From: an uncultured bacterium
GTDB lineage: Bacteria; Vulcanimicrobiota; Vulcanimicrobiia; Vulcanimicrobiales; Vulcanimicrobiaceae
Reading direction: 5' to 3'
Assembly: GCA_964483365.1 (NCBI GenBank)
Contig: CAZABL010000006.1
Coordinates: 6,859-70,858, forward strand
Length of the DNA stretch: 64,000 nt
The notes below the pieces were generated by a model. It searched no databases and had not been told where the DNA came from. It worked only from the letters and a program-made list of their open reading frames with translations. The position numbers were made by a program, and so were the translations under genes. Every line of letters begins with the position of its first letter. Within the stretch, counting starts at the first letter, position 1. This document shows, piece by piece, positions 1 through 64,000 of this stretch.

Positions 1-1451
1 GCGCTCGGCGCGACGAGTCCGGGGATCGTGGGGAACGTCCAGCGCTCGGGCCACACCAACGTGCCCGCAGCGATCGTCGGATACCGGCTCGGCGGCGGCG
101 CTTTCCCCGTACGCACCCACGCGTCGAGGTTGATCAGCGCTGCGCGCGCGACCGGGCGCCAATCCAGCGGCGAGCTGCGCGCGCGTGCACCGGGGAGCTT
201 CACCGGCTCGACGCCGGGGACGTGCATCCCGCCGGCGACCGCGTAGAGCCGCACGTTGGGTGGCAGCGCGACGTCCGCGGTGCCCTCCTCGTTCGTCGTC
301 ATCAGCGACGCGGTGCGGCCCCAATACTCGTGCGAGGTGTGGATGTCGATGACATCGAGATCCGGCGGCAGCCACTCCGATTCATGGAACGGCGGGACGT
401 CGGTCGGATAGAAGAACGACGAGAACGCCGCAGCATCGCGCGACGGTTGCGCGAAGCGGAAGTTGAAGCTGCCCAGTGACGGCCCGGAGACGATCGGCAT
501 CATCGCGTCGAGTACCTTGCGTCCCTGTTCGTCGCGATTGAAGCCTTGCTGCACGAACGTGCGCAGGAACCGGCCGCTCTGCGAGATCCCGAAGCCGTAC
601 GCGCGCGAGACGTGGACCGGCGCGGATGCGTCGTACTTGAAGTACGAGGCTGCGTCGCGAACCGCGGCGAGCCCGAGCCCGACGATGCGCGGATCCTTCG
701 CGCGATAGACGAGCTCGTAGATATGGCCGGGCTGGAAATTGCCGTCGAGTGCGATCGCAGTTCCGCCGGGTGCGAAGTGCCAGTGCGTTCGTGGTATGGT
801 CGTCCGCGGCGCGAGGACGTCGTCGCGCACGGTGAGGACGTTGGCGGCGGCGCGCTCGTCCGCGGTCGGGTACGGGACCTGGCCGTTGTGGCCGATCTCG
901 TGTTCGACCGCCGGCGCGTCGACGTGAAAATCGCTGCGCACCAGGCCCGTGATCGGCACGCCGTTCTCGCTGGCGATCGGGGCGCGCAGCGCCAATCCGT
1001 GGCCTTGCGGGACGTCGAACTCCCAGCCGACGCTGATCGTGACGAAGCCGTGGCGCATCAAGAAGCCGCTGCCGAGATCGTCCGCGGTGCCGTCCCGCGC
1101 GAAGTGTCCGCGGTCAAACCACAGCGCCGACGCACCGCCGCGGTTCGGGATGTCGATCAGCGCCGTGCCGTTGCTCTTGGTCCGATCTTGCGGTGCAAGG
1201 ATCACGATGTCGTCGGACGAGACGACCTCGCCCGCGGTGTCGCGGGGCGCACGCGCAAGGTCGACGACGCGCCGGTTCGCCGTATCCTCCGGACGGTCGG
1301 CGAACCACAGCCGGCCGACGATCTTCTCGTAGCCGTACGCGATCGGCGTTCGCGAGACGAGCTCGAAGCGCGTGACGCGCGCTGCGGCGGGCAGCGGCGC
1401 GACCGAGCAGACCGCTGCAGCAGCGAGGAGGGAACGAACGATGAAGCGCAC
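1..1451 (-). CDS. Exported alpha/beta-hydrolase-like protein (3' end cut by the window edge)
   Basis: Absent from the ORF track because it has no stop codon inside the window. Hand translation of the minus strand from GTG (1451..1449) stays open to position 1. It reads VRFIVRSLLAAAAVCSVAPLPAAARVTRFELV (signal-like), then NGTALIDIPNRGG, then AYGFGISQSGRFLRTFVQQGF (a GxSxG nucleophile-elbow-like motif). The sequence is smooth and protein-like throughout. Confidence 0.6.
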   Translation of the reverse strand, partial: MRFIVRSLLAAAAVCSVAPLPAAARVTRFELVSRTPIAYGYEKIVGRLWFADRPEDTANRRVVDLARAPRDTAGEVVSSDDIVILAPQDRTKSNGTALIDIPNRGGASALWFDRGHFARDGTADDLGSGFLMRHGFVTISVGWEFDVPQGHGLALRAPIASENGVPITGLVRSDFHVDAPAVEHEIGHNGQVPYPTADERAAANVLTVRDDVLAPRTTIPRTHWHFAPGGTAIALDGNFQPGHIYELVYRAKDPRIVGLGLAAVRDAASYFKYDASAPVHVSRAYGFGISQSGRFLRTFVQQGFNRDEQGRKVLDAMMPIVSGPSLGSFNFRFAQPSRDAAAFSSFFYPTDVPPFHESEWLPPDLDVIDIHTSHEYWGRTASLMTTNEEGTADVALPPNVRLYAVAGGMHVPGVEPVKLPGARARSSPLDWRPVARAALINLDAWVRTGKAPPPSRYPTIAAGTLVWPERWTFPTIPGLVAPS

Positions 1452-1508
1452 GGCCTTCGTGTTCTCTGCGCGGCGGAATGGTCCATCGCCGCGCGGAAGC
1501 GCAGGATC

Positions 1509-2285
1509 ATGGACCGTTCGCACTTCGTCCTCGGAGCGCTCGCGGCGAGCGTCGCCGTCGCGCCGCGGGCTGCCGGCGCGGCCGACCCGGCGGCGACGGT
1601 CGCCGATCTGGTCGATGCCAACCACATCCTGGCGCACGAGGGTGTCGTCGACGGGTTCGGGCACGTCAGCGCGCGCGATCCGCGCGATCCGCAGCGCTAC
1701 CTGCTCGCGCGCAGCATGGCGCCGGCGCTCGTCACCGCCGACGACATCATGACGTACGATCTCGCGAGCAACCCGATCGACGCGAAGGGACGCCAGAGCT
1801 ATCTGGAGCGGTTCATTCACGGCGCGATCTATGCCGCGCGCCCGGACGTGCAATCGGTCGTGCACAGTCATACGCTTTCGGTGATCCCGTTCGGCGTCAC
1901 GAATCGTCCGCTGCGGCCCGTCTTCCACCTGGCCGGCTTCATCGGCGAACGGGCGCCGGTCTTCGAGATTCGCGGCGCCGGCGGCGATGCGACCGATCTG
2001 CTCGTCGGCTCGCAGCCGCTCGGTGACGCGCTCGCGCGAACGCTCGGCAACAGCAACGTCGTGCTGATGCGCGGACACGGGATGGTCGCCGTTGCCCCGA
2101 CGATCCGCGAAGCCGTGTTTCGCGCCTACTACACCGGCGTCGACGCGCAGCTCGAGAGCCAAGCGCTGGCACTCGGCCAAACGCCGACGTTCTTGACCGC
2201 CGGCGAAGCGCAGCACGCGGCGCAGACAGCGACTGGGCTCGTCGGACGCACCTGGGATCTGTGGAAGCAAAATCTGCCGCGGTGA
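1509..2285 (+). CDS. Class II aldolase/adducin-family protein with a signal-like N-terminus
   Basis: These are the last 258 codons of ORF 546..2285; the upstream part of that ORF is Arg/Asp-rich shadow sequence. The core carries VVHSHTLSVIPFG and VLMRGHGMVAV, typical of the class II aldolase/adducin fold. The N-terminus is MDRSHFVLGALAASVAVAPRAAGA. Confidence 0.8.
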   Translation: MDRSHFVLGALAASVAVAPRAAGAADPAATVADLVDANHILAHEGVVDGFGHVSARDPRDPQRYLLARSMAPALVTADDIMTYDLASNPIDAKGRQSYLERFIHGAIYAARPDVQSVVHSHTLSVIPFGVTNRPLRPVFHLAGFIGERAPVFEIRGAGGDATDLLVGSQPLGDALARTLGNSNVVLMRGHGMVAVAPTIREAVFRAYYTGVDAQLESQALALGQTPTFLTAGEAQHAAQTATGLVGRTWDLWKQNLPR

Positions 2286-3595
2286 AACCTGTCAAAATCG
2301 GGCTGCTCGGCGTCGGGACCGTCGGCGGCGGTACCTATCGCGTCTTACAGCGCAATCGCGAGGAGATCACGCGCCGCGCGGGGACGCGCATCGAGATCGC
2401 GTGGGTTGCGGCGCGCAACGCGGAGCGGGCACGCGCGCTCGTCGAGAATGCGGTTCCCGTCCATACCGATATCGTTGCGGCGGTCGCGGACCCGGAGATC
2501 GATATCGTCGTCGAGGTCATCGGTGGGACGACCGACGCCAAGGACGCGGTCCTTGCCGCAATTGCACACGGCAAGCACGTCGTCACCGCCAACAAGGCGC
2601 TGCTTGCGACGCACGGCAACGAGATCTTCGCCGCCGCGCAAGCGCGCAACGTGATGGTGGCGTTCGAGGGCGCGGTCGCCGCGGGGATCACGATCATCAA
2701 GACGCTGCGCGAGGGGCTCGCGGCGAACTCGGTCGAGTGGATCGCCGGGATCATCAACGGAACGAGTAACTACATCCTCAGCGAGATGCGCGCGCGCCGG
2801 CTCTCGTTCGCCGACGCGCTCGCCGACGCGCAGCGGTTGGGTTACGCCGAAGCCGACCCGACGTTCGACGTCGAGGGGATCGACGCGGCGCACAAGCTCA
2901 CGCTCCTTGCGGCGATCGGATTCGGCATCCCGGTGCAGTTCGAGCGTGCGTACGTCGAAGGAATCACCCGGCTCACCGACGCCGACATCGGCTATGCGAG
3001 CGCGCTCGGCTACACGATCAAGCTACTCGGGATCACCCGCCGCACGCCGGCGGGGATCGAGTTGCGCGTGCATCCCGCGCTCATCCCCAACGAACGACTG
3101 ATCGCAAACGTGCACGGCGCGATGAACGCGATCCTCGTCAAAGGCGATGCGGCCGGTGTGACGATGTACTACGGCGCCGGCGCGGGAGCCGAACCGACGG
3201 CGTCGGCGGTCCTCGCCGACGTCATCGAGGTCACGCGTCTAATGCGCGCCGAGCCCGAGGAGCGCGTCCCGTATCTCGCCTTCCAGCCCGACGCGCTGCA
3301 CGACGACGTGCCGATCCTCCCGATCGCCGACGTCGAGACGTCGTATTACCTGCGCGTGCGCGTGCAGGACCGCATCGGCGCGCTCGCCGATCTCGCGCGC
3401 ACCCTCGCCGACCACGCGATCTCGATCGACGCGATGCTGCAGCAAGGGCCGGGGGACGAGCACAACGAGACCGACATCGTGATCCTCACCCACCGTACGC
3501 GCGAGGGGAACGTCGACGCCGCGGTCGAGCAACTCGTCGCGCGCGACGTGATCCGCCCGGCCTACTCGCGCATCCGCCGCGAGCAGTTGGAGTAA
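2261..3595 (+). CDS. hom: Homoserine dehydrogenase
   Basis: ORF 2261..3595. It has the KIGLLGVGTVGGG Rossmann start, VVTANKALLA, and a C-terminal ACT-like regulatory region. The true start may be GTG 2282 (VKPVKIGLLG), which overlaps the upstream stop codon. Confidence 0.9.
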   Translation: MEAKSAAVKPVKIGLLGVGTVGGGTYRVLQRNREEITRRAGTRIEIAWVAARNAERARALVENAVPVHTDIVAAVADPEIDIVVEVIGGTTDAKDAVLAAIAHGKHVVTANKALLATHGNEIFAAAQARNVMVAFEGAVAAGITIIKTLREGLAANSVEWIAGIINGTSNYILSEMRARRLSFADALADAQRLGYAEADPTFDVEGIDAAHKLTLLAAIGFGIPVQFERAYVEGITRLTDADIGYASALGYTIKLLGITRRTPAGIELRVHPALIPNERLIANVHGAMNAILVKGDAAGVTMYYGAGAGAEPTASAVLADVIEVTRLMRAEPEERVPYLAFQPDALHDDVPILPIADVETSYYLRVRVQDRIGALADLARTLADHAISIDAMLQQGPGDEHNETDIVILTHRTREGNVDAAVEQLVARDVIRPAYSRIRREQLE

Positions 3596-3651
3596 GACCC
3601 GCGCTCGAGGGCCGGACGGACCTTTCTTTTCCGCCCGTCGTCTCGGCACAG

Positions 3652-5265
3652 TTGAGAGCGATGGTGATCGGTGGGAGAGCAAGCGAGCGCGCGCGGCGGT
3701 GGCTGCCGGCCGTCGTCCTGATTGCGCTCGTGTTCGGTCTGCTGTTCCGCGTCTGGAACGTCGAGCACAAGATCTACTCCGAGGACGAGACCGTTACGTC
3801 GGTCCGCGTGGCCGGGCACACGCTGGCCGATCTCTTCGTGCTCTTCGACGGGCGGCCGCGTACGTTCGGCGAGGTTCGCCAGTTGACGCAAACGGGTCCG
3901 GGCGCCGGTCCGGCCGCGACCGTCCACTCGTTGATCGTCGAGGACCCGCAGCACCCGCCCGCGTTCTACGTCGTGCAAGCGATCGCGGTGCGCATCTTCG
4001 GCGATTCACCGATCGCGGCGCGCGTGCTGCCGACGCTCTTCGGTCTGCTCGCTCTGCCGTTGATGTGGTGGCTCTGTATCGAGCTCTTTGGGAGCAAGCT
4101 CAGCGCAGCGGTGGCGGTCGCGCTCGTCGCGGTCTCCCCGTTCCACGTGCTCTACGCGTATCAGGCGCGCGAGTACAGCTTGCTCGCAGCGGTGATCCTG
4201 CTCTCGAGCGCGGTGCTGCTCCACGCGATGCGCACGAAGACGGCCGGCTGGTGGATCCTGTATGCAGCGACGGTCGCGCTGGGGATGTACACGTATCCGC
4301 TCTTCGCGTACGTGGTCATCTCGCACGCGATCGTGGTCTTCGTGCTCGAGCGCAAGTACCTGCGCGAAGGGGTCGCCCCGTTCGTCGTCGCCGCCGCTTT
4401 GGGTGGCGCGCTGGCGGTCCCGTGGTATGTGATCGGCGCGTCGCATCGCAACGTCGTGGGCGTCGACCTGGAGTGGGTGCTCTCGCCGTACCCGTTCGCG
4501 TTCATGGTGTCGAAGTGGGCGTTCTTCGCAGGCGCGACGTTCTTCGATCTCGAGTACGGCGATCTGCGTTACCTGGTCGTCCTTGCCCCGCTGCTGCTGT
4601 TCGTCGGCTACGCGTTCTACCGCGTCGTGCGGGCGCGCGATCGCGTCGTCGCGGTTTTCGTTCCCGCGCTCGCCGGAACGACTGCGCTCGGACTGATCGT
4701 CCCCGATCTCGTCCTCGGTCACCATTTCTCGACGATCGCGCGGTATCTGACGCCGACATGGATCGCGCTCGAGCTCGCCGTCGCCTATCTGGTGACGACG
4801 AGCCGGCGTCCCGCGGTGACGCTCGCGTTCATTGCGGTCATCGCGTCCGGCGTCGTCTCAGGACTGGTCAACTCGCGGACCGACTCGTGGTGGGAAGCGA
4901 GCGATACACGTCCCGTCCCGCAAATCGCGGCGATTCTCGCGCGTTCTCACGACGCGCTGTTCGTCTGCCAGAACCACTACGGAGAGGTGCTCGATCTCGC
5001 GTTCCGCGTTCCGCCGTCGACGCGCATCCAGCTCTTCCGTGACGGCCCCGTGCCGCGAATTCACGACGGCGGCGCTGCATTCGTCATGTCGCCGACGCCG
5101 CAACTGCGTGCGCTGCTTGCCCGCGAACAGGGACTGCGCACGGTGCGGATCTACGACTCGAGTCTCGCGAACCTTCCCGCGCAACGGTTCCGCGCGATGG
5201 CGTCGAGCGCGAAGGGGAGCGACCTGCGCTGGGGCGACGCCACGCTGTGGCGCTTGGTGGAGTAG
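3652..5265 (+). CDS. GT-C fold membrane glycosyltransferase (family 39 / ArnT-PMT-like)
   Basis: ORF 3652..5265 (TTG start; ATG 3661 is also possible). It has many hydrophobic spans, an acidic first-loop motif YSEDETV, and a soluble C-terminal tail, which is the usual architecture of GT39/ArnT-like enzymes. Confidence 0.65.
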   Translation: MRAMVIGGRASERARRWLPAVVLIALVFGLLFRVWNVEHKIYSEDETVTSVRVAGHTLADLFVLFDGRPRTFGEVRQLTQTGPGAGPAATVHSLIVEDPQHPPAFYVVQAIAVRIFGDSPIAARVLPTLFGLLALPLMWWLCIELFGSKLSAAVAVALVAVSPFHVLYAYQAREYSLLAAVILLSSAVLLHAMRTKTAGWWILYAATVALGMYTYPLFAYVVISHAIVVFVLERKYLREGVAPFVVAAALGGALAVPWYVIGASHRNVVGVDLEWVLSPYPFAFMVSKWAFFAGATFFDLEYGDLRYLVVLAPLLLFVGYAFYRVVRARDRVVAVFVPALAGTTALGLIVPDLVLGHHFSTIARYLTPTWIALELAVAYLVTTSRRPAVTLAFIAVIASGVVSGLVNSRTDSWWEASDTRPVPQIAAILARSHDALFVCQNHYGEVLDLAFRVPPSTRIQLFRDGPVPRIHDGGAAFVMSPTPQLRALLAREQGLRTVRIYDSSLANLPAQRFRAMASSAKGSDLRWGDATLWRLVE

Positions 5266-5299
5266 ACCGGCTTCCCTCGTCGTCTGTCCGGAGGTTGCG

Positions 5300-5929
5300 A
5301 TGCATCAGCGGCCTCGACTCGAGAAGCAACGGCTCGATATTCTCGTCGACGGCGTGTACGCGATCGCGCTCACGCTCCTCGTGCTCGACGTGAAGCTGCC
5401 CGACGGACTCGCCGCGGCCGAGGTCCCCCGGCATCTCGTCGCGCTATTGCCGAAGCTCGGCGCCTATGCGATCGCATTTGCGACCGTCGCGCTGATGTGG
5501 CTCTGTCACTACTATGTCGCGACGCTCGTACGGCAGAGCGACTACACGCACATCGTGTTGAACCTGGCCCCGTTGATGCTGGTCGCCCTGGTACCGTTCT
5601 CGGCAGCGACCGTCGGAACGTATCCCGGCTCTGCATGGGCCGCCGCGCTCTTCGCTGCGAACTTCGCGTCGATCACGCTACTCTACGCGCTCAACTGGCA
5701 GCACTGCCGGCGCTACCTCATCGGCCCACGCGTCGACCCGCGCACGGCCCACCACTTGACCCAGCTCATCTGGGCGTTCTTCGCCGTCGAATGTCTGGCG
5801 ACGGTGCTCGCGCTCGCCGTTCCCAGCCTGGGACTCGCACTCGTCGCGCTCTTGGTCCCCCTCGGTTATGCGTTCGCGGGCCTGTGGGAAGGCCGGATGT
5901 TCGAGCCCTGCGCGCCGTCCTCAGGCTGA
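5300..5929 (+). CDS. TMEM175/DUF1211-family membrane protein (putative K+ channel)
   Basis: ATG 5300 sits 5 nt after GGAGG (5290..5294), inside ORF 4832..5929. The RLDILVDGVYAIALTLLVLD motif resembles the RxxxFSDGVFAIAITLLVLE signature of this family. It has about 6 hydrophobic helices. Confidence 0.7.
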   Translation: MHQRPRLEKQRLDILVDGVYAIALTLLVLDVKLPDGLAAAEVPRHLVALLPKLGAYAIAFATVALMWLCHYYVATLVRQSDYTHIVLNLAPLMLVALVPFSAATVGTYPGSAWAAALFAANFASITLLYALNWQHCRRYLIGPRVDPRTAHHLTQLIWAFFAVECLATVLALAVPSLGLALVALLVPLGYAFAGLWEGRMFEPCAPSSG

Positions 5930-5943
5930 GCCGACGAGATACA

Positions 5944-6951
5944 CTAGGTCGACGCGACGCGGCGCGGCGCGAGGTCGATCGCTGCCTCGAGCGCGGCCTT
6001 CATCGAGCCTTCGTCGGCTTTGCCGGTCCCGGCGATGTCGAACGCCGTGCCGTGATCGACGCTCGTGCGAATGTACGGGAGCCCGACGGTGATGTTGACG
6101 CCGGCCTCCAAGCCCATGACCTTGATCGGCCCGTGGCCTTGGTCGTGATACATCGCGACGACGATGTCGAAGTCGCCGCGCACCGCGCGGAAGAACAGCG
6201 TGTCGGCGGGGAGGGGACCCTCGACGTTGATCCCCTCGGCGCGTGCGCGCGCGACGCCCGGCTCGACTTGCTTTTCTTCCTCGCCGTAACCGAACAGGCC
6301 GTGCTCGCCGGCGTGCGGATTGATTCCGCACACGCCGATCCGCGGCTGGGTGATCCCGGCGCGCGAGAGCGTCTCGTGCGCGAGCCGAACGACGGTGTGC
6401 ACGCGTTCGGGCGTGATGCGATGGATCGCGTCGATCAGACCGATGTGCGTCGTCACGTGGATGACGCGCAGCTTCGGCGCGGTGAGCATCATCGCGAACT
6501 CTTTGGTGCCGGAGAGATCGGCGAGGATCTCGGTGTGCCCGGGATACTGATGGCCGCCCGCGTGCAGCGCTTCTTTGTTGAGCGGCGCGGTGCAGATCGC
6601 GTCGACCTTGCCGGCAAGTGCGAGTGCGTTCGCGCGCTCGAGATAGCGAAACGCGGCGTCGCCGGCTTTTCCGGACAGCTTCCCGAACGGGACATTGCCG
6701 GGCTCGAGCAGGTGCAGATCGTCGATGTCGAGGTAGCGCGCGTCGGGCTGCCACGCGTCGACATCGTCGACGACGCGCAGCGCTTGCGGTGAGCGCACGA
6801 CCTCCATCGCGCGGCGCATGATCGACGCGTCGCCGATCACGAGCGGACGGCAGCGCGCGTACCAGCCGCCGTCGGCGAGCGTTTTGGCGATGATCTCCGG
6901 GCCGACGCCGGCGGCGTCACCCATCGTGATTCCGATCGTGGGTAGGCTCAT
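5944..6951 (-). CDS. pdxA2: PdxA-family NAD-dependent dehydrogenase (PdxA2-type 4-phospho-tetronate dehydrogenase)
   Basis: ORF 5944..6951. It carries the GITMGDAAGVGPEIIAK and HTEIL PdxA signatures. It overlaps the upstream DUF1537 kinase gene by 4 nt. Confidence 0.85.
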   Translation of the reverse strand: MSLPTIGITMGDAAGVGPEIIAKTLADGGWYARCRPLVIGDASIMRRAMEVVRSPQALRVVDDVDAWQPDARYLDIDDLHLLEPGNVPFGKLSGKAGDAAFRYLERANALALAGKVDAICTAPLNKEALHAGGHQYPGHTEILADLSGTKEFAMMLTAPKLRVIHVTTHIGLIDAIHRITPERVHTVVRLAHETLSRAGITQPRIGVCGINPHAGEHGLFGYGEEEKQVEPGVARARAEGINVEGPLPADTLFFRAVRGDFDIVVAMYHDQGHGPIKVMGLEAGVNITVGLPYIRTSVDHGTAFDIAGTGKADEGSMKAALEAAIDLAPRRVAST

Positions 6952-8210
6952 GCGGTCACCTGGGAGCGAAGGGTCGCGACGATGTCGCGATAGGTTTGGG
7001 GCTGGCCGAATCCGCCGGCTTTCGTGACGAGCAGGCAGTCGGCGCCGATCGCGCGCGAGAGCGGGATCCCGGGCGCTGCTTCGGCGAGCAGCGTCATTCC
7101 CCGCACCCCGTGCGCTTCGCAGAACGTACGCGCGATATCGCCACCACTGAGCACGACCGCGCCGGCGCTCCCATCGGTTACGAGTCTCCCCGTCGCGCCG
7201 ATGAATTCATCGCGCAGCGCGCGGCTGGTGCGCAGCGCATCCCAACCGCGTTCGCGGCCCCACGCGAGCGCCTGCTCGACGCGCGCGCGGTCACCGTTCA
7301 AGGCGAGCAGCGCATCGCGTCCGGCCCGCAACGCCGTGTGCGCGCGCGACACCGCGTCGCTGAGCGCTCTTCCGTGCAGCACGTCGAGCGGATCGATCCG
7401 CTCCGCGGTTCCGCTGCGGTGGGCGCCGTAGTCGTCGATCTGGCGCTGCGTCATCGCGCTGATGCTGCCGACGAGGAACAAAACGGGACCGGCGATCGCC
7501 GGCGCTGCCGGCGGAAGCTGCCCGCTCTGCGCGACGCCGCGATCGAGCACCTCGACCACACCGGCCGAACCGACCCACAGCAGGTCGTCGCGCGCGCGGT
7601 CGAGCGCGGCGATGGTGCGCAAATCATCGTCAGTCTCAGCGTCGGGGATCGCGATGCGCGTTCCGTTCGTGCGCGCCTCGTCGATCGCGCGGTTGAGCGC
7701 CGCGGTACCGGCGCGCACGAGGTCGAGTCCGAGCGGAAGCACCGCTTCGTCGAACGGGGCGGCGATGCGGGCGTTCTTGACGGGGCTGAACAGATCGCGC
7801 CCGAAATCGGTGCGATCGACCGGGACGCCGTCGACGAAGAGGATGCCGTCGCGTACGGTGCGCTGGTTCTTCGGGTAGGCGGGGCAGACAACGGCAAATG
7901 CCTGCGGCAGCGCCGCGAGCATCGCGCGCAGCTCGGCTGCGACGTTCCCACGCAACGTCGAGTCCATCTTCTTCACGATCGCGCGCGGCGACGCCGGGTG
8001 TAAACGCGCGAGCACGTCGCGCATGCGCTGATAGGCGACGTCGGGAGCGACCGCGCGCGAGTCGAGATCGACGACCAACACGTCGGTGTCGAGGACGTCG
8101 ATCGCGCCGGCGTAGTCGAGCCACACCGTCGCGCGCAGCCCTGCCTTGGTGAACTGCACGCCGGCGTCACTCGCTCCGGTGAGATCGTCGGCGACGAGAA
8201 TTTGCTGCAC
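6948..8210 (-). CDS. Four-carbon acid-sugar kinase (DUF1537 family; DtnK/DenK/OtnK-like)
   Basis: ORF 6948..8210. The N-terminal VADDLTGASDAGVQF is the hallmark DUF1537 motif. It is operonic with the PdxA2-like and KdgT-like genes. Confidence 0.85.
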   Translation of the reverse strand: MQQILVADDLTGASDAGVQFTKAGLRATVWLDYAGAIDVLDTDVLVVDLDSRAVAPDVAYQRMRDVLARLHPASPRAIVKKMDSTLRGNVAAELRAMLAALPQAFAVVCPAYPKNQRTVRDGILFVDGVPVDRTDFGRDLFSPVKNARIAAPFDEAVLPLGLDLVRAGTAALNRAIDEARTNGTRIAIPDAETDDDLRTIAALDRARDDLLWVGSAGVVEVLDRGVAQSGQLPPAAPAIAGPVLFLVGSISAMTQRQIDDYGAHRSGTAERIDPLDVLHGRALSDAVSRAHTALRAGRDALLALNGDRARVEQALAWGRERGWDALRTSRALRDEFIGATGRLVTDGSAGAVVLSGGDIARTFCEAHGVRGMTLLAEAAPGIPLSRAIGADCLLVTKAGGFGQPQTYRDIVATLRSQVTA

Positions 8211-8212
8211 GA

Positions 8213-9193
8213 CTATGCCGCCAGCGCGCCTTCACGTGGAGCTTCACCCTTGTTGACCCGGGTCGCGTACCATGCGCTCACGATCGGGGTGAGGATCGCG
8301 GTGACGATGACGCACGCGGAGACCTGCACCGTCGCGACCGCTGCGATCGGTTGATATGCGGTGTAGATCGCGGCGACGACCGCGGGAACGGCGGCCGCGT
8401 TGCCGGCCGTCGACGACGCGGCGAGCCCGGCGAGCCCGTTGCCGCCGGTGAGACGGTCGAGCACCAAGAGAACCGTCCCGGTGATGGCGACGACGAAGAC
8501 GCCGAGCAGGACGCCGCTCAGTCCGGCCGAGACGACCTTGGTGAGATCGATCCCCGTCCCGAGCGCGAGCGCGAAGAACGGGATCATCAACTGTGTGCCG
8601 GGCTTGAGGAACGCGCGCCAGGCGGGATCCCAGTTCCCCAGCGCGATCCCGATCAGCAACGGCAACAACGCGAGCACGAACGCGATGAGCGGAAAGCTCG
8701 CCAGCCCGACGACACCGAGAATCAGCATCGTGAAAAACGGACCGGACTCGAGCGACATGATCGAGTACGCCGCGACGTCTTCCGCCTTGCGTCCGAGCTG
8801 CGCCATGAGCGCCATGTACAGCCCACCGTTCGTGTCGGAGAACGCAGCCACGATCGCGAGCGCGGAGAGCCCGATGACGACGTCGTTCTGGTGCGGCGCG
8901 AGCAGACGGATCAAGAGACCGATGACGGCGGCCGTCAGGATCTTACCGAGCCACAGCGCGACGCCTTTCTTGACGATGTAACCGGTCTGCCGCAGATCGA
9001 TCGTCGACCCTAAGCACACGTAGAAGGCGGCGAGAAACGGGACTGCTCCGGTGAGCAAGCCGCCCGTGAAGCTCGTTTGGAAGATCGTGTTCCCTTTGTC
9101 GAAGATGTGCGGGAACAGCGTGCGCAGCAAGGCGCCTATGAACAGCGGAACGATCATCATTCCGCCCGGAACTCGGTCAATCCAACGCTTCAA
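8213..9193 (-). CDS. kdgT: 2-keto-3-deoxygluconate-type permease (KdgT family)
   Basis: It lies inside ORF 8213..9277. I chose TTG 9193 because GGAGG (9205..9201) lies 7 nt upstream and the product then begins LKRWIDRVPGGMMIVPLFIGALL, as KdgT proteins do. It is hydrophobic throughout. Confidence 0.8.
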   Translation of the reverse strand: MKRWIDRVPGGMMIVPLFIGALLRTLFPHIFDKGNTIFQTSFTGGLLTGAVPFLAAFYVCLGSTIDLRQTGYIVKKGVALWLGKILTAAVIGLLIRLLAPHQNDVVIGLSALAIVAAFSDTNGGLYMALMAQLGRKAEDVAAYSIMSLESGPFFTMLILGVVGLASFPLIAFVLALLPLLIGIALGNWDPAWRAFLKPGTQLMIPFFALALGTGIDLTKVVSAGLSGVLLGVFVVAITGTVLLVLDRLTGGNGLAGLAASSTAGNAAAVPAVVAAIYTAYQPIAAVATVQVSACVIVTAILTPIVSAWYATRVNKGEAPREGALAA

Positions 9194-9249
9194 CAGTCGT
9201 CCTCCGGTTGGACAACATGACCGCGTGAAGCAGAGTTTCATGCAAGCAA

Positions 9250-9277
9250 ATGGCCTGCGACTCGCGTCACAGGCCAT
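9250..9277 (-). terminator. Terminator-like hairpin downstream of lipoprotein gene A
   Basis: ATGGCCTGCGAC-tcgc-GTCACAGGCCAT forms 11 of 12 possible base pairs, 28 nt after the stop at 9305. It is followed on the minus strand by TTGCTTGCATGAAA, a weak U-tract. Confidence 0.45.
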
Positions 9278-9304
9278 GTGCGTACGTGAACGAGCAGCGC
9301 GATT

Positions 9305-10444
9305 TCAGTAGCCGTACACCGCCAATCCGATTTGGGAGCCGGCAGGCTGCGGTACAAACGCTTGACCCGTCGTCGGGTCGACTGCGATCGAGTGCGCATT
9401 GCTGCTGGTCTTGATCTGCTGGAGAATCGTATTCGTCCCCGCATCGATGATGACGAGCACCGGTCCTGCCGGGTTGTTCCGACAGGCGAGGAAAAAGCGA
9501 TTGTCACCCGGGTTGTACCACGTCTGATCGGCGCCGCCGACGCCGGTGAACGTTGCGACCGTCGAGCCGTTCGCTGCATTGATGATCATCAGCTGCGACG
9601 TTGCCGTACATCCAAGCACGAGATGCTCGTTGGGCCCAAGCGCCGTTCCGGCCGGGTTGCACCCGGTGACCGGGAAGACGTTGACGATCGGATTATTGGG
9701 CTTGGTCGGATCGATGACGTCGACCTCGCCGCCGGGATTCGCCGTCGTTGACGGAAGCGCGAGCACGAACTTGTTCTGGCCGGGATCCCATGTCGGCTGC
9801 TCCGCGCCGTTGTCCGCCGTCGGCAGCGGGAACGAACCCAGGATCTGGTACGGCGGCGTCGCGCTGAAGAACGTGCCGAACGGCGGGCACGACGCGTCGT
9901 TGATGGCCAGCACGACGTTGTCTTTCGGATCGTACGCCATCTCGTCGACGCGCTGGTTCGGTCCCGGGGTGCAGAACGACGGTGCCGCTCCGCTGTAGGG
10001 ATTGACCGTCGGGATCGTGGCGAGCAGCGTGTTGCTGATCACGTTGACGATCTTCATCGTGCTGTCGCCGTCACCGGCGAAGACGACGCCGTTCCCGACC
10101 GGGACGACACCGTTGGGGCCGCCCGTGTTGCCGGAGCCGCCGGCGAACTTCCCGGCGCCCGCAACCGTGACGAACGTATCGCTCGTCGTGTCAACGACGT
10201 CGATCCCCTTGTTGGTGCGGTCAGCGAGGTAATAGCGGTGCGCGGCGCCGTCGACGAAGCCGATGTCAAAGCTCCACGTCCCGCTCGCCGGCGGCACGTT
10301 CGGGACGGGGACGGTGCGGACGAGCGTGTAGGTGGTCGGAGCCGGGGTCGCGACCGGCGGGTGGGTGCTCCCAGTGCCGGCACACGCGGCGAGCGTCAGC
10401 GCGGCCGCTGCAGCAGGGAGCAGGCGAAAGCGAGATTCGATCAA
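9305..10444 (-). CDS. YVTN-like beta-propeller lipoprotein, paralog A
   Basis: ORF 9305..10444 with a TTG start 8 nt after GGAGG. It has a lipobox-like LTLAAC. Repeats have the form VIDAGTNTILQQIKT..AHSIAVDPTTGQAFV, as in YVTN repeats. Confidence 0.75.
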   Translation of the reverse strand: MIESRFRLLPAAAAALTLAACAGTGSTHPPVATPAPTTYTLVRTVPVPNVPPASGTWSFDIGFVDGAAHRYYLADRTNKGIDVVDTTSDTFVTVAGAGKFAGGSGNTGGPNGVVPVGNGVVFAGDGDSTMKIVNVISNTLLATIPTVNPYSGAAPSFCTPGPNQRVDEMAYDPKDNVVLAINDASCPPFGTFFSATPPYQILGSFPLPTADNGAEQPTWDPGQNKFVLALPSTTANPGGEVDVIDPTKPNNPIVNVFPVTGCNPAGTALGPNEHLVLGCTATSQLMIINAANGSTVATFTGVGGADQTWYNPGDNRFFLACRNNPAGPVLVIIDAGTNTILQQIKTSSNAHSIAVDPTTGQAFVPQPAGSQIGLAVYGY

Positions 10445-10483
10445 GGGGGCACCCTCCGGAAGAAATATTTAATGCAATATGCA

Positions 10484-10513
10484 ATTATGCGCAGGAAGGC
10501 GACCTCTTGCCAA
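10484..10513 (-). promoter_or_regulatory. Putative sigma70-type promoter of lipoprotein gene A
   Basis: The minus strand reads TTGGCA (10513..10508), an 18-nt spacer, then CATAAT (10489..10484). An AT-rich leader follows, containing the palindrome AAATATTT (10463..10470). Confidence 0.3.
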
Positions 10514-10544
10514 GTAGGCACAAGGCTGGTCTAGGGGTCGATCG

Positions 10545-10620
10545 TCAGGCTTGGGAGACGGCGCGTAACGGGCGGGGCGGGGCTCCCGGCATCAGCGAGC
10601 CCGCGTGGTGGAGCGGGTCG
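10545..10620 (-). pseudogene. Relic copy of the last 76 nt of lhr
   Basis: 10545..10620 aligns base for base with 11942..12017 (the lhr stop codon plus the preceding 73 nt). I count about 9 mismatches. There is no upstream helicase coding sequence attached. Confidence 0.6.
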
Positions 10621-10634
10621 TTTCATGCAAGCAA

Positions 10635-10663
10635 ATGGCCTGCGACGGTGTGTCGCAGGCCAT
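10635..10663 (-). terminator. Terminator-like hairpin downstream of lipoprotein gene B
   Basis: ATGGCCTGCGAC-ggtgt-GTCGCAGGCCAT forms a perfect 12-bp stem, 29 nt after the stop at 10692. Confidence 0.5.
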
Positions 10664-10691
10664 GTGCACGCAGCAGAGACGCAGGTTCTTG

Positions 10692-11843
10692 TCAGTATCC
10701 GAAAACGGTCAGTCCGATCTGAGAACCGGAGCGCTGCGGAACGAAGATTTGACCGGTCGTCGGATCGACCGAGATCGAGTGCGCGCCGCTCGTGATCTTG
10801 ATCTGCTGCAGGATCGTGTTCGTCCCCGCATCGATCACGACGACCACCGGACCCGCGGGCCCCGTGTTGTTCGACGCAGCGACGAAGAAGCGGTTGTCGG
10901 TGGGGTTGTACCAGGTCTCGTCGCCGCCGCCGACACCGCTGAACGTCGCGACTGTCGAGCCGTTCGCGGCATTGATGATCATGAGTTGTGTTGTGGCCGT
11001 GCAACCGAGAACGAGATGCTCGTTCGGCCCGAGCGCGGTCCCGGCCGGATTGCAGCCCGTCACCGGGAAGCGGTTGACGATCGGGTTGTTGGGCTGCGTC
11101 GGATCGAGAACGTCGACCTCGCCGCCGGGGTTCGCGATCGTCGACGGGAGCGCGAGGACGAACTTGTTCTGTCCCGGATCCCACGTCGGCTGCTCCGCAC
11201 CCGCATTCGCCGTCGGCAGCGGGAACGAGCCCAAGATCTTGTACGGCGGCGTCGCGCTGAAGAACGTGCCGAAGGGTGGGCACGACGCGTCGTTGATCGC
11301 GACGACGACGTTGTCTTTGGGATCGTACGCCATCTCGTCGACGCGCAGATTCGGGCTTCCCGGCGTGCAGAACGAGAGAGCCGGTCCGGTGTACGGATTG
11401 ACGGTCGGAATCGTCGCGAGCAGCTGATTGCTGATCACGTTGACGATCTTGAGCGTGCTGTCGCCGTCGCCGGCGAAGACGACACCGTTGCCGACCGGGA
11501 CGACACCGTCCGGTCCGCCGCTGTTTCCGGAGCCGCCGACGAACGCGCCGGCGGCTGCGACGCCCAGGAGCGTATCGGTCGACGTGTCGACGACGTCGAT
11601 CCCTTTGTTGGTGCGGTCGGCGAGATAGTAGCGGTGCACGGGACCGTCGACGAAGCCGATGTCGAAACCCCAGCTCCCGCTCGCGGGCGGCACGTTGGGG
11701 ACGGCGACGGTGCGCACCAGCGTATAGGTCGTTGGCGCGGGGGTCGCGACCGGCGGCCCGCTGCCGCCTGCGGTGCTCGAGCAGGCGGCGAGGGTCATCG
11801 CGGCCAGCGCCGCAGGAAGAAGGCGGTAGCGGAAGTCGTTCAA
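10692..11843 (-). CDS. YVTN-like beta-propeller lipoprotein, paralog B
   Basis: ORF 10692..11843 with a TTG start 7 nt after GGAGG (11855..11851). It has the lipobox-like MTLAAC. It is colinear with paralog A, and the same four Cys positions are conserved. Confidence 0.75.
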   Translation of the reverse strand: MNDFRYRLLPAALAAMTLAACSSTAGGSGPPVATPAPTTYTLVRTVAVPNVPPASGSWGFDIGFVDGPVHRYYLADRTNKGIDVVDTSTDTLLGVAAAGAFVGGSGNSGGPDGVVPVGNGVVFAGDGDSTLKIVNVISNQLLATIPTVNPYTGPALSFCTPGSPNLRVDEMAYDPKDNVVVAINDASCPPFGTFFSATPPYKILGSFPLPTANAGAEQPTWDPGQNKFVLALPSTIANPGGEVDVLDPTQPNNPIVNRFPVTGCNPAGTALGPNEHLVLGCTATTQLMIINAANGSTVATFSGVGGGDETWYNPTDNRFFVAASNNTGPAGPVVVVIDAGTNTILQQIKITSGAHSISVDPTTGQIFVPQRSGSQIGLTVFGY

Positions 11844-11941
11844 GTGGCGCCCTCCAGAAAGAAATATTTAATATACTTATTTAGGCGCCTTGAAGCCGCC
11901 CTCTTGCCAAGCGGGCACCCGGCCGGTCTAGGGATCGGTCG

Positions 11942-14900
11942 TCAGGCGTGCGAGACGGCGCGCAGCGGGCGCGGTGGGGCGCCCGGCATCAACGAGCCCG
12001 CGTGGTGGAGCGGGTCGTAGGCGGGGACCTCGACGGTCTCGCCGTCGTCCCCGCTGCGCCGGGCGGCGCGCAAGGCGTCGATCGCCTCGGGGACGGCGAA
12101 CTGCTCGCCGACGTAGCCGGCGACGAAGCGTCCGCCCCGGATCTCGCCGCGCGCCTCGAGCCGGCGCAACGCGGCGAGGAGCTCGCGCCAGGGCGGCGCG
12201 AGCGTCTCGCGCGCGACGACGTCGCGGAAGACGATCCCCCAGCGCGCGAGGAGTCGCCGAGCGAACGCTTCGGGATCGAGACGCTCCGTCTCCGAGCGCA
12301 GGAGCGACCAGCGGCCGCCCGAAGAGCGCGGTCGCGCGCGATGCCCCTTCTCCCCGAGCCGGCGCTTGCGATCGGCGAGCGCGCGTAGCGCATCGAAGCC
12401 GTCGGCGGTGACCACGCCCGCGGCGACGAGCTGCCAGAGTGCTTCCTCGACCTCGGCGGGGAGACGTTTGGTCGCGCGCACGATGTCGGCGAAGAACGGT
12501 GCGCCGCGTTCGCCGATCGCCTCGAGCACCTCGCGCGCTGCGTGCGAGAGTGCCGCGGTGTCGTACTCGTTGCGCACGATCAACTCGCCCGCGTCCTCGC
12601 GTGCGAACAACGCGATCGGCGCGAGCTTCGTCGGCCGCACGCTGCGACGCCGTTCACCGGCCGGCTGCGCGAGCGCGGGATGCGGCGAGAGCCGGCCCCA
12701 CATCACGTCGCCGGCGTAGCAGAGCTGATCGAGGTACTCGCGTTTGTAGCCGGCGACGCGCGCGGGCAACACGCTCGCCTCCCACGCGGCGGCCGGGATC
12801 TCGTAGCCTTCGAGCTGACGGATGACGTGGAGCGTGCCCTCGATGCCGTGCAGGCGCGACGACGGGGTGACGTGCTGCCAGCGATACAGGAAGCGCACGT
12901 AGTCGGCCGTGCTGACCGGCGCGATCTCACGGCGCAGTGCGCCGAGTGTGAGGCGATGGATGCGCGCGAGGACGCGGCGGTTGCACCACTGTTCCTCCGC
13001 ACCGCCGTTGAACCGTCCGCGCAGCACCTGGCCTTCGGTCTCCAGGCGAATCAGTGCGATCTCGATCGTCTCCGGCGTCACGGCAAAGCGCGTCGCGAGC
13101 TCAGCAACGGTGATTGGCCCACTCGACTCGAGCCAGCCGCGAAGGATCTCGGCAAACGCATCCTCGAGGCGATCGGGGAGCGGCTGCGACGGGGTCAGCG
13201 CGGCGATTTCCGGCGTTGCGCTCGCGTCAGGATATGCGACGCGCGCGAGTGCGAGCCGCTCGGCGGAGGCCCAAAACGTCGCGCCGTTCGCGTGCAGCGT
13301 GGTCGCACGTCCGTCGGCGACGAGCTCGTCGAACCACGCCGACCACGCTTCGACCGGCGGAACGACGACGAGCGTCGCGAGCGCGTCGTGCAGCTCGTCG
13401 GGATCGCGCACCAGCGGCCACGACGATTCCGCGACCTCGGCGATCACCGCGGGATCGAGGATCCCTACGCCGTCGGCGTCCTCACGCGTCGTACGGCGTA
13501 GCGTCACCGCACGCGCGCGGCGCTCTTCGAGCGGCGCGTCGTCCAGGTATGCGAACGGGTTGGCGTTGAGGATCTCGTGACAGAACGGTGACGGCTCCGC
13601 CGTGTCGACCGCGACCGTGCGGATCTCGCCGCGTTCGAGCCGCGCGAGGATGGCGAGCAGACCGCGCAGATCCATCGCCTCGTGCAAGCAGTTGTCGATC
13701 GTCTCACGGACGAGGACATGGTCGGGGATCCGAATCGGGCCGGTCAGGTTTTCGCCGCATGCCGCGGCGTCGGGGAAGCATGACGCAAGCAGATCGTCGG
13801 CGCGCATCCGTTGCAGCTGCGGCGGGACCTTGCGGCCGCCGCGCATCCGCAGGATCGCAAGCGCGCGCGTCGCGTTCCAGCGCCAGCGCGCGCCGAACAT
13901 CGGCGCGTCGAGCAGCGCTTGCGTGAGCGTCTGCTCGACGCTCGCCGTCTTGACGTACTCGAAGACGATCTCGAGCGGAAACGCGTGCTGATCGGTCAGC
14001 GAGAGGCAGATCCCGTTGTCGGTCGCCGCGGCCTGCAGCTCGAGGTTGAACGAGCGGCAGAACTTCTTGCGCAGCGCAAGTCCCCACGCGCGATTGATCC
14101 GTGCACCGAACGGCGTGTGCAGGATGAGCTGCATCCCGCCGCCCTCGTCGAAGAAACGCTCGGCGACGATCGTCGTGTCGGTCGGAACCGCACCCAAGAT
14201 CGCCTTGCCGGCACGCACATACGTGATCGCCTGCTCCGCGCCGGCTACGTCGAGACCGCACTCCTCGCGCAGGAACGTCCGCGCCGCCGCGTCGTCGCGC
14301 TCGTCGATCGCCGCGCGCAGCGCCGCGACTTCGTGTGAGAGCTCGATCGTACGACCGGGGCCTTCGCCGTTCCAGAACGGGATCGTCGGCGGTGCGCCGT
14401 GCGCGTTCTCGACCCGCACCACGCCGGATTCGACGCGCCGGATCATCCACGACGTCGTGCCGAGCAAGAAGACGTCGCCGGCCATGCTTTCGATTGCGAA
14501 ATCTTCGTCGAGCGTGCCGACGACGTGGCCGTCGGGTTCGGCGACCACGTTGTAGTTCGCGGTCTCGGGGATCGCGCCGCCCGAGGTGATCGCCGCCATG
14601 CGCGCGCCGCGCCGCGCGCGCAGCCGTCCGTTCACGCGATCGTGATGGAGAAACGCGCCGCTGCGGCCGCGCGATGTCGCCACGCCGTCGGCGAGCATCG
14701 TCACGACGTCGTCGAAGTCTTTGCGCGTCAGGTCACGGTAGGGGTAGGCGCGCCGCACCATCGCGTAGAGCGCGTCGACGTCCCAGTCGTCGGTCGCACA
14801 CGCCGCGACGAGCTGCTGCGCGAGGATGTCGAGCGGTGCGCTCGGGATCGTCAGCGCGTCGATCGCGCCGGAGCGAATCGCGCGGACGAGTGCCGCGCAT

Positions 14901-16045
14901 TCGAGCAGCTCGTCGCGCGTCGTCGCGAACAGCCGTCCCTCCGGCTTCGCACCGACCCAGTGGCCCGAGCGCCCGATGCGCTGCAGTGCGACCGCGATCG
15001 AGCGCGGCGAGCCGAGCTGGACGACGAGCTCGATCGCGCCGATGTCGATCCCCAGCTCGAGCGAGGCGGTTGCGACGACCGCGCGCAGCTCGCCGTTCTT
15101 GAGGCGGTTCTCGGTGTCGAAGCGCGTCTCGCGCGCGAGGCTGCCGTGATGCGGGAGGACGACGCCTTCGCCGAGCCGTGTCGCAAGCGCGAACGCGACG
15201 CGCTCGCTCATCCGTCGTGTGCCGACGAAGATCAGCGTCGTGCGGTGCGCGCGGATCAAGTCGGCGACGCGGTCGTAGATCTCCGCCCACATCTCGCCGC
15301 TCGCGACCGGCCCGAGCTCGTCGCTCGGCACTTCGACGGCAAGCGTCATCTCGCGACGATGACCGATATTGATGATCTCGGCGGTCGGGCTCAAGAAGTG
15401 CGCGACGTCGTCGAGCGGCCGCACCGTCGCGGAGAGGCCGATGCGCTGCGGCGTGCGGCCGGACTCGCGCTTCACGAGCTCGTCGAGTCGCGCCAGCGTG
15501 AGCGCGAGATGTGAGCCGCGCTTGTCGGCCGCCATCGCGTGGATCTCGTCGACGATCACCGTCTCGACGTGCGTGAGCAGCGCGCGCGACTTCTCCGCCG
15601 TCAGCAGGATGAAGAGCGACTCGGGGGTCGTGACGAGCACGTGCGGCGGCGTGCGCAGCATGCGCGCGCGCTCGGTGGCGGTTGTGTCGCCGGTGCGCGT
15701 CGCGGTGCGGATCGGCGCGAGGTCGCTCCCGCGCTCCTGCGCGAGCGCAAGGAGCTCGGCGAGCGGCGTCTCGAGATTCTTGCGGACGTCGTTGGTCAGT
15801 GCTTTGAGCGGCGAGACGTAGACGATCAGCGTCTGGTCGGGGAGCGGTCCCTCTGCGGCCCGGCGCACCAGGCCGTCCAGCGCGAGCGTGAAGGCGGCGA
15901 GGGTCTTCCCCGACCCGGTCGGCGCGCAGAGCAGCACGTCGCGACCGGCACGAATCAACGGCCAGCCTTGGACCTGCGGCTCGGTCGGCACGCCGAAACG
16001 ACCGGAGAACCAGTCGCCGACGAGCGGGTGCAGCTCCGCTATCAC
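11942..16045 (-). CDS. lhr: Lhr-type large ATP-dependent DEAD/DEAH-box helicase
   Basis: ORF 11942..16045 (1367 aa), GTG start after GAAGGAGAG. It has Walker A CAPTGSGKT, DEIH, and the long Lhr-specific C-terminal extension. The N-terminus (LHPLVGDWFSGRFGVPTEPQ) is typical of Lhr. Confidence 0.85.
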   Translation of the reverse strand: MIAELHPLVGDWFSGRFGVPTEPQVQGWPLIRAGRDVLLCAPTGSGKTLAAFTLALDGLVRRAAEGPLPDQTLIVYVSPLKALTNDVRKNLETPLAELLALAQERGSDLAPIRTATRTGDTTATERARMLRTPPHVLVTTPESLFILLTAEKSRALLTHVETVIVDEIHAMAADKRGSHLALTLARLDELVKRESGRTPQRIGLSATVRPLDDVAHFLSPTAEIINIGHRREMTLAVEVPSDELGPVASGEMWAEIYDRVADLIRAHRTTLIFVGTRRMSERVAFALATRLGEGVVLPHHGSLARETRFDTENRLKNGELRAVVATASLELGIDIGAIELVVQLGSPRSIAVALQRIGRSGHWVGAKPEGRLFATTRDELLECAALVRAIRSGAIDALTIPSAPLDILAQQLVAACATDDWDVDALYAMVRRAYPYRDLTRKDFDDVVTMLADGVATSRGRSGAFLHHDRVNGRLRARRGARMAAITSGGAIPETANYNVVAEPDGHVVGTLDEDFAIESMAGDVFLLGTTSWMIRRVESGVVRVENAHGAPPTIPFWNGEGPGRTIELSHEVAALRAAIDERDDAAARTFLREECGLDVAGAEQAITYVRAGKAILGAVPTDTTIVAERFFDEGGGMQLILHTPFGARINRAWGLALRKKFCRSFNLELQAAATDNGICLSLTDQHAFPLEIVFEYVKTASVEQTLTQALLDAPMFGARWRWNATRALAILRMRGGRKVPPQLQRMRADDLLASCFPDAAACGENLTGPIRIPDHVLVRETIDNCLHEAMDLRGLLAILARLERGEIRTVAVDTAEPSPFCHEILNANPFAYLDDAPLEERRARAVTLRRTTREDADGVGILDPAVIAEVAESSWPLVRDPDELHDALATLVVVPPVEAWSAWFDELVADGRATTLHANGATFWASAERLALARVAYPDASATPEIAALTPSQPLPDRLEDAFAEILRGWLESSGPITVAELATRFAVTPETIEIALIRLETEGQVLRGRFNGGAEEQWCNRRVLARIHRLTLGALRREIAPVSTADYVRFLYRWQHVTPSSRLHGIEGTLHVIRQLEGYEIPAAAWEASVLPARVAGYKREYLDQLCYAGDVMWGRLSPHPALAQPAGERRRSVRPTKLAPIALFAREDAGELIVRNEYDTAALSHAAREVLEAIGERGAPFFADIVRATKRLPAEVEEALWQLVAAGVVTADGFDALRALADRKRRLGEKGHRARPRSSGGRWSLLRSETERLDPEAFARRLLARWGIVFRDVVARETLAPPWRELLAALRRLEARGEIRGGRFVAGYVGEQFAVPEAIDALRAARRSGDDGETVEVPAYDPLHHAGSLMPGAPPRPLRAVSHA

Positions 16046-16155
16046 GCTCTCTCCTTCAACCCGGATCGCGGGTGATCAGTTCGGCCTAGCCGGGCGATAG
16101 GAGGCGATCAGGGGAACTGCTGTATCCCTAGGGCGAACGACAGAGCGGTCAGCAC

Positions 16156-17640
16156 GTGGCACGTCTGTTTCTGACGGTGCTTTTTTGCGCCGTCCTCACG
16201 ATCACGCTCGACCGCCCTCCGGCGGCTGCTGCGGCGCGCACGGTAACGCTCTCCGCCCCCGGTGGTCCGGCGATCGTCGTCGGCCCGACGGACGCCGAGC
16301 TCATGACGGTGACGGTCGATGGCGTGACCCGCCGTTCCGGGCGCCACGAGCCGACCGGGGCGCCGCCGCTCGGCCACAGCGTCACCGCCGTCCCGTTGCC
16401 GGCCGACCTGCGCGCCGGCGAGCCGGTTACGGTCACGCTCGAGCCCGCCTCGGCGGGCGAGGTGCGCATCATCCGCGACGAGCCGATCTACGACGAGGCG
16501 GTCGTCGGCGCGCGGGCGGCCGGTGTCACGCTGGGCGTTCTGCTCGCTATTGTGTTGCTGCAAATCGGCGCGTTTGCGATCGTGCGCGAGCCGAGTATCC
16601 CGTGGTACGTCGCGTTCGTGATCACGTTCGGTATGATCGAGCTGGTCCGCGACGGCGTGCTGCCGACGTTCGGCCTGCCGCGCGGCGCGATGCTGCTGCT
16701 GCTCGACATCGTCAACGGTCTCGCCGATGTCGGCTTCGTCATGGTCTATCTTCGCCTGTGGCGCGAGGCGAGGGCGTTGTTCTGGTGGACGATCGCTGCC
16801 TGCGTGGGTCCGGCGTTCGCCGGCATCGCGTTCGCGTTCATGCCGCACGTCGAGGTCGAGTTCGTGCGCGCGCCGCTCATCCTGCTCGGTTCGGTGGCGC
16901 TGGTCGTCGTGATCGTGTTGCGAGCGCGACGCTTTCCGCCGGCCTGGTACCTCGTCGCGGCGCTGGGGGCAACGTACGCGAACGTCATCTACCGCGTCAT
17001 CCGCTCCGCCCCGCCGTTGGCCGTGCCGTTCCTGGATCGTTGGGGTTTCGAGCTTTCGACGGCGGTCGATGCGGTGCTCTTCGCTCTGGCAATCATCGCG
17101 CGCGTGCGCCACGCGCTTCGCGAGCGACGCCAGCTCCAACTCCAACTCGACGAGGCGACACGCCAGGCGTACCAAGACGAGCTCACCGGCGCGCTCAACC
17201 GCCGCGGTCTCTTCGCGCAGGTCGAGCATGCGTCGCTGCGCGGACTGCTCTTCGCGATCGACATCGACGACTTCAAGACCGTCAACGATCGCTTCGGTCA
17301 CGCCGCCGGCGACATTATCCTCAAGCGCGTCGTCACGGCGCTGCACGAGACCGCAGGTGACCAGGCCGTGATCGCGCGGATCGGCGGTGACGAGTTCATC
17401 GTCGTCGTCCCGGACGCCGAGCCGCGCGAGGCTGCCGCGCTCGCGGACAGCTTTACCGAGACGATCGTCGCGATTCGCGATCCGCTCCACGGCGTGACCG
17501 GTGAACACTTCGGCGCGTCGATCGGCTATGCGGTCCTCGACGGGCAACCGTTCCTCACCGCGCTACGCGCCGCCGACCGTCTTGCCTATCGCGAAAAGGC
17601 GGGCAAACATAGCGCGCGCGCAGGAACGCCGGCAAGCTAA
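16156..17640 (+). CDS. Membrane-bound diguanylate cyclase (7TMR-DISM-like sensor plus GGDEF)
   Basis: ORF 16156..17640 (GTG start). It consists of a signal peptide, an extracytoplasmic segment, about 7 hydrophobic helices, a coiled linker, and a GGDEF domain (RIGGDEFIVVV). Confidence 0.85.
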   Translation: MARLFLTVLFCAVLTITLDRPPAAAAARTVTLSAPGGPAIVVGPTDAELMTVTVDGVTRRSGRHEPTGAPPLGHSVTAVPLPADLRAGEPVTVTLEPASAGEVRIIRDEPIYDEAVVGARAAGVTLGVLLAIVLLQIGAFAIVREPSIPWYVAFVITFGMIELVRDGVLPTFGLPRGAMLLLLDIVNGLADVGFVMVYLRLWREARALFWWTIAACVGPAFAGIAFAFMPHVEVEFVRAPLILLGSVALVVVIVLRARRFPPAWYLVAALGATYANVIYRVIRSAPPLAVPFLDRWGFELSTAVDAVLFALAIIARVRHALRERRQLQLQLDEATRQAYQDELTGALNRRGLFAQVEHASLRGLLFAIDIDDFKTVNDRFGHAAGDIILKRVVTALHETAGDQAVIARIGGDEFIVVVPDAEPREAAALADSFTETIVAIRDPLHGVTGEHFGASIGYAVLDGQPFLTALRAADRLAYREKAGKHSARAGTPAS

Positions 17641-18122
17641 CCGGCGGCGGCGGTGAGCTGCTTTTCGAAGAAGACGCTGGTCGCGATCGCAAGCGGCGGC
17701 ATCGCCGCGTATTGGCCGAAGGCGGCACACCGCCGAAATCCGGCGCGCTCGTAGAGCCGTATCGCGTCGAATTGCCGCTCGCCCGTCTCCAGACGCAGCA
17801 CGTCGAGTCCGCTCTCTTTCGTCTCGGCCTCGATCCGCGAGAGCAAGGCACGTCCGATACCGCGCCCGCGGACGTCGTCGCGCACGTACATGCGCTTGAC
17901 TTCTGCGAACGTCGGGAAGAGCGCGACGCCGCCGCAACCGACGGCAACGCCGACGAGCCGAGCGACGAAGAACCGTATATGCGGTTGGAAGATCGCATCC
18001 AACGACAGCCCGTGCCGTTGGTCGGGATGATACTCCTGCGCGAGGGTTCGATCGAGCTCGTCGATCAGGATGCGAACTTCGTCGGTTGCGGTGCGCACCG
18101 TTTCAACGGTGACCGAGTCCAT
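17637..18122 (-). CDS. GNAT-family N-acetyltransferase
   Basis: ATG 18122 lies inside ORF 17637..18308. The product (MDSVTVETV...) carries the acetyl-CoA motif RGRGIGRALL. It overlaps the upstream phosphoesterase gene by 20 nt. Confidence 0.8.
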   Translation of the reverse strand: MDSVTVETVRTATDEVRILIDELDRTLAQEYHPDQRHGLSLDAIFQPHIRFFVARLVGVAVGCGGVALFPTFAEVKRMYVRDDVRGRGIGRALLSRIEAETKESGLDVLRLETGERQFDAIRLYERAGFRRCAAFGQYAAMPPLAIATSVFFEKQLTAAAG

Positions 18123-19026
18123 CGTTTTTCGTCGCCTTCCAGGCCTGCGAGATCGGCACGGCGCTTGCGGCGCGGCCGGCGTGCGGCAGGCCGTAGAAAT
18201 CCTCGAGCGTGCGCAGCACGCTGTAATGGTCGATCGTCTCGTCGACGAGTCCCGGCGTGACCATCGGTCCGACGAAGATCGTCGGGATGTGATTGCTGAG
18301 CGGCTCATTGCTCTCGTCCCACGTGATGATGATCAGCGTGTCGTGCGTAGCACCCCAGGCGACGACGGGCGCGAGCCGGCGCGCAAGCCAGGCGTCGCCG
18401 TGGCGAATGCTGCCGCTGTGCATGTCGTCTTCGAGGTCGGGGATGACGAACGCAACGGTCGGCAAGCGCGAAAAGTCGTGCGGGAACGCGGTGAACGGCT
18501 GGATCGCGCGATCGGGGATGTTCGTGAAGTGGGTCCACGGCGCGTGCTTGCGCGCGTAGTTGCCGGCGGTGCAGCCGCGAAAGCCCGGCGCGGGTAGCCC
18601 TTCGGCGTAGCCGACGAACGAACGGTGCGCCGCGATCAGCTGCGCGCCGAGATTCGGGGCGTCAGGCGGGATTCCGCGCACGTCGCAACTGTCGCCGTTC
18701 GTATTCGTACGTCCGGAGAAGAGCGCGAAGTAGTTGGGCTGGCTGGGATGCGCGACGCCGTAGGAATGCGTGAAGACGGCACCGCGCTGCGCGAGCCCGT
18801 TGAGATACGGCGCCTGCTTCGTCTTTCCGAGGATATCGTCATACGATTTGTTCTCTTCGATCACGATGACGACGTGTGCCGGATGCGGGAGTGCCGCTCG
18901 CGGAACCGGCGACTCCGTCGGATGCGCGGGTTCCGCGACGAGTCGCGTATGTCCCGAGCTGAAGTAGGACGCGATGAGGGCCGCGATCACGGCCAGCGCG
19001 ATCACGGCGCCGATGACGATGCGCAT
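18103..19026 (-). CDS. Membrane-anchored phosphoesterase-family protein (acid phosphatase / phospholipase C-like)
   Basis: ATG 19026 lies inside ORF 18103..19143. The N-terminal anchor is MRIVIGAVIALAVIAALIASYF. It is followed by VVIVIEENKSYDDILG and PNYFALFSG, typical of the phosphoesterase (AcpA/PLC) family. Confidence 0.7.
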   Translation of the reverse strand: MRIVIGAVIALAVIAALIASYFSSGHTRLVAEPAHPTESPVPRAALPHPAHVVIVIEENKSYDDILGKTKQAPYLNGLAQRGAVFTHSYGVAHPSQPNYFALFSGRTNTNGDSCDVRGIPPDAPNLGAQLIAAHRSFVGYAEGLPAPGFRGCTAGNYARKHAPWTHFTNIPDRAIQPFTAFPHDFSRLPTVAFVIPDLEDDMHSGSIRHGDAWLARRLAPVVAWGATHDTLIIITWDESNEPLSNHIPTIFVGPMVTPGLVDETIDHYSVLRTLEDFYGLPHAGRAASAVPISQAWKATKNDGLGHR

Positions 19027-19028
19027 GA

Positions 19029-21668
19029 TCAGAGGCCGCGCAGCGCTCCGACGACGGCGTGCCCGGTCGCGCGCAGCACGACCGAGACCGCGAGCGCGGT
19101 CGAGGCCGCCGCGGCGAGGACGAGCACGGCGAGGTAGCCCCACGGCACGGTCAGTGCGGAAGGCGGCGGATCGAACACCCCGGTGAGGACGACGACGAGC
19201 ACGTGCGCGATCCCGAACCCGAGCACGAATCCGAGCAACACGCCCGGGACGACGATCGCCGCTGCTTCGGCTGCAAGGAACGCGCGAAGCTGCGCCTTCT
19301 GCGCACCGAGCGCGGCGAGGATCGCAAACGTGCGCAGCCGGTCCGCGAAGCTCAGCGCGAGCATCAGGCCCGTACTCGCGGCGACGAACAGCATCGCGAA
19401 GAGAAGCTCGAGCCGCGTGAGCCCCCGCAGATCGACCGCGGTCAAGCTCGACCCGATGCGCTGCTGTGTCTGCCGAATGTCGGTTACCGTCGCGCCCGGC
19501 AGCGATGCAACGACGGCGCGCGCCGCAGCCGCAACGCGCTGGGTCGCGCCGGGCTGCGCGCGAAGGAGCACGACCTCGGCGGCGCTGCTTCCGGTCTGCT
19601 GCGCGACGTACTGCGCGTTTGCGACCAGGAACGAGTCTTTCGGCGCGGTCGGGAACTCACGGCTGACGCCGACGAAACGGAACGTCACGGGGACGTACCG
19701 GTGCGTGCGAGCGTTCTCCAGCCGCAAGCGAAGCTGGTCGCCGAGCTGGAGTTGGAAGGTTTGCACCGTCTCTTCGGAGACCAGCACGCCGTCGGGCGTC
19801 TGCGCGAGCGTTCGAAGCGTCATCGTCGCGTCATTGTTCCCGAAAAACGCATTCGACATCGGTGTGGCACGGGCGATCGTGTGCGGATCGATCGCGTAGA
19901 GATCCTGCAGATCGTTGCCGACGAACGCGAAGCGGTGCTGCATCGGTTCGGCAGCCACGACGCCGAGGATCGCGCGCAAGCGCGCGAGCGCGCGCGAAGG
20001 CGGCGCCTGCGTCGAGCCGGTCACCGTGACGTCGGCGCCGTTGGTGAGCTCGGCGTCGACGCGTGACTGGGCCGCGAAGGTCGCGTTGAAGACCGCGGTC
20101 GAGACGCCGAACGCGACCGCAAGACCGGCGAGCAGCATGGCGCGGGTCACCAGGCGCTGCTGGCGCGCCAACGTCGCGCTCACGGTCGGCGCGAGCCGAC
20201 CCGCCACGCCGGCCAGCGACGCGGCGAGCAGCGCCCGTCCGCGTCCGAGCGTGCGCCGCCACAGCCGCGCCGCGAACAGCGCGACACCGATCCACAGGAA
20301 CAGCGGCGCGAGGAAGGCGTCGTAGTGGATCGTCGCTTGCGCAACGCCTTCGGGCGCGAGGACGACCTGATAGCCGTTGCGCGCCGTGAGCCAGAAGGCG
20401 AGCGCCGCGATCGCGACCGCAGCGACATCAAGCCCGAGCCGCTCCCAGAGCGGCGGGCCGGGACGGCCAATACTACGGCGCGCCTGCGTGACGGTCGTCG
20501 TGCGCGCGGAGAGCCAAGCGGGCACGAGCACCGCGACGAGTGCGACGAGGAAGCCAAGCGACGCGGCGAGCGCGATCCAGCCGCGCTGCGTCGCGAGCAC
20601 GCTGCGTACGAGCACGACGTCGAGCACGAGGCCGCCGAGCGTTCCGCCGACCGCGACCACGAGCGCTTCGACCGCGGCGAACCCGAGCAGCGCGCGCGTC
20701 GATGCACCGCGCAGAAGTAACAGTGCTTGTTCGCGTCGGCGGCGCGCCGTGCCGGAGGACGCGACGGCGATCGTGAGCGCAGCGGCGAGCACGATCCCCG
20801 GCAGCCCGAGAAACACGAACAGCACGCGGGCGTAGAGCGCGTCGGCGTTCGTGCCGAGCAGCCGTGCGCCCAGGTTGTCGCCGACGATCGCGTTTCCGGC
20901 GACGCGCGCTTCCAGGTTGTGCGCGCGGGCCGTTACCGCGTTGTATGCGGCGAGCGGATCCGCCGGCAGCCCGTCGCGCGCGATGCGCACGTGAAATTGC
21001 TGGCGGGTCGAGTCAGGACGCACGACGCTTTGCTGGTCGAACAGCGCGTGCCAGCGTGCCGCCGGGAGCAGCAGCACGTTGTCCGGCGGTGCCTGCGGTG
21101 CGGCGCCGGGCGGTAAGCCGATCGCCGCAAAGAACGTGTCGATCTCGGGCATCGCGACGATCCCCTCGACGCGCACCTTAACGGGCGCGAGGCCGATGCG
21201 ATGCACGGTGACGACGTCGCCGACGTTCGCGTGCAGGTTCGCCGCGGTTTGTTGGAAGAGCAGCGCTCCGCCGTGCGCGCCGATGTTCCAACGCAGCTGC
21301 GCGGGGAACGTCGCGGCGTAGGTGTCGGGGAGCCCGACGACTTTCCCTGAGCCGGTCGTCTGCGTCCCGCCCTGCTGCGTCGCCTCGAAACCGGAGACGT
21401 CAGCGTACCACACCGGAAGCAGGGCGCGAACCGGGGTTGCGCGTGCGATCGCCGCGCGCACACCTGGCGGATCGACGCCGTGGTTGAGCTGCACTTGCCA
21501 GTCGACGCTCACAGCGGCCGCGGTTTGCCGCGTCATCGTCGTCTCGTTGGCGGCGATCTGCGCACCGAGTGCGCCGACGAGCGCGACGGTCAGCGCGACG
21601 CCGGCGATCGCGCCTGCGATGCGCAGCGGAACGCGACGCAGCAGACCCTGCAGCCAGACGACGATCAC
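19029..21668 (-). CDS. Fused double FtsX-domain ABC permease (MacB/type VII-like)
   Basis: ORF 19029..21668 (879 aa), GTG start overlapping the upstream stop (GTGA). It has two FtsX-type 4-helix modules, each preceded by a large extracytoplasmic loop. Confidence 0.8.
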   Translation of the reverse strand: MIVVWLQGLLRRVPLRIAGAIAGVALTVALVGALGAQIAANETTMTRQTAAAVSVDWQVQLNHGVDPPGVRAAIARATPVRALLPVWYADVSGFEATQQGGTQTTGSGKVVGLPDTYAATFPAQLRWNIGAHGGALLFQQTAANLHANVGDVVTVHRIGLAPVKVRVEGIVAMPEIDTFFAAIGLPPGAAPQAPPDNVLLLPAARWHALFDQQSVVRPDSTRQQFHVRIARDGLPADPLAAYNAVTARAHNLEARVAGNAIVGDNLGARLLGTNADALYARVLFVFLGLPGIVLAAALTIAVASSGTARRRREQALLLLRGASTRALLGFAAVEALVVAVGGTLGGLVLDVVLVRSVLATQRGWIALAASLGFLVALVAVLVPAWLSARTTTVTQARRSIGRPGPPLWERLGLDVAAVAIAALAFWLTARNGYQVVLAPEGVAQATIHYDAFLAPLFLWIGVALFAARLWRRTLGRGRALLAASLAGVAGRLAPTVSATLARQQRLVTRAMLLAGLAVAFGVSTAVFNATFAAQSRVDAELTNGADVTVTGSTQAPPSRALARLRAILGVVAAEPMQHRFAFVGNDLQDLYAIDPHTIARATPMSNAFFGNNDATMTLRTLAQTPDGVLVSEETVQTFQLQLGDQLRLRLENARTHRYVPVTFRFVGVSREFPTAPKDSFLVANAQYVAQQTGSSAAEVVLLRAQPGATQRVAAAARAVVASLPGATVTDIRQTQQRIGSSLTAVDLRGLTRLELLFAMLFVAASTGLMLALSFADRLRTFAILAALGAQKAQLRAFLAAEAAAIVVPGVLLGFVLGFGIAHVLVVVLTGVFDPPPSALTVPWGYLAVLVLAAAASTALAVSVVLRATGHAVVGALRGL

Positions 21669-22327
21669 GACATCACCTTGACGTGCCCGCGTTCCATCTG
21701 CCAGCGAGTCCCCATCCGCGCCGCAAGCCGCCGGTCGTGCGTTGCGACGACGAGCGCAGTGCCGTCACGGTCGAGCAGCCTGAGCACGCGCGTCAGGAAG
21801 TCGTCCGCGGTGTGCGTATCGAGCTGTCCGGTCGGCTCGTCGGCGAGGATCAACGGGGCGCGCTGTGCGATCGCGCGCGCGAACGCGACGCGTTGCGACT
21901 GACCCCCGGAAAGTTCTTCGGGAAGCTTGTCGCGCAGCTCGCGCAAGCCCAGACGCGCGAGCGCTTCGAGCGCGAGCGCGCGCGCCTCGACCGGCTCGCT
22001 GCCGGCGAGGACGAGCGGAAGCTCGAGGTTTTCCACGACGGTGAGCGGTTCGAGGAGGCTCTCGCGCTGGAACACCATGGCGATCTTGCGCGGACGGACC
22101 GTCTCGCGCGATCCGAGAGCTGGCCACTCCAGCGACCCGCTCGTCGGCGTCTCGATCCCGCCCATCATCTGTAGTAGCGTCGACTTCCCGCTCCCCGAAC
22201 GTCCTTCGAGCGCGATGCGCGCGCCGGCGAGGACGGCGCAATCGACGCCGTCGACGGCGACGATCGTCTCGGAGCCGCGGCGATACGCGCGGCTCACGCC
22301 CTGCGCGTGAACGAGTGTCTCAGCCAT
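21665..22327 (-). CDS. ABC transporter ATP-binding protein (LolD/MacB-NBD-like), NBD-2
   Basis: ATG 22327 (MAETLVHAQGV) lies inside ORF 21665..22426. Motifs: Walker A GRSGSGKST, signature LSGGQSQR, Walker B LILADEPTGQLD. It overlaps the upstream NBD gene by 8 nt. Confidence 0.85.
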   Translation of the reverse strand: MAETLVHAQGVSRAYRRGSETIVAVDGVDCAVLAGARIALEGRSGSGKSTLLQMMGGIETPTSGSLEWPALGSRETVRPRKIAMVFQRESLLEPLTVVENLELPLVLAGSEPVEARALALEALARLGLRELRDKLPEELSGGQSQRVAFARAIAQRAPLILADEPTGQLDTHTADDFLTRVLRLLDRDGTALVVATHDRRLAARMGTRWQMERGHVKVMS

Positions 22328-23024
22328 CGATGATGCGTCCATCTGCGAGCTTGACGACGCGATCGGCAAAACGCGCCACGGCCTCGCTGTGCGTTGCGAT
22401 GATTGCTGCGCCGCCTTTTTCGACATGTGCGCTCAGTGCTGCCAGGATCAGCTCTTCCGTTGCGGCGTCGACGTCGCCGGTCGGCTCGTCGGCGAGGATG
22501 ACGGCAGGCTCCGCAGCGAGCGCGACGGCGAGCCCGGCGCGTGCCACCTCACCGCCGGACAGCTCGTCGGCGTACGCTCGCGCGCGGGGGAGCATCCCGA
22601 CCGATCTGAGCAGCGGCGAGATGCGCTCGGGCGGTTTGCGCGCCAGGTGCAGTTGCAGCCGCACGTTGTCGGCGACCGACAGATGCTCGACGAGATTCGC
22701 CGACTGCAGGAGCACGCCGAGCGAACGCGCGCGCAGCGCCGCGCGCTCTGCTTCCGGCCGGCGCGTCATCCGCTCTCCGCTCACCATCACGAAGCCGCCG
22801 TCCGGCTCGTCCAGGCCCGCCAAACACTGCAAGAGCGTGGACTTGCCGCTGCCCGACGGGCCCATCACCGCAACGATCTCGCCGGGTGCGACCGCGAGCG
22901 AGACGCCGCGTAACGCGAGCGTCTCGTCATCGCCGGCGTGAAAGAAGCGATACAGGTCGTGCGCTTCGATCGCCGGCGAGACCGCGCTCAGCGCCAGCGG
23001 AAGCTCTGCGCGATCTTCGACCAT
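22320..23024 (-). CDS. ABC transporter ATP-binding protein, NBD-1 (divergent signature motif)
   Basis: ORF 22320..23024. Motifs: Walker A GPSGSGKST, signature LSGGEVAR (not LSGGQ), Walker B ILADEPTGDVD. Confidence 0.85.
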   Translation of the reverse strand: MVEDRAELPLALSAVSPAIEAHDLYRFFHAGDDETLALRGVSLAVAPGEIVAVMGPSGSGKSTLLQCLAGLDEPDGGFVMVSGERMTRRPEAERAALRARSLGVLLQSANLVEHLSVADNVRLQLHLARKPPERISPLLRSVGMLPRARAYADELSGGEVARAGLAVALAAEPAVILADEPTGDVDAATEELILAALSAHVEKGGAAIIATHSEAVARFADRVVKLADGRIIDG

Positions 23025-23518
23025 TGGTCGGCGTTATCCGCGCCGTGCGGCGCCCAGAGGTGGACGATCGCTTCCCGCGATCCGTTGGTGAAGACGTACG
23101 CCTCGTCGTCGAGACGAATCGTCTTTCCCGTCACCGCGTCAGGCTGCGACTCCGAGCTGAAGGCGAGCCGCGTTGCGTGCGTCGAGCCCAGCACGAGAGT
23201 TGTGCTCTTCATCGCACCGGGATGAACGGCGATGCTCTGTAGTGTGCCGGCGTGTTGCGAACGCGGAACGACGACGACGCGCTCGCCGTTGAAGTGCGAC
23301 GTGAAGGTGACGTTCTTGCCTTGTGCCGTGCGGCTCCATCCCTCCGGCGCGAGCACGGAGTATCCCGCCGTAGACGCATAACGTACGAAGGCCTGCGTAT
23401 CGGGAATGTCGCCGGCGTTGTCCGACTCCGCCGCGAACGCCAGCGTCCCCAGCGCCGCGAGCGTGGCGACGAGCAGAGGAGGGAGCAAGAGTGCGGTTGG
23501 TGGCCGGAACGATCTCAT
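22988..23518 (-). CDS. Small secreted protein of unknown function
   Basis: ORF 22988..23518. It has a cleavable-looking signal (MRSFRPPTALLLPPLLVATLAALGTLAFA) and a beta-rich mature part. I recognise no family motif. It is the first gene of the ABC operon and overlaps NBD-1 by 37 nt. Confidence 0.6.
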   Translation of the reverse strand: MRSFRPPTALLLPPLLVATLAALGTLAFAAESDNAGDIPDTQAFVRYASTAGYSVLAPEGWSRTAQGKNVTFTSHFNGERVVVVPRSQHAGTLQSIAVHPGAMKSTTLVLGSTHATRLAFSSESQPDAVTGKTIRLDDEAYVFTNGSREAIVHLWAPHGADNADQWSKIAQSFRWR

Positions 23519-23566
23519 GTGCCGAGCGTACCGGCCACGGATGAACCGCCGGTGAACGTGCCCGCT

Positions 23567-24529
23567 TTACGTGCGCAGCAGCGCCGGATCGATCAACGTA
23601 CGCGCGTCGAACGCGGTGGAGATCGCTTTGTACTTCACCGCTGCATCGACCACCGGTTGCAGCAGCGCGGGTTCGAGTACCGTTCCCGCGGTTGCGCGCG
23701 GCATCCGCGCGATCAACTTGGGATCGGCCGCGGTGAACGCGGCGAGCGCGTTGACCGTATCGGCATGGTGCGCGTTGACGTAGAGGGCCGACTCGTGCAG
23801 CGCGCGCTGGAAACGGTCGATCACGTCGCGATTCTTCTCGGCGAAGTCGCGCGTCGTGAACCACGCCGCCTGCACGAAGCGTTTGGAGATCGCGTCGAAC
23901 GGGTGCCCGATCACGCGCACCTTGCCCGTCTCCATTGCGCCGACGAGGATCGGCGTCGTCAGCGTCACGGCGTCGACACGGTGGTTGATCACCGCGTCGG
24001 GCGAGGCCGCGCTGGGCATCTCGATGTAACGGATGCTCTTGGAGTCGCCGCCGTTCGCGTCGACGAAGCTGTTGTTCGCGATCGAGTAGAGATCGCCGAG
24101 TGCGGGGACCGCGATCGTCTTTCCGTTCAGATCGTGTGCATTGTGCACCGGCCCGTCCTTCGCGACGAGCATCGCGACGACGGGTTCGTCGGCGCTGTAC
24201 AGTCCGGCTGCGGCGACGAGCACGAACGGCAAGCCGCGGTTGTGCGCGGAGATCAGCGACATCACGCTGGACTTCCCGATGTCGATCGAGCCGCCGGCGA
24301 CCGCCGCCGCGACGGCCGCGCCACTGTTGCTGCGCTGGATCGTGACGTCGAGCCCCTCGCGTTTGAACAACCCGGCTTGCTGCGCGTACAGGAACGAGCT
24401 GACGTCGTCGTCCGGGGCGGACGCGAACCGCAGCGTGAGGCCCTGCGCGCTGACTGCGCGTGGTGCGAGTGCGGCTGCCGCGGCGAGCGCGACGAAGCTG
24501 CGGCGCGAGAACGAAACCGGGTCGATCAT
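23567..24529 (-). CDS. NMT1/THI5-like (SsuA/TauA-type) periplasmic substrate-binding protein, SBP-1
   Basis: ATG 24529 sits behind AGGAGG, inside ORF 23567..24652. It has a Tat-like signal (SRRSFVALAAAAALAP). It is paralogous to SBP-2, SBP-3 and SBP-4. Confidence 0.8.
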   Translation of the reverse strand: MIDPVSFSRRSFVALAAAAALAPRAVSAQGLTLRFASAPDDDVSSFLYAQQAGLFKREGLDVTIQRSNSGAAVAAAVAGGSIDIGKSSVMSLISAHNRGLPFVLVAAAGLYSADEPVVAMLVAKDGPVHNAHDLNGKTIAVPALGDLYSIANNSFVDANGGDSKSIRYIEMPSAASPDAVINHRVDAVTLTTPILVGAMETGKVRVIGHPFDAISKRFVQAAWFTTRDFAEKNRDVIDRFQRALHESALYVNAHHADTVNALAAFTAADPKLIARMPRATAGTVLEPALLQPVVDAAVKYKAISTAFDARTLIDPALLRT

Positions 24530-24549
24530 CGAGACCTCCTTGCGGCGCG

Positions 24550-25431
24550 CTAGTGAGCGCGCAGACGAGCGACGATGTGATCGCGGAACGCGGCGACGAG
24601 CGGCGTCGCGTAGCGGTCGTGCCGCCAGGCGAGGCCGATGGTGCGTGCGCACTGCGGCGTGCGCACGCGGAGCGGGACGGCGACGCCGAGTGCGGACTCG
24701 ACGCCTTTGGGAACGAGAGCGACGCCGAATCCCGCGCCGACGAGCCCGACGAGCGTCGCGACCTCGTCGCCCTCGAAGACGATGCGCGGCGTGAAGCCGG
24801 CCGCGCGCGCGAGCTCGTCGAGATTTTGACGCAGCCCGTAACCGGGTTTGAGCGCGACGGTCGGATCGAGTGCGAGATCCGCGAGCGCGATCTCACCGTC
24901 GCGGGCGCGCGGATGATCCGGCGGGACGATCGCGATCAGCTCCTCGTCCCACAGCGCTTCCCACGCGATCCCGGCGTCGGCGAAGCGCGGCGAGGTCAAA
25001 CACAGATCGATGTCGCCGGCCGCCAGCCGCTCGCGCAACGTCGGCGCCGGACCTTGGAAGAGGCGGAACTGCGCTTGCGGGTGCTGTCGCCGAAACTCGC
25101 CGATCAGGCTCGGCACGATCCGCGTGCCGAAGGTCGCGAGGAACCCGAGGGTGACGTTGGCTTCCGCTTGCCCGGCCATCTGCCAGAGCTCGCGCTCGCC
25201 GTTCTCGAGCTCGAGCAGCGCACGCTCGACGCGCGTGAGCAGCGCCGTGCCGTACGCGTTCAAGCGCAGACCGCGGCCGACGCGATCGAAGAGCGGGACG
25301 CCGTAGTGCTGCTCGAGCCGTGCAATGCTGCGGCTGAGCGTCGATTGCGAAACGCCCAACTCCTCGGCCGCCCGACCCATGTGCTCGCTACGAGCGGTCG
25401 CGCGGAAGTGCTCGAGCTGTTGCCAGTCCAT
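24550..25431 (-). CDS. LysR-family transcriptional regulator
   Basis: ORF 24550..25431. The N-terminal wHTH is MDWQQLEHFRATARSEHMGRAAEELGVSQSTLSRSIARLE. It is divergent from the Rieske-led super-operon. Confidence 0.9.
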   Translation of the reverse strand: MDWQQLEHFRATARSEHMGRAAEELGVSQSTLSRSIARLEQHYGVPLFDRVGRGLRLNAYGTALLTRVERALLELENGERELWQMAGQAEANVTLGFLATFGTRIVPSLIGEFRRQHPQAQFRLFQGPAPTLRERLAAGDIDLCLTSPRFADAGIAWEALWDEELIAIVPPDHPRARDGEIALADLALDPTVALKPGYGLRQNLDELARAAGFTPRIVFEGDEVATLVGLVGAGFGVALVPKGVESALGVAVPLRVRTPQCARTIGLAWRHDRYATPLVAAFRDHIVARLRAH

Positions 25432-25449
25432 CGATCGATTGTTGCACGA

Positions 25450-25469
25450 GACGCATTAATTTTTGCGTC
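25450..25469. promoter_or_regulatory. Candidate LysR-type operator dyad
   Basis: GACGCA-ttaatttt-TGCGTC is a perfect 6-bp inverted repeat around an AT-rich spacer. It lies in the 106-bp divergent region between the LysR gene and the first Rieske gene. Confidence 0.4.
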
Positions 25470-25537
25470 ATGCGCTTTGACGTTCATCGATCCGGTGGAG
25501 TACCCTTCACCCACGGCCCCTTCGAGGGACGCTTTCT

Positions 25538-26806
25538 ATGCTCAAACCTGAAGATAACGAACGGCTCGTCCGTATCGGCCCCGGGACGCCGATGGGCGCC
25601 GTATTCCGCCGCTACTGGCAGCCCGCACTGCTCAGCTCTGAGCTTGCGGAGCGTGACGGACCGCCCATACGCCTCCGCCTGCTCGGCGAGGACCTCGTCG
25701 CGTTTCGCGCGAGCGACGGCAGCGTCGGCCTCGTCGACGCGTACTGCCCGCACCGCCGCGCGCCACTGTATTTCGGACGCAACGAAGACTGCGGGATCCG
25801 CTGCGTCTATCACGGCTGGAAGTTCGACACCAGCGGCGCGTGCGTCGACATGCCGTCGGAGCCGCCGGACAGTCTGTTTCGCTCGAAGGTGACGCTCACC
25901 GCGTATCCGACCTTCGAAGCGGGCGGGATCGTGTGGACGTACATGGGCGTCCCCGAGGATGCGCCGCCGCCGCCCGACTACGAGTGGCTGCGCGCGCCGG
26001 ACACGCACCGCTTCGTCTCCAAGACCTTCGAGCACGCCAACTATCTGCAAGGACTCGAGGGCGGGCTCGACACCGCGCACTCGTCGTTCGCGCACAACGA
26101 GCGGCTCGGCGACAAGAACTGGATCCGTAACCGCGACGGCGCGCCGCGGATCGACGTCGAGCGCACCGACTACGGCTTCTCGTACGTCTCGACCCGCGAT
26201 CTCGGCGAGGACGGGCTGTACGTGCGTGTCTATCACTACATCATGCCGGCACAGCAACTGCGCGGTTCGATCACCGGGCTGATGGGTGGACGCGCCGAGG
26301 TCCCCAAGATCGACGGGCACGTCTGGATCCCGATCGACGACGAGCACACGTGGGTGTTCAACTTCGCGTACGGCTACGACGCGAGCGTTCCGCTCAGCGC
26401 CAAGTTCGCCGAGGAATGGGAGACGATGTTCGGCCGTGGCAAAGACGATCTGCTTCCGGGGTTCCGCTTGAAGAAGAACTTGGCTAACGATTACCTGATC
26501 GACCGCGAGCGTCAGAAGACGAAAACGTTCACCGGGATCGTCGGGATCAACACGCAAGACTTCGCGCTGCAGGAAGGGATGGGCCCGATCCCCGACCGCT
26601 CGCAAGAGCATCTCGGCACCTCCGACAAAGCGATCATCGCGTGCCGGCAGCTGTTGCTCGAGGCGACGACGCGCGTCGAGCGCGGCGAAGCGCCGCGCGG
26701 GCTCGATCCCGCGACATATCGCGACGTGCGGCCGTACGACGACTATCTCGAGCGCGGGCGCGAATGGCGCGACGCGTTCGCCGCGGAGTTGGCAGCGAAA
26801 TGGTGA
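25538..26806 (+). CDS. Rieske [2Fe-2S] aromatic ring-hydroxylating oxygenase, alpha-only (phthalate-family type), Rieske-1
   Basis: ORF 25538..26806. Rieske motif CPHRRAPLYFGRNEDCGIRCVYHGWKF. The mononuclear-iron region is GLDTAHSSFAHN. Confidence 0.9.
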   Translation: MLKPEDNERLVRIGPGTPMGAVFRRYWQPALLSSELAERDGPPIRLRLLGEDLVAFRASDGSVGLVDAYCPHRRAPLYFGRNEDCGIRCVYHGWKFDTSGACVDMPSEPPDSLFRSKVTLTAYPTFEAGGIVWTYMGVPEDAPPPPDYEWLRAPDTHRFVSKTFEHANYLQGLEGGLDTAHSSFAHNERLGDKNWIRNRDGAPRIDVERTDYGFSYVSTRDLGEDGLYVRVYHYIMPAQQLRGSITGLMGGRAEVPKIDGHVWIPIDDEHTWVFNFAYGYDASVPLSAKFAEEWETMFGRGKDDLLPGFRLKKNLANDYLIDRERQKTKTFTGIVGINTQDFALQEGMGPIPDRSQEHLGTSDKAIIACRQLLLEATTRVERGEAPRGLDPATYRDVRPYDDYLERGREWRDAFAAELAAKW

Positions 26807-26808
26807 GC

Positions 26809-27207
26809 ATGCGGCGCAGCATCGAGGTCGAGAACTTCAGCCACGGCGGCAATCCGATTCCGGCTGCCTCGCGCGTCGGAAACGTGGTGATGACCGGCGG
26901 GGTCGCCGGCTCGGATCCCGCGACCGGCGTGGTCCCCGACGATCCGCAGCTGCAGGTCGCGCACGCGTTCGCCAACGTCAAGCGCATCCTGGCCGCCGCC
27001 GGCGCGCGCCCCGAGGATATCGTCAAGCTGTCGATCTCGGTGCGTTCGTTCGACCTGCGCCCGGCGATCAACGAGCAGTGGGTGTCGATGTTCCCCGACG
27101 AGCACTCGCGTCCGGCGCGTCACGTTACCCGTTACGACTACTTCAACGGCGCGGTCGCAATCCAATGCGAAGCGTACGCCGTCATCCAGGGAGAGCAACG
27201 CCCGTGA
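26809..27207 (+). CDS. RidA/YjgF-family enamine/imine deaminase-like protein
   Basis: ATG 26809 lies inside ORF 26641..27207, 2 nt after the upstream stop. The product is 132 aa and contains GSDPATGVVPDDPQLQVAHAFANVKRILAAAGA, typical of RidA. Confidence 0.8.
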   Translation: MRRSIEVENFSHGGNPIPAASRVGNVVMTGGVAGSDPATGVVPDDPQLQVAHAFANVKRILAAAGARPEDIVKLSISVRSFDLRPAINEQWVSMFPDEHSRPARHVTRYDYFNGAVAIQCEAYAVIQGEQRP

Positions 27208-28286
27208 TCATCGATGCGCACGCGCACCTCGTCGCGCCGCCCTCGCTCTACGCCTATCGCAGCCTGCTGCAAGTCTCGGGTGGACAACACGGCTCGGCGC
27301 TCGCCGAGGTCAAGGACGACGAGCTGCGCGCCTCCGCGGACTCCAACGTCCGCCTCATGGACGAGGTCGGGACGGATATGCAGCTGCTCTCGCCGCGGCC
27401 GTTCATGCTGATCAACCGCGGGCGGCTCAACGACGCGCGGCTGTGGGCGCGCTCGAACAACGAGATCATCGCGCGCACCGTGCGCTTCCATCCGACCCGC
27501 TTCCGCGGCGTCGCGGCGCTCCCGCAGGTTCCCGGGCAGCCGATCGAGTCGATCTTCGACGAGATCGACTACTGCGTGAAGGAGCTGGGCTTCGTCGGGA
27601 TCCTGCTCAACCCCGACCCCGGCGAGGGGCTCGACCAGACGCCGCCGCTCGGCGATCCGTACTGGTATCCGCTCTACGAGAAGCTCGTCGCGCTCGACCT
27701 CCCCGCGCACATCCACAGCGGCGGCTGCTGCGGTCGCGAGACGTACGACGAGCACTTCATCACGGAAGAGAGCCTCGCGATCACCTCGATCGCGCGTTCC
27801 GACGTATTCGACCGCTTCCCGAATCTCAAGCTGCTGATCAGTCACGGCGGCGGCTCGATCCCGTATCAGATCGGCCGCTGGCGTTCGAACCGGCAGATGC
27901 AGATCAAGAAAGATCTCTCCGATTCGGGCTTCGGCTACCGCGGGAAGTCGAACGACGCCGTCGCGGCGCTGACCGGAAGAGCGCCCGTGCGCGCGGAGAG
28001 CTTCGACGAGACGCTGTGCCGGTTTTGGTTCGACACCGTCATCCACAACAAGAAGTCGCTCGAGCTGTTGTTCGATGTCGTCGGTGCCCAGCGGTGCGTG
28101 TTCGGCACCGAGCGTCCGGGGAGCGGCTCCGCGATCGATCCCGACACGGGTCGTCCGTACGACGATCTGCGCCCGGTGATCGAGAGCATCGAGACGCTGG
28201 ACGCCCAGCAAAAGCGCGGGATCTTCGAGGAGAACGCGCGACAGTTGTTCCCTCGGCTCGGCAGCCCGGCGGCGGTGGCGCGGTGA
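27204..28286 (+). CDS. Amidohydrolase-2 family enzyme, LigJ (4-oxalomesaconate hydratase)-like
   Basis: GTG 27204 overlaps the upstream stop (GTGA). The product starts VIIDAHAHL and contains ELGFVGILLNPDPGEG...PPLGDPYWYPLYEKLVALDLPAHIH and ISHGGGSIPYQIGRW. From memory these resemble LigJ/ACMSD-type enzymes. Confidence 0.75.
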   Translation: MIIDAHAHLVAPPSLYAYRSLLQVSGGQHGSALAEVKDDELRASADSNVRLMDEVGTDMQLLSPRPFMLINRGRLNDARLWARSNNEIIARTVRFHPTRFRGVAALPQVPGQPIESIFDEIDYCVKELGFVGILLNPDPGEGLDQTPPLGDPYWYPLYEKLVALDLPAHIHSGGCCGRETYDEHFITEESLAITSIARSDVFDRFPNLKLLISHGGGSIPYQIGRWRSNRQMQIKKDLSDSGFGYRGKSNDAVAALTGRAPVRAESFDETLCRFWFDTVIHNKKSLELLFDVVGAQRCVFGTERPGSGSAIDPDTGRPYDDLRPVIESIETLDAQQKRGIFEENARQLFPRLGSPAAVAR

Positions 28287-29218
28287 ACCGCGCGCGGTTC
28301 GCGGCGCTGACTGCGGCCGCGTTCGCGGCTGCGCCGGCGCGTGCGTTCGCGCAGTCTCAAGCGGTGCGCCTGGGCACCGTGCCGGTCGAGAGCTACGCGT
28401 TACCGTACTACGCCGCCGAGCAAGGGCAGTTCAAACGCGCCGGGCTCGACGTCTCGCTCAGCTCGTTCAACGGGGGCGGTGCGGTCACGGCGGGTGTCCT
28501 CGGTGGTGCGCTCGACGTCGGCTGCGCGAACATCGGCGCGCTCTCGAACGCCCACGCACGCGGGTTACCCGTGCGCATCATCGCACCGGGCGGGTTGTAC
28601 TCGACGACCTCGCCGACGACGGTGATCGCGGTTGCGAAGAGCTCCTCGCTGACGACTGGGCGCGACCTGAACGGCAAGACGATCGGCGTCTCGACGCTCA
28701 AGGATCTGCAGCAGGCGTCGGTGATGCGTTGGGTCGACGCGAACGGCGGTGACTCCAAGACGCTCAAGTTCCTCGAGCTGCCGATCCCGCAGGTCCCGGC
28801 GGCGCTCCAGGCCGGCCGGCTCGACGCGGGGATCGTGCTCGAGCCGACGCTCTCGTTCGCGAAGAACGACATCCGCGTCATCGGCAAATGCTACGACTCG
28901 ATCGCGAAGACGCTCATGATCAGCTCGTTCTTCGCCACGACCTCATGGCTGGAGAAGAACGAAGCGCTCGCGCGCAAGCTCGCCGCGGCGCTGCGCGAGG
29001 CCGCGACGTGGGCGAACGCCAACCCCGCCGCGTCGGGACAGATCCTCACCCGCGTCGCGAAGCTTCCCGCCGGACAGGTTTCGGCGATGAATCGCGTCGT
29101 GTTCACCGACCACCTCGACGGCGCGCAGTACCAGCCGGTGATCGACGCGCTCGCGCAGTACGGCTTCCTCCCGAAGGCGTTCCCCGCGAGCGAGCTGTTC
29201 TGGGCTCCGATCGGCTGA
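28283..29218 (+). CDS. NMT1/THI5-like substrate-binding protein, SBP-2
   Basis: GTG 28283 overlaps the upstream stop. The signal is VNRARFAALTAAAFAAAPARAFA. It is colinear with SBP-1, SBP-3 and SBP-4 (for example DANGGDSKTLKFLELP). Confidence 0.8.
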   Translation: MNRARFAALTAAAFAAAPARAFAQSQAVRLGTVPVESYALPYYAAEQGQFKRAGLDVSLSSFNGGGAVTAGVLGGALDVGCANIGALSNAHARGLPVRIIAPGGLYSTTSPTTVIAVAKSSSLTTGRDLNGKTIGVSTLKDLQQASVMRWVDANGGDSKTLKFLELPIPQVPAALQAGRLDAGIVLEPTLSFAKNDIRVIGKCYDSIAKTLMISSFFATTSWLEKNEALARKLAAALREAATWANANPAASGQILTRVAKLPAGQVSAMNRVVFTDHLDGAQYQPVIDALAQYGFLPKAFPASELFWAPIG

Positions 29219-29219
29219 G

Positions 29220-30155
29220 ATGCAGGTTCTCATCACCGGCGGGATGGGCTTCATCGGGCTCCATACCGCGCGGGCGTTTCTCGACGACGGACACGAGGTC
29301 GTCGCAACGCAATTTCGCGTCCGCCGCGAGCCGGCGTTCGTTCGCGATGAGCTCGGCGGCCGGCTGCAGCGCGAGGTCGTCGACATTTCGAGTCCGTACG
29401 CGCTCGACGAGATCGTGCAGCGCCACAGGATCGATCAGATCCTCCACCTCGCCGTCCCGGGCGTCGGTGCGCTCACGCCGGCGGAAGACTATCGCACGAA
29501 TATGGACGGCCTTTTGCACGTCCTCGAGAGCGCGCGGCGCAACAACGTCCGGCGCGTCGTCGTCGCAAGCTCCGTCGTCGTCTACAACGGCGTGCGCGGG
29601 CCGTGGTTGGAAAGCGCAGCGCTGCATGTCGAATCGCCGAATGCGACGAGCGCGTACAAGAAAGCGGCCGAGGTGCTCGGCGCGCATTACGCGGACCGCA
29701 CCGGACTCGACGTCGTCTTCGCGCGCATCGCGTACATCTACGGACCGCTCTACCACTCGATGGTGAACGCGCCCAGCCGCCTGGTGCACGGCGCGGTGCG
29801 CGGACTCCCGGCCGACGGACGCGGCGACCCGCACGCGGACGACTGGTACGACTACTGCTACGTCAAAGACTGCGCCGAGGCGCTGCGCTTGCTGCAGATC
29901 GCGCCGCTCGCCGGGCGCTTCTACAACATCGGCGGTGGACGCGCGAGCTCGAATCGAGAGGTTGCGGAGGCGGTGCGCGCCGCGGTTCCCGGGAGCGCGC
30001 CAAAACTCGCCGACGGCCGGCGCGCCGGCGCCGACGGCGACGACGCGTATTTGGATCTCGAGCTGATGACCCGCGAGACCGGCTATCGGCCACGCTACGA
30101 CCTGCGCAGTGGGATCGCGGAGTATGCGTCCTGGCTGCATGACAACGAACTCTGA
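29220..30155 (+). CDS. NAD-dependent epimerase/dehydratase-family (extended SDR) protein
   Basis: ORF 29220..30155, with the ITGGMGFIGLH nucleotide-binding motif. Confidence 0.8.
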   Translation: MQVLITGGMGFIGLHTARAFLDDGHEVVATQFRVRREPAFVRDELGGRLQREVVDISSPYALDEIVQRHRIDQILHLAVPGVGALTPAEDYRTNMDGLLHVLESARRNNVRRVVVASSVVVYNGVRGPWLESAALHVESPNATSAYKKAAEVLGAHYADRTGLDVVFARIAYIYGPLYHSMVNAPSRLVHGAVRGLPADGRGDPHADDWYDYCYVKDCAEALRLLQIAPLAGRFYNIGGGRASSNREVAEAVRAAVPGSAPKLADGRRAGADGDDAYLDLELMTRETGYRPRYDLRSGIAEYASWLHDNEL

Positions 30156-30178
30156 ACCGCGACGGGTGATGACGAGCG

Positions 30179-30871
30179 ATGCTGATCGCAGCGAACCACG
30201 AAGCAGATGACACGATCGTGACGCGCCTGGGGCGTCTGGATGCGTGCGCGCTCTCCGATGCGCTCGATGCGCTCGGCATGCCGGGGACGGTGACGGGGAT
30301 CCCGCAGCGCGCCAGCGCGCGACGGATCGCCGGACGCTGTATCACCGTCAAGCTCGTCCCCAGGGATCAAGCACCGCGGCACGACGGTCCGCCGCGCCAT
30401 CTCGGCTCGACGGCGGTCGAGGCCGGTGGTCCGGGGACGATCGTCGTCGTTGAGCAGCGCACCGGGATCGACGCGGGCTCGTGGGGCGGGATCCTCTCGC
30501 TCGCCGCCAAGGTCCGCAAGATCGAAGGCGTCATCGCCGACGGACCGGTGCGCGACATCGACGAAGCGCGGCAATACGACTTCCCGATCTTCGCGCGGAC
30601 GCTCACCGCGTTCACCGCGCGCGGCCGTGTTGCCGAAGCGGCGACGAATGTTCCCGTGACGATCGGCGGCGTCTCCGTCGAACCGGGCGATTACGCACTT
30701 GCCGACAACAGCGCCGTCGTCTTCGTCCGCGCCGACGAGATCGAACGCGTCCTTGCGACTGCCGAACGGCTTGCCGCGCGCGAAGCCGCGATGGCGAAGG
30801 CCCTGCTCTCCGGCGAGCGCGTGAGCGTTGTGATGGGCGCCAACTACGAGACGATGCTGGTGAAAGAATGA
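30179..30871 (+). CDS. RraA-fold protein 1 (RraA / HMG-CHA aldolase superfamily)
   Basis: ORF 30179..30871. It contains LSDALDALG, GVIADGPVRDIDE and PVTIGGVSVEPGDYALADNSAVVFV, the RraA-family core. Confidence 0.75.
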   Translation: MLIAANHEADDTIVTRLGRLDACALSDALDALGMPGTVTGIPQRASARRIAGRCITVKLVPRDQAPRHDGPPRHLGSTAVEAGGPGTIVVVEQRTGIDAGSWGGILSLAAKVRKIEGVIADGPVRDIDEARQYDFPIFARTLTAFTARGRVAEAATNVPVTIGGVSVEPGDYALADNSAVVFVRADEIERVLATAERLAAREAAMAKALLSGERVSVVMGANYETMLVKE

Positions 30872-31548
30872 ACGGCGAAACAACGGTGCCCGACCGCAAC
30901 GTCGAGCGCGTCGCACAGCTCGACACGGCGACGATCAGCGACGCGCTCGATCGGCTCGGGCTGATCGGACAATGTCGCGGCATCCTGCCGCGCGACGGGC
31001 GCTTTCGGCTCGCCGGGCGCGCGTACACGCTGCACTACGCGATCGCGGCGAACCCTGCGGGGACGGTCGGCGACTACATCGACGACGTCCCGCCGGGGAG
31101 CGTGCTCGTGCTCGACAACGCCGGCCGTACCGAGGGGACGGTCTGGGGTGACATCCTCACCGAGGTCGCGCACCGGCGCGAGATCGCCGGGACGGTGATC
31201 GACGGCGTGTGCCGTGACGTCGCGCTCTGCGTCGAGCTCGGCTACCCGGTGTTCAGCGCCGGGCACTGGATGCGCACCGGTAAGGACCGCGTGCAGCTCG
31301 AGGCGACGAATGTTCCGGTGAGCATCGGCGGCGTACGCGTCGAGCCGGGCGATCTGCTGCGCGGCGACGCCGACGGCGTCGTCTGCGTCGCGCGCCGCGA
31401 CGAAGAGCGCGTGCTGGCGATCGCCGAAGAGATCGCACGGGTCGAGGACGGAATTCGCGCCGCCGTGCGCGCCGGGCTGCGCCTGGACGCCGCGCGCAGC
31501 CGCTTCGCCTATCACAGCCTCCAGTCGCGGGAGCGTGCGTCACAGTGA
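30868..31548 (+). CDS. RraA-fold protein 2
   Basis: ATG 30868 overlaps the upstream stop (ATGA). It contains ISDALDRLG, GTVIDGVCRDV and PVSIGGVRVEPGDLLRGDADGVVCV. Confidence 0.75.
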   Translation: MNGETTVPDRNVERVAQLDTATISDALDRLGLIGQCRGILPRDGRFRLAGRAYTLHYAIAANPAGTVGDYIDDVPPGSVLVLDNAGRTEGTVWGDILTEVAHRREIAGTVIDGVCRDVALCVELGYPVFSAGHWMRTGKDRVQLEATNVPVSIGGVRVEPGDLLRGDADGVVCVARRDEERVLAIAEEIARVEDGIRAAVRAGLRLDAARSRFAYHSLQSRERASQ

Positions 31549-32222
31549 TGGAGCATGCGTTTGCGTTCTACACGTTGCCGACGGTGACGCGCGAGTTCGC
31601 GCGCCCGTCGCGCGAGCTGCTCGACGCCGCGCGGCGTTTCCCGTCCGCGACGCTGCACGAGGCGTCCGGTCAGCGGGGCGCGTTCCCCGCGGCGCTCAAG
31701 CCGGTCGATCCGGCGATGCGCGTCTGCGGTCCCGCGTTGACGGTGCACGCACCGGCCGGCGACAACCTCTGGATCCACCGCGCGATCGCGCTCGCGCAGC
31801 CGGGCGATGTCCTGGTCGCGACCGTCGACAACGACTACGAGCACGGCTACTGGGGTGAGATCATGTCGACCGCGGCGAGCGCGCGCGGCATCGGTGGACT
31901 CGTCATCGACGGCTGCGTGCGCGATGCAGCGCTGCTCACCGAGATCGGCGTTCCCATCTTCGCGCGCGGGTTGTCGATCCGCGGGACAACCAAAGATTTC
32001 GCCGCACGCGGTTGGCTCAACAGCGCGCTGCAGCTCGGCGACGTGACGGTGCGGCCCGGCGATCTCGTCGTCGGCGACGTCGACGGCGTCGTCGTCGTCG
32101 CGCAAGAGCGCATCGCCGAGACGCTCGACGCGGCGCAGCAGCGCGAAACAAAGGAAGCAGCGGTCCTCGAGCGCTTACGGCGTGGCGAGACGACGCTCGA
32201 GATCTATGGATGGGACCGCTGA
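31545..32222 (+). CDS. RraA-fold protein 3, LigK/GalC-like 4-carboxy-4-hydroxy-2-oxoadipate aldolase candidate
   Basis: GTG 31545 or ATG 31548 overlaps the upstream stop. It contains ATLHEASGQRGAF, GLVIDGCVRD and GDVTVRPGDLVVGDVDGVVVV. It has the C-terminal helical tail seen in class II pyruvate aldolases of this fold. Confidence 0.8.
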   Translation: MMEHAFAFYTLPTVTREFARPSRELLDAARRFPSATLHEASGQRGAFPAALKPVDPAMRVCGPALTVHAPAGDNLWIHRAIALAQPGDVLVATVDNDYEHGYWGEIMSTAASARGIGGLVIDGCVRDAALLTEIGVPIFARGLSIRGTTKDFAARGWLNSALQLGDVTVRPGDLVVGDVDGVVVVAQERIAETLDAAQQRETKEAAVLERLRRGETTLEIYGWDR

Positions 32223-32223
32223 G

Positions 32224-33219
32224 ATGCCAACGATCGAACTGAGCGCCGCGCTCTCCGTCAATGAACGCACGCAACCGCTCCTCGAGGGGAGCGTCTCGCC
32301 CGAGGCGATTCGCCTCGTCGCGACCGGCGTCCATCCGTCCGAGATGTTTTGGCGCCAGCTCAAGTTCGCCGAGTTCGACGTCTCCGAGATGTCGATCGCA
32401 TCGCTGATGATCGCAACCGCCCGCGAGCCGACGGGCTGGGTCGCGCTCCCCGTCTTCACCTCGCGCAACTTCTTCCACACCCGCGTCCTGGTGCGCAGTG
32501 CAGCGGGAATCGAAAAGCCGGAAGATCTGCGCGGAAAGCGCGTCGGCGTCGCAGAGTACCAACAGACGGCAGCGGTGTGGTCGCGCGGAATTCTCAAGGA
32601 CGAGTTCGGCGTCGATCCGACCGAGATCGAATGGTTCATGGAGCGCTCGCCGGAGAAAAGTCACGGCGGCGTCACCGGGTTCACGCCGCCACCCGGCGTG
32701 CGCTTCCACTACATCTCGCCGGATTCCGATCTGGGCGCGATGCTGCTTGCCGATGAGCTCGACGCGCTGCTCGTGTATCTCCCGGTGCGCAATCTCGTCG
32801 ATCGCAGTCGCGCCGATCTTTCGCGTGACCCGCGCGCGCGTCTGCTCTTCCCTGACGCGGGCGCCGAAGGGCGGCGCTATTACGCCAAGACGGGGATGTA
32901 TCCGATCAACCACTGCGCGGTCGTGCGTCGATCGCTCGTCGAACGCCATCCGTGGGTCGTGCTCAACCTCTACAACGCGTTCCTCGCGGCAAAAGAGCTC
33001 GTCGCGGAACGGCGCAACGAGTCGCTGCGACCGTATCTCGAGACCGGTGTCCTCAACGGGTCGGCGAGTGTCGCGCTGGGGCAGGACCCGATGGCGTACG
33101 GCGTGCGCGCCGCGCGTCCGGTCCTCGAGACGATCAGCCGCTATCTGCACGAGCAGGGGCTGACGCCGCGCCGCGTGGGACTCGAGGAAGTTTTCGCGCC
33201 GAACACGCTGGATCTCTAA
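32224..33219 (+). CDS. 4,5-dihydroxyphthalate decarboxylase-like protein (PhtD/Pht5 family)
   Basis: ATG 32224 lies inside ORF 32182..33219. The product is 331 aa and contains FAEFDVSEMSIASL, LPVFTSRNFFHT, LRGKRVGVAEYQQTAAVW and GMYPINHCAVVR. From memory it is colinear with phthalate-pathway decarboxylases. Confidence 0.75.
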   Translation: MPTIELSAALSVNERTQPLLEGSVSPEAIRLVATGVHPSEMFWRQLKFAEFDVSEMSIASLMIATAREPTGWVALPVFTSRNFFHTRVLVRSAAGIEKPEDLRGKRVGVAEYQQTAAVWSRGILKDEFGVDPTEIEWFMERSPEKSHGGVTGFTPPPGVRFHYISPDSDLGAMLLADELDALLVYLPVRNLVDRSRADLSRDPRARLLFPDAGAEGRRYYAKTGMYPINHCAVVRRSLVERHPWVVLNLYNAFLAAKELVAERRNESLRPYLETGVLNGSASVALGQDPMAYGVRAARPVLETISRYLHEQGLTPRRVGLEEVFAPNTLDL

Positions 33220-33220
33220 G

Positions 33221-34234
33221 GTGGCGCAGATCGTCGCCGCGCTCGCAACCTCGCACGGGCCGTTGCTCTCGACGCAGCCCGAGATGTGGCATCTGCGCGC
33301 ACAAGACGACCGTGGGAACCCCGCGCACTGGTACCGCGGTACGTCGTACGATTTTCCGTCGCTCCTCGAGCATCGTGCGCCGGGCTTCGCCGCGCAGGCG
33401 ACCGATGCGGTGAAGCGCGAGCGGTACGAGCGCTGCCAGCGCGCGATCGCGGAGCTTGCGCGCCGCTTCCGTGAGGCGCGCGCCGACCTGGCGATCATCT
33501 TCGGCAACGATCAGCGCGAGATCTATCACGAAGAGCTGACCGGCGCGTTCACGATCTTCAACGGCAGCGAGATTCCGTCGATCCCGTTTTCGGACAAGCA
33601 GAAGGCGTCGATGCCGCAGGGCGTTTTGCTCGCCGAGCGCGGACACACGCCGCCGGGCGGCGCCGTCTATCGCGGCGCGCCCGACGCCGCCACCGCGCTC
33701 GTCGCCTCGCTGCTCGACAGCGAGTTCGACGTCGCGACCTCCGAGCGCATCCCGCTGCACGACGGCGAGGCACGCGGGATCCCGCACGCATTCGGCTTCG
33801 TGTACCGGCGGATCATGGAAGACGCGCCGCCGCCGTCGGTCCCGATCTTCACCAACGTCGGCGAAGGAGTCAATCGTCCGCGGCTGCGCCGCGTGCTGGC
33901 GTTCGGCCATGCGATGAAGCGCGCGATCGACGCGCTCCCGTCCAATCTGCGCGTCGTCTGCATCGCGTCGGGCGGGCTGACGCATTTCTGCGTCGACGAA
34001 GAGCTCGACGCGCAGATCCTCGACGCGATCCGGCGCGGTGACGAGGCGGCGCTCGCCGCGTTTCCGGAAGAATTCTTTTACGGCAACACCTGCGAGATCA
34101 AGAGCTGGTATGCGCTCGCGGCGTGCATGAACGACTGCGGTCGCACGATGCAGATGATCGACTACGTCCCGTGTTACCGCACCGAAGCGGGGACCGGGAG
34201 CGCGATGGGCTTCGCCGCGTGGGAGGCCGCGTGA
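33221..34234 (+). CDS. Class III extradiol ring-cleavage dioxygenase, LigB-family, stand-alone (LigB-1)
   Basis: ORF 33221..34234 (GTG start). The N-terminus is IVAALATSHGP, and ASGGLTHF lies near the C-terminus, as in LigB-type enzymes. Confidence 0.75.
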   Translation: MAQIVAALATSHGPLLSTQPEMWHLRAQDDRGNPAHWYRGTSYDFPSLLEHRAPGFAAQATDAVKRERYERCQRAIAELARRFREARADLAIIFGNDQREIYHEELTGAFTIFNGSEIPSIPFSDKQKASMPQGVLLAERGHTPPGGAVYRGAPDAATALVASLLDSEFDVATSERIPLHDGEARGIPHAFGFVYRRIMEDAPPPSVPIFTNVGEGVNRPRLRRVLAFGHAMKRAIDALPSNLRVVCIASGGLTHFCVDEELDAQILDAIRRGDEAALAAFPEEFFYGNTCEIKSWYALAACMNDCGRTMQMIDYVPCYRTEAGTGSAMGFAAWEAA

Positions 34235-34980
34235 TGCGCGGATTGCGCGGGCGTAAGGCGCTCGTCACCGGCGGAGCGCGCGGGTTGGGCGCTGCGGCGG
34301 CGCTGCGGCTCGCGGAAGAAGGCGTGGACGTTGGGATCCTCGACCGTGACGACGCGCGCGCGACCGTCGAGCGCGCACGCGGTCACGGCGTGCGTGCCGA
34401 GAGCGTCAGCGCCGACGTCCGTGACGAAGCCGCGGTCAACGGTGCGATGGGCGCGATCGTCGAGCGCTTCGGCGGGATCGACGTGCTGGTCAACAATGCC
34501 GGCGTGCTCGCGCCGCGGGTTCCCTTTGAAAAGATGAGCCGCGACGACTTCGCGCGTTATCTCGATGTGAACGTGCTCGGCACGTTCGTGATGACGAAAG
34601 CCGCTCTGCCGCATCTGCGCACGAGCAGTGCCGGACGGATCGTGAACGTCGCGTCGCGCACGTTCTTCATGGGAAACCCGGGGCAGAGCGGCTACGTCGC
34701 GAGCAAGGGTGGGATCATCGGTCTCACCCGCAGCCTCGCGCGCGAGCTCGGGCCTGCCGGGATCACCGTGAACGCGGTGATGCCGGGGATGGTTCCGACC
34801 GAGGGGACGCGCGAGAACAACGCTGAGTCCGTCTTCGTTGACGTTGCGAAACGCCAGGCGATCGACCGGATCGTCGAACCTGCCGATCTCGCCGCGCTCA
34901 TCGCGTTTCTCGCAAGCGACGATGCCGCGATGATAACGGGTCAGGCGATCGTCTGCGACGGCGGAGGGTACCTGCATTGA
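34234..34980 (+). CDS. Classical short-chain dehydrogenase/reductase
   Basis: ATG 34234 shares one nucleotide with the upstream stop (TGATG). It has TGGARGLG, NNAG and YVASKGG, the classical SDR motifs. Confidence 0.85.
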   Translation: MRGLRGRKALVTGGARGLGAAAALRLAEEGVDVGILDRDDARATVERARGHGVRAESVSADVRDEAAVNGAMGAIVERFGGIDVLVNNAGVLAPRVPFEKMSRDDFARYLDVNVLGTFVMTKAALPHLRTSSAGRIVNVASRTFFMGNPGQSGYVASKGGIIGLTRSLARELGPAGITVNAVMPGMVPTEGTRENNAESVFVDVAKRQAIDRIVEPADLAALIAFLASDDAAMITGQAIVCDGGGYLH

Positions 34981-35924
34981 GTGCGGAGACGACAGGCAAT
35001 CTGCCCCAAGGGATTGCGCGCGTCAGCGTCCTCCCCGGTCCGCACGATCACGCCGGCGAGAGCGACTGGGACCGCATCATCCTTCCCGACGGCGTCAAGG
35101 AGCGGCTCAAGAACCAGGCGCTGCTGACGCTCCGTCATCGCGAGCAGTTGCGCGCCGTCGGTCTGGGTCCGCAAGGACTGATGGTCTTCGCGGGGCCGCC
35201 GGGGACCGGCAAGACGACGCTGGCGCGCGGGCTCGCGTTCGAGGTTGCGCACGAGCTCGGTCACGAGGGAACGACGACGTTCCTCGAGATCGATCCGCAC
35301 GCGCTGCCGAGCGAGATGCTCGGCGAAAGCCAACGCGCGGTCACGAAACTGCTCACGAAGACGATCCCCGAGTACGCGATGCGGCGCCCGACGACGATCG
35401 TGCTGATCGACGAGGTCGAAGCGTTCGCGGTTCGTCGCAGCGCGGCGTCGTTCGAGACGAATCCGGTCGACTTGCACCGCGCGACCGACGCGGTCCTCAT
35501 GGGGCTCGACCAAGTCGCGGCGCGTTGCCCGGGGACGCTCTTCATCGCGACGACGAACTTCATCGAGGCGATCGATGAAGCGATGCTCTCGCGCGCCGAT
35601 CTCGTGCTGCCGTTCCATCTCGCCAGCGGCGATGTCGCCGCGCAGATCATCACCCGTTCGCTGCGCGCGCTCGCGACCGCGTGGCCTGATATCCTCGCGC
35701 TCGCGCGCGACGAGGACGCGATTCGGGCGCTCGCCGCCGATCTCGCCGGTTGGGACGGACGCCGCCTCACGAAACTTCCGCTCGTCGCGCTCGCCCGGCG
35801 CGAGTCGACCGCGCGCGACCCCAACCGGCTCACCTTCGACGATCTGCGCGCCGCCTGCGAAGAGCTCGACCCGCGCCGTTTTGCACAGCGCGCCGAGCGC
35901 CGGCTGACCGAGATCCTCGCCTGA
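34977..35924 (+). CDS. AAA+ ATPase of the Pch2/TRIP13-like type
   Basis: ORF 34977..35924 with TTG overlapping the SDR stop (TTGA). Walker A is GPPGTGKT and Walker B is IVLIDEVE. Family-like strings outside the core include WDRIILPDGVKERL, LEIDPHALPSEMLGES, NPVDLHRATDAVLMGLDQV, ATTNFIEAIDEAMLSRADL and GRRLTKLPLVALA. Confidence 0.8.
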   Translation: MSAETTGNLPQGIARVSVLPGPHDHAGESDWDRIILPDGVKERLKNQALLTLRHREQLRAVGLGPQGLMVFAGPPGTGKTTLARGLAFEVAHELGHEGTTTFLEIDPHALPSEMLGESQRAVTKLLTKTIPEYAMRRPTTIVLIDEVEAFAVRRSAASFETNPVDLHRATDAVLMGLDQVAARCPGTLFIATTNFIEAIDEAMLSRADLVLPFHLASGDVAAQIITRSLRALATAWPDILALARDEDAIRALAADLAGWDGRRLTKLPLVALARRESTARDPNRLTFDDLRAACEELDPRRFAQRAERRLTEILA

Positions 35925-35944
35925 CTCGCGTGAAGGGACACACC

Positions 35945-36898
35945 ATGCCGCTTTCGTCCTACGCTCGACCGCTCGCACTCGTCGCCGTCCTCGCGCTCGC
36001 CGCTGCGTCGTCGCACGACGCTCGCGCCGCCGACCGGCCGTCCGTCACCGTCGCGGTCACCCGCTCCGCCGACGCGGTGCCCTTCTTCTACGCGCTGAAA
36101 ACCGGCATGTTCGAGAAAGCGGGACTCGTCGTGCACTACGACGCGATGGCGAGCGGCGGCGCAATCGCATCGGCCGTGGTCGGCGGCGCGGCGACGATCG
36201 GCTTCAGCAACGTGCAGACGCTGATCGCCGCGTACGCGAAACACGTTCCGTTCACGATCGTTGCTCCCGGCGGCGAGTACAACGACGCGAAGCCGACGAC
36301 CGAGCTCCTCGTCGCCGGTGACTCACCGATCAAGACGGCAAAGGATCTCGAAGGCAGAACCGTGGCGGTCGGCTCGCTGCAGGATCTGCAGACGCTCAGC
36401 GTCTTCGCGTGGATGGCGGCGAACGGCGCGGATCCCGCCAAGGTGCAGTTCATCGAGACGCCGCAGAGCGCAGCCCCGGCGCTGCTGCAAACCAAACGTG
36501 CCAACGCGATCGTCGTCTCCGAGCCGAACTTGGAGTACGCACAGAACAACGGCGCGCGCGTCCTCGGGAAGCCGTACAGTGCGATCGCGCCGCGGCTCCT
36601 GGTGAGCAGTTGGTACGCGACGCAGGCGTGGGCGAAGGCGAATCCCGACGCGGTCACGCGCTTCGCCGACGTGATGCGCCGTGCGAGCGAATACGTAAAC
36701 GCGCATCCTGATGAGATGGTCGGGATCATCCACGACTACACCAACATCCCGCTCGAGACGCTGCGCAAGATGGCACGCGCGAAGCAAGGGACGAGCATCG
36801 CGCCGGCCGACGTGCAAGCCGTCATCGACACCGCGGCGCGTTTCAAGGTCATCGATAAACCTTTCCCCGCTCGCGAGATCATCGCCGGGAACGCCTGA
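35945..36898 (+). CDS. NMT1/THI5-like substrate-binding protein, SBP-3
   Basis: ATG 35945 lies inside ORF 35750..36898. The signal is MPLSSYARPLALVAVLALAAASSHDARA. It is paralogous to the other NMT1-like SBPs. Confidence 0.8.
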   Translation: MPLSSYARPLALVAVLALAAASSHDARAADRPSVTVAVTRSADAVPFFYALKTGMFEKAGLVVHYDAMASGGAIASAVVGGAATIGFSNVQTLIAAYAKHVPFTIVAPGGEYNDAKPTTELLVAGDSPIKTAKDLEGRTVAVGSLQDLQTLSVFAWMAANGADPAKVQFIETPQSAAPALLQTKRANAIVVSEPNLEYAQNNGARVLGKPYSAIAPRLLVSSWYATQAWAKANPDAVTRFADVMRRASEYVNAHPDEMVGIIHDYTNIPLETLRKMARAKQGTSIAPADVQAVIDTAARFKVIDKPFPAREIIAGNA

Positions 36899-36915
36899 GA
36901 GAGCTCGAGGACAGC

Positions 36916-37947
36916 ATGGTCAACCGTACCGTAACGGGACTCACGCACTACGACATCCAACAGCGCCGGCGGCGTCAGATCGTCGAGGACGCGCGCACGC
37001 AGCAACGCGCGATCGTGCGCAAGAACGACGTCGAGCTCGTGCAGACACCGCGCGGGATGCGCTCGGGCTGCTACATCGGCGTCGACGGCGATCGGCCGTC
37101 GCGCATCATCGACGCGTACGTGCACGAGGTCGATCCCGGCGTCGTCACGACGATTCACCGCCATTCGTGGGACGCGGTGATGCTCGTCGTCGAGGGCCAC
37201 GGCTGGACCGAAGTCAACGGCGTGCGCCACGAGTACCGTCCCTGGGACAGCATCTATCTGCCGGCCTGGGCGTGGCACCGCCAAGGCAACGACGGCACGA
37301 AGACCGCGCGCTTCATGACGTTTTCGACCGAGCCGACGACCTCGGTGATCGGCGCGTCGTTCCTCGAGGACCGCGGTCAGGCACCGTTCGCCGAGCTGCC
37401 GGGGCCGCCGGTGACGAGCGCCGGTGTCACCGGCGCCGATCCATACGCGCGGCGACTGCGCCGCCTCGACGAGTACCAGAGCGACTATCGCACCGGGAAG
37501 ATCCACGTGCGGTACGAGGATCTCACCTTGCTCGTGAACCCGAAGGGAACGCGAAGCACGTTCATGCTCGATCCGTTTCTGGGCAGCAAGACGTCGGGGC
37601 TGACGCTGGCGATGAATCAGCTTGCGCCGCAGAAGTGGCAGAAGAAGCATCGTCACGGCGGCGAGGCGTGGCTGTACGCGCTCGAGGGCCGCGGCCACAG
37701 CGTGATCGACGGGCAGCGCTACGACTGGAGCGAAGGCGATCTCGTCGTCGTCGACCACTGGGCGTGGCATCAGCACTTCAACAGCGATCCCGACCTGACG
37801 GCGCGGCTGGTGCGCGTGCACAACTTCTCGGGGATCTACGACGCGATGCGCGCGCTGCTCGATCCGCTCAATCTCGAAGAGGAAGAGCCCAACTCCGAGC
37901 CCGACGTCTCGCACGTCGTCTGGCCCGCGGATCGACGGCCGGACTAG
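36916..37947 (+). CDS. Bicupin dioxygenase (gentisate 1,2-dioxygenase-like)
   Basis: ORF 36916..37947. It has two cupin modules, with HRHSWDAVMLVVEGHG and HRHGGEAWLYALEGRG. Confidence 0.75.
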   Translation: MVNRTVTGLTHYDIQQRRRRQIVEDARTQQRAIVRKNDVELVQTPRGMRSGCYIGVDGDRPSRIIDAYVHEVDPGVVTTIHRHSWDAVMLVVEGHGWTEVNGVRHEYRPWDSIYLPAWAWHRQGNDGTKTARFMTFSTEPTTSVIGASFLEDRGQAPFAELPGPPVTSAGVTGADPYARRLRRLDEYQSDYRTGKIHVRYEDLTLLVNPKGTRSTFMLDPFLGSKTSGLTLAMNQLAPQKWQKKHRHGGEAWLYALEGRGHSVIDGQRYDWSEGDLVVVDHWAWHQHFNSDPDLTARLVRVHNFSGIYDAMRALLDPLNLEEEEPNSEPDVSHVVWPADRRPD

Positions 37948-37950
37948 GCG

Positions 37951-39147
37951 TTGAGCGCCTCCGGCGTGGTGCGGCTCGGAATCGCCGGCCTCGGTGCAGC
38001 AGGCCGTTCGATGCTTTCCGCGATCGACGCCCGTCAGGACGTGTCGCTGACGGCGGTCTGCGATCCGTCGCCGGAAGCACGCGAACGCGTCGCCGCGAGC
38101 TGCGCCGTTCGCGCCGTTGCAGAGATCGACGCGCTGCTCGCCGATCCCGAGGTCGACGCAGTCTATATCGCCACGCCGACAGCGCTGCACGAACGGCACG
38201 CGATCCAGGCCGCGCGGGCCGGCAAGCACGTCCTGGTCGAGAAGCCGATGGCCGTCGACGTCGCGGGCGCGACGCGCATGGTCGACGCCGCGCACAACGC
38301 CGGCGTCGTCCTGGTCGTCGGACACTCGCACAGCTACGACGGGCCGTACCGCGCGATGCGCGAGATCATCGCGAGCGGTGAGCTCGGCCGCGTGCGGATG
38401 ATGCACAGCATGTACTTCAGCGACTGGCTCTACCGACCGCGCCGCGCGGACGAGCTCGACGCTCGGCTCGGCGGCGGCGTCGCCTTTCGTCAAGGTTCTC
38501 ATCAGTTCGACATCCTGCGGCTGCTCGGCGGCGGAGTGGTGCGCAGCGTTCGTGCGCAGACGTTCGACTGGGATCCGCACCGCCACGCAATCGGGGCATA
38601 CCAGGCGTTTCTCACGTTCGAAGACGGGACGACCGCGACGGCGATGTACAACGGCTACGGAGCCTTCCTAACCTCCGAGCTCTGCTGGGGCATCGGCGAG
38701 TTGGGGGAAGCCGTGCCGGACGACCGTGCCGGCGCGAGCCGTCGCGCGTTTCAGCTGCGTAGCGCCGCCGATGAATCCGCTGCAAAGCAAGCACGAGCGC
38801 CGTTGGCGGAACGCACGCCGTTCCAGCCGTTCTTCGGTTGGCTCGTGGTGAGCTGCGAGGGCGGAGATATCCGCCAGTCGCGTGCGGGTCTGTATCTTTA
38901 CACCGAGCGCGGGCGCGAGGAGCGCGCCGTGCGCAACGACGGCAGCACGCGCGATGCCGTGCTCGCGGAGTTCGTCGACGCGATCGCCGGGACGCGGCCG
39001 CCGTTGCACGACGGCCGCTGGGGACGCGCGACCCTCGAGCTCTGCATCGGCGCGATGGAGTCTTCACAGGCTGGTCGCGAGCTCACTCTCGTCCACCAAG
39101 TTTCAGCCGACTCGAACTCTCTCCAATCCCATGGGAGCATACGCTGA
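37951..39147 (+). CDS. Gfo/Idh/MocA-family oxidoreductase, paralog 1
   Basis: ORF 37951..39147 (TTG start). It has VRLGIAGLGAAG, KHVLVEKPMA and a long C-terminal domain. It is paralogous to 44316..45560 (shared FRQG.HQ.D..RL.GGG..RSVR and HDG.WGRATLE). Confidence 0.8.
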   Translation: MSASGVVRLGIAGLGAAGRSMLSAIDARQDVSLTAVCDPSPEARERVAASCAVRAVAEIDALLADPEVDAVYIATPTALHERHAIQAARAGKHVLVEKPMAVDVAGATRMVDAAHNAGVVLVVGHSHSYDGPYRAMREIIASGELGRVRMMHSMYFSDWLYRPRRADELDARLGGGVAFRQGSHQFDILRLLGGGVVRSVRAQTFDWDPHRHAIGAYQAFLTFEDGTTATAMYNGYGAFLTSELCWGIGELGEAVPDDRAGASRRAFQLRSAADESAAKQARAPLAERTPFQPFFGWLVVSCEGGDIRQSRAGLYLYTERGREERAVRNDGSTRDAVLAEFVDAIAGTRPPLHDGRWGRATLELCIGAMESSQAGRELTLVHQVSADSNSLQSHGSIR

Positions 39148-39151
39148 AGTG

Positions 39152-40129
39152 ATGAACGCCAGGAAATCGTTCCCTCTCGGCCTCGTTCGCGTCGTGTGCG
39201 CCGCCGGTGCATTGGCACTGTCGTCGTCGTTGGCGGCGGCCGACGCTCCCCGTCCGCTCGTACACGTCCACATCGCCGGCTCGCCGAACGACGACATGAC
39301 GACGATCGTGTACGCACAGCAGAGCGGGCTGTTCGAGAAGGCGGGCTTGGACGTCACCGTCGACAAGACGACGAGTGGATCGGCCGCGGCTACGGGCGTC
39401 GCCGGAGGCGCCTTCGACGTCGGCAAGGCGAGCATCTCGTCGATCTTCGACGCGCATCAGCGCGGCGTGCCGTTCACGATCGTCGCGCCGGACGGAATCT
39501 ACACCAGCAAGGAGCCCTATGGCGGAATGCTGATGACGAAAAGTGCGGCGCTCAAGACCGGGAAGGACGCCGAGGGAAAGACATTCAGCGTCGCCTCACT
39601 GAGCTCGATCGGCCGCGTCGCGTTGGCAGCGTGGATCGACGGCAACGGCGGCGACGTGAGCGCGGTGAAGTTCGTCGAGCTGCCGTTCAGCGCAGTGGCC
39701 GCTGCAATCGACCAGAAGCGCATCGTCGGCGGCGAGATCGGTCAGCCGGCGCAAGCTGAGGATCTCGCGACCGGACGGTTTGCGTTCTTCCCCGCGTACA
39801 ACGCGATCGCGCCGGAGTTTTGCGTCTCCGTCTTCTTCACGACCAAAGAGTTCTCGGCGAAGCACCCCGACGCGATGCGCTCGCTCGTGCGCGTCCTGTA
39901 CGACGCCGCCCGCTATACCAACGCACACCCGGAAGCGACCGTCAAGATGATGGCGGATTTCACCGGTGTGCCGCTTGCCGTCATGCAGAAAATTCCGCGT
40001 GTGGTGTTCGCGACCGATCTGCAGGTGGCGCAGATCCAACCCGCAATCGACGCGGCGGCAAAGTACGGAACGCTCAAGCGCGCGTTCCCGGCCCGCGAGT
40101 TGGTCGACGGGAACGTTCCGGTACGCTGA
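39152..40129 (+). CDS. NMT1/THI5-like substrate-binding protein, SBP-4
   Basis: ATG 39152 lies inside ORF 38882..40129, 4 nt after the upstream stop. The signal is MNARKSFPLGLVRVVCAAGALALSSSLAAA. Confidence 0.8.
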   Translation: MNARKSFPLGLVRVVCAAGALALSSSLAAADAPRPLVHVHIAGSPNDDMTTIVYAQQSGLFEKAGLDVTVDKTTSGSAAATGVAGGAFDVGKASISSIFDAHQRGVPFTIVAPDGIYTSKEPYGGMLMTKSAALKTGKDAEGKTFSVASLSSIGRVALAAWIDGNGGDVSAVKFVELPFSAVAAAIDQKRIVGGEIGQPAQAEDLATGRFAFFPAYNAIAPEFCVSVFFTTKEFSAKHPDAMRSLVRVLYDAARYTNAHPEATVKMMADFTGVPLAVMQKIPRVVFATDLQVAQIQPAIDAAAKYGTLKRAFPARELVDGNVPVR

Positions 40130-40153
40130 TCGAGACGAGGAGAGAATCGTATC

Positions 40154-41455
40154 ATGCTGAGCACGGCGGAGAACGAACGCCTGACGCACATCGGTCCGGG
40201 AACCCCGATGGGGGAACTGCAGCGGCGCTATTGGCACCCGATCGCGGGGATCGACGAGATGAGCGACCGGTGGACGAAACGTGTTCGGCTGCTCGGTGAA
40301 GATCTCGTCCTCTACAAGGATCGCAGCGGACGCTTCGGTCTGATCCACGAGTTTTGTCCGCATCGCCGCGCATCGTTCGCGTACGGGATCCCGGAAAGCG
40401 ACGGCATTCGCTGCCCGTACCACGGCTGGAAGTTCGACGGGGCGGGCCACTGCATCGAACAGCCGAACGAACCGGCCGAGAGTAGCTTCAAGAGCAAGGT
40501 GCATACGCCGGCGTATCCGGTGCAAGAGTTGGGTGGACTGCTGTGGGCGTACCTCGGGCCGCAGCCGCTGCCGCTCTTGCCGCGTTGGGAAGGACTCGTG
40601 CACGACGGTGCGATCCGCACGATCGGGATGGCGGTCGTCCCGTGCAACTGGCTCCAGATCATGGAGAACTCGTTCGATCCGATCCACACCGAGTGGCTGC
40701 ACGGCCGATTTCAGGAGTTTCTCGAGGAAGAGCGCGGCGCGAAGTACGCGATCTCACGCAAGCATCTCGCAATCGCGTTCGAGGAGTTCGAGTACGGTGT
40801 TTACAAACGGCGCCTGCTCGCCGGAGCGCGCGAGGACTCCGACGACTGGAAGGTCGGCCACCCGGTGATCTTCCCCAACACCCTCGCGGTCGGCAGCGGC
40901 GGCGGGCGCCTGTGGAAGATGCACGTGTATCAGATCCGCGTCCCGATCGACGACGAGAACACGCTGCACATCTGGTACACCGCGTACGAAGCGCCGCCGA
41001 GCGTGACGATCCCCGAGCACCTGCTCGCGCGCATCCCGGTCTACGACGTTCCCTTCCGCGACGAGAACGGCGAGTTTCTCATGGACATGATCGATGCACA
41101 AGACATCATGGCATGGGTCTCGCAGGGACGGATCTTCCAGCGCCAGACGGAAGCGCTCGGGACGTCCGACAAGGGCGTCATTCTCTTCCGCAAGATCCTT
41201 GCGCGCGAGCTCGAGAAAAGTGAGCGCGGCGAGGATCCGATGGGTGTGATTCGCGATCCGGCGAAGAACGAGGTCATCGCGTTCCCGCTCGAGCGCGACA
41301 AGGCGCACTTCACCGACGGCTTCGAAAGCCTGATGCGCCGCCAATACGCGCGCTATGCCCCGTTCGCGGACGACTTGGTACGACTGTTCAACGACTATAG
41401 CGAGCAGCGTCTGCGGGAAGAGTTCCCGCAGACCGCCGCCGCGGGAGGATCATGA
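40154..41455 (+). CDS. Rieske [2Fe-2S] oxygenase alpha-only subunit, Rieske-2
   Basis: ORF 40154..41455. It has the Rieske motif CPHRRASFAYGIPESDGIRCPYHGWKF and NWLQIMENSFDPIHTEWLH. Confidence 0.9.
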   Translation: MLSTAENERLTHIGPGTPMGELQRRYWHPIAGIDEMSDRWTKRVRLLGEDLVLYKDRSGRFGLIHEFCPHRRASFAYGIPESDGIRCPYHGWKFDGAGHCIEQPNEPAESSFKSKVHTPAYPVQELGGLLWAYLGPQPLPLLPRWEGLVHDGAIRTIGMAVVPCNWLQIMENSFDPIHTEWLHGRFQEFLEEERGAKYAISRKHLAIAFEEFEYGVYKRRLLAGAREDSDDWKVGHPVIFPNTLAVGSGGGRLWKMHVYQIRVPIDDENTLHIWYTAYEAPPSVTIPEHLLARIPVYDVPFRDENGEFLMDMIDAQDIMAWVSQGRIFQRQTEALGTSDKGVILFRKILARELEKSERGEDPMGVIRDPAKNEVIAFPLERDKAHFTDGFESLMRRQYARYAPFADDLVRLFNDYSEQRLREEFPQTAAAGGS

Positions 41456-42279
41456 TGGGCGAGATCGTCGCGGCGATGACGACGGTGCACGCGCCGCAGC
41501 TCATCACCCGTCCGGCCGACAACCCGCCCGAGATGCTCGACGCCAGCATCGCCGCGATGCGGCAGCTCGGACGTGCGCTCGACGAGGCCAAACCGGACGC
41601 GTTGATCGTGATCGGGATCGACCACGTCGAGGCGTTCTCGCTGCAGGCAATCCCGACGTTCGCGATCCTGACCAGCGAGCGCGCGAACGCGGAGTTCGGC
41701 AAGCGGACCTACGATGTCCCGATCCACCAGCCGCTCGCACTCGGTCTGCTCGACGGTCTCGTCGACCGCGGGTTCGACCTCACGTTTTCGCAGCAGGCGA
41801 TGCTCGGGCACGCGTTCGCGGTCCCGTTCGAGTACGTCCTCGAGAAGCGCGAGATCCCGGTCGTCCCGCTGTTCGTCAACGTCTACTTGCCGCCGCTCCC
41901 CAAACCGCGCCGCTGTGCGGCGCTCGGCGCCGCGATCGCGCAGGTGATTGCGGAGCGCCCGGAGCGCGTTGCCATCTTGGCGAGCGGCGGGATGTCGCAC
42001 TATCCGGGGACCTCGCAGTACGGCAATCCGAACTACGCTTTCGATCGCTGGGCGATGGACGCGATCGAGGACGGCGATCTTGACGCGTTGCTCGATCTCA
42101 CGCTCGACCAGCTCGACGAGGTCGGGAACGGCGAGATGCTCGGGTGGTTCATCTTGTTCGGCGCGATCGGGAACCGTCCGGGAACGGTGCTGAGCTATCA
42201 GCCGCTGTGGCATCACGGCCACGGCGTCATCCAATTCATCCCTCCCGTCGCCGCGAAGGTTGGAGCACGTCCGGCATGA
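41452..42279 (+). CDS. LigB-family extradiol dioxygenase catalytic subunit (LigB-2)
   Basis: ORF 41452..42279; ATG overlaps the upstream stop and follows GGGAGGA. It has IVAAMTTVHAP, IGIDHVE and ASGGMSHYPG. Confidence 0.8.
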   Translation: MMGEIVAAMTTVHAPQLITRPADNPPEMLDASIAAMRQLGRALDEAKPDALIVIGIDHVEAFSLQAIPTFAILTSERANAEFGKRTYDVPIHQPLALGLLDGLVDRGFDLTFSQQAMLGHAFAVPFEYVLEKREIPVVPLFVNVYLPPLPKPRRCAALGAAIAQVIAERPERVAILASGGMSHYPGTSQYGNPNYAFDRWAMDAIEDGDLDALLDLTLDQLDEVGNGEMLGWFILFGAIGNRPGTVLSYQPLWHHGHGVIQFIPPVAAKVGARPA

Positions 42280-42584
42280 CGCCGCGCGAACCGTTCCCAT
42301 TCAAGGGCGACACGCATCTCTTCTACCGGCGCATCGAGCCCGAGTACTTCGGCTTCAACCGCGCGCTCTACGAGCTACGAACCGAGCCGCAGAAACGGCG
42401 CGAGCTGCTCGACGATCCCGACGCGTTCGCGACGGCGCGCGGACTCGATCGGCGCGCGGTGCGCGCGCTCTGCGACAACGACATCGCGAGCGTCGTCGAG
42501 TGCGGTGGGCATCCGATCCTGGGGTGGACCGTCATCTTGCTGCTGCGCTTCGACCGCGGTGACACCAGCAAGTCGGCGCACTAG
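42276..42584 (+). CDS. LigA-like small subunit of a LigAB-type dioxygenase
   Basis: ATG 42276 overlaps the LigB-2 stop (ATGA). The product is 102 aa. FGFNRALYELRTEPQKRRELLDDPDAFATARGLDRRAVRALCDNDIASVVECGGHP resembles the LigA helical subunit. Confidence 0.6.
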   Translation: MTPREPFPFKGDTHLFYRRIEPEYFGFNRALYELRTEPQKRRELLDDPDAFATARGLDRRAVRALCDNDIASVVECGGHPILGWTVILLLRFDRGDTSKSAH

Positions 42585-43309
42585 AGTCCGTCGAGCGCGC
42601 CGTGACGGCGCGCGGTCTCCTCGTGATAGTGCCAGTGCTTGCGGTACGAGACGGGTTGCCAGTTCTCGCTCGCGAGCACCGCGAGCTCTTCACCGCGCAG
42701 GTAGCGCGGCTGTCCGATCTGCAGCGCCATGAATTGCAAGCGCGCGTTGTCCTCGGCGCAGATCATCCGCACGACCGCCTCGTCGAGCGTGCCGCCGACG
42801 GCGATCGTTCCGTGCTGGCGCAGCACGAGGACGGGCGCGTCGCCGAGCGTCTCGGCCACCGCGCTCCCGCGCTTCTCGGTGTTGATCAGCACCGCGGAAT
42901 CGAACATCGGCGCGCCGTTCTCGGGGAGAAAGCTTCCGATCGCGGTTGCGGGCTTGAGTGGCTCGCCGGCAGTCGAGAGCGCGAGGATGTTCGTCGGATG
43001 CGAGTGCACGATCGCGCTCACGTCAGGGCGGCGACGATAGATCTCGCGGTGGATGTGGAACTCGCTGGGCGGCTCATCGCCTTCACCGATTCGCGCACCG
43101 CGGTCGAGGTCGACCGGAACGATGTCGGCTGCGGTGAGGGTCGAGCGGCTCGCCTTGCGCGAGTTGATCCACATCGTTTGCGGCGCAGCCAGGTCGCGCA
43201 CGCTGACGTGGCCGTTCATATCCATCACGCCGACAGCTTGGCACACGCGGACGGCACGGGCGACGACGTCCCCGTAGCGCGTCGTGTCGGTCGAAACGAG
43301 CATCGTCAT
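42581..43309 (-). CDS. Class II aldolase/adducin-family protein
   Basis: ORF 42581..43309, containing IVHSHPTNILALS and LVLRQHGTIAVG. Confidence 0.8.
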   Translation of the reverse strand: MTMLVSTDTTRYGDVVARAVRVCQAVGVMDMNGHVSVRDLAAPQTMWINSRKASRSTLTAADIVPVDLDRGARIGEGDEPPSEFHIHREIYRRRPDVSAIVHSHPTNILALSTAGEPLKPATAIGSFLPENGAPMFDSAVLINTEKRGSAVAETLGDAPVLVLRQHGTIAVGGTLDEAVVRMICAEDNARLQFMALQIGQPRYLRGEELAVLASENWQPVSYRKHWHYHEETARRHGALDGL

Positions 43310-43314
43310 AACGG

Positions 43315-44319
43315 TCAGCTATTCATCCCGAGCAATTGGCGAAACTGCCCGATGAGCGTCTTGTATTCGTTCCGGTCGGGCGCGGGCAGCACGTAGTAGG
43401 GCTGCTTCGGATCGAAGACACGCGGGTTGTTGTGCACGTCGGTGCGCGCCGACGTCCGCCCGCTCACGTCGACGAAGTATTGCTGTCCGTCTTTGGAGAG
43501 AAGCCAGTCGAGCACAACGCGTGCCGCGTTCGGATGCGGCGCGCCTTGCATCATCCCGATCGGGACCAGCCCGACGATCACGGGTTTCGGCGCGACCGCG
43601 TCGACCGGGCGTCCGCGCTGGCGCTCCATCTCGACCATGTAGGCATACGCGGTCGGCGTCGCATCGAACTCGCCGGCTTCGAGCTGCGTCACGGTGATGG
43701 TGTGGCCGTTGGTGATGAACGGATGATTCGCGGCAAGCCGCTTGAGCAGCTCTTCGCCGTTGACTTGCGTCTTGAGGGTCCCGCTGTACCAGTTGTATGC
43801 TGACGCGTCGATCGCGATCTTTCCGTTCCATTCGGGCTTGGCGAGATCGGCGAGGCTCGTCGGCGGTTTGAGTCCGTCCGCTTTGAGCTTCTGCGGGTTG
43901 AACGCGATCACGGTCGTGTCGTTGTAGAGCGTCGTCCACAATCCGGCTGGGTCGACGGTCCCCTTCCCGAAATGCTCGGGGTCGCGGACGCGATAGGGCT
44001 GCAAGACGCCGGACGCTGCGAGTTGCCGCAGCGAGAAATCGTCCCCGGAGACGAGGTCGGCGATCACCTTCCCGCTCTCGTGCTCGGTCATCGCGCGCGC
44101 CGGGATCATCGAGCTTCCGACCTGCAGCGCCTGCAGCTTGATCTCGGGATGGAGCTTCTGGAAGTGATCGACGAGCGTGTTGAGCGTGCGCGTGTCGACC
44201 GACGAGTACCACACCACGGTCCCCTCGTTCGGTTGCGTCGCAGCCGGCGTCGGAGACGCGAAGAGCGCGAGCGCGGCGGCGGCGACGCCGAGCGTGCGGA
44301 TGCGTGAGATGATCGTCAT
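43315..44319 (-). CDS. Family-1 extracellular solute-binding protein (iron(III)/AfuA-like type), SBP-5
   Basis: ORF 43315..44319. The signal is MTIISRIRTLGVAAAALALFA, followed by VVWYSSVD, typical of this SBP class. Confidence 0.75.
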   Translation of the reverse strand: MTIISRIRTLGVAAAALALFASPTPAATQPNEGTVVWYSSVDTRTLNTLVDHFQKLHPEIKLQALQVGSSMIPARAMTEHESGKVIADLVSGDDFSLRQLAASGVLQPYRVRDPEHFGKGTVDPAGLWTTLYNDTTVIAFNPQKLKADGLKPPTSLADLAKPEWNGKIAIDASAYNWYSGTLKTQVNGEELLKRLAANHPFITNGHTITVTQLEAGEFDATPTAYAYMVEMERQRGRPVDAVAPKPVIVGLVPIGMMQGAPHPNAARVVLDWLLSKDGQQYFVDVSGRTSARTDVHNNPRVFDPKQPYYVLPAPDRNEYKTLIGQFRQLLGMNS

Positions 44320-45560
44320 GGTGCGACCTCCGTGCGATCGCGCAGCAGATCGGCGTCGTACTCCGCCGGCATCGCGACCTGGCGTTCGAGGATGATCTCG
44401 CGGCGCTCGCGCGCCGAGCGCATCACGGCGAGCGCCGCTTCAAGCGTCGCGCGCCCCCATGCGCCGTCGTGATAGACGGGATTGCCGTGCCTGACCCCGG
44501 CATACAGCTCTTCCAAAATTGCGATCGACAAACCGCCGGACGGATCGGGCTCGGGCCGTTGCAGACGGCGCAGATCGATCTCGTGGCGCCCCGTTTCACC
44601 GTACACGCTCAGCCCGTATTGCGCGTTGCGAATCACGCCGCGTTCGCACGACACCTCGACGGGCCCGAGATCGAACGGAGACCACGCCTCGCCATCTGCG
44701 ACGGGCTGCAGCGTGGTCGGATCGTTGCTCCCGCCCACGCGAAACGCGCGCTTCTCGCTCGTTTCGTCGCGCTTCCCGTTGCGTATCGCTTCGCGCAACC
44801 CGGCACGGTCGGCCGCGGTGTAGCGGCGTTTCTCGACGACCCACGGATACAGCTCGGACATCGTGAAGTAGCCGTAGCCGTTGTGCATCACGGTCGCCGG
44901 TGTGCCGTCCTCGAACTCCAGGTACGCGGTGTAGTAGCCCGCGACCGGACGTTGCTCCATCCAGCGCGCCGCGGTCCCGCGCACGCTGCGCAGCATCCCG
45001 CCGCCGATCAGCCGCACCGTGTCGATCTGGTGCGGTCCTTGGCGAAAGACGATCCCGCCGCCGCGCGCGGGATCGAGCTCGTCGGGCGTGCGCGGCCGGA
45101 TCAGCCAATCGGTGTACGCCCAGATGTGGATCGCGCCCAGCGCGCCGAGCTCACCGGAGACAACGAGACGGCGGATTGCGCGGTTCCAGATGCTCAGACT
45201 GCGCGTGTGTCCGGCAAGGAGCAGCACACCGTTCGCGCGTGCCGCCTCCACCATGCGATCGGCTTCGTCGAGCGTGACCGCCATCGGCTTTTCGACCACG
45301 ACATGCTTGCCGCGGCGCATCGCCTCGATCGCGTGCTCGCAGTGATACTGGTTCGGCGTCGCAACCCACACGGCGTCGATTCCGGAATCACCGCACAGCG
45401 CGGCGACGCTGTCATAGGCGCGCGTCCCCGGATACCGGCGCACGAAGCCGTCGCGCATCGCCGGATCGTGGTCGGCGCCGGCGACGAGCTCGATCTCCGG
45501 CATCGCGACCATCGCGGGGAGCGTCGCGGCCGCGCCTTGTCCCAGGCCGGCCATCCCCAT
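44316..45560 (-). CDS. Gfo/Idh/MocA-family oxidoreductase, paralog 2
   Basis: ATG 45560 (MGMAGLGQGAA) lies inside ORF 44316..45659; the longer N-terminus is Arg/Thr-rich shadow sequence. It has KHVVVEKPMA. Its 3' end (stop codon, coordinate 44316) overlaps the SBP-5 start (44319) by 4 nt. Confidence 0.8.
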   Translation of the reverse strand: MGMAGLGQGAAATLPAMVAMPEIELVAGADHDPAMRDGFVRRYPGTRAYDSVAALCGDSGIDAVWVATPNQYHCEHAIEAMRRGKHVVVEKPMAVTLDEADRMVEAARANGVLLLAGHTRSLSIWNRAIRRLVVSGELGALGAIHIWAYTDWLIRPRTPDELDPARGGGIVFRQGPHQIDTVRLIGGGMLRSVRGTAARWMEQRPVAGYYTAYLEFEDGTPATVMHNGYGYFTMSELYPWVVEKRRYTAADRAGLREAIRNGKRDETSEKRAFRVGGSNDPTTLQPVADGEAWSPFDLGPVEVSCERGVIRNAQYGLSVYGETGRHEIDLRRLQRPEPDPSGGLSIAILEELYAGVRHGNPVYHDGAWGRATLEAALAVMRSARERREIILERQVAMPAEYDADLLRDRTEVAP

Positions 45561-45582
45561 GCGCAGGGGCTGCGTCGCGCGC

Positions 45583-46896
45583 CTATACCTTTCCGGCGCC
45601 AACCGGAGCGCGCGCCGGGTGCGACGGATCGACCAGGTCGTCGTCGTCTTCCGCTTCACCCGTGAAGACCGCGAGCAGCTCGCCGGCGATCGGCGAGAAG
45701 CTCGACATGTGCCGCTTGAGCAAGCTCGCGAAGCCGTCCGAGAAGTGCTCTTTCCCCTTCTCGAGCGGGAGATCGATGCGCTGATTCTTGGCGGGATCGC
45801 GCATCACGTTGAGCGGATCCTCGCCGGCCTCCATCTTCTTGAGCTCGCGCAGCAGCATGCGGCGGTAGAGCGTCACGCCGCGGTCGCCGGCACCGAGCGC
45901 CTCGCGCGTGCGATCGGCGATCGGGCCTTGCGTCACCCACGCCATGATGTCTTGCGCGTGGATGTACTCGAGCATGTACTCGCCGTTGGCGTCCTTGATC
46001 GGCGGCTCGTAAGCCGGGACGTTCTCGAGCAGGTGCTTGGGAACGCGCGCGCCGATCGGCGGCATGTACGCGTGATACCAGTAGTGCATCGTGTGCGTGT
46101 CGTCGACCGGCACACGAATTTGGAAGACGTACTGCTGCCACAATCCGCCGCCGCTGCCGACGGCGAGCGTCGTCGGGAAGACGACCGGGTGTCCGACCTT
46201 CCAGTCGTCGCTGTCTTCCGATTGTCCGACGAGCAGACGGCGCTTGATGATCCCGTACTCGAACTCGTCGAAGGCGATCTTCGCATGATGCTTGCTGATC
46301 GCGACCTGCACGCCGTCGCGCTCGCGCAGAAACTCGTAGAGCCGCCCGTGGAGCCACTCGGTGTGGAGCGGATCGACGGAGTTCTCCATGATCTGCAGCC
46401 AGTTGCACGGGATGACGGCCTTGCCGACGTGACGGATCGTGCCCTCGACAACGAAGCCGTCCCAGCGCGGCAGCAGCGGCGCTGGCTGCGGGCCCAGATA
46501 CGCCCAGGCCAGCCCGCCGAGAATCTGCACCGGGTAGGCCGCAGTCGTGATGCGGTCCTTGAACGTGCTGCCCTCGGGCTCGTTGGGCTGTTCGATGCAC
46601 TGGCCGGTGCCGTCGAACTTCCAGCCGTGATACGGACAGCGCAGCCCGTCGGTCTCGGGGATCCCGTACGCGAGCGAGGCGCGGCGATGCGGGCAGAACT
46701 CGGCGATGAGCCCGTATGCGCCCGAGCGATCGCGGTAGAGGACCAGATCTTCGCCGAGCACGCGGACGCGCATCGTCCAGCGGTCGCCGAGCTCGGAGAT
46801 CGCCGCGACGGGGTGCCAATAGCGTCGCAGCAAAGCCCCCATCCGCGTCCCCGGTCCGACCCGGGTCAGCAGCTCATTTTCTTCGGCCGTCAGCAT
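45583..46896 (-). CDS. Rieske [2Fe-2S] oxygenase alpha-only subunit, Rieske-3 (paralog of Rieske-2)
   Basis: ATG 46896 follows GGAAGGAG, inside ORF 45583..46923. It has CPHRRASLAYGIPETDGLRCPYHGWKF. By eye it is about two-thirds identical to 40154..41455. Confidence 0.9.
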   Translation of the reverse strand: MLTAEENELLTRVGPGTRMGALLRRYWHPVAAISELGDRWTMRVRVLGEDLVLYRDRSGAYGLIAEFCPHRRASLAYGIPETDGLRCPYHGWKFDGTGQCIEQPNEPEGSTFKDRITTAAYPVQILGGLAWAYLGPQPAPLLPRWDGFVVEGTIRHVGKAVIPCNWLQIMENSVDPLHTEWLHGRLYEFLRERDGVQVAISKHHAKIAFDEFEYGIIKRRLLVGQSEDSDDWKVGHPVVFPTTLAVGSGGGLWQQYVFQIRVPVDDTHTMHYWYHAYMPPIGARVPKHLLENVPAYEPPIKDANGEYMLEYIHAQDIMAWVTQGPIADRTREALGAGDRGVTLYRRMLLRELKKMEAGEDPLNVMRDPAKNQRIDLPLEKGKEHFSDGFASLLKRHMSSFSPIAGELLAVFTGEAEDDDDLVDPSHPARAPVGAGKV

Positions 46897-46990
46897 CCGC
46901 GCAACGCTCCTTCCGCGCTTCAACGCTAACCGAACGAACCGATGCGTTCAACGGCACGCACCGCAACGACCGATGCGCCCTGCGCAACAA

Positions 46991-47398
46991 TCAGAGGTGT
47001 CCGCGGCAGTCCTTACAACGGCCGCGCAACGTCACGTCGGCATCGCTGACCTCGGCCTCGAGCCGCTGCGCTGCGATGTGCAGCGCGCGCGGCGAGATCA
47101 CCAGATCGACGTCGCACATCCGCCCGCACGCCTCGCAGACGAAGTGGCCGTGCTTCTTGCCCGTCGGTTCGTAGAACGCACCGCCGACACCCGGGACGTG
47201 GACTTCCTCGAGCAAATGCAAATCGCGCAGACGAACGACCGCTCGGTAAACCGTCGCGAAACCGATACCCGGCTGACGTTCCCGTGCACGCGTGTAGAGA
47301 TCGCCGATGCGTACGTGCGCGCCGGTAGCGCCCTGCTCGCGCACGATCTCGTAGACGAGCTCGTAGTTCTTGGGCAGGTGCCAAGCGTGTGAAGCCAT
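46991..47398 (-). CDS. Fur-family metalloregulator
   Basis: ATG 47398 (MASHAWHLPKNYELVYEIV) lies inside ORF 46991..47428. It has a wHTH and two CxxC pairs (CEAC, CKDC). Confidence 0.8.
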   Translation of the reverse strand: MASHAWHLPKNYELVYEIVREQGATGAHVRIGDLYTRARERQPGIGFATVYRAVVRLRDLHLLEEVHVPGVGGAFYEPTGKKHGHFVCEACGRMCDVDLVISPRALHIAAQRLEAEVSDADVTLRGRCKDCRGHL

Positions 47399-47412
47399 CG
47401 TACGTAGCTCCC

Positions 47413-47441
47413 TTGCACAGTATATCATCGCGCACTATCAT
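47413..47441 (+). promoter_or_regulatory. Putative promoter with duplicated TATCAT (possible Fur-family operator) upstream of the rhodanese gene
   Basis: TTGCAC (47413..47418), a 17-nt spacer, then TATCAT (47436..47441). A second TATCAT lies at 47423..47428. The element overlaps the 5' end of the divergent Fur gene region. Confidence 0.3.
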
Positions 47442-47590
47442 GACGGAGAGCAACTGATCGTCGCTTTCACTTGACGACATCGGTGTGCGGGGGGTGCGAT
47501 CTCGCCGTCGTCCCAGCGAGTTTCCGCTCGTCGTGCGTGACGGCTGGGTCCTCGTGCGCGTTCCGCCACGCACGCGGAGGAGGGTGCGCC

Positions 47591-47974
47591 GTGCAGCTTG
47601 GCATCACGATCTCACTCGGTGAGCTCGCCGCGGCGGCGGACGATCCGCGCATCCTCGTGCTCGACGTGCGCACGCGCGATCAGCGCGCAGCGCGACCGCT
47701 CGACGAGGGAGCCTTCACCGTCGTCTGCGCGCCGCCGGAAGCGCTCTCGTCGAACCTGCTCCGGGTCGCGACGCTCGTCGGCGCGCGCCACGTCGTGGTC
47801 GTCGACGATCAGGAGAGCGGCGCGGTCGCGGCGGCGCGGCTGCTCCGTACGGTCGAGGTCGACTGCGCCGCATTGGAAGGCGGGCTCGGCGGTTGGACCG
47901 CCTTCTGTTGCACGCAACAGCCGTGCGTTCGGCTTCCGACTTGTGTGGGAAACGATGGTCCGGAGGTTGTGTGA
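47591..47974 (+). CDS. Rhodanese-like domain protein
   Basis: GTG 47591 follows GGAGGAGGG, inside ORF 47471..47974. It has ILVLDVRT...VVVVDD...ALEGGLGGW, a single-domain rhodanese layout. I could not identify an active-site Cys loop with confidence. Confidence 0.6.
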   Translation: MQLGITISLGELAAAADDPRILVLDVRTRDQRAARPLDEGAFTVVCAPPEALSSNLLRVATLVGARHVVVVDDQESGAVAAARLLRTVEVDCAALEGGLGGWTAFCCTQQPCVRLPTCVGNDGPEVV

Positions 47975-48132
47975 TGCAACAGGTCCTCGTCGAGCTGATC
48001 GGAGTCATTCTGGTGCTCTCGCTGCTCGGGTTCATCGTCGTCGTCGGCCACCACGTCGGCGTCTCGACGGCGCCCGCGATCGGTCCCGACGACCCGGAAG
48101 CGCGCGAGGGCAGCACGCGTAGCGCACACTAG
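47974..48132 (+). CDS. Small single-pass membrane protein (52 aa), hypothetical
   Basis: ATG 47974 shares a base with the rhodanese stop (TGATG) and lies 7 nt after GGAGG (47962..47966). The product is MQQVLVELIGVILVLSLLGFIVVVGHH... Confidence 0.35.
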   Translation: MQQVLVELIGVILVLSLLGFIVVVGHHVGVSTAPAIGPDDPEAREGSTRSAH

Positions 48133-51100
48133 CTAGTGGAAGTTCCTCGCCCGCACGTTCTTCGTCGTCGGTTCGGCGAGGCTGAACTGCCAGCAGCGCT
48201 TCATGATCACGTCGATGCAGCCGGACTCTTTCTGGAGCACGCCTTCGACGATCAGGCAGTGTGAGCCGCGGATCACGCGGCGGTTGCGCTCGTAGACGTC
48301 GGGACGGACGATCACGTTGACGAGCCCCGTCTCGTCCTCGATCGTGAGGAACACGAAGCCCTTCGCGGTCCCCGGGCGCTGGCGCGTAATGACCAGTCCG
48401 CCGATCTTGCAGACCAAGTTCTTCGGCATCGTGGGGAGACGGCTGGCGCACAGCACGTTCTGCGCGTCGAGCTGCGGGCGGAAATGCGCGATCGCTTGCA
48501 CATCGCTCACCCCGGTCGCGCGAATGTCGAGCGCCGTCGTCTCGACCGCCGAGAGCGCGAGAAAACGCGGCTGCGGCTCGTTCTCGATCTCCATCGCACG
48601 CCCGAGCTCGCCGCGCGCCTCGCGTTCGTCGAGCCCGCGCAGCGCCCACATCGCTTCGCGCCGCGTCGCATACCATGGTGCGAACGCCCCAGCGGCGGCG
48701 AGGTTCTCGAGCGCCTCGCGCTCGAGCGCGGTCCGCCGCGCGAAGTCGAGCAGATCGGCGAACTCGCCGTCGCCGAGCGCGCGCTCGAGCCGCGTGCGCT
48801 GCACCTCGCCCATCCCGCGCACGAGATGAAAGCCGAGCCGCAGCGCGCCGTCACCGTCAACGAAGCTCCACCACTCGCTCTCGTTGACGGTGATCGGCTT
48901 GACGTTCACCCCGTGACGGCGTGCATCGTTGACGAGCACCTCCGTCGAATAGAAGCCCATCGGCTGGACGTTGAGGATCGCGGCGCAGAAGATCGCCGGC
49001 TCGTGACACTTCACGTACGCTGACGCGTACGCGAGCAGCGCGAACGAGGCGGCGTGCGACTCGGGGAAGCCGTAGTCGGCGAACCCTTGGAGCATATGGA
49101 AGAGCCGGTCGGCGTCGTCGCGCGAGATCCCGTTGGCGATCATCCCTTCGACCAGCCGCGGATAGATCTGCGCCATGCGCTCGCGCGAGCGTTTATGTCC
49201 CATTGCGCGCCGCAGCCGGTCGGCCTCGCCGGCGGAGAAGCCCGCGGTCTCCATCGCCATGCGCATCCCTTGCTCTTGGAACAACGGGACGCCGAGCGTG
49301 CGCTTGAGAATCGGCTCGAGTTTGGGATGCGGATAGGTCACCGGCTCTTGCCCGTTGCGCCGGCGTAGGAACGGGTGGATCATGTCCCCTTGGATCGGCC
49401 CAGGGCGAATGATCGCGACCTGCATGACGATGTCGTAGAAGCGTTCGGGCCGTAAGCGCGGGAGCATCGACATCTGCGCGCGCGACTCGACCTGAAAAAC
49501 GCCGATCGAGTCTGCGCGCTGCAGCATCTCGTACGTTGGGCGGTCGTCCGCCGGGATATTCCCGAGCGCGAGCGATTCGCGCTCGGGATAGCGTCGCCGG
49601 TAGAGCGCGAACGCGTCGCGCAGCAGCGAGAGCATTCCCAGTCCCAGCAAGTCGATCTTGATCAAACCGAGGTCGGAGAGATCGTCCTTGTCCCATTGCA
49701 CGATCGTGCGATCGCGCATCGACGCCCACTCGATCGGCGCGACCTCGACCAGCGGTGAGCGCGTGATCACCATCCCGCCGCTGTGAATCCCCATGTGCCG
49801 CGGAAAGCCGTTGATCCGCCGGCACAGCGCCATCAGCAGCGCACCGAGCTCGCCGCCGACCGGCCCGCGCAGGTGCGTGTCGGGGTCGCGCGCCGTGCCG
49901 TCGTCCGCATCCTGGAATCCCGGCACGAGCGCCGGCATGCGTGAGTGATACACGTTCGAGGCCGCATCGAGGTCGCGCCGCTCGACGATCGACTCCGGGA
50001 GCGCCGCCTGCTCGACGTGCTCGGTCCCCAGCGCACCGGCGAGCGATTCGCGCGCGTCGTACTCGCGCACGATCGCGTCGACTTGCCCGAGCGTGAGTCC
50101 GAGCGCCTTGCCGATGTCGCGAATCGCCGAGCGCGTGCGGTACGTGATCACCTCGGCCGTCATCGCGGCGTGCTCGCGTCCGTAGCGTTTGTAGACGTAC
50201 TGGATCACCTGCTCGCGATCTTGGTGCGCGAAGTCGATGTCGATATCGGGGACCTCGCCGCGCTCTTCGGAGAGGAAGCGCTCGAAGAGCAGTTCGCCGC
50301 CGACGGGATCGATCGCGGTGATCCCCAGCGCGTAGCAGACCGCCGAGTTCGCCGCGCTGCCGCGGCCTTGCGCGAGCACGCCCAAGCGCTCGGCTTCGTT
50401 CGTGATGTCCCAGACGATCAGAAAGTACCCGGCGAGATCCATCCGTGCGATCACGCCGAGCTCGTATTCCAATTGCCGTTCGACCTTGGAGTCGAGCGGC
50501 AATCCATAGCGCCGCTTCGCACCTTCGTACACCAGCGTGCGCAGGTACGACTGCGCCGACGTCTCGTTCTGCGGGATCGGGAAGAGCGGAAACTCGCCGG
50601 CGAGGGTCGCGAGCCGGAACGTGCATTGCTCGGCGATCGCGACGGTATTGCGGATCGCGAGCGGAAACTCGGCGAACAGCCGCATCATCTGCGCTGGTGA
50701 TTTGAGCTGGTGCTCGTGGTTGGGTCGCAGCAGATTCCCCGCGTCGTGCAGGCGTGCGCCGTACTTCACGCAGGTGAGCACGTCGGCGAGCAGCGCGTCC
50801 TCACGCGTTGCGTACGCGACGCCGTTGGTCGCAACGTACGGCAGATCGACGCGCTCTCCCAAACGCACGAGCGCGCGCACGAGCGCCGCGTCCTCGGGAC
50901 GAACGTGGTGCTGCAGCTCGAGGTAGAAGCGTCCCGGGAAGAGATCGCGCAGCTGCGCAGCGAGCGCGACGGCCGCGTCGCCATCGCGTCGTAACAGCGC
51001 CTTCTCGATCAGCCCGTTGCGCCCGCCGGAGAGCGCGATGAGCCCGTCGGTCCGCCCCTCGAGATCCTCGAGCCGCAAGCGCGCGTCACGTTTGCGCCCG

Positions 51101-51474
51101 CGCAGCTGCGCCGCGGAGATCAGCCGCGCGAGATTCCCGTAGCCGCGCTTGTCTTGTGCGAGCAGCACCAGCCGCGGTGTGTCGGTCGGAACCTCTTTGG
51201 CGGGCCGCGCCGGACGCCCGGGCTTGATCGGCGGCGAGGCCTCGGAGTCCAGGGTCAGCTCGGCGCCACAGATCGCCGCGAACTGCGGGTGTGTGGCGGC
51301 GGCGTGCTTGGCGAACCGGACCGCCCCGTACAAGCCGTCCCGATCGGTCAACGCGACCCCCGTCAGCCCGAGCCGCAGCGCCTCCTCGACGAGCTCCTCG
51401 GGGTGCGAGGACCCCTCCAGGAAGCTGAAGTTCGACCAGCAGTGGAGCTCGGCGTACGCGGGCGAGGCGGGCAT
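48133..51474 (-). CDS. dnaE2: Error-prone DNA polymerase III alpha subunit DnaE2 (ImuC)
   Basis: ATG 51474 lies inside ORF 48133..51516. The N-terminus MPASPAYAELHCWSNFSFLEGSSHPEELV is the characteristic DnaE2 PHP-domain start. The product is about 1110 aa. Confidence 0.9.
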   Translation of the reverse strand: MPASPAYAELHCWSNFSFLEGSSHPEELVEEALRLGLTGVALTDRDGLYGAVRFAKHAAATHPQFAAICGAELTLDSEASPPIKPGRPARPAKEVPTDTPRLVLLAQDKRGYGNLARLISAAQLRGRKRDARLRLEDLEGRTDGLIALSGGRNGLIEKALLRRDGDAAVALAAQLRDLFPGRFYLELQHHVRPEDAALVRALVRLGERVDLPYVATNGVAYATREDALLADVLTCVKYGARLHDAGNLLRPNHEHQLKSPAQMMRLFAEFPLAIRNTVAIAEQCTFRLATLAGEFPLFPIPQNETSAQSYLRTLVYEGAKRRYGLPLDSKVERQLEYELGVIARMDLAGYFLIVWDITNEAERLGVLAQGRGSAANSAVCYALGITAIDPVGGELLFERFLSEERGEVPDIDIDFAHQDREQVIQYVYKRYGREHAAMTAEVITYRTRSAIRDIGKALGLTLGQVDAIVREYDARESLAGALGTEHVEQAALPESIVERRDLDAASNVYHSRMPALVPGFQDADDGTARDPDTHLRGPVGGELGALLMALCRRINGFPRHMGIHSGGMVITRSPLVEVAPIEWASMRDRTIVQWDKDDLSDLGLIKIDLLGLGMLSLLRDAFALYRRRYPERESLALGNIPADDRPTYEMLQRADSIGVFQVESRAQMSMLPRLRPERFYDIVMQVAIIRPGPIQGDMIHPFLRRRNGQEPVTYPHPKLEPILKRTLGVPLFQEQGMRMAMETAGFSAGEADRLRRAMGHKRSRERMAQIYPRLVEGMIANGISRDDADRLFHMLQGFADYGFPESHAASFALLAYASAYVKCHEPAIFCAAILNVQPMGFYSTEVLVNDARRHGVNVKPITVNESEWWSFVDGDGALRLGFHLVRGMGEVQRTRLERALGDGEFADLLDFARRTALEREALENLAAAGAFAPWYATRREAMWALRGLDEREARGELGRAMEIENEPQPRFLALSAVETTALDIRATGVSDVQAIAHFRPQLDAQNVLCASRLPTMPKNLVCKIGGLVITRQRPGTAKGFVFLTIEDETGLVNVIVRPDVYERNRRVIRGSHCLIVEGVLQKESGCIDVIMKRCWQFSLAEPTTKNVRARNFH

Positions 51475-51491
51475 CGGACAGCCACGATACC

Positions 51492-51505
51492 CGAACAGGT
51501 GTTCG
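51492..51505. promoter_or_regulatory. Cheo/actinobacterial-type LexA (SOS) box
   Basis: CGAACAGGTGTTCG is a perfect CGAAC-N4-GTTCG palindrome, 17 nt upstream of the dnaE2 ATG. Confidence 0.6.
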
Positions 51506-51542
51506 ATTTCCCGCACGAAAACGACCGATGAGCGGAAACGGT

Positions 51543-51568
51543 GAGGGCCCCGCCGTTCCGGGGCCCTC
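51543..51568. terminator. Orphan GC-rich hairpin
   Basis: GAGGGCCCCG-ccgttc-CGGGGCCCTC forms a perfect 10-bp stem. It lies between the dnaE2 promoter region and the XRE promoter. No gene ends next to it on either strand. Confidence 0.35.
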
Positions 51569-51667
51569 GGTGTCTGTTCATCGATCTTCCGAGGACCTGA
51601 TCCCCATCTTCGCCGGGCACCTCACGCCCGGGAGACCTCCGATTTGTCGCACTCTGGGACTCAGAGG

Positions 51668-51695
51668 TTGACGTATATGAATCTTCTGTGATTCA
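51668..51695 (+). promoter_or_regulatory. Putative promoter/operator of the XRE gene
   Basis: This is a locally AT-rich stretch. TTGACG (51668..51673) is followed by the perfect dyad TGAATC-ttctgt-GATTCA (51678..51695). Confidence 0.35.
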
Positions 51696-51729
51696 ATTAT
51701 GGCGTAACCTCTGCCTGGGAGAACTGACC

Positions 51730-52128
51730 ATGCCCATCAGCACACCAAATCAAGCGCGCGCCCCAGCGCTGGAGGCTCTACGTGCAAACGTCATCGTCGG
51801 GCGGGCCCGAGCCCGCCTCTCACAAGAAGGGCTCGCGGCTCGCGCCGGCATCTCCCGCCCAACGGTATCCCGCATCGAGCGAGGAGTTGCTGATGATGTC
51901 GGACTCGACGTCATCCAGCGAATCGCCGACGCGCTCGACGTCCCCGTCGCCGAGCTCTTCGTTCTCCCGAGCAGCACGCGCGTGGACGATGCTGAGCTCG
52001 CTCGCCGTTCCGACGCTGCCGACGAAGAGTTCGTCGACGCAGACGCCCTCCTCGACGCCGTCGACGAGGCCGCGGAACGACCGCCCGAGCGATACTCTCG
52101 AGCCGGACGACCGCCCGTGGCGCGTTAA
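51730..52128 (+). CDS. XRE-family helix-turn-helix protein (antitoxin-like)
   Basis: ATG 51730 follows GGGAGAA, inside ORF 51688..52128. The HTH is ARLSQEGLAARAGISRPTVSRIERG, followed by an acidic C-terminal tail. Confidence 0.8.
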   Translation: MPISTPNQARAPALEALRANVIVGRARARLSQEGLAARAGISRPTVSRIERGVADDVGLDVIQRIADALDVPVAELFVLPSSTRVDDAELARRSDAADEEFVDADALLDAVDEAAERPPERYSRAGRPPVAR

Positions 52129-52370
52129 GCTCCATCGCGAGGTCGCGAAGCTCGTCGCGAGATTCGGCGTCGACAGCGACGCGTTCCGACCGACGATCGG
52201 CGATCTGATTGCGGAGCTCGAGACCGACCCGAAGCAGTTCCCAAAGAAGAAAGGCAAACTCAAGGATGCACGCTCGGCGGATGTCTCTCGACGAGGATGC
52301 CAAGGTCGTAAAGGTGCTCTCGCTCGCACCGCACGACGTTGCGTATGAGGAAGCTAAACGCCGACTCTAA
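52118..52370 (+). pseudogene. Decayed RelE/ParE-like toxin gene
   Basis: The frame-1 segment reads WRVKLHREVAKLVARFGVDSDAFRPTIGDLIAELETDPKQFPKKKGKLKDARSA. It has no usable start codon. Near 52275 it shifts to a second frame reading RRMSLDEDAKVVKVLSLAPHDVAYEEAKRRL, which ends at TAA 52368..52370 inside the terminator loop. Confidence 0.4.
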
Positions 52371-52389
52371 GCCGGCGTTTTCATTTCTT
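52356..52389 (+). terminator. Rho-independent terminator
   Basis: AAACGCCG-actctaagc-CGGCGTTT forms an 8-bp stem and runs into the T-tract TTTTCATTTCTT. Confidence 0.6.
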
Positions 52390-52420
52390 GAACGAACTCC
52401 GATTGTCGAAGGCCACCGTC

Positions 52421-52876
52421 ATGACCGCACTAATGGCCGGAGCGATTGCCGGCGCAACGGGGACCTCTGCGCTTAACATCGTCGGGTACGGCGACATGGC
52501 GGTGCGCGGGCGTCCGGCGAGTCGCGTCCCCGACGCGGTCGCAAAGATCCTCGCTGCACGCCTCGGTATCGACCTCGACGCCAACCGCGCTGAAGGCATT
52601 GGGATGTTACTCGGTTACACCGACGGACTGGCGTTTGGGATCGGCTATGGTTTGCTGCGCACGCTGCCCGGGCTGCGCGACGTGCCCTGGCCGGTCGGTG
52701 GCATAGCGCTTGGGCTTGCGACGCTTGCACCCGAGTTCGTCGCGGCGGCGCTTGGTGCGACCGACCCGCGACGGTGGGGCGTCGTTGGGTGGCTCGAGGG
52801 ACTGTTCCCGCGCGCCGCCTACGGCCTGGTTACGGCGGCGACGTATGAAGCCATCGCCGCTAAAGACGGGGACTAG
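52421..52876 (+). CDS. Hypothetical Gly/Ala-rich membrane protein
   Basis: ATG 52421 lies inside ORF 52388..52876; the TTG at 52388 would sit in the terminator T-tract. It has several hydrophobic segments. I recognise no family. Confidence 0.5.
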   Translation: MTALMAGAIAGATGTSALNIVGYGDMAVRGRPASRVPDAVAKILAARLGIDLDANRAEGIGMLLGYTDGLAFGIGYGLLRTLPGLRDVPWPVGGIALGLATLAPEFVAAALGATDPRRWGVVGWLEGLFPRAAYGLVTAATYEAIAAKDGD

Positions 52877-53778
52877 TCGGCGACGGCGGGTTTGATCGAG
52901 CCGAAGCGGCCCGCCTGGAAGTCGTCGAAGGCCTGTGTGATCTCGTCGACGGTATTCATCACGAATGGGCCGTAGCGAACCATCGGCTCGCGCACCGGAC
53001 GTGCACTGAGCAGCAGCGCTTGGACCGGCTCGGTCCCACTGTTTTCGAGTGTGATCGATTCGCCGTCGTTCGCGAACACCGCGTAGTCGCCGAGCCGCAA
53101 CGCGCGATTGCCGATTCGTGCCACGCCGCTGAAGACGTAGATCGTCGCGGTCCAGTCACGCTCGACCGATTGGACGACCGACGTTCCGGGCGCAAGCGTT
53201 GCGTGCACGTACGTCCACGGCGTGACCGTGTGCACGGGACCTTCGACCCCGAATGCGGTGCCCGCGACGACGCGTGCCGTCACGCCTTCGCTTGGATGGA
53301 CGACCGGAATCTGATCGGCCTGCACGTCTTTGTAGCGCGGAGCCATCTCTTTGTTCGCGCGCGCCAAGTTCACCCAGATCTGAAATCCATGGCGTAGTCC
53401 GCCGGTACGCTGAAACTCTTTGGTCGGCATCTCGGAGTGCACGAGGCCACTGCCGGCGGCCATGTACTGCACTGCGCCGTCACCGAGTATGCCGTGATTG
53501 CCGTGCGAGTCCAAGTGCTCCATCCCACCGACGAGCAGGTAGGTGATGAGCTCGAATCCCTTGTGCGGATGGTCCGGCGCGCCTTCGGCTTCGTTCGGAC
53601 CGTAGACCATCGGTCCCAACTCATCGATGAGCAGGAACGGATCGACCTGGTCGACACCGCGTACGGGGATCGGACGGCGGATTTGAAAACCGCCACCTTC
53701 GATCGTCTCGATCGAGGGGATAACCCGCGCGAGCGAGCGCGGCGCGACTGAACTGGTAACGGACATTGCGGTCGTCAT
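52873..53778 (-). CDS. Pirin-family protein
   Basis: ATG 53778 (MTTAMSVTS) lies inside ORF 52873..54096. It has FLLIDELGP, HPHKGFELITYLL and a bicupin layout. Confidence 0.85.
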   Translation of the reverse strand: MTTAMSVTSSVAPRSLARVIPSIETIEGGGFQIRRPIPVRGVDQVDPFLLIDELGPMVYGPNEAEGAPDHPHKGFELITYLLVGGMEHLDSHGNHGILGDGAVQYMAAGSGLVHSEMPTKEFQRTGGLRHGFQIWVNLARANKEMAPRYKDVQADQIPVVHPSEGVTARVVAGTAFGVEGPVHTVTPWTYVHATLAPGTSVVQSVERDWTATIYVFSGVARIGNRALRLGDYAVFANDGESITLENSGTEPVQALLLSARPVREPMVRYGPFVMNTVDEITQAFDDFQAGRFGSIKPAVAD

Positions 53779-53809
53779 GACCCGGCGGCAGCGACCAGCG
53801 TTCCGACCG

Positions 53810-54556
53810 TTACCGCACGGGTACCGCGGCGTCGATGAGATCCGCGAGCGGGGCGAGCGTTTCACGCTCCTTGAGCGCGGCCGCCGTGAACGTGCAGGCG
53901 ATCCCGAGCGCCGCGATCGAGCCGCGGCGTGCGAGCGTGCGCAGTGCCGCCGCCACCATGTCGAGCGAGGGGCCGCCGGCGACCGGGAAGCGCAGCGGCG
54001 CGAGCTCGGCGGGATCGATGAGATCGACGTCGAGGTGGACGTACCACGGTGGTGCGGGGAGCGGGAGTTCGTCGAGCGCGTCGAGGGCGATCTCACGCAC
54101 CGCCGAGACGTCGAGCGCTTCGCCTTCGATCACGTCGACGCTGCGCGCGGCGACAACGACGCACGCGTCTTCGGGAACCGTGCGCAGACCGATCGGTTCC
54201 GTGAGCGCATATCCTGCACGGCCGACGAGCATCGCGAGCGCCATGCGGCTCAGATCGCCGTCCCGCGTCGTGCGTGGGGTGTGGAAGTCGGCGTGCGCGT
54301 CGAGCCAGATCACCCCGGGCTCGAGGCCGCGACGCTGCAGCCCCGCGACCGTTGCGAGTGCCGTGGTGCAGTCCCCGCTGAGGACCACGAGCGGCTCGGT
54401 TGCCACCGCGACGCGCGCCGCGACAGCATCGTAGAGGCGCACGAGCATGGGGCCCGCCGGCCCCTTGGAAACGATCACCGCGTCGTCGGCTGGAGACGCC
54501 GAGGCAAGCTGGGGGAGCGGCTCGGCGTGGTGAAAGGGGACGAGCAGCGTCTTCAC
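53810..54556 (-). CDS. Arginase/ureohydrolase-fold protein, short, with an atypical first metal motif
   Basis: ORF 53810..54556 (GTG start). It has WLDAHADFHTP and HLDVDLIDP, matching the DAHxD and xDxDxxDP motifs. LSGDCTT sits where GGDHS is expected. Confidence 0.7.
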   Translation of the reverse strand: MKTLLVPFHHAEPLPQLASASPADDAVIVSKGPAGPMLVRLYDAVAARVAVATEPLVVLSGDCTTALATVAGLQRRGLEPGVIWLDAHADFHTPRTTRDGDLSRMALAMLVGRAGYALTEPIGLRTVPEDACVVVAARSVDVIEGEALDVSAVREIALDALDELPLPAPPWYVHLDVDLIDPAELAPLRFPVAGGPSLDMVAAALRTLARRGSIAALGIACTFTAAALKERETLAPLADLIDAAVPVR

Positions 54557-54578
54557 GCGTATCGCTTCGAGCCTCCCG

Positions 54579-56027
54579 ATGGATCACACCGCTTCCCCTC
54601 ATCTGCCCTTGATCGCGCTCGAGCGCGTCAATGCCGACCTCGACGGTCGCCCCGTCCTCCACGACGTCACCTGGCGCTTGCAAGAAGGCGAGCAGTGGGC
54701 GATCATCGGGCCCAACGGCTCGGGCAAGAGCACGCTGTTGCGCGTGATTCGCGGCGATCTGTGGCCGCGCCGCGATGACGGCGTGCGCGCCTACGCGCTC
54801 GACGGCGGCCCCGAGCCGGTCGGCGCAGCGGCGACGCGGATCGGCTACGTCTCACCGGAGCTGCAAGAGCGGTACACGCGACTCGATCTTGCGATCGACG
54901 GGCGTGCGCTGGTCGCGAGCGGACTGCACGACGTCGTCTATCTCGCCGGGCCGCTCAGCGCCGACGACCACGCGCGCGTCAACGCGATCGTCGAACGGTT
55001 CGGCCTGCAGTCGCTGATCGACCGCCCGATCAGCGCACTCTCGTTCGGCCAGCTGCGCATGCTGCTGATCGCACGCGCGCTGGTCCGCATGCCGCGCGTG
55101 CTGATCCTCGATGAGTGCGCGAACGGCCTCGACCACCGCGCGCGCGGCGAGCTGGTCGCGTTCTTGGAACAGGTTGCCGGCACGACGCACGTGATCGTGG
55201 CGTCGCATCGCGGCGTCGAGCTCCCCGCGACGACGACGCACCACGCGCTCATCGAGGGCGGTCGTCTCGTCAGCACGGGGAGCGGGCTTCCACCGGAGCG
55301 GCGCAGTGCGACGTCGTCATCGCTGACAAGCGGCGAACGCCGTGCGCACGAGCGCCACGAGGTTCTCGTCGCGATCGAGCGCGCCGACGTGTATCGCGGC
55401 GAGCAGCGCGTGCTGCACCAAGTCGAGTGGTCGATCCGGCGCGGCGAGCACTGTATCGTGCGCGGTCCGAACGGTGCGGGGAAGAGCACGTTCGCCGGCT
55501 TGATTGCCGGGACGATCCCCGCCGCGCACGGTGCGTGCGTCATCCGTTTCGGCGAGCACGGCCCGTTCGATCTGTGGGCGCTCAAACGCCGCATCGCGCA
55601 CGTCTCGGACGCGCTGCAAACCGCGTACGATGCGAATCCGACCGTCGAAGGCGTCATCGCCTCCGGCTTCGTCTCGAGCATCGGCGTGATGCACGAACCC
55701 GACGAGGCCGAACTGCGCATCGTGCACGAGCTCATGCGCAAGCTTGCGCTCGAGCCGCTCTCGGGGCGGCGCTTCGGGACGCTCTCGTTCGGCGAGCGGC
55801 GCAAGGTGCTGATCGCACGCGCGCTCGTCCATCGCCCGGACGTGCTGATCCTCGACGAGGTGTGGAGCGGGCTCGACGCCGCGTTCCGCACCGCGCTCGC
55901 CGCGTTGCTCGACGAGCTGGCCGAAGGCGGGACGACGCTGGTCGTGATCTCGCACCACGACGACGATGTTCCGCCGTTCGTGCGCCGCACGTTCGTGATC
56001 GACGGCGGCCGCATCGCCGCCGCATAA
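54579..56027 (+). CDS. Tandem-NBD ABC ATPase without a membrane domain (ModF-like)
   Basis: ORF 54579..56027. It has two full nucleotide-binding domains (GPNGSGKST and GPNGAGKST, each with LSFGQ/LSFGE signature and DE Walker B motifs). Confidence 0.8.
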   Translation: MDHTASPHLPLIALERVNADLDGRPVLHDVTWRLQEGEQWAIIGPNGSGKSTLLRVIRGDLWPRRDDGVRAYALDGGPEPVGAAATRIGYVSPELQERYTRLDLAIDGRALVASGLHDVVYLAGPLSADDHARVNAIVERFGLQSLIDRPISALSFGQLRMLLIARALVRMPRVLILDECANGLDHRARGELVAFLEQVAGTTHVIVASHRGVELPATTTHHALIEGGRLVSTGSGLPPERRSATSSSLTSGERRAHERHEVLVAIERADVYRGEQRVLHQVEWSIRRGEHCIVRGPNGAGKSTFAGLIAGTIPAAHGACVIRFGEHGPFDLWALKRRIAHVSDALQTAYDANPTVEGVIASGFVSSIGVMHEPDEAELRIVHELMRKLALEPLSGRRFGTLSFGERRKVLIARALVHRPDVLILDEVWSGLDAAFRTALAALLDELAEGGTTLVVISHHDDDVPPFVRRTFVIDGGRIAAA

Positions 56028-56036
56028 CATCCTCGT

Positions 56037-56912
56037 CTAGACCGTCATCGTTGCGTGCATGACGGTCACGGCAGCGCCGGCGACAGTGATGCGGCCGATC
56101 GCGTCGGGCGGCTCGCCCCCGACCTCGACCTCGGCACGGCCGGGACGATGCACCGACGCACCTTGATGGACGACGTAGCGTCGCTCGTGCACGATCCCGT
56201 AGCGGGCACAGTACGCCGCCATTCCGCCGGTCGCAGAGCCGGTGAACGGGTCTTCGATCACGTCGCCGAAATCGGCGAAGTGGCGCGCTTCGAGCGCCGC
56301 TTCCCCGTCACCGCGCGCGAAGACGTGCACCGAGAACCAGTCGCGCGCGGGATGGCGGAACAACGCAGCACGATCGGGCTCGCAGCGCGCAAGCGCCTCG
56401 CGCGATGCGAGCGCGACCATGAGCTGCGGCGTTCCGGTGCTCACCGTCTGCGGTTCAACGTCCGGGAGCAGGTCGTCTTCGCTGAGCCGTAGCGCCTTCG
56501 CGGCCTGTGCGCGCGGGAACGTTGCGAGGAACGTCGGCGGCGGCTGCGACATTGCGTATGTCGTCGTCGCGCCGTTGCGAATCGTCACCGGAACGACCGC
56601 CGCCGGCATCCGCACGCGGACGACGTCACCGGGCGGGAGCGCGCCGCCCTCGCGCAGCGCGTGCACGGTCGCCACGGTCGGATGACCGGCGAGCGGGATC
56701 TCGCCGCTCGGCGTCCAGTAGCGCACGCTCACGTCGGCCTCGTCGTCGCCGGGGAAGACGAACGACGTTTCCGAGAGATTCGTCTCGCGCGCGATCGCCT
56801 GCATCGTCGCGTCGTCGAGCCCCCGCGCGTCGAGTACGACCGCACATGCGTTCCCCGCCAGCGGCGTGGTCGTGAACGCATCGACCCAACTGATCTGCAA
56901 CGCGCGTGCCAT
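56037..56912 (-). CDS. PhzF-family isomerase
   Basis: ORF 56037..56912, containing VDAFTTTPLAGNACAVVLD and ETNLSETSFV. Confidence 0.85.
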   Translation of the reverse strand: MARALQISWVDAFTTTPLAGNACAVVLDARGLDDATMQAIARETNLSETSFVFPGDDEADVSVRYWTPSGEIPLAGHPTVATVHALREGGALPPGDVVRVRMPAAVVPVTIRNGATTTYAMSQPPPTFLATFPRAQAAKALRLSEDDLLPDVEPQTVSTGTPQLMVALASREALARCEPDRAALFRHPARDWFSVHVFARGDGEAALEARHFADFGDVIEDPFTGSATGGMAAYCARYGIVHERRYVVHQGASVHRPGRAEVEVGGEPPDAIGRITVAGAAVTVMHATMTV

Positions 56913-56985
56913 ACGCGGACCCTTCGCTGCCGGCGTCGCGAACTCTGTGGTTCGCGCTGGTGGTCGCGCGGGTAGTGAGAGAGGG

Positions 56986-57888
56986 ATGCCCCGTCACGTG
57001 CTCCTTGCGGTGAACGAACGCGCCCGTCGCGGCCGCAACGCGCGCGAGCGCGCCGCGGCCGCACTCCGCGCGCGCGGGCACACCGTGATCGAGATCGAGC
57101 TCAAAGGGCGTACGCAGGCGCTCTCCGAGGCGATTTTCGCGCACCGTGACGACGTCGACACCGTCGTCGTGGGCGGCGGCGACGGAACGCTGCTGACCGC
57201 TCTCGACGGCCTCATCACGTCAAGCTTGCCGCTGGTCATCTTGCCGCTGGGGACGTATAACGAGCTCGCGCGCACGCTCGGTATCCCCACGAATCCTGAC
57301 GCGGTCGCCACGCTCGTCGAGGACGGCGTCCCGCTCCCACTCGACATCGGCTCGGTCAACGGACGCTACTATCTCAACGAAGCGTCGGTCGGGCTCTCGA
57401 CGCGCATTGCACGGCTGCAAACCGGGAAGGTCAAGGGTCGCTGGGGGATGCTCGCGGTGCCGGTGACGACGCTGCGCGCGCTGCGCTGGATGCGGTCGAT
57501 GCATCTGGAGATCGAGGACGAGTCGGGGTACCGCCGTATCGTACGTGCGGTGCAGCTCACCGTCGCGAACAGCTACCGCTTCGGCGGCTTCGTGGAGAAT
57601 CCGCAAGCGAGTTTGGAAGACGGCCGCCTGTGGCTCTATTCGATCGACGTCAACGGCCTGCCGCACACGCTCGGGCTGTTGCTGTCGATCCTGTTGCGCC
57701 GTTTCCCCAACGCGCCGGACGTCGTCGCGAGCCCGGGACGGAAGTTCGTCGTCCGCTCCGTCCATGAGCGACACTATCAGGTCCTCGCCGACAGCGAGCA
57801 CGTCGCCAACCTTCCCGCGGAGTTCTCGATCGTTCCCCACGGCATCACCGTGCTCGTCCCCGAAGCGACCCTGCGGGTGGTGCGCTGA
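56986..57888 (+). CDS. Diacylglycerol-kinase-fold lipid kinase (YegS/BmrU family)
   Basis: ATG 56986 lies inside ORF 56866..57888. It has VVVGGGDGTL and PLGTYNELAR. Confidence 0.8.
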   Translation: MPRHVLLAVNERARRGRNARERAAAALRARGHTVIEIELKGRTQALSEAIFAHRDDVDTVVVGGGDGTLLTALDGLITSSLPLVILPLGTYNELARTLGIPTNPDAVATLVEDGVPLPLDIGSVNGRYYLNEASVGLSTRIARLQTGKVKGRWGMLAVPVTTLRALRWMRSMHLEIEDESGYRRIVRAVQLTVANSYRFGGFVENPQASLEDGRLWLYSIDVNGLPHTLGLLLSILLRRFPNAPDVVASPGRKFVVRSVHERHYQVLADSEHVANLPAEFSIVPHGITVLVPEATLRVVR

Positions 57889-57994
57889 TGATGCGCTTCA
57901 TGAAGCCGCATGCATTGGCGCCGCGTATCGGCCACATCGATCCGGCTGCGCTGCGTCCGCGCGAGCGCGTCGTGCTGCGTGGGGTGCCGCGGAT

Positions 57995-58852
57995 ATGAGC
58001 GACGACCGTCTCGCCGAGGCGCGCACGCGTCTCGACGCGATTGCCGCGCGCGAACGTGCCGATCCGCTCCTCGATTCGCGCAACCTGACATCCTGGTGGC
58101 TGCAGGACGAGGTCGCCCCGACTGCCGTCGTGCTGATCCACGGTTTCACGAACGGACCGCTGCAGTACGCGCAGCTTGCGCCGCAGCTGGCCGCGCGCGG
58201 ACACGCCGTCATCGTGCCGCGCATCCCGTACCACGCGCACCGCGACCGTCTCACGACCGCGATCGCAAAGCTGCGCGAGGATGATTGGGAGCGCGCAACG
58301 CTGCGCGCGATCGCGATCGCCGCGCTGGCGGGTGAGCGGGTCGTCGTCGCGGGGATCTCGGTCGGCGGGACGCTCTGCGGCTGGCTCGCGAGCCGAACCG
58401 CGATCGATCACGCGATCGCGATTGCGCCGTTCTGTGGGATCCGTGAGCTCGCCGGCCGGATGAACGACGGCTTCGGCGCATTGCTACGGGCGTTCCCGAA
58501 CCGCTTTCTGTGGTGGGATCCGCGGCGCAAAGAAGGGCAGCTCCCGCTGCACGCCTATCCGCGCTTCTCGACGCGCGCGCTCGGGCGTTCGCTGCAGCTT
58601 GCGACGCAGCTCATCGATTCACGCGGTCCCAACGAGCGCGCACGCCGCGTGACGCTCCTGCTCAACACCGCCGAGCCGATCGTCAACAACGCCTACGCGC
58701 GCCGGCGTTTCTTCCGCCTGCGGCGCTTGCGGGTCCCGGTCGCCGTCGTGCGTATCCGCGTCCCGCACACGCACGACATCATCGAACCGGAGATCCCACA
58801 AGCGCGCCCAGACATCGTCTATCCCAAACTCATCGCGCTCATCGAATCATAG
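57995..58852 (+). CDS. Alpha/beta-hydrolase-fold protein
   Basis: ATG 57995 lies inside ORF 57545..58852. It has VVLIHGFTNGP and the nucleophile elbow GISVGG. Confidence 0.65.
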   Translation: MSDDRLAEARTRLDAIAARERADPLLDSRNLTSWWLQDEVAPTAVVLIHGFTNGPLQYAQLAPQLAARGHAVIVPRIPYHAHRDRLTTAIAKLREDDWERATLRAIAIAALAGERVVVAGISVGGTLCGWLASRTAIDHAIAIAPFCGIRELAGRMNDGFGALLRAFPNRFLWWDPRRKEGQLPLHAYPRFSTRALGRSLQLATQLIDSRGPNERARRVTLLLNTAEPIVNNAYARRRFFRLRRLRVPVAVVRIRVPHTHDIIEPEIPQARPDIVYPKLIALIES

Positions 58853-58870
58853 TCGAGCGCCGTCACGACG

Positions 58871-60505
58871 TCATGGATTTTGCAAGACCCCGACGTCCGG
58901 GACGCCGGTGAGGCCGGGCCCGCACCTGAACGAGCTCGCGCTCGTGGTGCTGCCGCCGATGTACTTCATTTCCATTGGATACGGGCAGAGGTTGCGCGTG
59001 AAGAGCACGTTCTGACCCGTTGCGTCGAGCTTCCGTGCGAACAGGGTCTCCGGCGCGACCCCGCGCTCGACCCAATTGATGACGGGCGTCATCGGATCGA
59101 GCGTGTCAGGACCGACGCCTCCGGCGCAGTGTGTCATCCCGGGCACCATGAAGAGCCGGTACGATGTCTCCAGCCCTGTTCCGAACGTCCGCAGAAGATT
59201 CTCGTAGTTTCCGACGCTGGTAAACGGATTGATCGTCTGGTCCGACCACCCCGTGTAGGTCAGCATCTTTCCGCCGCGCTGCAAAAAGCCTCGCAGCTTC
59301 CCGGCATCCGCGACGTCGGCAACCTGACGTGCGCCCACGACGCGGAATGGATCGGACTCGAAATTGAAGGTCAGAGGGCTGAACACGTTTGCGCTCGCCG
59401 GGTACGGAAAGATGTACCTCATCATGGCTTCCGAGAGCCCGACGTCGCCTGAAAAGATGCTCGCGACGTAATTGGTGCCGAGGGCGGCCGGCGGATAATA
59501 CGGGCGTCCGCCGCTGATGATAGGAGAGATCGTCTTCTCATACGCGGCCAGCTCCGCGGCGGTGACGCAATTAGCGCCATTGGTACCGGCCGGACATATC
59601 GTGAGATCCTTCGCCGGATTGAAGACGCCGATGCAACGCCGGGGGTCGGTGATGAGCCCGTCTTGCACTCCGTCAAGCGCGTCACATTTCGCGTAGACCT
59701 GCGCCGAGACGTACTGCATCTTCGCCACGAGTTGGTCCGTCGTCTCTCCAAGGGGCACGAACGCGCGTTCAATCCACGCTTCCCAGATCGACGTGTCGAT
59801 CGGGTTGATCCACGGCGCACCCGCGACGATGCCGTTGAAATCCTCGGGGAACCGCTGCGCTTCCTCAAAGCCCTCACGGCCACCGTCGGAGCATCCGCTG
59901 AAGTACGTAAAGCGCGGGTCCTGTGAGTAAAAGATCTTGACCAACGCCTTCGCAGCGACGTTGGTGACATGGATCGCACGATAGGCCCAGTCGATGACGA
60001 GATCCGGCCGGTTCACCGCCCACGTCCCGTTGTGACCGTCGTTAGTGCTGTGGCCCGTGTCGGTGTGCGCGAACGCAAAGCCGTTCGCAATGCCGAGATT
60101 CCGCGACGCGACATTGCCCGGAGTGTCGAGAAAGTCGCCGGCCAGGCCGCCGTTGCCGGTGACGTACAGTCGCTGGTTCCACGCGACCGGGAGCGCGACT
60201 TCGAACTTGATGCTCGGTGAAACCACGCCGAGGACGTCGCAGAAGGCCGGCGTGACCGACGTCGCCGGCACGAGCTGAGCCGACGTGATCCTTGTCTGCG
60301 CGTCGAGCGCACGACCAGCGAGCGAGCCGCAAACGAACTGCGAGGTGACCGGCGTCGCTCGGTAATTCACGCCCGACGCGTTGGCGTCCAAGAAGTCCGT
60401 TGCGGCGACAGCCGGACGCGCATGCACCAAACAGAGCGGAAGAGTCAACGCTGTCGCGAGCGCAAGCGAAAGCGCACGCCGAACAGCGCGTGATCGATGT
60501 TGCAT
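58871..60505 (-). CDS. Secreted tannase/feruloyl-esterase-family hydrolase
   Basis: ATG 60505 lies inside ORF 58871..60592. The signal is MQHRSRAVRRALSLALATALTLPLCLVHARPAVA. It carries the family motif GCSDGGREG. Confidence 0.8.
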   Translation of the reverse strand: MQHRSRAVRRALSLALATALTLPLCLVHARPAVAATDFLDANASGVNYRATPVTSQFVCGSLAGRALDAQTRITSAQLVPATSVTPAFCDVLGVVSPSIKFEVALPVAWNQRLYVTGNGGLAGDFLDTPGNVASRNLGIANGFAFAHTDTGHSTNDGHNGTWAVNRPDLVIDWAYRAIHVTNVAAKALVKIFYSQDPRFTYFSGCSDGGREGFEEAQRFPEDFNGIVAGAPWINPIDTSIWEAWIERAFVPLGETTDQLVAKMQYVSAQVYAKCDALDGVQDGLITDPRRCIGVFNPAKDLTICPAGTNGANCVTAAELAAYEKTISPIISGGRPYYPPAALGTNYVASIFSGDVGLSEAMMRYIFPYPASANVFSPLTFNFESDPFRVVGARQVADVADAGKLRGFLQRGGKMLTYTGWSDQTINPFTSVGNYENLLRTFGTGLETSYRLFMVPGMTHCAGGVGPDTLDPMTPVINWVERGVAPETLFARKLDATGQNVLFTRNLCPYPMEMKYIGGSTTSASSFRCGPGLTGVPDVGVLQNP

Positions 60506-60699
60506 ATTACACCGTCCGCACATGGCAACAAACGTGGCGCAAGAAGGCACACACGTGTTAGCGGTATTTGCTACCGATATCGATGTTGGCACCTCCGCAC
60601 GCTTATGTCAATCGCTCGAGCGTTGCGTACGTTTGGTTTGCGCTGGTTCGCTGTGCACTCCAGCGACGCGCTGTACGTCTACTCGGCCGCTAATCGTGT

Positions 60700-61746
60700 T
60701 TACAGCGCTCCCACCGCGACATCGATCGGCTCGTCGACGGAATGGAGGAGTCCGGTTTTTACCAACCCTTGGTCGAAGACAACGACACTGTTCCCACTCG
60801 ACGGGGCACAGCAGGTTGCGACGTAGACGTTGCCGCTGGGATCGACCGCGAGATGTATCGGTGGATTCGTCGGCGGCAGACCGATCGTGCCGGTGTGCGT
60901 TGGCGCGGCGTCGCCGCGTGCAGTAGGCTCGTACACGGTCACCGTACCGTTCACTATGTTCGCGGCATAGATCTTGCCGTTCGCATCGACTGCCACGTTT
61001 GCCCCACACAGCCCCGTGTCTGCACCTTGAATCTCTCCGTCGGGCGCTGCGCTTCCATTTGCGTTCGCGGGGAAGATCACGATCTTATTGGACGGACCAC
61101 AGTCGCCGGCTGCGCCGCCGACATAGAGCTTGCCACCGGCGTCGGCTGCGAGACGTCCGGACAAGGCAATCGGAACGTCGATAGCACGCACCGGTGCGGT
61201 GTTCCCATTCGCGCCCGGCGGCAACACAAGGATTTGCGGAGCGACAGTATGCTTAGCATCAACGATGGAGACGTAGACGTTTCCATTGGGATCGACTGCA
61301 AGACCCTCAACGACGTCGTGTTGTGCGGTCGCGAAACCGCTGATTGTCCGAATCGGCGCGACGTTCCCGTTTGCTCCAGGAGCGAAGACGACGACCGTTG
61401 GATTCGCCGCTCCAGGGAACGCATTATTATTGAGGACATAGAGCTCGCCGTGCTGCCCCATCGCCATCGCCGACGGCACGGAGATCTGCGTGTTGTTGCC
61501 GCTAATCACGCGGATCGGCGCGTCCCGGTCTCTTGCATCTGACTGAAAGACGTTGACGGAGTTGAAGGGCGCACCCATCAACACGTACAGCGCGTATCGC
61601 GACCCGGCCGCGGCTCGTCCCTGTTCGGCCGGCGGTATCGCGCCGGCATTCTGTATTGGAGCGGAACCGCTCGTGCCGCCACCACCGCAGCCGGCAAGAC
61701 CCACGGCCAGCGCGAAGCCAATCAAGAACGAACGAAACGCCCGCAT
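60700..61746 (-). CDS. Lipoprotein built from about six beta-propeller-like repeats
   Basis: ORF 60700..61746. It has the lipobox VGLAGC. A recurring module has the form VF.PGANGN.AP.R.I.G ... AVD.NG..YV. Confidence 0.7.
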   Translation of the reverse strand: MRAFRSFLIGFALAVGLAGCGGGGTSGSAPIQNAGAIPPAEQGRAAAGSRYALYVLMGAPFNSVNVFQSDARDRDAPIRVISGNNTQISVPSAMAMGQHGELYVLNNNAFPGAANPTVVVFAPGANGNVAPIRTISGFATAQHDVVEGLAVDPNGNVYVSIVDAKHTVAPQILVLPPGANGNTAPVRAIDVPIALSGRLAADAGGKLYVGGAAGDCGPSNKIVIFPANANGSAAPDGEIQGADTGLCGANVAVDANGKIYAANIVNGTVTVYEPTARGDAAPTHTGTIGLPPTNPPIHLAVDPSGNVYVATCCAPSSGNSVVVFDQGLVKTGLLHSVDEPIDVAVGAL

Positions 61747-61963
61747 CGCTGTTCTCCCTCCACACGTACTGCCGGTACTTTGCCGGCACCATACTCAGTA
61801 CAGCGGACGGAGTAAGCGAAGGTCAACAGACGACTCCCGCCTATCTTGGAAGGTGAGCAAGCAGAGCGGTTGTTTCTTTAGAGGGCAAAGCTACCCGTTG
61901 GGTGCATTGACCCTCGCCGTCTCACACCATACGTTCTTCTGATCACCGCAGCGGGGAAGCACG

Positions 61964-63733
61964 ATGACGAGCAGCGTTGTTCAGCCGATCGCAACCGACG
62001 AGCTTCGCGGACTCCTTGCGGCCGCAAGAGCGCTTCGTGTGCGTCTTGGGGACGCACGTGACCGGCTCGACGCGTCGGTGATCCGGCCCCTCACGGCGCT
62101 GCTTGGGGACGCCGCGAAGCCCGGCGCCGCTTCTGGGCTCGCGGATGACGACGCCGGCGCGGCGTTGTGGGAGCTCACCCTGCGCGCCACTGCGCTGTGC
62201 GTTGGCTCTCGCCGTCCCGCGGAGCTCCTCGAAGCGACGGCGGCGCTCCAAGATCTGTCGCTTCGCGCGGCATCGTCTGACGACGCGCAAGCGCGCCGAG
62301 CGCAGCTTCGTGGGCTGCTCGAACAACAGGTGCCGTCGATTCGCACCGCGGCGAAGGGTCCGCTGCTCGTCACCAACGTCGACGACGTGCACGACTGGCT
62401 CGGACAATCCCTCGCCGTCGCTCCGCTGGTCGCGCTGTGCCGCTGCGGCGCCTCGGCACACAAGCCGTACTGCGACGGCAGCCACGCCGCCGGATTCGAC
62501 GATGCGAAGGACCCCGGGCGGGTTGCAGATCGGCGCGACACGTACGTCGGTCAACAGGTCACGATCCTCGACAATCGCGGCACGTGTCAACACGCCGGCT
62601 TGTGCACGGACCGCCTGTCCACCGTGTTCCGCGTCAAAGAAGAGCCATTCGTTGCGCCGAGCGGCGGCCGCATGGATGAGATCATCCGCGCGGTGCGCGA
62701 TTGTCCCTCCGGTGCGCTGAGCTATGCGATCGACGGCGTCGAGGCGCGCGCGGATGTCGACCATCATGGCACGCGACCACCCGCGATCGAGATCTCGAAG
62801 GACGGACCGTATCGTGTCACGGGCGGTGTGGCGTTGCTCGACGCGAACGGCGACGAGGCGGTGTTGAACGCCGGCGCTTCGCGTGAGCACTACGCGCTGT
62901 GCCGTTGCGGACACGCGCAGAACAAGCCGTTCTGCACCGGGATGCACTGGTTCGTCGAGTTCCACGATCCGGTCCGTGCACCGAAGGACGCACCGACGAT
63001 CTTCGAATGGGCCGGTGGTCTTCCCGCGCTAACCCGCATGACGCGGCTGTTCTACGAGAAGTTCGTTCCCGCCGACGATCTGCTCGCGCCGCTCTTTGCG
63101 GAGATGTCAGCCGATCACCCGCAGCGCGTCGCGGCGTGGCTCGGTGAGGTCTTTGGTGGACCACCCGCTTACAGCGAAGAGTACGGCGGCTATCCGCGGA
63201 TGCTTTCGCAGCACGTTGGGAAGTGCCTCACCGAAGAGATGCGGGCACGCTGGGTGTCGCTGCTGCTGCAGTCCGCGCGCGAGGCCGGTCTGCCGAACGA
63301 CGCCGAGTTCCGGTCCGCGTTTGGGGCCTACATCGAATGGGGCTCGCGGCTGGCGGTCGAGAACTCGCAGACCGAGTCCCGTCCTCCGCTGCACATGCCG
63401 ATGCCGCACTGGGATTGGAACACCGCGGCAGGCCCGCCGGGAAGCCGCGTCTCGGCCCTCGCGCCGACGACACAGCCGGAGGAAACGATACCGCCTGCGC
63501 CCGCTCCCGGCGAGCGCGTGGAGTTCGGAAAGCACATCAAACCACTCTTCCGAGCACGCGATCGCAAGTCGATGCAGTTCGCGTTCGATCTCTGGTCATA
63601 CGCCGACGTCAACACGCACGCCGACGCGATCCTCGAGCGCGTCCGCGACGGGACGATGCCATGTGACGGCGCATGGCCCCAGGAACGCGTCGACACCTTC
63701 GCACGCTGGATCGCCGCCGGCAAACCGGAGTAG
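61964..63733 (+). CDS. Multi-cofactor fusion protein: helical N-domain, CDGSH, divergent 4Fe-4S, CDGSH-variant, group II truncated haemoglobin, unknown C-terminal domain
   Basis: ORF 61964..63733 (589 aa). CRCGASAHKPYCDGSH lies at aa 159-174. GTCQHAGLC...CPSGAL lies at aa 206-252. CRCGHAQNKPFCTGMH lies at aa 313-328. The globin-like region is aa ~343-465 (LFYEKFV, GGPPAYSEEYGGYPRMLSQH, ARWV). The C-terminal part contains IKPLFRARDRKSMQFAFDLWSYADV...DGTMPCDGAWP. Confidence 0.85.
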   Translation: MTSSVVQPIATDELRGLLAAARALRVRLGDARDRLDASVIRPLTALLGDAAKPGAASGLADDDAGAALWELTLRATALCVGSRRPAELLEATAALQDLSLRAASSDDAQARRAQLRGLLEQQVPSIRTAAKGPLLVTNVDDVHDWLGQSLAVAPLVALCRCGASAHKPYCDGSHAAGFDDAKDPGRVADRRDTYVGQQVTILDNRGTCQHAGLCTDRLSTVFRVKEEPFVAPSGGRMDEIIRAVRDCPSGALSYAIDGVEARADVDHHGTRPPAIEISKDGPYRVTGGVALLDANGDEAVLNAGASREHYALCRCGHAQNKPFCTGMHWFVEFHDPVRAPKDAPTIFEWAGGLPALTRMTRLFYEKFVPADDLLAPLFAEMSADHPQRVAAWLGEVFGGPPAYSEEYGGYPRMLSQHVGKCLTEEMRARWVSLLLQSAREAGLPNDAEFRSAFGAYIEWGSRLAVENSQTESRPPLHMPMPHWDWNTAAGPPGSRVSALAPTTQPEETIPPAPAPGERVEFGKHIKPLFRARDRKSMQFAFDLWSYADVNTHADAILERVRDGTMPCDGAWPQERVDTFARWIAAGKPE

Positions 63734-63764
63734 TAAGCCCCCACGTGACATGAAAGTCCCGCTT

Positions 63765-64000
63765 CTACGCGGCGGCGTACAATCGGAACTGGACGTAGAG
63801 CGCGATGAGCGCGAGGAGCCACGCGCTGCCCAGCAACAGGCCCCCGCAGATGTCGCTGAGGAAATGTGCGCCCAGCGCGATCCGCGACCACGGGATCGCC
63901 ACGACACACAAGCCCAGCAATGCCGCGATCACGGCTTGCACGGGACGCGGGAAGGGCCCGAACAGCACCAGCAACGCGAACCCGCCGTAGAAGACGACCG
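63765..64000 (-). CDS. PAP2-family phosphatase (5' part lies beyond the window edge)
   Basis: The frame of ORF 63765..63974 stays open upstream to position 64000 (..VVFYGGFALLVLFGP..). The C-terminal PAP2 motif is SRIALGAHFLSD. Confidence 0.65.
   Translation of the reverse strand, partial: VVFYGGFALLVLFGPFPRPVQAVIAALLGLCVVAIPWSRIALGAHFLSDICGGLLLGSAWLLALIALYVQFRLYAAA

Follow-up and report, generated by a model that had tools for sequence, protein, structure and literature searches.

What does a bacterium gain from 19 genes of several aromatic-catabolic routes packed almost without gaps beside one divergent regulator, and do they serve a single pathway? The question is raised by a block at positions 25538-42584 of the window, the whole 64,000-nucleotide stretch analysed here. 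The window belongs to a chromosomal contig in the MAG of an uncultured soil bacterium of the Vulcanimicrobiota (WPS-2/Eremiobacterota), a placement resting on a DnaE2-like gene (48133-51516) whose product shares 79-83% identity with proteins from Vulcanimicrobium alpinum, Ca. Eremiobacteraeota, Ca. Elarobacter and Ca. Velthaea.

Gene structure and modularity of the block

Six-frame open reading frames filtered by third-position GC, with the start nearest to the upstream stop chosen for each, give 19 coding sequences (g1-g19), all on the plus strand, the same set that an earlier sequence-only reading had listed. Their GC content is 0.77-0.88 at codon position 3 versus 0.42-0.56 at position 2, each stops at the second coordinate given for it below, and public gene calls on identical contigs have the same reading frames. 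Start and stop codons overlap by 4 nt or 1 nt, as GTGA, ATGA or TTGA, at nine junctions (g1/2, g2/3, g3/4, g6/7, g7/8, g10/11, g11/12, g17/18 and g18/19). The earlier count was eight, a difference that hinges on adjacent GTG and ATG starts. The other junctions have gaps of 1-24 nt, the widest being the 24 nt at g16/g17, in agreement with the maximum previously noted. A significant Pfam domain is present in 18 of the 19 genes, the exception being g19 with its sub-threshold LigA match. Gene structure and domains support the description of a co-directional, almost gapless aromatic-catabolic cluster. Nearly all of its enzymes score far below the NCBIfam equivalog cut-offs, so that no substrate is fixed.

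Close relatives of the block occur in 12-gene and at least 14-gene versions that differ in gene content, and all genes except g11 and g17 (17/19) have orthologues in two close syntenic contigs, L001 and L004. L001 holds g1-g7, g9, g10 and g12-g14, plus an inverted g18-g19 pair, and L004 lacks g1, g7, g11 and g12. Three RraA genes adjoin a g10-like gene, with an amidohydrolase, in L005; a bicupin-AAA-binding protein set and a g10/amidohydrolase/Rieske set form separate operons in L006; and L002 combines a Rieske gene, a g10-like gene and a LigY orthologue. None of the relatives has as complete a version as the window; they carry subsets of the genes, and their gene order and orientation differ too. 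In evolutionary terms, the block is a composite. Protocatechuate 4,5-cleavage-, phthalate- and gentisate-like routes do lie together in it, as had been recognised, but the pathway logic is more readable from known models than that account allowed. Comparative genomics, the check it had proposed, splits the block into separately occurring modules, part of which fits the described route for DDVA, a biphenyl lignin dimer (PMC6874591). From gene families and neighbourhoods, four modules can be drawn: a DDVA-type set; the phthalate-type g1, g9 and g15; g18-g19; and g14 with g12.

Catabolic modules

The match to the DDVA route arises because g3 resembles LigY more than LigJ and because the g10 family adjoins a LigY orthologue and a LigXa-like Rieske gene. 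The product of g3 (27204..28286), an Amidohydro_2 enzyme of the meta-cleavage-product hydrolase type, matches LigY (PDB 5vn5/6e6i) with 295 bits and LigJ, to which it had been likened, with 224 bits. Since the true LigY orthologue of the DDVA-type cluster in Pigmentiphaga reaches 519 bits, we read g3 as a diverged LigY paralogue, also related to LigJ and only distantly to LigY itself. The window contains no second amidohydrolase of the LigI/LigJ/LigW type. LigI and LigJ are both Amidohydro_2 proteins, so the reported lack of a LigI-type hydrolase reduces to the presence of just one amidohydrolase here.

The LigB-superfamily extradiol dioxygenase encoded by g10 (33221..34234; ~335 aa) has a weak LigB Pfam match (38 bits) and 1204 homologues at E <= 1e-10. 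It is 63% identical to the product of a Pigmentiphaga gene adjoining a LigXa-like Rieske gene and the true LigY orthologue, and it is this synteny, rather than direct comparison with LigZ, that assigns it to the LigZ family. An NDQxE motif is invariant in the family at what we take to be the position of the NDH metal-ligand motif of LigB, so that the metal site may differ from that of LigB. In place of the one LigK-like gene reported earlier, three tandem RraA-like paralogues of the HMG/CHA-aldolase fold are found, g6, g7 and g8 (30179-30871, 30868-31548 and 31545-32222). They represent three orthogroups, all retaining DG.xRD, and g8 alone exceeds the cut-off of the CHA aldolase model NF006731 (188 > 179); it matches PDB 3NOJ with 130 bits. 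The alpha-only Rieske oxygenase g17 (40154..41455; Rieske and LigXa_C domains) falls in a LigXa-like clade and is 43-44% identical to Rieske proteins whose genes adjoin LigZ/LigY-type genes in L002 and L006; its relatives in the public and syntenic comparison reach 41-44% only. Together with g3, g10 and g6-g8, g17 makes up the DDVA-type set.

The other alpha-only Rieske oxygenase, g1 (25538..26806; Rieske and LigXa_C), is phthalate-4,5-dioxygenase-like, its best PDB matches, all full-length, being to 9ina (330 bits), 7fhr (a 'putative phthalate 4,5-dioxygenase'; 307 bits) and 7fjl/7v25 (274 bits). The two Rieske clades follow different modules, that of g1 being found with the bicupin/AAA pair in L024, L096 and L098. 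The product of g9 (32224..33219) matches PDB 9jp7 over residues 3-329 (E 7e-52), and no signal peptide is seen at its N-terminus, as for a cytoplasmic binding-protein-fold enzyme resembling 4,5-dihydroxyphthalate decarboxylase; domain and PDB matches thus uphold both Rieske assignments and the decarboxylase-like one. A Gfo/Idh/MocA NAD(P) dehydrogenase of the dihydrodiol or CHMS-dehydrogenase type is encoded by g15 (37951..39147; GFO_IDH_MocA plus C3 domain), with an orthologue in L004. It is the only such gene in the block, where several had been listed; a second, its 41% paralogue, is encoded just beyond the block by the minus strand (44316-45659). The extended SDR g5 (29220..30155; Epimerase domain of the NAD-dependent epimerase/dehydratase family, 111 bits) matches no NCBIfam equivalog and is kept in L001 and L004. 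The classical SDR g11 (34231..34980; adh_short and adh_short_C2), found again on near-identical public contigs, has no orthologue in either syntenic contig.

At the end of the block lies a LigB/LigA-like pair. The beta subunit g18 (41452-42279) has 118 bits to LigB Pfam and similar PDB scores to MhpB-type (72 bits) and LigB (70 bits) enzymes, and the small subunit g19 (42276-42584) matches no Pfam family except LigA (16.9 bits), for which the orthologue in L001 scores 23.4 against a cut-off of 25.3. The pair was correctly noticed as LigAB-like, with the amendment that LigB-superfamily genes number two, g10 and g18.

A TRIP13-type ATPase linked to a bicupin

The most novel point of the block is g12 (34977..35924), already noted as an AAA+ ATPase and here specified as a homologue of TRIP13/Pch2/Cap6 outside a CBASS context. 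It matches the PADLOC TRIP13 model over its full length (305 bits), TRIP13/PCH-2 structures rank first in Foldseek (including PDB 6p8v and 6f0x), and it is 40-47% identical to AAA proteins of CBASS type III operons, in which all five plasmid homologues inspected reside. The protein is thus a relative of an anti-phage remodelling ATPase, and it is linked to a bicupin. This bicupin, g14 (36916..37947), has two Cupin_2 domains and 68 bits to the gentisate 1,2-dioxygenase 3bu7, which sustains the earlier gentisate-type label, with NCBIfam scores far under the cut-offs. Every one of the 22 loci with the AAA gene, from at least five phyla, has a g14-type bicupin gene nearby on the same strand: directly upstream in all 16 distant loci and at most two genes away in the six closer ones, window included. 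Pairwise identities of the two proteins correlate across loci (r = 0.88). In L004 the AAA gene is lacking although the bicupin is kept; here, at least, the ATPase can be dispensed with.

Could g12 be a stray or remnant CBASS part that has no metabolic role? Its full-length homology and the fact that its nearest functionally annotated relatives all lie within CBASS operons speak for this; however, the window contains no HORMA, CD-NTase or effector gene, and the bicupin-linked AAA proteins form a monophyletic clade of their own, sister to CBASS Trip13 in an NJ tree, with a clade-specific HxH motif, an altered pore loop and more than 100 clusters (90% identity) at >=55% identity. With g12 among the best-conserved block proteins (82-83% in L001 and a Limnocylindria MAG versus 61-68% for g10), and with stop/start codons of AAA and bicupin genes often overlapping, we regard a remnant as highly improbable. 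Members of the TRIP13 family are known to reset protein conformations, TRIP13 itself acting on HORMA proteins. By analogy, g12 might reset or disassemble a ligand-bound bicupin that acts as sensor or inhibitor rather than catalyst, bicupins being potentially non-catalytic binding proteins. This too seems very unlikely, for the gentisate-dioxygenase-type HRH...H is retained in both cupin domains, with His motifs invariant in 23/23 orthologues, and the pair sits amid transporters and catabolic enzymes.

Uptake, proposed route and alternatives

A LysR-type regulator gene (24550..25431, minus strand; HTH_1 and LysR_substrate), also kept in L001 and L004, diverges from the block and probably controls it. 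The three binding proteins noted previously are secreted and of the NMT1 type: g4 (28283..29218; NMT1 and NMT1_2, SsuA-type, signal-like N-terminus MNRARFAALTAAAFAAAPARAFAQ), g13 (35945..36898) and g16 (39152..40129), the last two likewise with signal-like N-termini. A fourth (23567..24652, minus strand; NMT1, 97 bits), upstream of the LysR gene, has a Tat/Sec-like N-terminus and is 36% identical to the other three, which share 36-38%. L001, L006, L096 and L098 likewise have an NMT1 gene with their AAA/bicupin pair. The earlier statement that partners are missing holds for an oxygenase reductase and a cognate permease: the Pfam survey of all sizeable window ORFs detected neither ferredoxin/reductase nor BPD_transp_1-type genes. 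It does not extend to membrane transporters in general, an FtsX/MacB-type permease (19029-21668) and KdgT (8213-9277) being encoded in the window.

Based on these data, we propose, as the probable explanation, a LysR-controlled array through which aromatic carboxylic acids of the lignin or phthalate type would be taken up and degraded, and in which at least four separable modules were fused into one co-directional, translationally coupled run, presumably read as a single transcript. The Rieske oxygenases g1 and g17 would hydroxylate the ring or O-demethylate, served by a reductase from elsewhere in the genome; the NAD-dependent dehydrogenase g15, possibly with g5 and g11, would re-aromatise the product, and g9 would remove a carboxyl group. 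Three ring-cleaving enzymes, g10, g18-g19 and g14, could each take different hydroxylated intermediates, and g3 with g6-g8 would carry the cleavage products on to pyruvate or oxaloacetate-type compounds. The hexameric remodeller g12, having departed from its CBASS context, most likely has g14 as its client, which it would activate, assemble or load with metal at the expense of ATP.

One dedicated 19-gene pathway for a single complex substrate, such as a biaryl lignin dimer resembling DDVA or a polycarboxylated aromatic, with successive ring-cleavage enzymes, would account for the extreme packing, the nine overlaps, the single divergent regulator and the completeness of the window's version, and the DDVA route itself requires two ring cleavages, a decarboxylase and an aldolase (PMC6874591). 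We nevertheless find it unlikely: the modules are apart, reordered or on opposite strands in relatives, g1, g7, g8, g11 and g12 can each be missing from a close relative, the low identity among g4, g13 and g16 suggests several ligands, and a paralogous Rieske/Gfo module lies convergently just downstream. Breakdown of an amino-aromatic (aminobenzoate, aminosalicylate or aminophenol type), at which the RidA/YjgF-family gene g2 (26803..27207; Ribonuc_L-PSP, 54 bits) had been taken to hint, would have RidA deaminate an enamine or imine and the bicupin act as a 5-aminosalicylate-type dioxygenase. Gene g2 is conserved (67% in L001, 87% in L004) and keeps its position in both, the top NCBIfam match of g14 is the 5-aminosalicylate 1,2-dioxygenase MabB, and g3 has ACMSD-type enzymes among its relatives; yet the MabB model requires 650 bits and g14 reaches 76, g2 is far below its equivalog cut-offs, 19/22 bicupin-AAA loci have no RidA gene, and genes for an aminotransferase, an amidase or a glutamine-synthetase-like activation step are absent from the block. 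The hint gained no further support, and such a substrate is improbable.

The composite array that we favour is followed by a functionally related, convergent four-gene operon (42581..46923, minus strand) encoding a Rieske oxygenase (45583-46923; 65% paralogue of g17), the Gfo/Idh/MocA paralogue of g15, an SBP_bac-type binding protein and a class II aldolase-fold protein. Beside bicupin-AAA pairs, the SBP family recurs in 12 and the class II aldolase in 5 clustered loci, the window copy included.

The 19-gene run and its relatives

At the 62–72% GC of the window, raw ORF lists are noisy. With a codon-position GC filter and a walk-back from each stop codon, 19 plus-strand coding sequences are found at 25538–42584 (the block, with genes g1–g19 in order), with overlaps at nine start/stop junctions and a widest gap of 24 nt. 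A significant Pfam domain is present in 18 of them, the exception being g19, which has a sub-threshold LigA match only, and publicly annotated genes of identical contigs are read in the same frames. GC3, domain matches and orthologues all speak for real genes, and we reject an artefact of ORF calling in high-GC DNA. The tight co-directional run described by the sequence-only reading is thus borne out by ORF filtering, Pfam and public gene calls, apart from small counts: overlapping junctions do occur, in nine places instead of eight. Its gene list is largely correct, with three RraA-like and two LigB-type genes, and the Gfo/Idh/MocA dehydrogenases that it had reported come down to one inside the block.

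A LysR regulator gene lies divergently 106 nt upstream of the block. Neither sigma-70 promoter-like sites (2 versus 1.2 expected) nor intrinsic terminator-like sites (12 versus 8.6 expected) exceed the numbers seen in shuffled sequences, and both counts are uninformative either way. A putative single transcript of all 19 genes has indirect support in the nine overlaps, the short gaps and the lack of surplus sites of these two kinds. The block is flanked by housekeeping genes encoding an Lhr helicase, a homoserine dehydrogenase and a DnaE2-type polymerase, the last with relatives at 79–83% identity in Vulcanimicrobium alpinum, Candidatus Eremiobacteraeota, Ca. Elarobacter and Ca. Velthaea, all of them Vulcanimicrobiota. 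The location is chromosomal; we reject a plasmid-borne or mobile origin in view of these flanks and of the uniform composition (GC about 0.65–0.70).

Comparison with related loci shows that the block is a mosaic of separable modules. The locus from GCA_037441145.1 (L001) has a LysR gene followed by g1–g7, g9, g10 and g12–g14, with g18–g19 next on the opposite strand, and lacks g8, g11 and g15–g17. The closest relative on a long contig (L004, 84–92% identity) possesses g8 and g15–g16 and lacks g1, g7, g11 and g12. A further locus (L005) combines a g10-like gene with all three RraA types and an amidohydrolase. A Limnocylindria MAG (L006) carries a bicupin-AAA-binding protein operon and a separate operon of GntR, g10, amidohydrolase and Rieske genes, with a g6/g7 pair in between, and Pigmentiphaga humi (L002) has TctC, Rieske and g10-like genes with CobW and amidohydrolase genes opposite. 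The Rieske proteins of the window fall into two clades. The g17 type, which includes a 65% paralogue at 45583–46923, is 43–44% identical to Rieske proteins encoded beside LigZ/LigY-type genes, and the g1 type is 42–45% identical to those whose genes travel with the bicupin/AAA pair. As the two clades track different modules, functional modules are interleaved within the 19-gene run. It may be added that the g10 orthologue of L004 (10001–11062, 353 aa) matches only 80% of g10 and that the SDR (g11) and AAA (g12) genes are absent directly after it; the pattern resembles that of a deletion by which the 3' end was either fused or replaced.

Block enzymes and known aromatic pathways

Full-length matches of g1 to phthalate-dioxygenase-type, alpha-only Rieske structures in the PDB reach 274–330 bits (7fhr, 307 bits; 7fjl/7v25, 274 bits). 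The g9 product matches the 4,5-dihydroxyphthalate decarboxylase 9jp7 over residues 3–329 (E 7e-52), a relation of homology only, and no signal peptide was found in it. Other genes of the block encode the Gfo/Idh/MocA dehydrogenase (g15), two SDRs (g5, g11), a RidA-family protein (g2) and three secreted NMT1-type binding proteins (g4, g13, g16). Together, g1, g9 and the dehydrogenase recall the phthalate 4,5-dioxygenase pathway (pht/oph) of Pseudomonas, Burkholderia and Comamonas. However, the three genes are not adjacent in the block, the g1 clade accompanies the bicupin/AAA pair rather than g9, no equivalog-level match was found, and the pathway's reductase is missing. The latter absence had already been claimed from the sequence and holds throughout the 64 kb, where the Pfam survey detects neither a reductase nor a ferredoxin.

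Three ring-cleavage enzymes are candidates. The LigB domain of g18 scores 118 bits, with NCBIfam scores of 75–107 bits against cut-offs of 286–837 and 70 bits against LigB in the PDB; g19 reaches 16.9 bits for LigA, below the 25.3 Pfam cut-off, and no LigA chain appears among its PDB matches. On these scores, g18 and g19 are assigned as a putative LigB/LigA-like pair. The second candidate, g10 (33221–34234), is a LigB-superfamily protein of ~335 aa with more than 1,200 homologues, whose family alignment contains an invariant G-N-D-Q-x-E motif at what we take to be the position of the N-D-H metal-ligand motif of LigB; the iron site of the g10 family may be built unlike that of LigB. The third, g14 (36916–37947), is a bicupin with distant likeness to gentisate dioxygenase; its two His motifs show no variation across 23 orthologues.

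The RraA-fold paralogues g6, g7 and g8 all keep the DG.xRD motif and the catalytic R-D pair of HMG/CHA aldolase. Only g8 passes the CHA-aldolase model NF006731 (188 bits, cut-off 179); it scores 172 bits against TIGR02798 (cut-off 304.5), matches 3NOJ at 130 bits, and is predicted to be a LigK-type CHA/HMG aldolase. For g3, the single Amidohydro_2 gene of the block, LigY (295 bits) is a better match than LigJ (224 bits). No LigI occurs among its PDB matches, and the absence of a LigI-type hydrolase asserted earlier stands to this extent, with g3 as the one Amidohydro_2 enzyme to be accounted for. Since nearly all block enzymes lie far below the NCBIfam equivalog cut-offs, their substrates are not established.

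These genes invite comparison with protocatechuate 4,5-cleavage (ligAB, ligC, ligI, ligU, ligJ, ligK), which the block recalls by its Gfo/Idh/MocA dehydrogenase, its Amidohydro_2 enzyme, its RraA-fold aldolases and a putative two-subunit dioxygenase of LigB/LigA-like type. It differs by lacking LigI and LigU, by having three RraA paralogues instead of one, and by a g3 that is nearer LigY than LigJ. The other relevant system is the route for DDVA (5,5'-dehydrodivanillate) with LigZ, known from Sphingobium SYK-6 (PMC6874591). The Pigmentiphaga amidohydrolase scores 519 bits against LigY and 230 bits against LigJ, which makes it a true LigY orthologue and g3 a distantly LigY-like protein. The Pigmentiphaga dioxygenase, 63% identical to g10, is encoded between a LigXa-like Rieske gene and this orthologue, and the g10 family thus occupies, by gene neighbourhood, the LigZ position of the DDVA route. 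As in the ligXa-ligZ-ligY set of Sphingobium sp. SYK-6, a Rieske protein with a LigXa_C domain (g17), a ~335-aa LigB-superfamily dioxygenase and an Amidohydro_2 hydrolase co-occur in the block, and its RraA-type aldolases suit the fate of the CHPD product. By contrast, the block genes (g3, g10, g17) are scattered and those of SYK-6 adjacent; the regulator is of the LysR and not the MarR type; binding proteins take the place of MFS/TonB uptake; and the block has no equivalents of LigXc/LigXd, LigW, DdvK or DdvR, the Pfam survey finding no LigXc ferredoxin, LigXd reductase or LigW decarboxylase in the window. We infer that g9 could stand in for LigW. In P. humi, a CobW/COG0523-type metallochaperone GTPase gene (L002, 11051–12082) directly precedes the LigY orthologue in the same direction, which suggests dedicated metal delivery to the LigY-type hydrolase.

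A TRIP13-type ATPase paired with a bicupin

The AAA+ ATPase g12 (34977–35924), separated from the bicupin gene g14 by the binding-protein gene g13, ranks with the best-conserved proteins encoded there. Searches of Pfam and of PDB sequences resolve it no further than the classic AAA clade, the best matches being Cdc48, VAT and Pch2/TRIP13. Residues 6–301 align to positions 6–295 (of 302) of the PADLOC TRIP13 model PDLC00915 with 305 bits (E 1e-91), compared with 472 bits for a genuine CBASS protein; neither g14 nor g13 has a PADLOC match. When an AlphaFold model of g12 (pLDDT 79) is searched with Foldseek, human TRIP13 and C. elegans PCH-2 fill the first 13 ranks, and E. coli CBASS Trip13 comes at rank 15. 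Homologues at 40–47% identity were found by tblastn on plasmids (n = 12), and the five inspected all lie in CBASS type III operons made up of the AAA gene, two small (HORMA) genes, a CD-NTase and an effector. By homology, g12 is an AAA+ ATPase of the Trip13/Cap6 kind found in CBASS type III.

Its surroundings are those of a different system. A g14-type bicupin gene is present on the same strand in every locus retrieved through a g12-type ATPase. It is immediately upstream of the ATPase in 16 of 16 distant loci, often with overlapping stop and start codons, in place of the HORMA genes found downstream in CBASS, and within two genes of it in six closer loci, the window included. The distant carriers are Streptomyces (3 loci), Amycolatopsis, Actinophytocola, Kibdelosporangium, Actinoallomurus, Mycolicibacterium wolinskyi, an unclassified Actinomycetota MAG, Acidimicrobiia, Acidobacteriota/Vicinamibacterales and Burkholderiales, and overall the pair spans Actinomycetota, Acidobacteriota, Burkholderiales, Chloroflexota and Vulcanimicrobiota. 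The 16 distant loci stem from a scan of genome contigs with the AAA alignment, in which they were the only real family members among 80 loci and the close clade was missed. The generic Walker A pattern swamped this search, and the remaining ~64 loci are other AAA proteins (about 25–36% identity) that served as outgroups only. The GC3-based gene caller over-extends starts and drops some genes, so neighbour families were used only when backed by tblastn or Pfam. Elsewhere, the pair lies among transport and catabolic genes, which encode MFS, ABC ATPase and fused permease proteins, SBP_bac-type binding proteins, class II aldolase, EutA-like proteins, ferredoxin and reductase, PhtD-like proteins, amidohydrolase and RraA. 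Pairwise identities of the AAA and bicupin proteins correlate with r = 0.88, a descriptive value that includes shared phylogeny.

We tentatively propose that g12 might remodel the bicupin at the expense of ATP, in the course of its activation, assembly or metal loading. A regulatory reset function and an unrelated client are the main alternatives. CBASS type III Trip13/Cap6 aligns to g12 end to end at 40–47% identity, the two agree in length and N-terminal region, and TRIP13/PCH-2 are the best structural matches of g12. The system differs from CBASS in that HORMA proteins (Cap7/Cap8), CD-NTase and effector are absent, the Pfam survey detecting none of these domains in any block or window gene. 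In a neighbour-joining tree built without bootstrap, the CBASS proteins are the sister group of a single clade of g12-type proteins. Members of this clade share a conserved HxH motif, their pore loop is unlike that of CBASS Trip13, and their invariant neighbour is the bicupin, in a catabolic or transport context. L004 keeps the bicupin without the ATPase, and the ATPase is thus not absolutely required. AAA+ activases such as Rubisco activase or CbbX offer a functional analogy for the proposed remodelling of the bicupin: there too, a stand-alone AAA+ gene of ~300 aa adjoins the metabolic enzyme proposed as its target, but g12 belongs to another AAA+ subfamily, its best-matching model being TRIP13 and not CbbX/SpoVK.

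A TRIP13/Pch2-type ATPase, otherwise known in bacteria only as a HORMA-resetting CBASS regulator, could on this proposal have been recruited as a dedicated bicupin partner, an idea we still regard as somewhat doubtful. If true, it would give the TRIP13 family a HORMA-independent metabolic role and define a new kind of enzyme-activase pair. TRIP13/Pch2 remodeller biology would then reach beyond HORMA proteins, and a maturation or repair factor might be needed for heterologous expression of such ring-cleavage enzymes. The comparison exposes, in any case, a widespread gene pair of CBASS-type TRIP13 and bicupin. Its coupling appears to be undescribed, a literature search for bicupin with AAA+ ATPase or Trip13 with cupin having returned nothing relevant. 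As the pair is present in named cultured strains (Mycolicibacterium wolinskyi ATCC 700010, Streptomyces flaveolus NRRL B-1589 and Kibdelosporangium aridum DSM 43828), the remodeller idea should be directly testable.

Two further features of these loci deserve mention. The distant bicupin-linked g12 homologues P0171, P0180 and P0213 have His/Asp-rich C-terminal tails (e.g. HDHDHGHDLEHGHNHSHDHDHSH) reminiscent of metallochaperone tails. A EutA-like protein (PF06277, the reactivase family of ethanolamine ammonia-lyase) is encoded near the bicupin-AAA pair in five loci (L011, L012, L020, L025 and L026).

Proposed working of the block and other genes of the window

Based on the above data, we propose that the block would serve as a LysR-controlled uptake and degradation array for lignin-derived or phthalate-type aromatic carboxylates. 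Rieske oxygenation would be followed by dehydrogenation and decarboxylation, then by one of three alternative ring cleavages, LigY-type hydrolysis and finally RraA-type aldol cleavage, both substrates and order being inferred. Long aromatic catabolic clusters transcribed in one direction have been known before; the present one, from an under-studied phylum, consists of diverged enzymes. To our knowledge, the soil phylum Vulcanimicrobiota (WPS-2) has a single cultured species, and next to nothing is known of its part in the turnover of lignin or plasticisers. With the block, a large array for aromatic-acid catabolism in this phylum becomes readable in outline, and it illustrates how 'super-operons' originate from small modules that circulate independently among phyla and are here welded together.

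Five secreted solute-binding proteins are encoded in the window (23567–24652, 28283–29218, 35945–36898, 39152–40129 and 43315–44319), four of NMT1 type (36–38% identity) and one of SBP_bac type. The Pfam survey of the 64 kb detects no cognate ABC permease for any of them; in L001 and L097, NMT1-type permease and ATPase genes are nearby. A convergent four-gene operon on the minus strand (42581–46923) encodes the Rieske paralogue of g17, a Gfo/Idh/MocA paralogue of g15 (41%), the SBP_bac-type binding protein and a class II aldolase-fold protein that could be a PhtC-like decarboxylase. The last two families (42581–44319) recur beside bicupin-AAA pairs in other phyla. A tannase/feruloyl esterase family protein (58871–60592, minus strand, 327 bits) and an alpha/beta hydrolase (57545–58852) could release ester-bound aromatic acids for the block.

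Further away, a compact minus-strand trio at 5944–9277 (PdxA-like dehydrogenase, four-carbon acid-sugar kinase with SBD_N and NBD_C domains, and KdgT permease) resembles tetronate (threonate/erythronate) utilisation genes. Two tandem paralogues of ~380 aa, 84% identical and also on the minus strand (9305–10444 and 10692–11843), have lipoprotein-like N-termini and no Pfam domain. Lastly, a plus-strand gene at 61964–63733 encodes a 589-aa fusion of unusual architecture, which joins a divergent 4Fe-4S mono-cluster domain (Fer4_19), two CDGSH domains and a bacterial-like globin, and is the only iron-sulfur protein of the window besides the Rieske oxygenases.

Follow-up and report, generated by a model that had tools for sequence, protein, structure and literature searches.

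In the literature searched, HORMA-domain proteins are the only class of client described for the Trip13/Pch2 family of AAA+ remodellers, and bacterial Trip13 is described only within CBASS immunity; no prior description of a Trip13 branch paired with a bicupin was found there. In CBASS, Trip13 is a negative regulator that disassembles an active complex; in addition, Trip13 of the 1-HORMA type carries a double arginine finger and is missing the sensor-2 arginine, and His173 in pore loop 2 of the E. coli protein contacts alternate Ser/Thr residues in the N-terminal tail of HORMA (10.1101/694695). The DNA analysed here, referred to as the window, is a stretch of 64,000 nucleotides from an uncultured bacterium, and it encodes an ATPase of this family. 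The analyses place this ATPase in a large, apparently undescribed Trip13 branch whose members invariably stand beside a bicupin, and the presence of a bicupin in place of HORMA and CD-NTase proteins suggests that the remodeller was recruited for a metabolic role.

A preliminary description of this DNA had reported the ATPase open reading frame, the overlap of its TTG start with the stop codon of an SDR gene, and a binding-protein gene 20 nt downstream. All three were confirmed in the sequence (Table 1): the TTG (34977-34979) and the SDR stop TGA (34978-34980) are read together as TTGA, and the gene for the NMT1 binding protein starts 20 nt past the ATPase stop. Likewise, the translation contains every motif string quoted in that description (WDRIILPDGVKERL, GPPGTGKT, IVLIDEVE, LEIDPHALPSEMLGESQRAVTKL, NPVDLHRATDAVLMGLDQV, ATTNFIEAIDEAMLSRADL and GRRLTKLPLVALA), and a string given there for TRIP13, GRVLRKLPFLAHA, proved correct when aligned with the human protein.

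Table 1. Features of the ATPase-bicupin region, in positions of the window
Feature	Position	Strand	Remarks
SDR gene	34231-34980	+	Pfam adh_short; stop overlaps ATPase start; local neighbour
Shine-Dalgarno GGAGGG	34963-34968	+	8 nt before ATPase TTG; read from sequence
Trip13/Pch2-family AAA+ ATPase, bicupin-linked subfamily	34977-35924	+	315 aa, TTG start; ORF and translation
Walker A, GPPGTGKT, residues 73-80	35193-35216	+	invariant in 32-sequence alignment
Pore loop 1 region, residues 107-121, PHALPSEMLGESQRA	35295-35339	+	signature P-S-x-[ML]-L-G-E-S-Q-R
Walker B, IVLIDE, residues 141-146	35397-35414	+	D145 and E146 invariant
Pore loop 2 region, residues 153-173, ...NPVDLHRATDAV	35433-35495	+	includes conserved His167
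NMT1/SsuA-type solute-binding protein with signal peptide	35945-36898	+	Pfam NMT1; between ATPase gene and bicupin
Bicupin, proposed ATPase client	36916-37947	+	343 aa; two Cupin_2 domains
Bicupin N-terminal tail codons, MVNRTVTGLTHYDIQQRRR	36916-36972	+	unstructured Thr-rich residues 1-10, then start of helix 11-28
N-terminal cupin barrel metal motif, HRHSWDA (residues 81-87) to H121	37156-37278	+	H81, H83, H121 invariant in 45 sequences
C-terminal cupin barrel metal motif, HRHGGEA (245-251) to WHQH (284-287)	37648-37776	+	H245, H247, E250, H285, H287 invariant

The ATPase is a member of the Trip13/Pch2 (Cap6) AAA+ family, and PADLOC, a profile search of the PDB and Foldseek agree on the identity that had been proposed from the sequence. 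The PADLOC TRIP13 model PDLC00915 matched residues 6-301 of the ATPase over profile positions 6-295 of 302 (E = 1.2e-91, 305 bits); the second TRIP13 model, PDLC00914, matched with E = 1.6e-15, and the runner-up family was IetA, with 61 bits. A family-profile search of the PDB returned TRIP13/PCH-2 as the best matches (1e-36 to 2e-35), followed by Cdc48 (3.5e-27), and ranks 1-11 of a Foldseek search with an AlphaFold2 model (pLDDT 86) were occupied by PCH-2, TRIP13 and the E. coli CBASS Trip13 (6p8v). Other AAA+ clades that had been named for checking did not yield a firm placement: CbbX, with 24.8 bits where the cut-off is 459, and SpoVK, with 22.8 bits where it is 423, were rejected, as was MoxR, for which there was no MoxR-type match and AAA_5 scored 16.6 bits, under its cut-off. 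NCBIfam gave no specific model for the ATPase, the best being the anti-phage ATPase IteA, whose cut-off is 510 bits and which scored 60.

The AAA core starts after only some 30 residues, the alignment with human TRIP13 begins at TRIP13 residue 125, and the eukaryote-type N-terminal substrate/adaptor-binding domain of approximately 100-120 residues is absent. The short N-terminus had been described correctly but regarded as an anomaly. Plasmid CBASS Trip13s, however, are also short (268-311 aa) and align from their own N-termini, and the PADLOC profile itself has 302 positions; by this comparison the missing domain is the normal bacterial Trip13 layout and not a loss.

The catalytic motifs of classic-clade AAA+ proteins are all in place. 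Walker A, Walker B, sensor 1 (N194) and the arginine finger (R206) are invariant in the alignment of 32 sequences, G261 and R262 of the sensor 2 region are nearly so, and sensor 1, the arginine finger and sensor 2 align to N300, R312 and the GR motif of TRIP13. A histidine pair in the N-terminal segment (PHxH or DHH) is found in the two main clades and is absent from the clades with 43-48% identity, and it is therefore not a family feature. The encoded protein is proposed to be an active hexameric remodeller of the Trip13/Pch2 type. With dN/dS values of 0.14-0.20, the gene is under purifying selection. An orphaned defence component had been one of the two explanations first offered for this gene, and a relic of a CBASS operon that is in decay and no longer functional would fit the failure to find HORMA and CD-NTase genes in the window; nonetheless, the dN/dS values, the invariance of the catalytic motifs across 32 homologs, the thousands of homolog clusters, a pore-loop-1 signature of its own and a conserved, widespread and co-evolving bicupin partner effectively refute it.

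The ATPase gene lies within a string of 15 genes on the same strand that contains no intergenic terminator, and its neighbours in the window are aromatic-catabolism and transport genes, with none of the effector, mobile or defence-island context of CBASS. Neither the window nor any bicupin locus gave a match when tblastn was run with ten HORMA proteins from five verified 2-HORMA CBASS operons or with five CD-NTases, the latter matching all of the loci L034, L037 and L098-L105. A PADLOC scan of 51 window ORFs returned TRIP13 but no HORMA or CD-NTase model among the best 25 of 72 matched families, and the bacterial-HORMA Pfam family occurred nowhere across the neighbourhood listings of related loci. 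The gene neighbours, the null result with these 15 proteins and the PADLOC scan bear out the earlier statement that the operon is catabolic and devoid of HORMA and CBASS genes. The CBASS comparison loci, which were drawn from annotated plasmid CBASS operons, carry effectors and CapH/CapP-type regulators.

A bicupin ortholog of approximately 345 aa (47-85% identity) adjoins the ATPase gene in 19 of 19 related non-redundant loci with enough flanking sequence, which represent at least six phylum-level lineages, and it is the sole universal neighbour of the bicupin-type ATPase in these loci. The bicupin gene is immediately upstream of the ATPase gene in most relatives and two genes downstream of it in the window, and the two genes often abut or overlap, with gaps of 3 nt and an overlap of 4 nt in locus L107. 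Pairwise identities of the ATPases and of the bicupins were correlated with r = 0.98 over 136 locus pairs, a tight co-divergence that looks like vertical inheritance. Furthermore, the contexts separate cleanly: bicupin-linked ATPases are without HORMA and CD-NTase genes, and those in HORMA-HORMA-CD-NTase operons (L034, L037 and L098-L105) are without a bicupin. Locus L037, with a 46%-identical ATPase and no bicupin, was considered as an exception and rejected, being a true CBASS locus. It had been foreseen that a HORMA/CD-NTase module might stand beside homologs in other genomes; this was found for distant relatives (40-47% identity) but not for the bicupin-type subfamily, whose members are 43-84% identical to the window ATPase. 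A scan of contigs with the single ATPase protein and strict peptide patterns yielded seven loci. The subfamily is abundant in soil; the largest individual bicupin clusters comprise as many as 900 sequences, and all named sources of the pair were MAGs. In L106, a second tailed bicupin paralog is encoded in the same genome without an adjacent ATPase gene, and one ATPase could serve both proteins. A search for a tail-less bicupin paralog returned only a mono-cupin in L012, which was not informative.

The overlap of the ATPase start with the SDR stop and the uninterrupted 15-gene string could also mean that the ATPase services another enzyme of the operon (the RraA triplet, the SDR, the LigB-type dioxygenase or the Rieske oxygenase) and that its linkage to the bicupin is incidental. 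Neighbour counts make this very unlikely indeed, in that none of these genes is conserved beside the ATPase gene outside the window clade; across the 19 loci an SDR was found in 2, RraA in 3, LigB in 3 and a Rieske oxygenase in 4, versus 19 for the bicupin. An ATPase that remodels or activates an operon enzyme, as first suggested, is favoured by the evidence, and the suggested iron enzyme came close, without the bicupin having been singled out; the RraA triplet did not hold up, with RraA present in 3 of 5 window-clade loci and in none of the other clades. Conservation of the SDR-AAA-SBP order was not borne out either, given that the SDR is restricted to 2 of the 19 loci and the NMT1 binding protein to the window clade (5 of 5 loci, and 0 of 14 others), where it is a clade-specific gene outside the core pair. 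The order AAA-SBP-bicupin is restricted to the window and to L001 and L011. In the clade with 55-61% identity, 9 of the 11 loci have an Fe(III)-type SBP/ABC importer near the pair, and 3 of the 11 have NicO. An SBP_bac_1 homolog in the window (43315-44319) was considered as an ortholog of the Fe(III)-type binding protein of that clade and was rejected at 27% identity.

The start of the bicupin at 36916 is supported by a Shine-Dalgarno sequence, GAGGA, 5 nt upstream, and its dN/dS values were 0.12-0.28. In Foldseek, an AlphaFold2 model of the bicupin (pLDDT 88) had salicylate and gentisate 1,2-dioxygenases as its best folds (top matches PDB 3bu7, 2d40, 2phd and 4fag), with which it shares the fold and the HRH...WH.H metal motifs at 18-20% identity and a TM score of approximately 0.55. 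The same enzymes headed the profile matches of the bicupin. It stands apart from them by full metal motifs in both barrels, by a family-specific Thr-rich N-terminal tail and by a conserved C-terminal motif, WP.DRRP. The bicupin scored 67.6 bits against the GDO equivalog TIGR02272 (gentisate_1_2; cut-off 442.1) and 76.4 bits against NF049978 (MabB; cut-off 650). Judged from the model and these scores, the bicupin is probably of the GDO type at the level of fold and lies outside the GDO equivalog families.

The N-terminal tail of the bicupin is strongly conserved. The motif M-x-x-[KR]-T-x-T-x-x-T-H-Y-x-[IV]-Q-x-x-R-R opens 120 of 120 bicupin homologs; T5 and T7 are conserved in at least 90%, H11, Q15, R18 and R19 are invariant, and the tail stretch is coil in the AlphaFold2 model. 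The HORMA N-termini of related CBASS operons read MTTVAVNTYTHSVTY, MSTSTSTTTYTRTHTATH and MSATFTSTYSRTHTAKY, and at this level the Thr-rich tail resembles the HORMA tail threaded by CBASS Trip13. However, the tail could also serve a different purpose, such as oligomerisation.

The pore loops of the ATPase were compared in the same manner. The pore-loop-1 signature given in Table 1 was found in every bicupin-linked clade, in 120 of the 120 closest homolog clusters of the ATPase and in no CBASS-linked Trip13, where a loop of the same length reads x-S-[SA]-x-x-G-[KQR]-[TS]-Q-x. Pore loop 2 of the bicupin-type ATPase (NPVD.HRATDA) is near-identical to that of 2-HORMA CBASS Trip13, and its His167 is the equivalent of E. 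coli His173. His-rich C-terminal tails are present in 56 of 138 bicupin-type ATPases (41%) versus 0 of 48 CBASS-type ATPases. The window ATPase itself is without such a tail, and in the Actinomycetia clade (L107 and L108) isoleucine replaces the pore-loop-2 histidine; therefore, neither feature is universal. In a neighbour-joining tree of 91 sequences with 100 bootstraps, subclades were supported at 100, 100, 97 and 78, but the backbone was weak, with a support of 40 for the CBASS cluster, and the tree alone therefore settles neither monophyly nor the ancestral context. The shared pore-loop-1 signature argues for monophyly of the bicupin-type ATPases, although the node that joins all of them had a support of only 45.

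Taken together, these data lead us to favour, with a probability of roughly 0.55, the reading that the ATPase is dedicated to remodelling or activating the bicupin, a task probably connected with the metal centre of that enzyme. We infer a physical interaction between the two proteins, the threading of the tail and the purpose at the metal centre alike. A link to metal is suggested by the invariant histidine triads of both cupin barrels, by the His-rich C-terminal tails of the subfamily and by the Fe(III)-type importer and NicO genes near the pair. The pore loops of the ATPase would seize the unstructured Thr-rich tail, as CBASS Trip13 does with the Ser/Thr-rich HORMA tail, and would then pull on helix 11-28, the segment between the tail and the first cupin barrel; the pull would partly unfold or loosen the bicupin or its oligomer. 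The purpose would most likely be the loading, exchange or reset of the metal centre, or the expulsion of a dead-end ligand, and the ATPase might then be seen as the activase of an enzyme resembling ring-cleaving dioxygenases, by a logic analogous to that of the Rubisco activases. The more general proposal, that a HORMA-independent and widespread Trip13/Pch2 lineage acts as a metabolic activase or metallochaperone of the bicupin by way of a HORMA-like Thr-rich tail, is tentative, its chances falling slightly short of even.

Solved gentisate and salicylate dioxygenases, the relatives that head the Foldseek matches of the bicupin, are oligomeric, and the ATPase might instead be an off-switch that dismantles or inactivates a bicupin oligomer, with no metal loading or reactivation. 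The pairing, the tail and the pore loops apply equally to regulatory disassembly of this kind, and the closest characterised relatives are negative regulators of an active complex (10.1101/694695). Because CBASS Trip13 is a negative regulator, activation and inactivation of the bicupin cannot be told apart from homology. Disassembly nevertheless leaves the subfamily-restricted His-rich C-terminal tails and the metal-transport neighbours unexplained, and it offers no obvious rationale for the ATP cost of disabling a catabolic enzyme when that enzyme and its ATPase are co-transcribed; we consider it unlikely.

A further alternative is that the pair forms a novel conflict or defence system, the bicupin having taken over from HORMA and CD-NTase the part of sensor or effector beside Trip13. 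The strong PADLOC TRIP13 match and the 40-47% identity of the ATPase to genuine CBASS Trip13 are in its favour, and defence components are often recombined. However, bicupin-type loci lie on chromosomal contigs in operons for catabolism and transport, without effector, integrase or defence-island neighbours; among 72,556 plasmid records there were 13 ATPase matches, and 8 of the 8 inspected were classical CBASS and none was of the bicupin type. In addition, the co-divergence of the pair resembles vertical inheritance, and the bicupin retains enzyme-like metal motifs. A defence role is thus very unlikely.

If this reading is true, the Trip13 family would have in the bicupin its first class of client other than HORMA proteins, and the substrate range of a much-studied remodeller would be widened. 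With the bicupin as client, the recognition of a tail sequence by Trip13 pore loops could be studied in a simple system of two proteins, and aromatic catabolism would be seen to include a novel kind of enzyme activase or metallochaperone. A tail-threading module would, if this is true, have moved between anti-phage immunity and enzyme maintenance, a point of relevance to how the HORMA-Trip13 pair inherited by eukaryotes arose. The pore-loop-1 signature together with a bicupin neighbour would then give a practical rule for separating the bicupin-type from the CBASS-type subfamily, since homology-based defence annotation could otherwise mislabel bicupin-type genes as TRIP13/Cap6.

Among the known systems, Trip13 of E. 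coli MS115-1 (1-HORMA CBASS; 6p8v), which corresponds to PDLC00914, shares the fold of the ATPase (TM score of approximately 0.7) at approximately 19-20% identity; its pore loops 1 and 2 grip an extended Ser/Thr-rich N-terminal tail, and the pore-loop-2 histidine is found in both proteins (10.1101/694695). Eukaryotic TRIP13/PCH-2 has in common with the ATPase the GR.L.KLP string in the small subdomain and the E-S pair in pore loop 1. The ATPase differs from the eukaryotic proteins in that W-F in pore loop 1 is replaced by M-L, the N-terminal domain of approximately 120 residues is absent, and there is neither a HORMA client nor an adaptor of the p31comet type. The Rubisco activases Rca and CbbX are hexameric AAA+ proteins whose genes adjoin that of a metabolic enzyme, and they reset its active site by threading one of its terminal tails (in RbcL); the likeness to the ATPase is one of function only, with no family relationship, and the client is Rubisco in the one case and would be the bicupin in the other. 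The closest likeness in full-length identity, 40-47%, is to Trip13 (Cap6) of 2-HORMA type III CBASS (e.g., the P. aeruginosa ATCC27853 type and plasmid loci L098-L105), which shares with the ATPase a layout of approximately 300 aa lacking the eukaryote-type N-domain, a homologous N-terminal LP.G...LP...W segment, the PDLC00915 match and all of the AAA+ catalytic motifs. On that model, bicupin-type ATPases scored 276-322 bits versus 353-472 bits for genuine CBASS Trip13, and the two are set apart by partner and setting: a bicupin in chromosomal catabolic and transport operons, as opposed to HORMA, CD-NTase and effector proteins in a mobile or defence context.

The 315-residue product of the TTG-initiated gene is a Trip13/Pch2-family ATPase, as the preliminary description had claimed from motifs. 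The PADLOC TRIP13 model PDLC00915 covers it end to end (E = 1.2e-91; runner-up family, 61 bits), and among solved structures a 32-homolog profile ranked human TRIP13 and C. elegans PCH-2 first (~1e-36), with Cdc48 nine orders of magnitude behind. An AlphaFold2 model (pLDDT 86) matched PCH-2, TRIP13 and the E. coli CBASS Trip13 (6p8v) best, and Walker A, Walker B, sensor 1 and the Arg finger show no variation among homologs; together these four lines establish the family. The peptide strings quoted earlier were all found in the translation, and the TRIP13 string given for comparison (GRVLRKLPFLAHA) agreed with the human protein. Pfam returned only a generic AAA domain, NCBIfam has no specific model (best match IteA, 60 bits; cut-off 510), and the CbbX and SpoVK profiles proposed for checking gave ~24 bits against cut-offs >420, supporting neither family. 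Alignment with human TRIP13 starts at its residue 125, and the eukaryotic N-domain is thus absent, as had been noted; this is, however, not an anomaly but the usual bacterial layout, since PDLC00915 has 302 positions and the CBASS Trip13s, 268-311 aa long, have N-termini aligned with that of the ATPase. The described gene junctions also held: TTGA is common to the ATPase start and the SDR stop (TGA), with a GGAGGG Shine-Dalgarno sequence 8 nt 5' of the TTG, and an NMT1-type binding-protein gene lies 20 nt 3' of the ATPase stop.

Coordinates of features in the window and in compared homologous loci
Feature	Location	Coordinates	Strand	Details
Lhr-type helicase	window	11942-16045	-	1367 aa; DEAD, WH_Lhr, DEAD_assoc
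LigXa-like Rieske oxygenase	window	25538-26806	+	Rieske + LigXa_C
Three tandem RraA-like paralogs	window	30179-32222	+	PF03737; 230, 226, 225 aa
331-aa protein	window	32224-33219	+	weak Phosphonate-bd and SsuA matches, both below cut-off
Trip13/Pch2-family ATPase	window	34977-35924	+	315 aa, TTG start
Bicupin	window	36916-37947	+	orthologous neighbour of ATPase
LigXa-like Rieske oxygenase	window	40154-41455	+	Rieske + LigXa_C
LigXa-like Rieske oxygenase	window	45583-46923	-	Rieske + LigXa_C
Fur-family regulator	window	46991-47428	-	~10 kb from bicupin, just past catabolic cluster
DnaE-type DNA polymerase III alpha subunit	window	48133-51516	-	1127 aa; just past catabolic cluster
Second tailed bicupin	L106	6001-7032
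Mono-cupin	L012	526-~1000	-	His-rich C-terminal tail
Out-of-frame bicupin N-terminus	L003 (= L016)	6942-7110		37 codons
431-aa protein	L107	7940-9235
431-aa protein	L035	5626-6879
431-aa protein	L030	2334-3461
431-aa protein	L031	3308-3835

The ATPase gene lies within a same-strand string (~27 to 42.6 kb of the window) in which no convincing intergenic terminator was found. This string is part of a ~22 kb cluster for lignin-type aromatic catabolism, which holds the three LigXa-like Rieske oxygenases, LigB/LigA-type dioxygenases, Amidohydro_2, the three RraA-like genes, GFO/IDH/MocA oxidoreductases and several NMT1-type binding proteins, and which looks, in this Vulcanimicrobiota-like genome, to serve the breakdown of biaryl or methoxy-aromatic compounds derived from lignin. 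The RraA-like paralogs, directly 3' of an NAD-epimerase-like gene, are probably LigK-type aldolases or decarboxylases; the 331-aa protein, with an 80%-identical ortholog in locus L001, may combine a binding-protein fold with an enzymatic function and not belong to a transporter. The presence of the Lhr-type helicase, the DnaE-type polymerase and Fur, the last not among the conserved neighbours, indicates that the window is chromosomal. A PADLOC scan of the window, which gives no ORF attribution, produced a DpdJ match at E = 0 and BrxHI matches; their source is very likely the Lhr-type helicase, probably a housekeeping protein that scores on defence models and represents no defence system. Further PADLOC matches of window ORFs to SngC (1.5e-68), mad3 (1e-48, 3 ORFs), mad8 (8e-27, 4 ORFs) and AriA (5e-19, 3 ORFs) are probably generic ATPase or ABC-type.

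Searching annotated plasmids with the window protein by tblastn matched 13 records, and all eight loci inspected among them are 2-HORMA type III CBASS operons encoding Trip13 (40-47% identical to the window protein), two HORMA proteins, a CD-NTase and an effector (for example NucC/DUF6602, SAVED or S-4TM), several also with CapH/CapP-type regulators. No such partners were found in the window, consistent with the earlier claim: tblastn with 15 HORMA and CD-NTase proteins of these operons gave zero matches, and PADLOC on 51 window ORFs found TRIP13 and no HORMA or CD-NTase model among the best 25 of 72 matched families.

Among relatives, a different partner recurs. By their identity to the window protein, its nearest homologs fall into three groups: 68-84% (Vulcanimicrobiota/Eremiobacterota, including Ca. 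Velthaea and Ca. Lustribacter, Limnocylindria and one MAG labelled Armatimonadota), 54-61% (Burkholderiales, Acidiferrobacterales, Gemmatimonadales and others) and 43-49% (Actinomycetia among the members). An orthologous ~345-aa bicupin adjoins the ATPase gene in all loci with flanking DNA (19/19 non-redundant loci), mostly immediately upstream, the two genes overlapping or lying 3-142 nt apart; in the window and in L001/L011 the bicupin gene instead follows the ATPase gene, with that of the NMT1 binding protein between them. Two loci without bicupin (L034 and L037, 46-47% identity) proved to be CBASS operons, so that contexts divide cleanly into bicupin and HORMA/CD-NTase. Across the 19 loci, Rieske oxygenases neighbour the ATPase in 4, LigB-type dioxygenases in 3, RraA in 3 and SDR in 2, and the NMT1 binding protein occurs in 5/5 loci of the window clade and in none elsewhere. 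The RraA triplet, put forward earlier as a client, is therefore not favoured against the bicupin, the proposed SDR-AAA-SBP synteny is not generally conserved, and another client within the operon is unlikely. Across 136 locus pairs, ATPase identity tracks bicupin identity closely (r = 0.98); dN/dS values are 0.14-0.20 (ATPase) and 0.12-0.28 (bicupin). A decaying orphan gene, the orphaned defence component suggested previously, is unlikely, given this ATPase dN/dS and the constant bicupin neighbour. That the pair forms a new defence module is likewise unlikely.

Other neighbours are clade-specific. The 54-61% clade has an Fe(III)-type SBP/ABC importer in 9/11 loci, EutA-like in 6/11, and NicO and TctABC in 3/11 each. 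A divergent unit recurs there on the opposite strand upstream of the bicupin (L004/L007/L013/L014/L021/L025), with an Fe(III)-type binding protein, a small ORF, an EutA-like ASKHA ATPase, a fused permease, an ABC ATPase with TOBE_2 and, occasionally, IclR or NicO. In the 43-49% clade, a 431-aa protein with no Pfam match (3/3 loci) could be a third module component; its gene overlaps the ATPase stop in L107/L108 and lies ~1.3 kb downstream of the ATPase in L030, L031 and L035. The second tailed bicupin of L106, 72% identical to the window bicupin, has no adjacent ATPase and stands in a Rieske-bicupin-NMT1-SDR setting, on a 4.6-Mb contig that also encodes an ATPase of the bicupin type (P0035) and a further bicupin (P0273). 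The L012 mono-cupin, with EEPHDHQHSHDGRNGGHRHD in its tail, lies a few kb away from a bicupin-ATPase pair.

The bicupin comprises two Cupin_2 barrels (model pLDDT 88) with invariant His triads in both (H81/H83/H121; H245/H247/E250 with H285/H287). By structure and by profile it most resembles salicylate and gentisate 1,2-dioxygenases (18-20% identity), and its scores fall far under the curated cut-offs. A Thr-rich N-terminal tail, M-x-x-[KR]-T-x-T-x-x-T-H-Y-x-[IV]-Q-x-x-R-R, is present in 120/120 homologs at constant spacing from the initiator Met; in the window it reads MVNRTVTGLTHYDIQQRRR, the ATG being supported as start by a GAGGA Shine-Dalgarno sequence 5 nt ahead, and the model shows residues 1-10 as coil followed by a helix (11-28). 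On the Ca. Lustribacter chromosome (L003), the N-terminal codons, including the tail MLNRTVTGLTHYDIQQRRRR, are out of frame, through either an assembly frameshift or a genuine pseudogenising change, an assembly error being probably the better explanation. HORMA proteins encoded in the related CBASS operons begin with MTTVAVNTYTHSVTY, MSTSTSTTTYTRTHTATH and MSATFTSTYSRTHTAKY. The E. coli Trip13:HORMA:CdnC structure has the extended HORMA N-terminus in the pore, with alternate Ser/Thr of this tail gripped by pore-loop-2 His173, and tail removal abolishes Trip13 action (10.1101/694695). The near-invariant T5 and T7 of the bicupin have the same two-residue spacing, and most bicupin-type ATPases keep the equivalent His, which the Actinomycetia clade lacks.

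Pore loop 2 has an identical pattern (NPVD.HRATDA) in bicupin-linked and CBASS-linked proteins; in contrast, pore loop 1 is P-S-x-[ML]-L-G-E-S-Q-R in the former, throughout their clades, distant ones included (120/120 closest homolog clusters), and x-S-[SA]-x-x-G-[KQR]-[TS]-Q-x in the latter. PDLC00915 scores are 276-322 and 353-472 bits, respectively, and a His-rich C-terminal tail (typically HDHDHGHDH...) occurs in 56/138 bicupin-linked but 0/48 CBASS-linked proteins. A neighbour-joining tree supported subclades at 100, 100, 97 and 78 with an unsupported backbone. Taken together, the pairing, the co-divergence, the conserved tail and the ATPase's retained machinery for threading suggest that the bicupin is the client of the ATPase, whose pore would thread the bicupin tail. 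The His-rich tails and metal-transport neighbours, both confined to the bicupin-linked subfamily, and the conserved metal sites in both barrels point to a role at the bicupin metal centre, where the ATPase may act in loading, exchange or reactivation. The main rival to this metal-centre role is that the ATPase is an off-switch for the bicupin, as CBASS Trip13 is for its own partner.

Full-text literature searches found prokaryotic Trip13 described solely alongside HORMA and CBASS, and nothing connecting a bicupin with Trip13 or with an AAA+ ATPase of any kind; neither protein belongs to a curated family. These data suggest a Trip13-family remodeller with a new class of client and a metabolic role, in which client interaction, threading and purpose are inferred. 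Rubisco activase engages its enzyme by a terminal tail, and by analogy the ATPase may follow the same logic on the bicupin tail.

Follow-up and report, generated by a model that had tools for sequence, protein, structure and literature searches.

A widespread family of soil-bacterial proteins joining CDGSH and ferredoxin-like domains to a group II-like truncated haemoglobin

Introduction

What could a single polypeptide with predicted sites for three iron-sulphur clusters and one haem be used for? This question is raised by an open reading frame close to the end of the window, i.e. the whole 64 kb stretch of DNA analysed here. A preliminary description of its sequence had recognised two CDGSH motifs, a 4Fe-4S-like site, a truncated haemoglobin and an unplaced C-terminal domain, and had read the product as either a gas or redox sensor or an electron-relay enzyme.

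To our knowledge, it is not settled what group II truncated haemoglobins do physiologically or which reductase serves them, and what prokaryotic CDGSH proteins do, those of type 7 above all, has not been established either. A conserved natural fusion of the two gives a testable hypothesis for both, namely that CDGSH- and ferredoxin-type clusters reduce haem. Our literature search returned no publication joining CDGSH or Fer4_19 with a truncated haemoglobin or globin domain, and neither of the CDGSH surveys PMC3174974 and PMC5859297 mentions a globin.

Results

The gene is flanked by a divergent neighbour upstream and a convergent one downstream, as follows:

60700..61746, minus strand: upstream divergent neighbour, a lipoprotein gene with a LAGC lipobox and NHL/SBBP beta-propeller repeats
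61747..61963, no strand: divergent intergenic region, bounded by the lipoprotein gene and the fusion gene, from the sequence
61964..63733, plus strand: whole ORF, CDGSH / Fer4_19 / CDGSH / truncated globin / C-terminal module, 589 aa plus stop
63765..64000, minus strand: convergent neighbour on the downstream side, a PAP2 phosphatase gene of which the window includes only the 3' part

The ATG at 61964 is the most upstream start downstream of an in-frame stop codon, is directly preceded by a Shine-Dalgarno-like GGGGAAG, and the protein is not extendable beyond it. The 589 aa multi-domain ORF stands as first described, and Pfam, fold comparison and sequence searches of the PDB back all of its domain assignments. 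The ORF map likewise confirmed the convergent PAP2 gene, whose stop codon lies 31 nt from that of the fusion gene and which is complete (206 aa) in locus L001, while the lipoprotein gene is not kept beside homologues of the fusion gene according to neighbour clustering. In contrast, the 217 nt upstream of the ATG, previously taken as a leader, found no support as a regulatory element: they form the divergent intergenic region beside the minus-strand lipoprotein gene, contain no sigma-70-like promoter, have no Rfam match at E<=1 and show no similarity to the upstream regions of relatives, being conserved only within the same organism. A riboswitch or conserved leader was rejected on these grounds.

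Two outcomes had been named beforehand as fatal to the proposed architecture, i.e. a lack of domain support for the globin or the second CDGSH motif, and an assembly chimera. Pfam supports both domains, and a chimera is excluded by hundreds of colinear homologues and by the recurrence of the identical protein on 9 independent contigs, which stem from at least 4 sequencing runs. Nor is the fusion rare: colinear homologues are encoded in 541 species genomes of Actinomycetota, Eremiobacterota, Chloroflexota, Bacteroidota and other phyla, and the colinear architecture occurs in more than 2000 protein clusters. The fusion is a widespread, uncharacterised family common in soil bacteria. Cultured carriers, among them Actinacidiphila yanglinensis, Actinacidiphila paucisporea, Kribbella sp. 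and Taibaiella koreensis, make both genetics and protein work feasible.

The protein was divided into the following parts, all on the plus strand:

61994..62317, plus strand: N-terminal helical domain, five helices, residues 11-118 (AF2 pLDDT 83-94)
62333..62506, plus strand: first CDGSH domain, residues ~124-181 (Pfam zf-CDGSH; AF2 beta strands)
62543..62728, plus strand: Fer4_19 (DUF1271) ferredoxin-like domain, residues 194-255 (Pfam E 8.2e-18)
62801..62950, plus strand: second CDGSH domain, residues 280-329 (best Pfam zf-CDGSH stretch)
62990..63364, plus strand: group II-like truncated (2-on-2) globin, residues 343-467 (Pfam, PDB matches, Foldseek)
63365..63460, plus strand: conserved post-globin segment, residues 468-499, PPxHMPMPHWDWxTAAGPPGSRxSAL (alignment)
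63461..63511, plus strand: variable Pro-rich linker, residues 500-516 (alignment)
63512..63730, plus strand: C-terminal helical module of ~73 aa, residues 517-589 (AF2 pLDDT 86)

Based on its motifs, the core of the protein is a 'type 7 CISD, subtype CDC' module with predicted 2Fe-2S, 3Fe/4Fe-4S and 2Fe-2S sites. CDC denotes two CDGSH domains flanking DUF1271 (Fer4_19) in one chain and has been described as a unit (Lin et al. 2011, PMC3174974); accordingly, Pfam finds zf-CDGSH in two stretches (E 1.1e-29, above the gathering cut-off) with Fer4_19 between them. Both CDGSH motifs lie exactly where they had been placed before (nt 62438-62485 and 62900-62947) and share the C-x-C-x8-C-x3-H spacing of a 3Cys-1His set. 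The presumed 2Fe-2S ligands of the first are C159, C161, C170 and H174, and those of the second, which has the variant motif C[TS]GMH, are C313, C315, C324 and H328. In an alignment of 82 sequences from several phyla, from which the conservation of the other cofactor sites below is also taken, no variation occurs at the three Cys of the first motif or at the four ligands of the second, and 80 of the sequences have His at position 174.

The site between them is less orthodox. The Fer4_19 domain itself is clear (64.6 bits against a gathering cut-off of 24), so that the earlier assignment of a 4Fe-4S-like mono-cluster site is borne out as to the domain. Its presumed ligand set differs from the four Cys (CxxCxxC...CP) of a classical mono-cluster [4Fe-4S] ferredoxin, with three Cys only (C208, C214 and C247, the last forming the CP with P248) plus His210; C, H, C and CP are all invariant. 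Position 211 is Ala in the window protein and Ser or Ala (78 and 4 of 82, respectively) across the family, and is presumably the site of the second Cys, judging from an alignment by eye to Thermotoga ferredoxin. AF2 confidence is low over the Fe-S parts (pLDDT 25-50).

The globin is group II-like with a putative haem b site. Pfam places Bac_globin at residues 345-442 (E 9e-10, above the gathering cut-off), PDB sequence matches include 2bmm, 5d1v and 1ux8 (E 1e-9 to 1e-11), and the AF2 model of the domain (pLDDT 76-91) superimposes on 5d1v, 2bmm and 1ux8 with target-normalised Foldseek TM scores of 0.80-0.84, as expected of a 2-on-2 fold. By sequence it is nearer to group II, with chains of this group at E 6e-11 to 1e-3 and the best group I chain at 9e-5, and no group III chain was among the PDB sequence matches listed. 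The Tyr of FY, the His of RMLSQH and the Trp of ARWV, previously likened in position to residues of mycobacterial trHbO, do align to B10, F8 and G8 of solved group II proteins. The full set, i.e. Tyr364 (B10), Phe378 (CD1), His385 (E7), Arg388 (E10), Val389 (E11), His417 (F8) and Trp430 (G8), is invariant, as are the Gly-Gly motifs GG351-352 and GG398-399, which align to solved group II proteins as well; the invariant His at E7 is unusual. The presumed ligands of all four cofactor sites and the haem-pocket residues are thus invariant or nearly so.

No FAD- or NAD(P)H-binding, other reductase or flavin, or signalling output domain was found in the fusion protein with Pfam and NCBIfam, which, together with the 2-on-2 fold, sets it apart from flavohaemoglobin-type NO dioxygenases, in which such a reductase domain is fused to a 3-on-3 globin. 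Likewise, residues 1-150 and 468-589 contain no output domain of a globin-coupled sensor even at E<=10.

Between the globin and the C-terminal domain, the preliminary description had placed a Pro-rich linker. This holds for residues ~500-516, which are variable and Pro-rich, but residues 468-499 are strongly conserved, with P474, M478, P481, W483 and W485 invariant, and are modelled by AF2 with low confidence. The C-terminal module is a widespread domain without a Pfam model: it is borne by 1268 representative proteins, occurs also alone and in tandem, and gave no Pfam match either in the window protein or in any of 17 diverse members. Its family-invariant residues include H524, D533, M537, M565, P566, C567 and W571. 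Further copies are found in Haem_oxygenas_2 proteins, in a gene adjoining a PF12902 ferritin-like gene and in the fungal AsqI (PDB 5YY2), where the profile matches residues 659-743 with E 2.5e-10. A Foldseek search of the PDB with its AF2 model returned no match (best E 3.9) and did not recover 5yy2. The idea of a haem-less cytochrome c or PSCyt-like fold, suggested by the pattern IxPLF...MP...W, was dropped in view of the missing Foldseek PDB match and the lack of Pfam matches in the 17 members, and Cys567 of MPCD is weakened as a metal or cluster ligand by MPPP, MPKD and MPPD in other copies.

The N-terminal domain, first described as ~150 helical residues, is indeed helical at ~11-118, but in the AF2 model the beta strands at 124-158 already belong to the first CDGSH domain. 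It has no Pfam match and, in the alignment, no conserved Cys, His or Met; the latter two, with the absent Pfam match, speak against a cytochrome b562-like haem binder, as a JGI label on P0117 had it. In longer relatives it has a homologue in the segment that links the ferritin-like domain with the CDGSH module (BLASTP, 6e-18 to P0206 and 9e-11 to P0166). Therein, a CDC-globin block behind a ferritin-like domain fits a block that may serve O2- or peroxide-reactive metal centres. In the long relatives P0155, P0166 and P0130 the proximal-His segment of the globin is lost, so that part of the wider family can do without the haem. An exchange of the globin against the ferritin-like site, i.e. an intact ferritin-like site going with a degenerate globin, was not upheld, since L038 and L077 have both. 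The N-terminal domain and the C-terminal module would be accessory parts that the longer ferritin-like fusions have as well, probably for scaffolding or partner binding.

Neighbour clustering covered 85 loci of relatives. A divergent MarR gene of the UrtR (urate-responsive) type adjoins the fusion gene in 34 of them; these MarRs are orthologous and have the full set of four urate-binding residues that is strictly conserved in PecS/MftR (W24, D68, R75 and H142 in PecS numbering), as given for such regulators in PMC11602129. A TetR gene adjoins the fusion gene in 14/85 loci. In many relatives, expression is probably governed by a neighbouring MarR of the urate/xanthine-responsive (UrtR) type or by a TetR repressor, pointing to a stress- or metabolite-induced role and suggesting an inducer to try. 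The present window has no MarR or TetR homologue within its 64 kb. Apart from MarR and TetR, the neighbour clusters comprise a TMEM175-like membrane protein, and no conserved operon partner or electron-donor gene emerged from the 85 loci. The remaining clusters are generic families at variable distance, and several are spurious, being antisense ORFs of GC-rich DNA.

Discussion

The reading that we favour, albeit tentatively and with somewhat less than even confidence, is that of a cytoplasmic multi-cofactor oxidoreductase, in which a CDC module and a group II-like truncated haemoglobin share one covalent chain, and an Fe-S relay would reduce a haem whose reaction partner is O2, peroxide or NO. 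An external low-potential donor would reduce the Fe-S chain, the clusters would hand single electrons to the haem b iron, and the pocket formed by Tyr-B10, His-E7 and Trp-G8 would bind and turn over O2, H2O2 or NO in chemistry of the peroxidase, NO-dioxygenase or oxidase type. The domains, the conservation of the ligands, the distribution and the linkage to regulators are shown by the data, whereas cofactor binding is taken from motifs only, and the substrate, the occupancy of the sites and the direction in which electrons would flow are inferred. Of the two functions proposed at the outset, the relay is favoured because the ligands at all four sites are invariant, while the sensor loses weight for want of a recognisable output domain. 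Several observations count against a relay: eukaryotic CDGSH proteins also act as cluster donors and are not pure electron carriers, the low AF2 confidence of the Fe-S parts makes inter-cofactor distances not derivable, some long relatives have lost the proximal-His segment, and the gene has neither a linked electron donor nor, in this window, an adjacent regulator. Truncated globins fused to a redox partner and acting as NO-metabolising enzymes have a precedent (PMC3820574).

The same cofactors might feed a different reaction. It is unlikely that the protein is an oxygenase or oxidase of small molecules, whose Fe-S-fed haem would oxidise an organic substrate, e.g. an aromatic or purine-derived metabolite, as in P450-ferredoxin fusions, with the C-terminal module aiding the binding of substrate or partner. 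Regulators of the UrtR-type MarR and TetR kinds typically sense small organic ligands, the module recurs in secondary or oxidative metabolism (the AsqI cyclopenase 5yy2, Haem_oxygenas_2 proteins, the gene beside a PF12902 gene), and the longer relatives contain the PF12902 ferritin-like domain; however, no conserved biosynthetic or catabolic gene cluster surrounds the fusion gene, the proximal ligand is His and not Cys, and truncated globin pockets are small. We consider it quite unlikely that ligation of O2, NO or CO by the haem, or oxidation of a cluster, shifts the conformation of a gas or redox sensor whose N- or C-terminal module signals to a partner. Sensors classically employ haem as well as labile 3Cys-1His clusters, the invariant His-E7 could give ligand-displaceable hexacoordination, and the C-terminal module is free-standing and shuffled, as adaptor domains are, but the protein lacks a kinase, HTH, GGDEF, MCP or other output domain and a conserved partner gene, three Fe-S clusters in a row exceed the needs of a sensor, and the adjacent regulators have a ligand site of their own.

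A role in Fe-S cluster or iron/haem handling, in which CDGSH clusters would be donated or repaired as in mitoNEET-type CISDs and the haem would gate transfer by O2 or NO status, seems very unlikely. The clusters of eukaryotic NEET CDGSH proteins are transferable (PMC5859297), and the CDC-globin module goes with ferritin-like domains in the long relatives. Against this, the ferredoxin-like domain fused to prokaryotic type 7 CISDs suggests electron transfer (PMC3174974), there are no Fe-S assembly genes nearby, and the strict conservation of the distal pocket of the globin would be left unexplained.

Returning to the Fe-S relay, it is tempting to speculate, even if the proposal as a whole is rather doubtful, on a new class of self-wired haemoglobin enzymes in soil Actinomycetota and Eremiobacterota, i.e. 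urate-inducible reductases of peroxide, NO or O2 in which three clusters (2Fe-2S, 3/4Fe-4S, 2Fe-2S) would pass electrons to a distal-His truncated-globin haem. If true, the fusion would be a 'Rosetta stone', the physiological reductases long sought for free-standing group II truncated haemoglobins would be CDGSH/Fer4_19 proteins, and the 73 aa C-terminal module would be a new partner-binding domain common to several O2-dependent metalloenzymes.

Among related proteins, the long PF12902 ferritin-like - CDC - globin - C-module proteins (P0155, P0166 and P0206; loci L038, L043, L065, L077 and L089) are homologous and colinear with the window protein from the N-terminal domain through CDC, globin and conserved extension to the C-terminal module, and differ by 300-650 additional N-terminal residues, among them a ferritin-like domain with ExxH motifs. 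In Aspergillus nidulans AsqI (PDB 5YY2/5YY3), a haemocyanin-like cyclopenase, likeness is confined to residues 659-743; its catalytic part is unrelated, and the AsqI paper does not describe the matching region. A Streptomyces chimera of a truncated haemoglobin and an antibiotic monooxygenase (ABM) is another bacterial group II truncated globin fused to a redox-related domain; its ABM partner is cofactor-less, in contrast to the Fe-S domains of the window protein.

With the group II trHbO proteins of Thermobifida fusca (2BMM), Bacillus subtilis (YjbI, 1UX8) and M. tuberculosis (HbO, 1NGK), the globin shares the 2-on-2 fold, Gly-Gly motifs, Tyr-B10, His-F8 and Trp-G8, and with YjbI also Phe-CD1. 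In contrast to these free-standing proteins, it is fused and followed by a conserved 30-residue extension, has Val at E11, and carries the invariant His at E7, a position occupied by Thr, Ala or Gly in the aligned solved proteins. Type 7 CISDs of subtype CDC (PMC3174974) show the same CDGSH, DUF1271/Fer4_19, CDGSH order and 3Cys-1His spacing, and 3tbm is the closest CDGSH structure by sequence, being the best PDB match of the second CDGSH domain (at residues 275-334); the CDC unit of the window protein is, however, set between a helical N-terminal domain and the truncated globin with its C-terminal module. Flavohaemoglobin (Hmp) and the nitrate reductase-truncated haemoglobin fusion NR2-2/2HbN (PMC3820574) are alike in joining a globin covalently to its own electron-transfer partner, making catalytic turnover possible, the globin of Hmp being 3-on-3 and that of the window protein 2-on-2. 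Instead of their FAD/NAD(P)H or molybdenum domains, the window protein has three predicted Fe-S clusters as the partner and would therefore still need an external reductant, with these clusters taking the role that FAD has in flavohaemoglobin.

Gene and domain architecture

The following features of the window are concerned:
58871-60592, minus strand: ORF of 573 aa, two genes upstream of the fusion gene, whose counterpart in the related locus L001, called at 544 aa, hits Pfam Tannase
60700-61746, minus strand: NHL/SBBP beta-propeller lipoprotein of 348 aa with an LAGC lipobox, divergent and 217 nt upstream of the fusion gene
61964-63733, plus strand: fusion ORF of 589 aa, as called
63512-63730, plus strand: C-terminal module of 73 aa (residues 517-589), without a Pfam model

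No start codon lies between the preceding in-frame stop and the ATG at 61964, which directly follows a GGGGAAG element, and an N-terminal extension of the protein is therefore impossible; no signal-peptide-like N-terminus was seen. The Pfam search proposed in the preliminary description matched all three families well over gathering score, i.e. zf-CDGSH in two stretches (E 1.1e-29), Fer4_19 at residues 194-255 (E 8.2e-18) and Bac_globin at residues 345-442 (E 9e-10), while NCBIfam held no model for the protein. Both CDGSH motifs lie at the nucleotides where they had been placed, with C-x-C-x8-C-x3-H ligand spacing. Therefore, the multi-domain fusion is real, far beyond chance. The same protein, 100 % identical and with the same neighbours, was found on nine contigs that stem from four or more sequencing runs, which, together with colinear relatives, excludes an assembly chimera.

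Searching 5.8 billion protein clusters gave 2435 matches, of which the best 120 are about 530-650 aa long, show 63-100 % identity over 88-100 % of the query, all have zf-CDGSH, Fer4_19 and Bac_globin, and carry no label other than 'CDGSH iron-sulfur domain-containing protein' or 'CDGSH-type Zn-finger protein/truncated hemoglobin YjbI/ferredoxin'. In a scan in which a single genome represented each species, relatives were found in 541 genomes, the best 80 including Solirubrobacterales, Acidimicrobiales, Pseudonocardiaceae and Streptosporangiaceae, the cultured Kribbella and Actinacidiphila, Eremiobacterota (closest a 'Vulcanimicrobiota' MAG at 74 % identity), Chloroflexota, Dormiibacterota, Longimicrobiales and Bacteroidota (Taibaiella koreensis, Segetibacter, Ginsengibacter). 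Among soil bacteria, therefore, such fusions are common and no rarity. A homologue at 71 % identity in a MAG labelled 'uncultured Gammaproteobacteria' (L011, contig CAWBUE010000008.1) is unexpected, given the Actinomycetota/Eremiobacterota spread seen elsewhere; mis-binning, mis-labelling or horizontal transfer may account for it. On two metagenome contigs (L095, 2377-4216; L096, 2469-4243) the gene appears to be split into two or three adjoining ORFs, the C-terminal module being called separately; frameshift errors or genuine gene fission may be the cause.

Cofactor sites and globin

CDGSH/DUF1271/CDGSH is the order that Lin et al. (2011, PMC3174974) described as 'type 7 CISD, subtype CDC'. 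An AlphaFold2 model (25-sequence alignment, mean pLDDT 68) gave confident structure for a bundle-like set of five helices at the N-terminus (11-118), for the globin (346-467), for the C-terminal domain and, in each CDGSH domain, for the beta strands; it was poor in the cofactor-binding loops, as expected because it was built without cofactors. The Fer4_19 domain had been described as 4Fe-4S-like; the Pfam match agrees with this, but the domain has only three cysteines (C208, C214 and C247-P), the second-Cys position of the CxxCxxC ferredoxin motif being Ala in the window protein and Ser in most relatives, and holds a His210 that is invariant in the alignment of relatives. These residues could fit a 3Fe-4S cluster as well as a 4Fe-4S cluster to which a His is a ligand. 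In 82 sequences taken from the scan of species genomes, the Fe-S ligands and haem-pocket residues, including Phe378 and Val389, are invariant, the sole exception being H174 (Cys in two of the 82).

The closest solved relatives of the globin are group II truncated haemoglobins (HMMER; 2bmm, 6e-11; 5d1v; 1ux8, 1e-9), compared with E 9e-5 or worse for group I chains, and the modelled domain gave TM 0.80-0.84 against solved truncated haemoglobins in Foldseek. The Tyr, His and Trp singled out earlier do align with group II B10 (Tyr364), F8 (His417) and G8 (Trp430), and Phe378 falls at CD1, as in Bacillus subtilis YjbI; His385 (E7) and Val389 (E11) are placed by the alignment from CD1 to the EF Gly-Gly motif, which runs without gaps. 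These labels rest on what we take to be the B. subtilis numbering, which is consistent with the HMMER alignment. Thr, Ala or Gly occupies E7 in the aligned solved proteins, while His is invariant here (D-H-P) and therefore a distinguishing feature. Of the proposed Pro-rich linker, only the variable stretch at about 500-516 stands, as residues 468-499 (PPxHMPMPHWDWxTAAGPPGSRxSAL) are strongly conserved and no mere linker.

N-terminal domain and C-terminal module

With a threshold as loose as E<=10, Pfam still matched nothing in the N-domain, and the alignment of relatives shows that none of its Cys, His or Met residues is conserved. The N-domain is homologous to the segment by which the CDC core of longer relatives is linked to a PF12902 'Ferritin-like' domain, in proteins of 900-1250 aa (6e-18 against P0206, 9e-11 against P0166). 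Such long forms are encoded in five (L038, L043, L065, L077, L089) of 85 non-redundant loci whose six-frame ORFs were clustered for neighbour analysis, the window protein being a short form. The N-terminal PF12902 domain of P0155, P0166 and P0206 has ExxH motifs, and the proximal-His segment of the globin has been lost in P0155, P0166 and P0130.

Residues 504-589 gave 1268 matches among 1.84 billion representative proteins. The C-terminal module occurs free-standing (about 79 aa, thousands of copies, all 'hypothetical' and without a Pfam entry), in tandem (two or five copies, one such protein starting with a signal-like sequence), as the N-terminal part of Haem_oxygenas_2 'iron-containing redox enzyme' proteins and as the C-terminal part of the ferritin-like long forms. 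Residues 659-743 of Aspergillus AsqI, a haemocyanin-like cyclopenase (PDB 5YY2), match a profile of 17 diverse copies (E 2.5e-10); the AsqI paper does not discuss this region. We conclude that the C-terminal module is an accessory unit which has been shuffled among O2-related metalloenzymes. Its model (pLDDT 86) has five short helices and found no PDB match by Foldseek, and the Cys of DGTMPCDGAWP is invariant in the fusion family and variable in the wider module. Neighbours of free-standing copies varied: one copy precedes, by 68 nt and in the same orientation, a PF12902 ferritin-like gene of 433 aa (L092, 5001-6609), an arrangement that echoes the fused long forms, another has identical context in two samples, and two apparently 'free' copies are in fact the end of a fusion gene that is split or frameshifted. 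The Haem_oxygenas_2 carriers include the eukaryote-like P0265 (1471 aa); further carriers of the module are P0121, P0122, P0210 and P0271-P0388.

Genomic context

The fusion gene stands alone in the window, and the adjacent lipoprotein gene is not conserved beside homologues. The convergent PAP2 gene was confirmed 31 nt downstream, followed by a DAGK-family gene. The 217 nt upstream have no support as a leader; they lie between divergent genes and showed no Rfam match, no promoter-like hexamers and no similarity to other loci.

Among the 85 loci, an orthologous MarR is present in 34 (divergent and directly upstream in 33 of those), and an orthologous TetR (TetR_C_11) in 14. In 12 loci a gene for a TMEM175/DUF1211 membrane protein adjoins the fusion gene, in most cases directly after it and in the same orientation; no linked electron-donor gene or pathway was found. 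The 64-kb window contains no MarR or TetR homologue. The closest solved relatives of the MarR are the urate-responsive MftR (8ylf, 1.9e-37) and PecS (8ylh, 6.7e-37). The urate-binding residues W24, D68, R75 and H142 of PecS are reported to be absolutely conserved (PMC11602129), and all four are kept in 34/34 MarRs, save H142 in one (an alignment gap), suggesting that the fusion gene may be urate- or xanthine-inducible in the MarR-linked organisms. Loci with an adjoining MarR include L007, L008, L013, L014 and L017; a weak TMEM175/DUF1211 homologue lies at 5318-5617 of the window (tblastn 3e-9), 56 kb from the fusion gene.

Possible function

The type 7 CDC CISD, the group II-like truncated globin and the fusion of a globin to a redox partner are already known; new are the combination of CDC and globin, the invariant E7 His, the conserved post-globin extension, the C-terminal module without a model and the linkage to MarR regulators of the urate-responsive (UrtR) type. 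No paper in the literature that was searched mentions a CDGSH/Fer4_19-truncated globin architecture, and two CDGSH surveys (PMC3174974, PMC5859297) do not mention globins. The fusion offers a direct route to two questions, i.e. the reductant of truncated haemoglobins and the job of prokaryotic CDGSH proteins.

Four cofactor sites in fixed order, with conserved ligands, are predicted, and Pfam and NCBIfam revealed neither a flavin or NAD(P)H domain nor a signalling output domain in the protein. The lack of an output domain weakens the proposal of a gas or redox sensor, which we regard as doubtful, and a role in Fe-S cluster or iron handling appears improbable. The family belongs mostly to soil lineages and is frequently linked to small-molecule-responsive repressors; these regulator types, as well as the company kept by the C-terminal module, speak for an oxygenase or oxidase acting on an organic substrate, although we consider this rather unlikely. 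Our tentative proposal is an Fe-S relay, in which an external donor would feed electrons into the Fe-S chain, the chain would pass them on to the haem, and the reduced haem would react with O2, peroxide or NO. Such a relay would follow the principle of flavohaemoglobin, built with Fe-S clusters, and a nitrate reductase-truncated haemoglobin fusion (PMC3820574) provides a further precedent.
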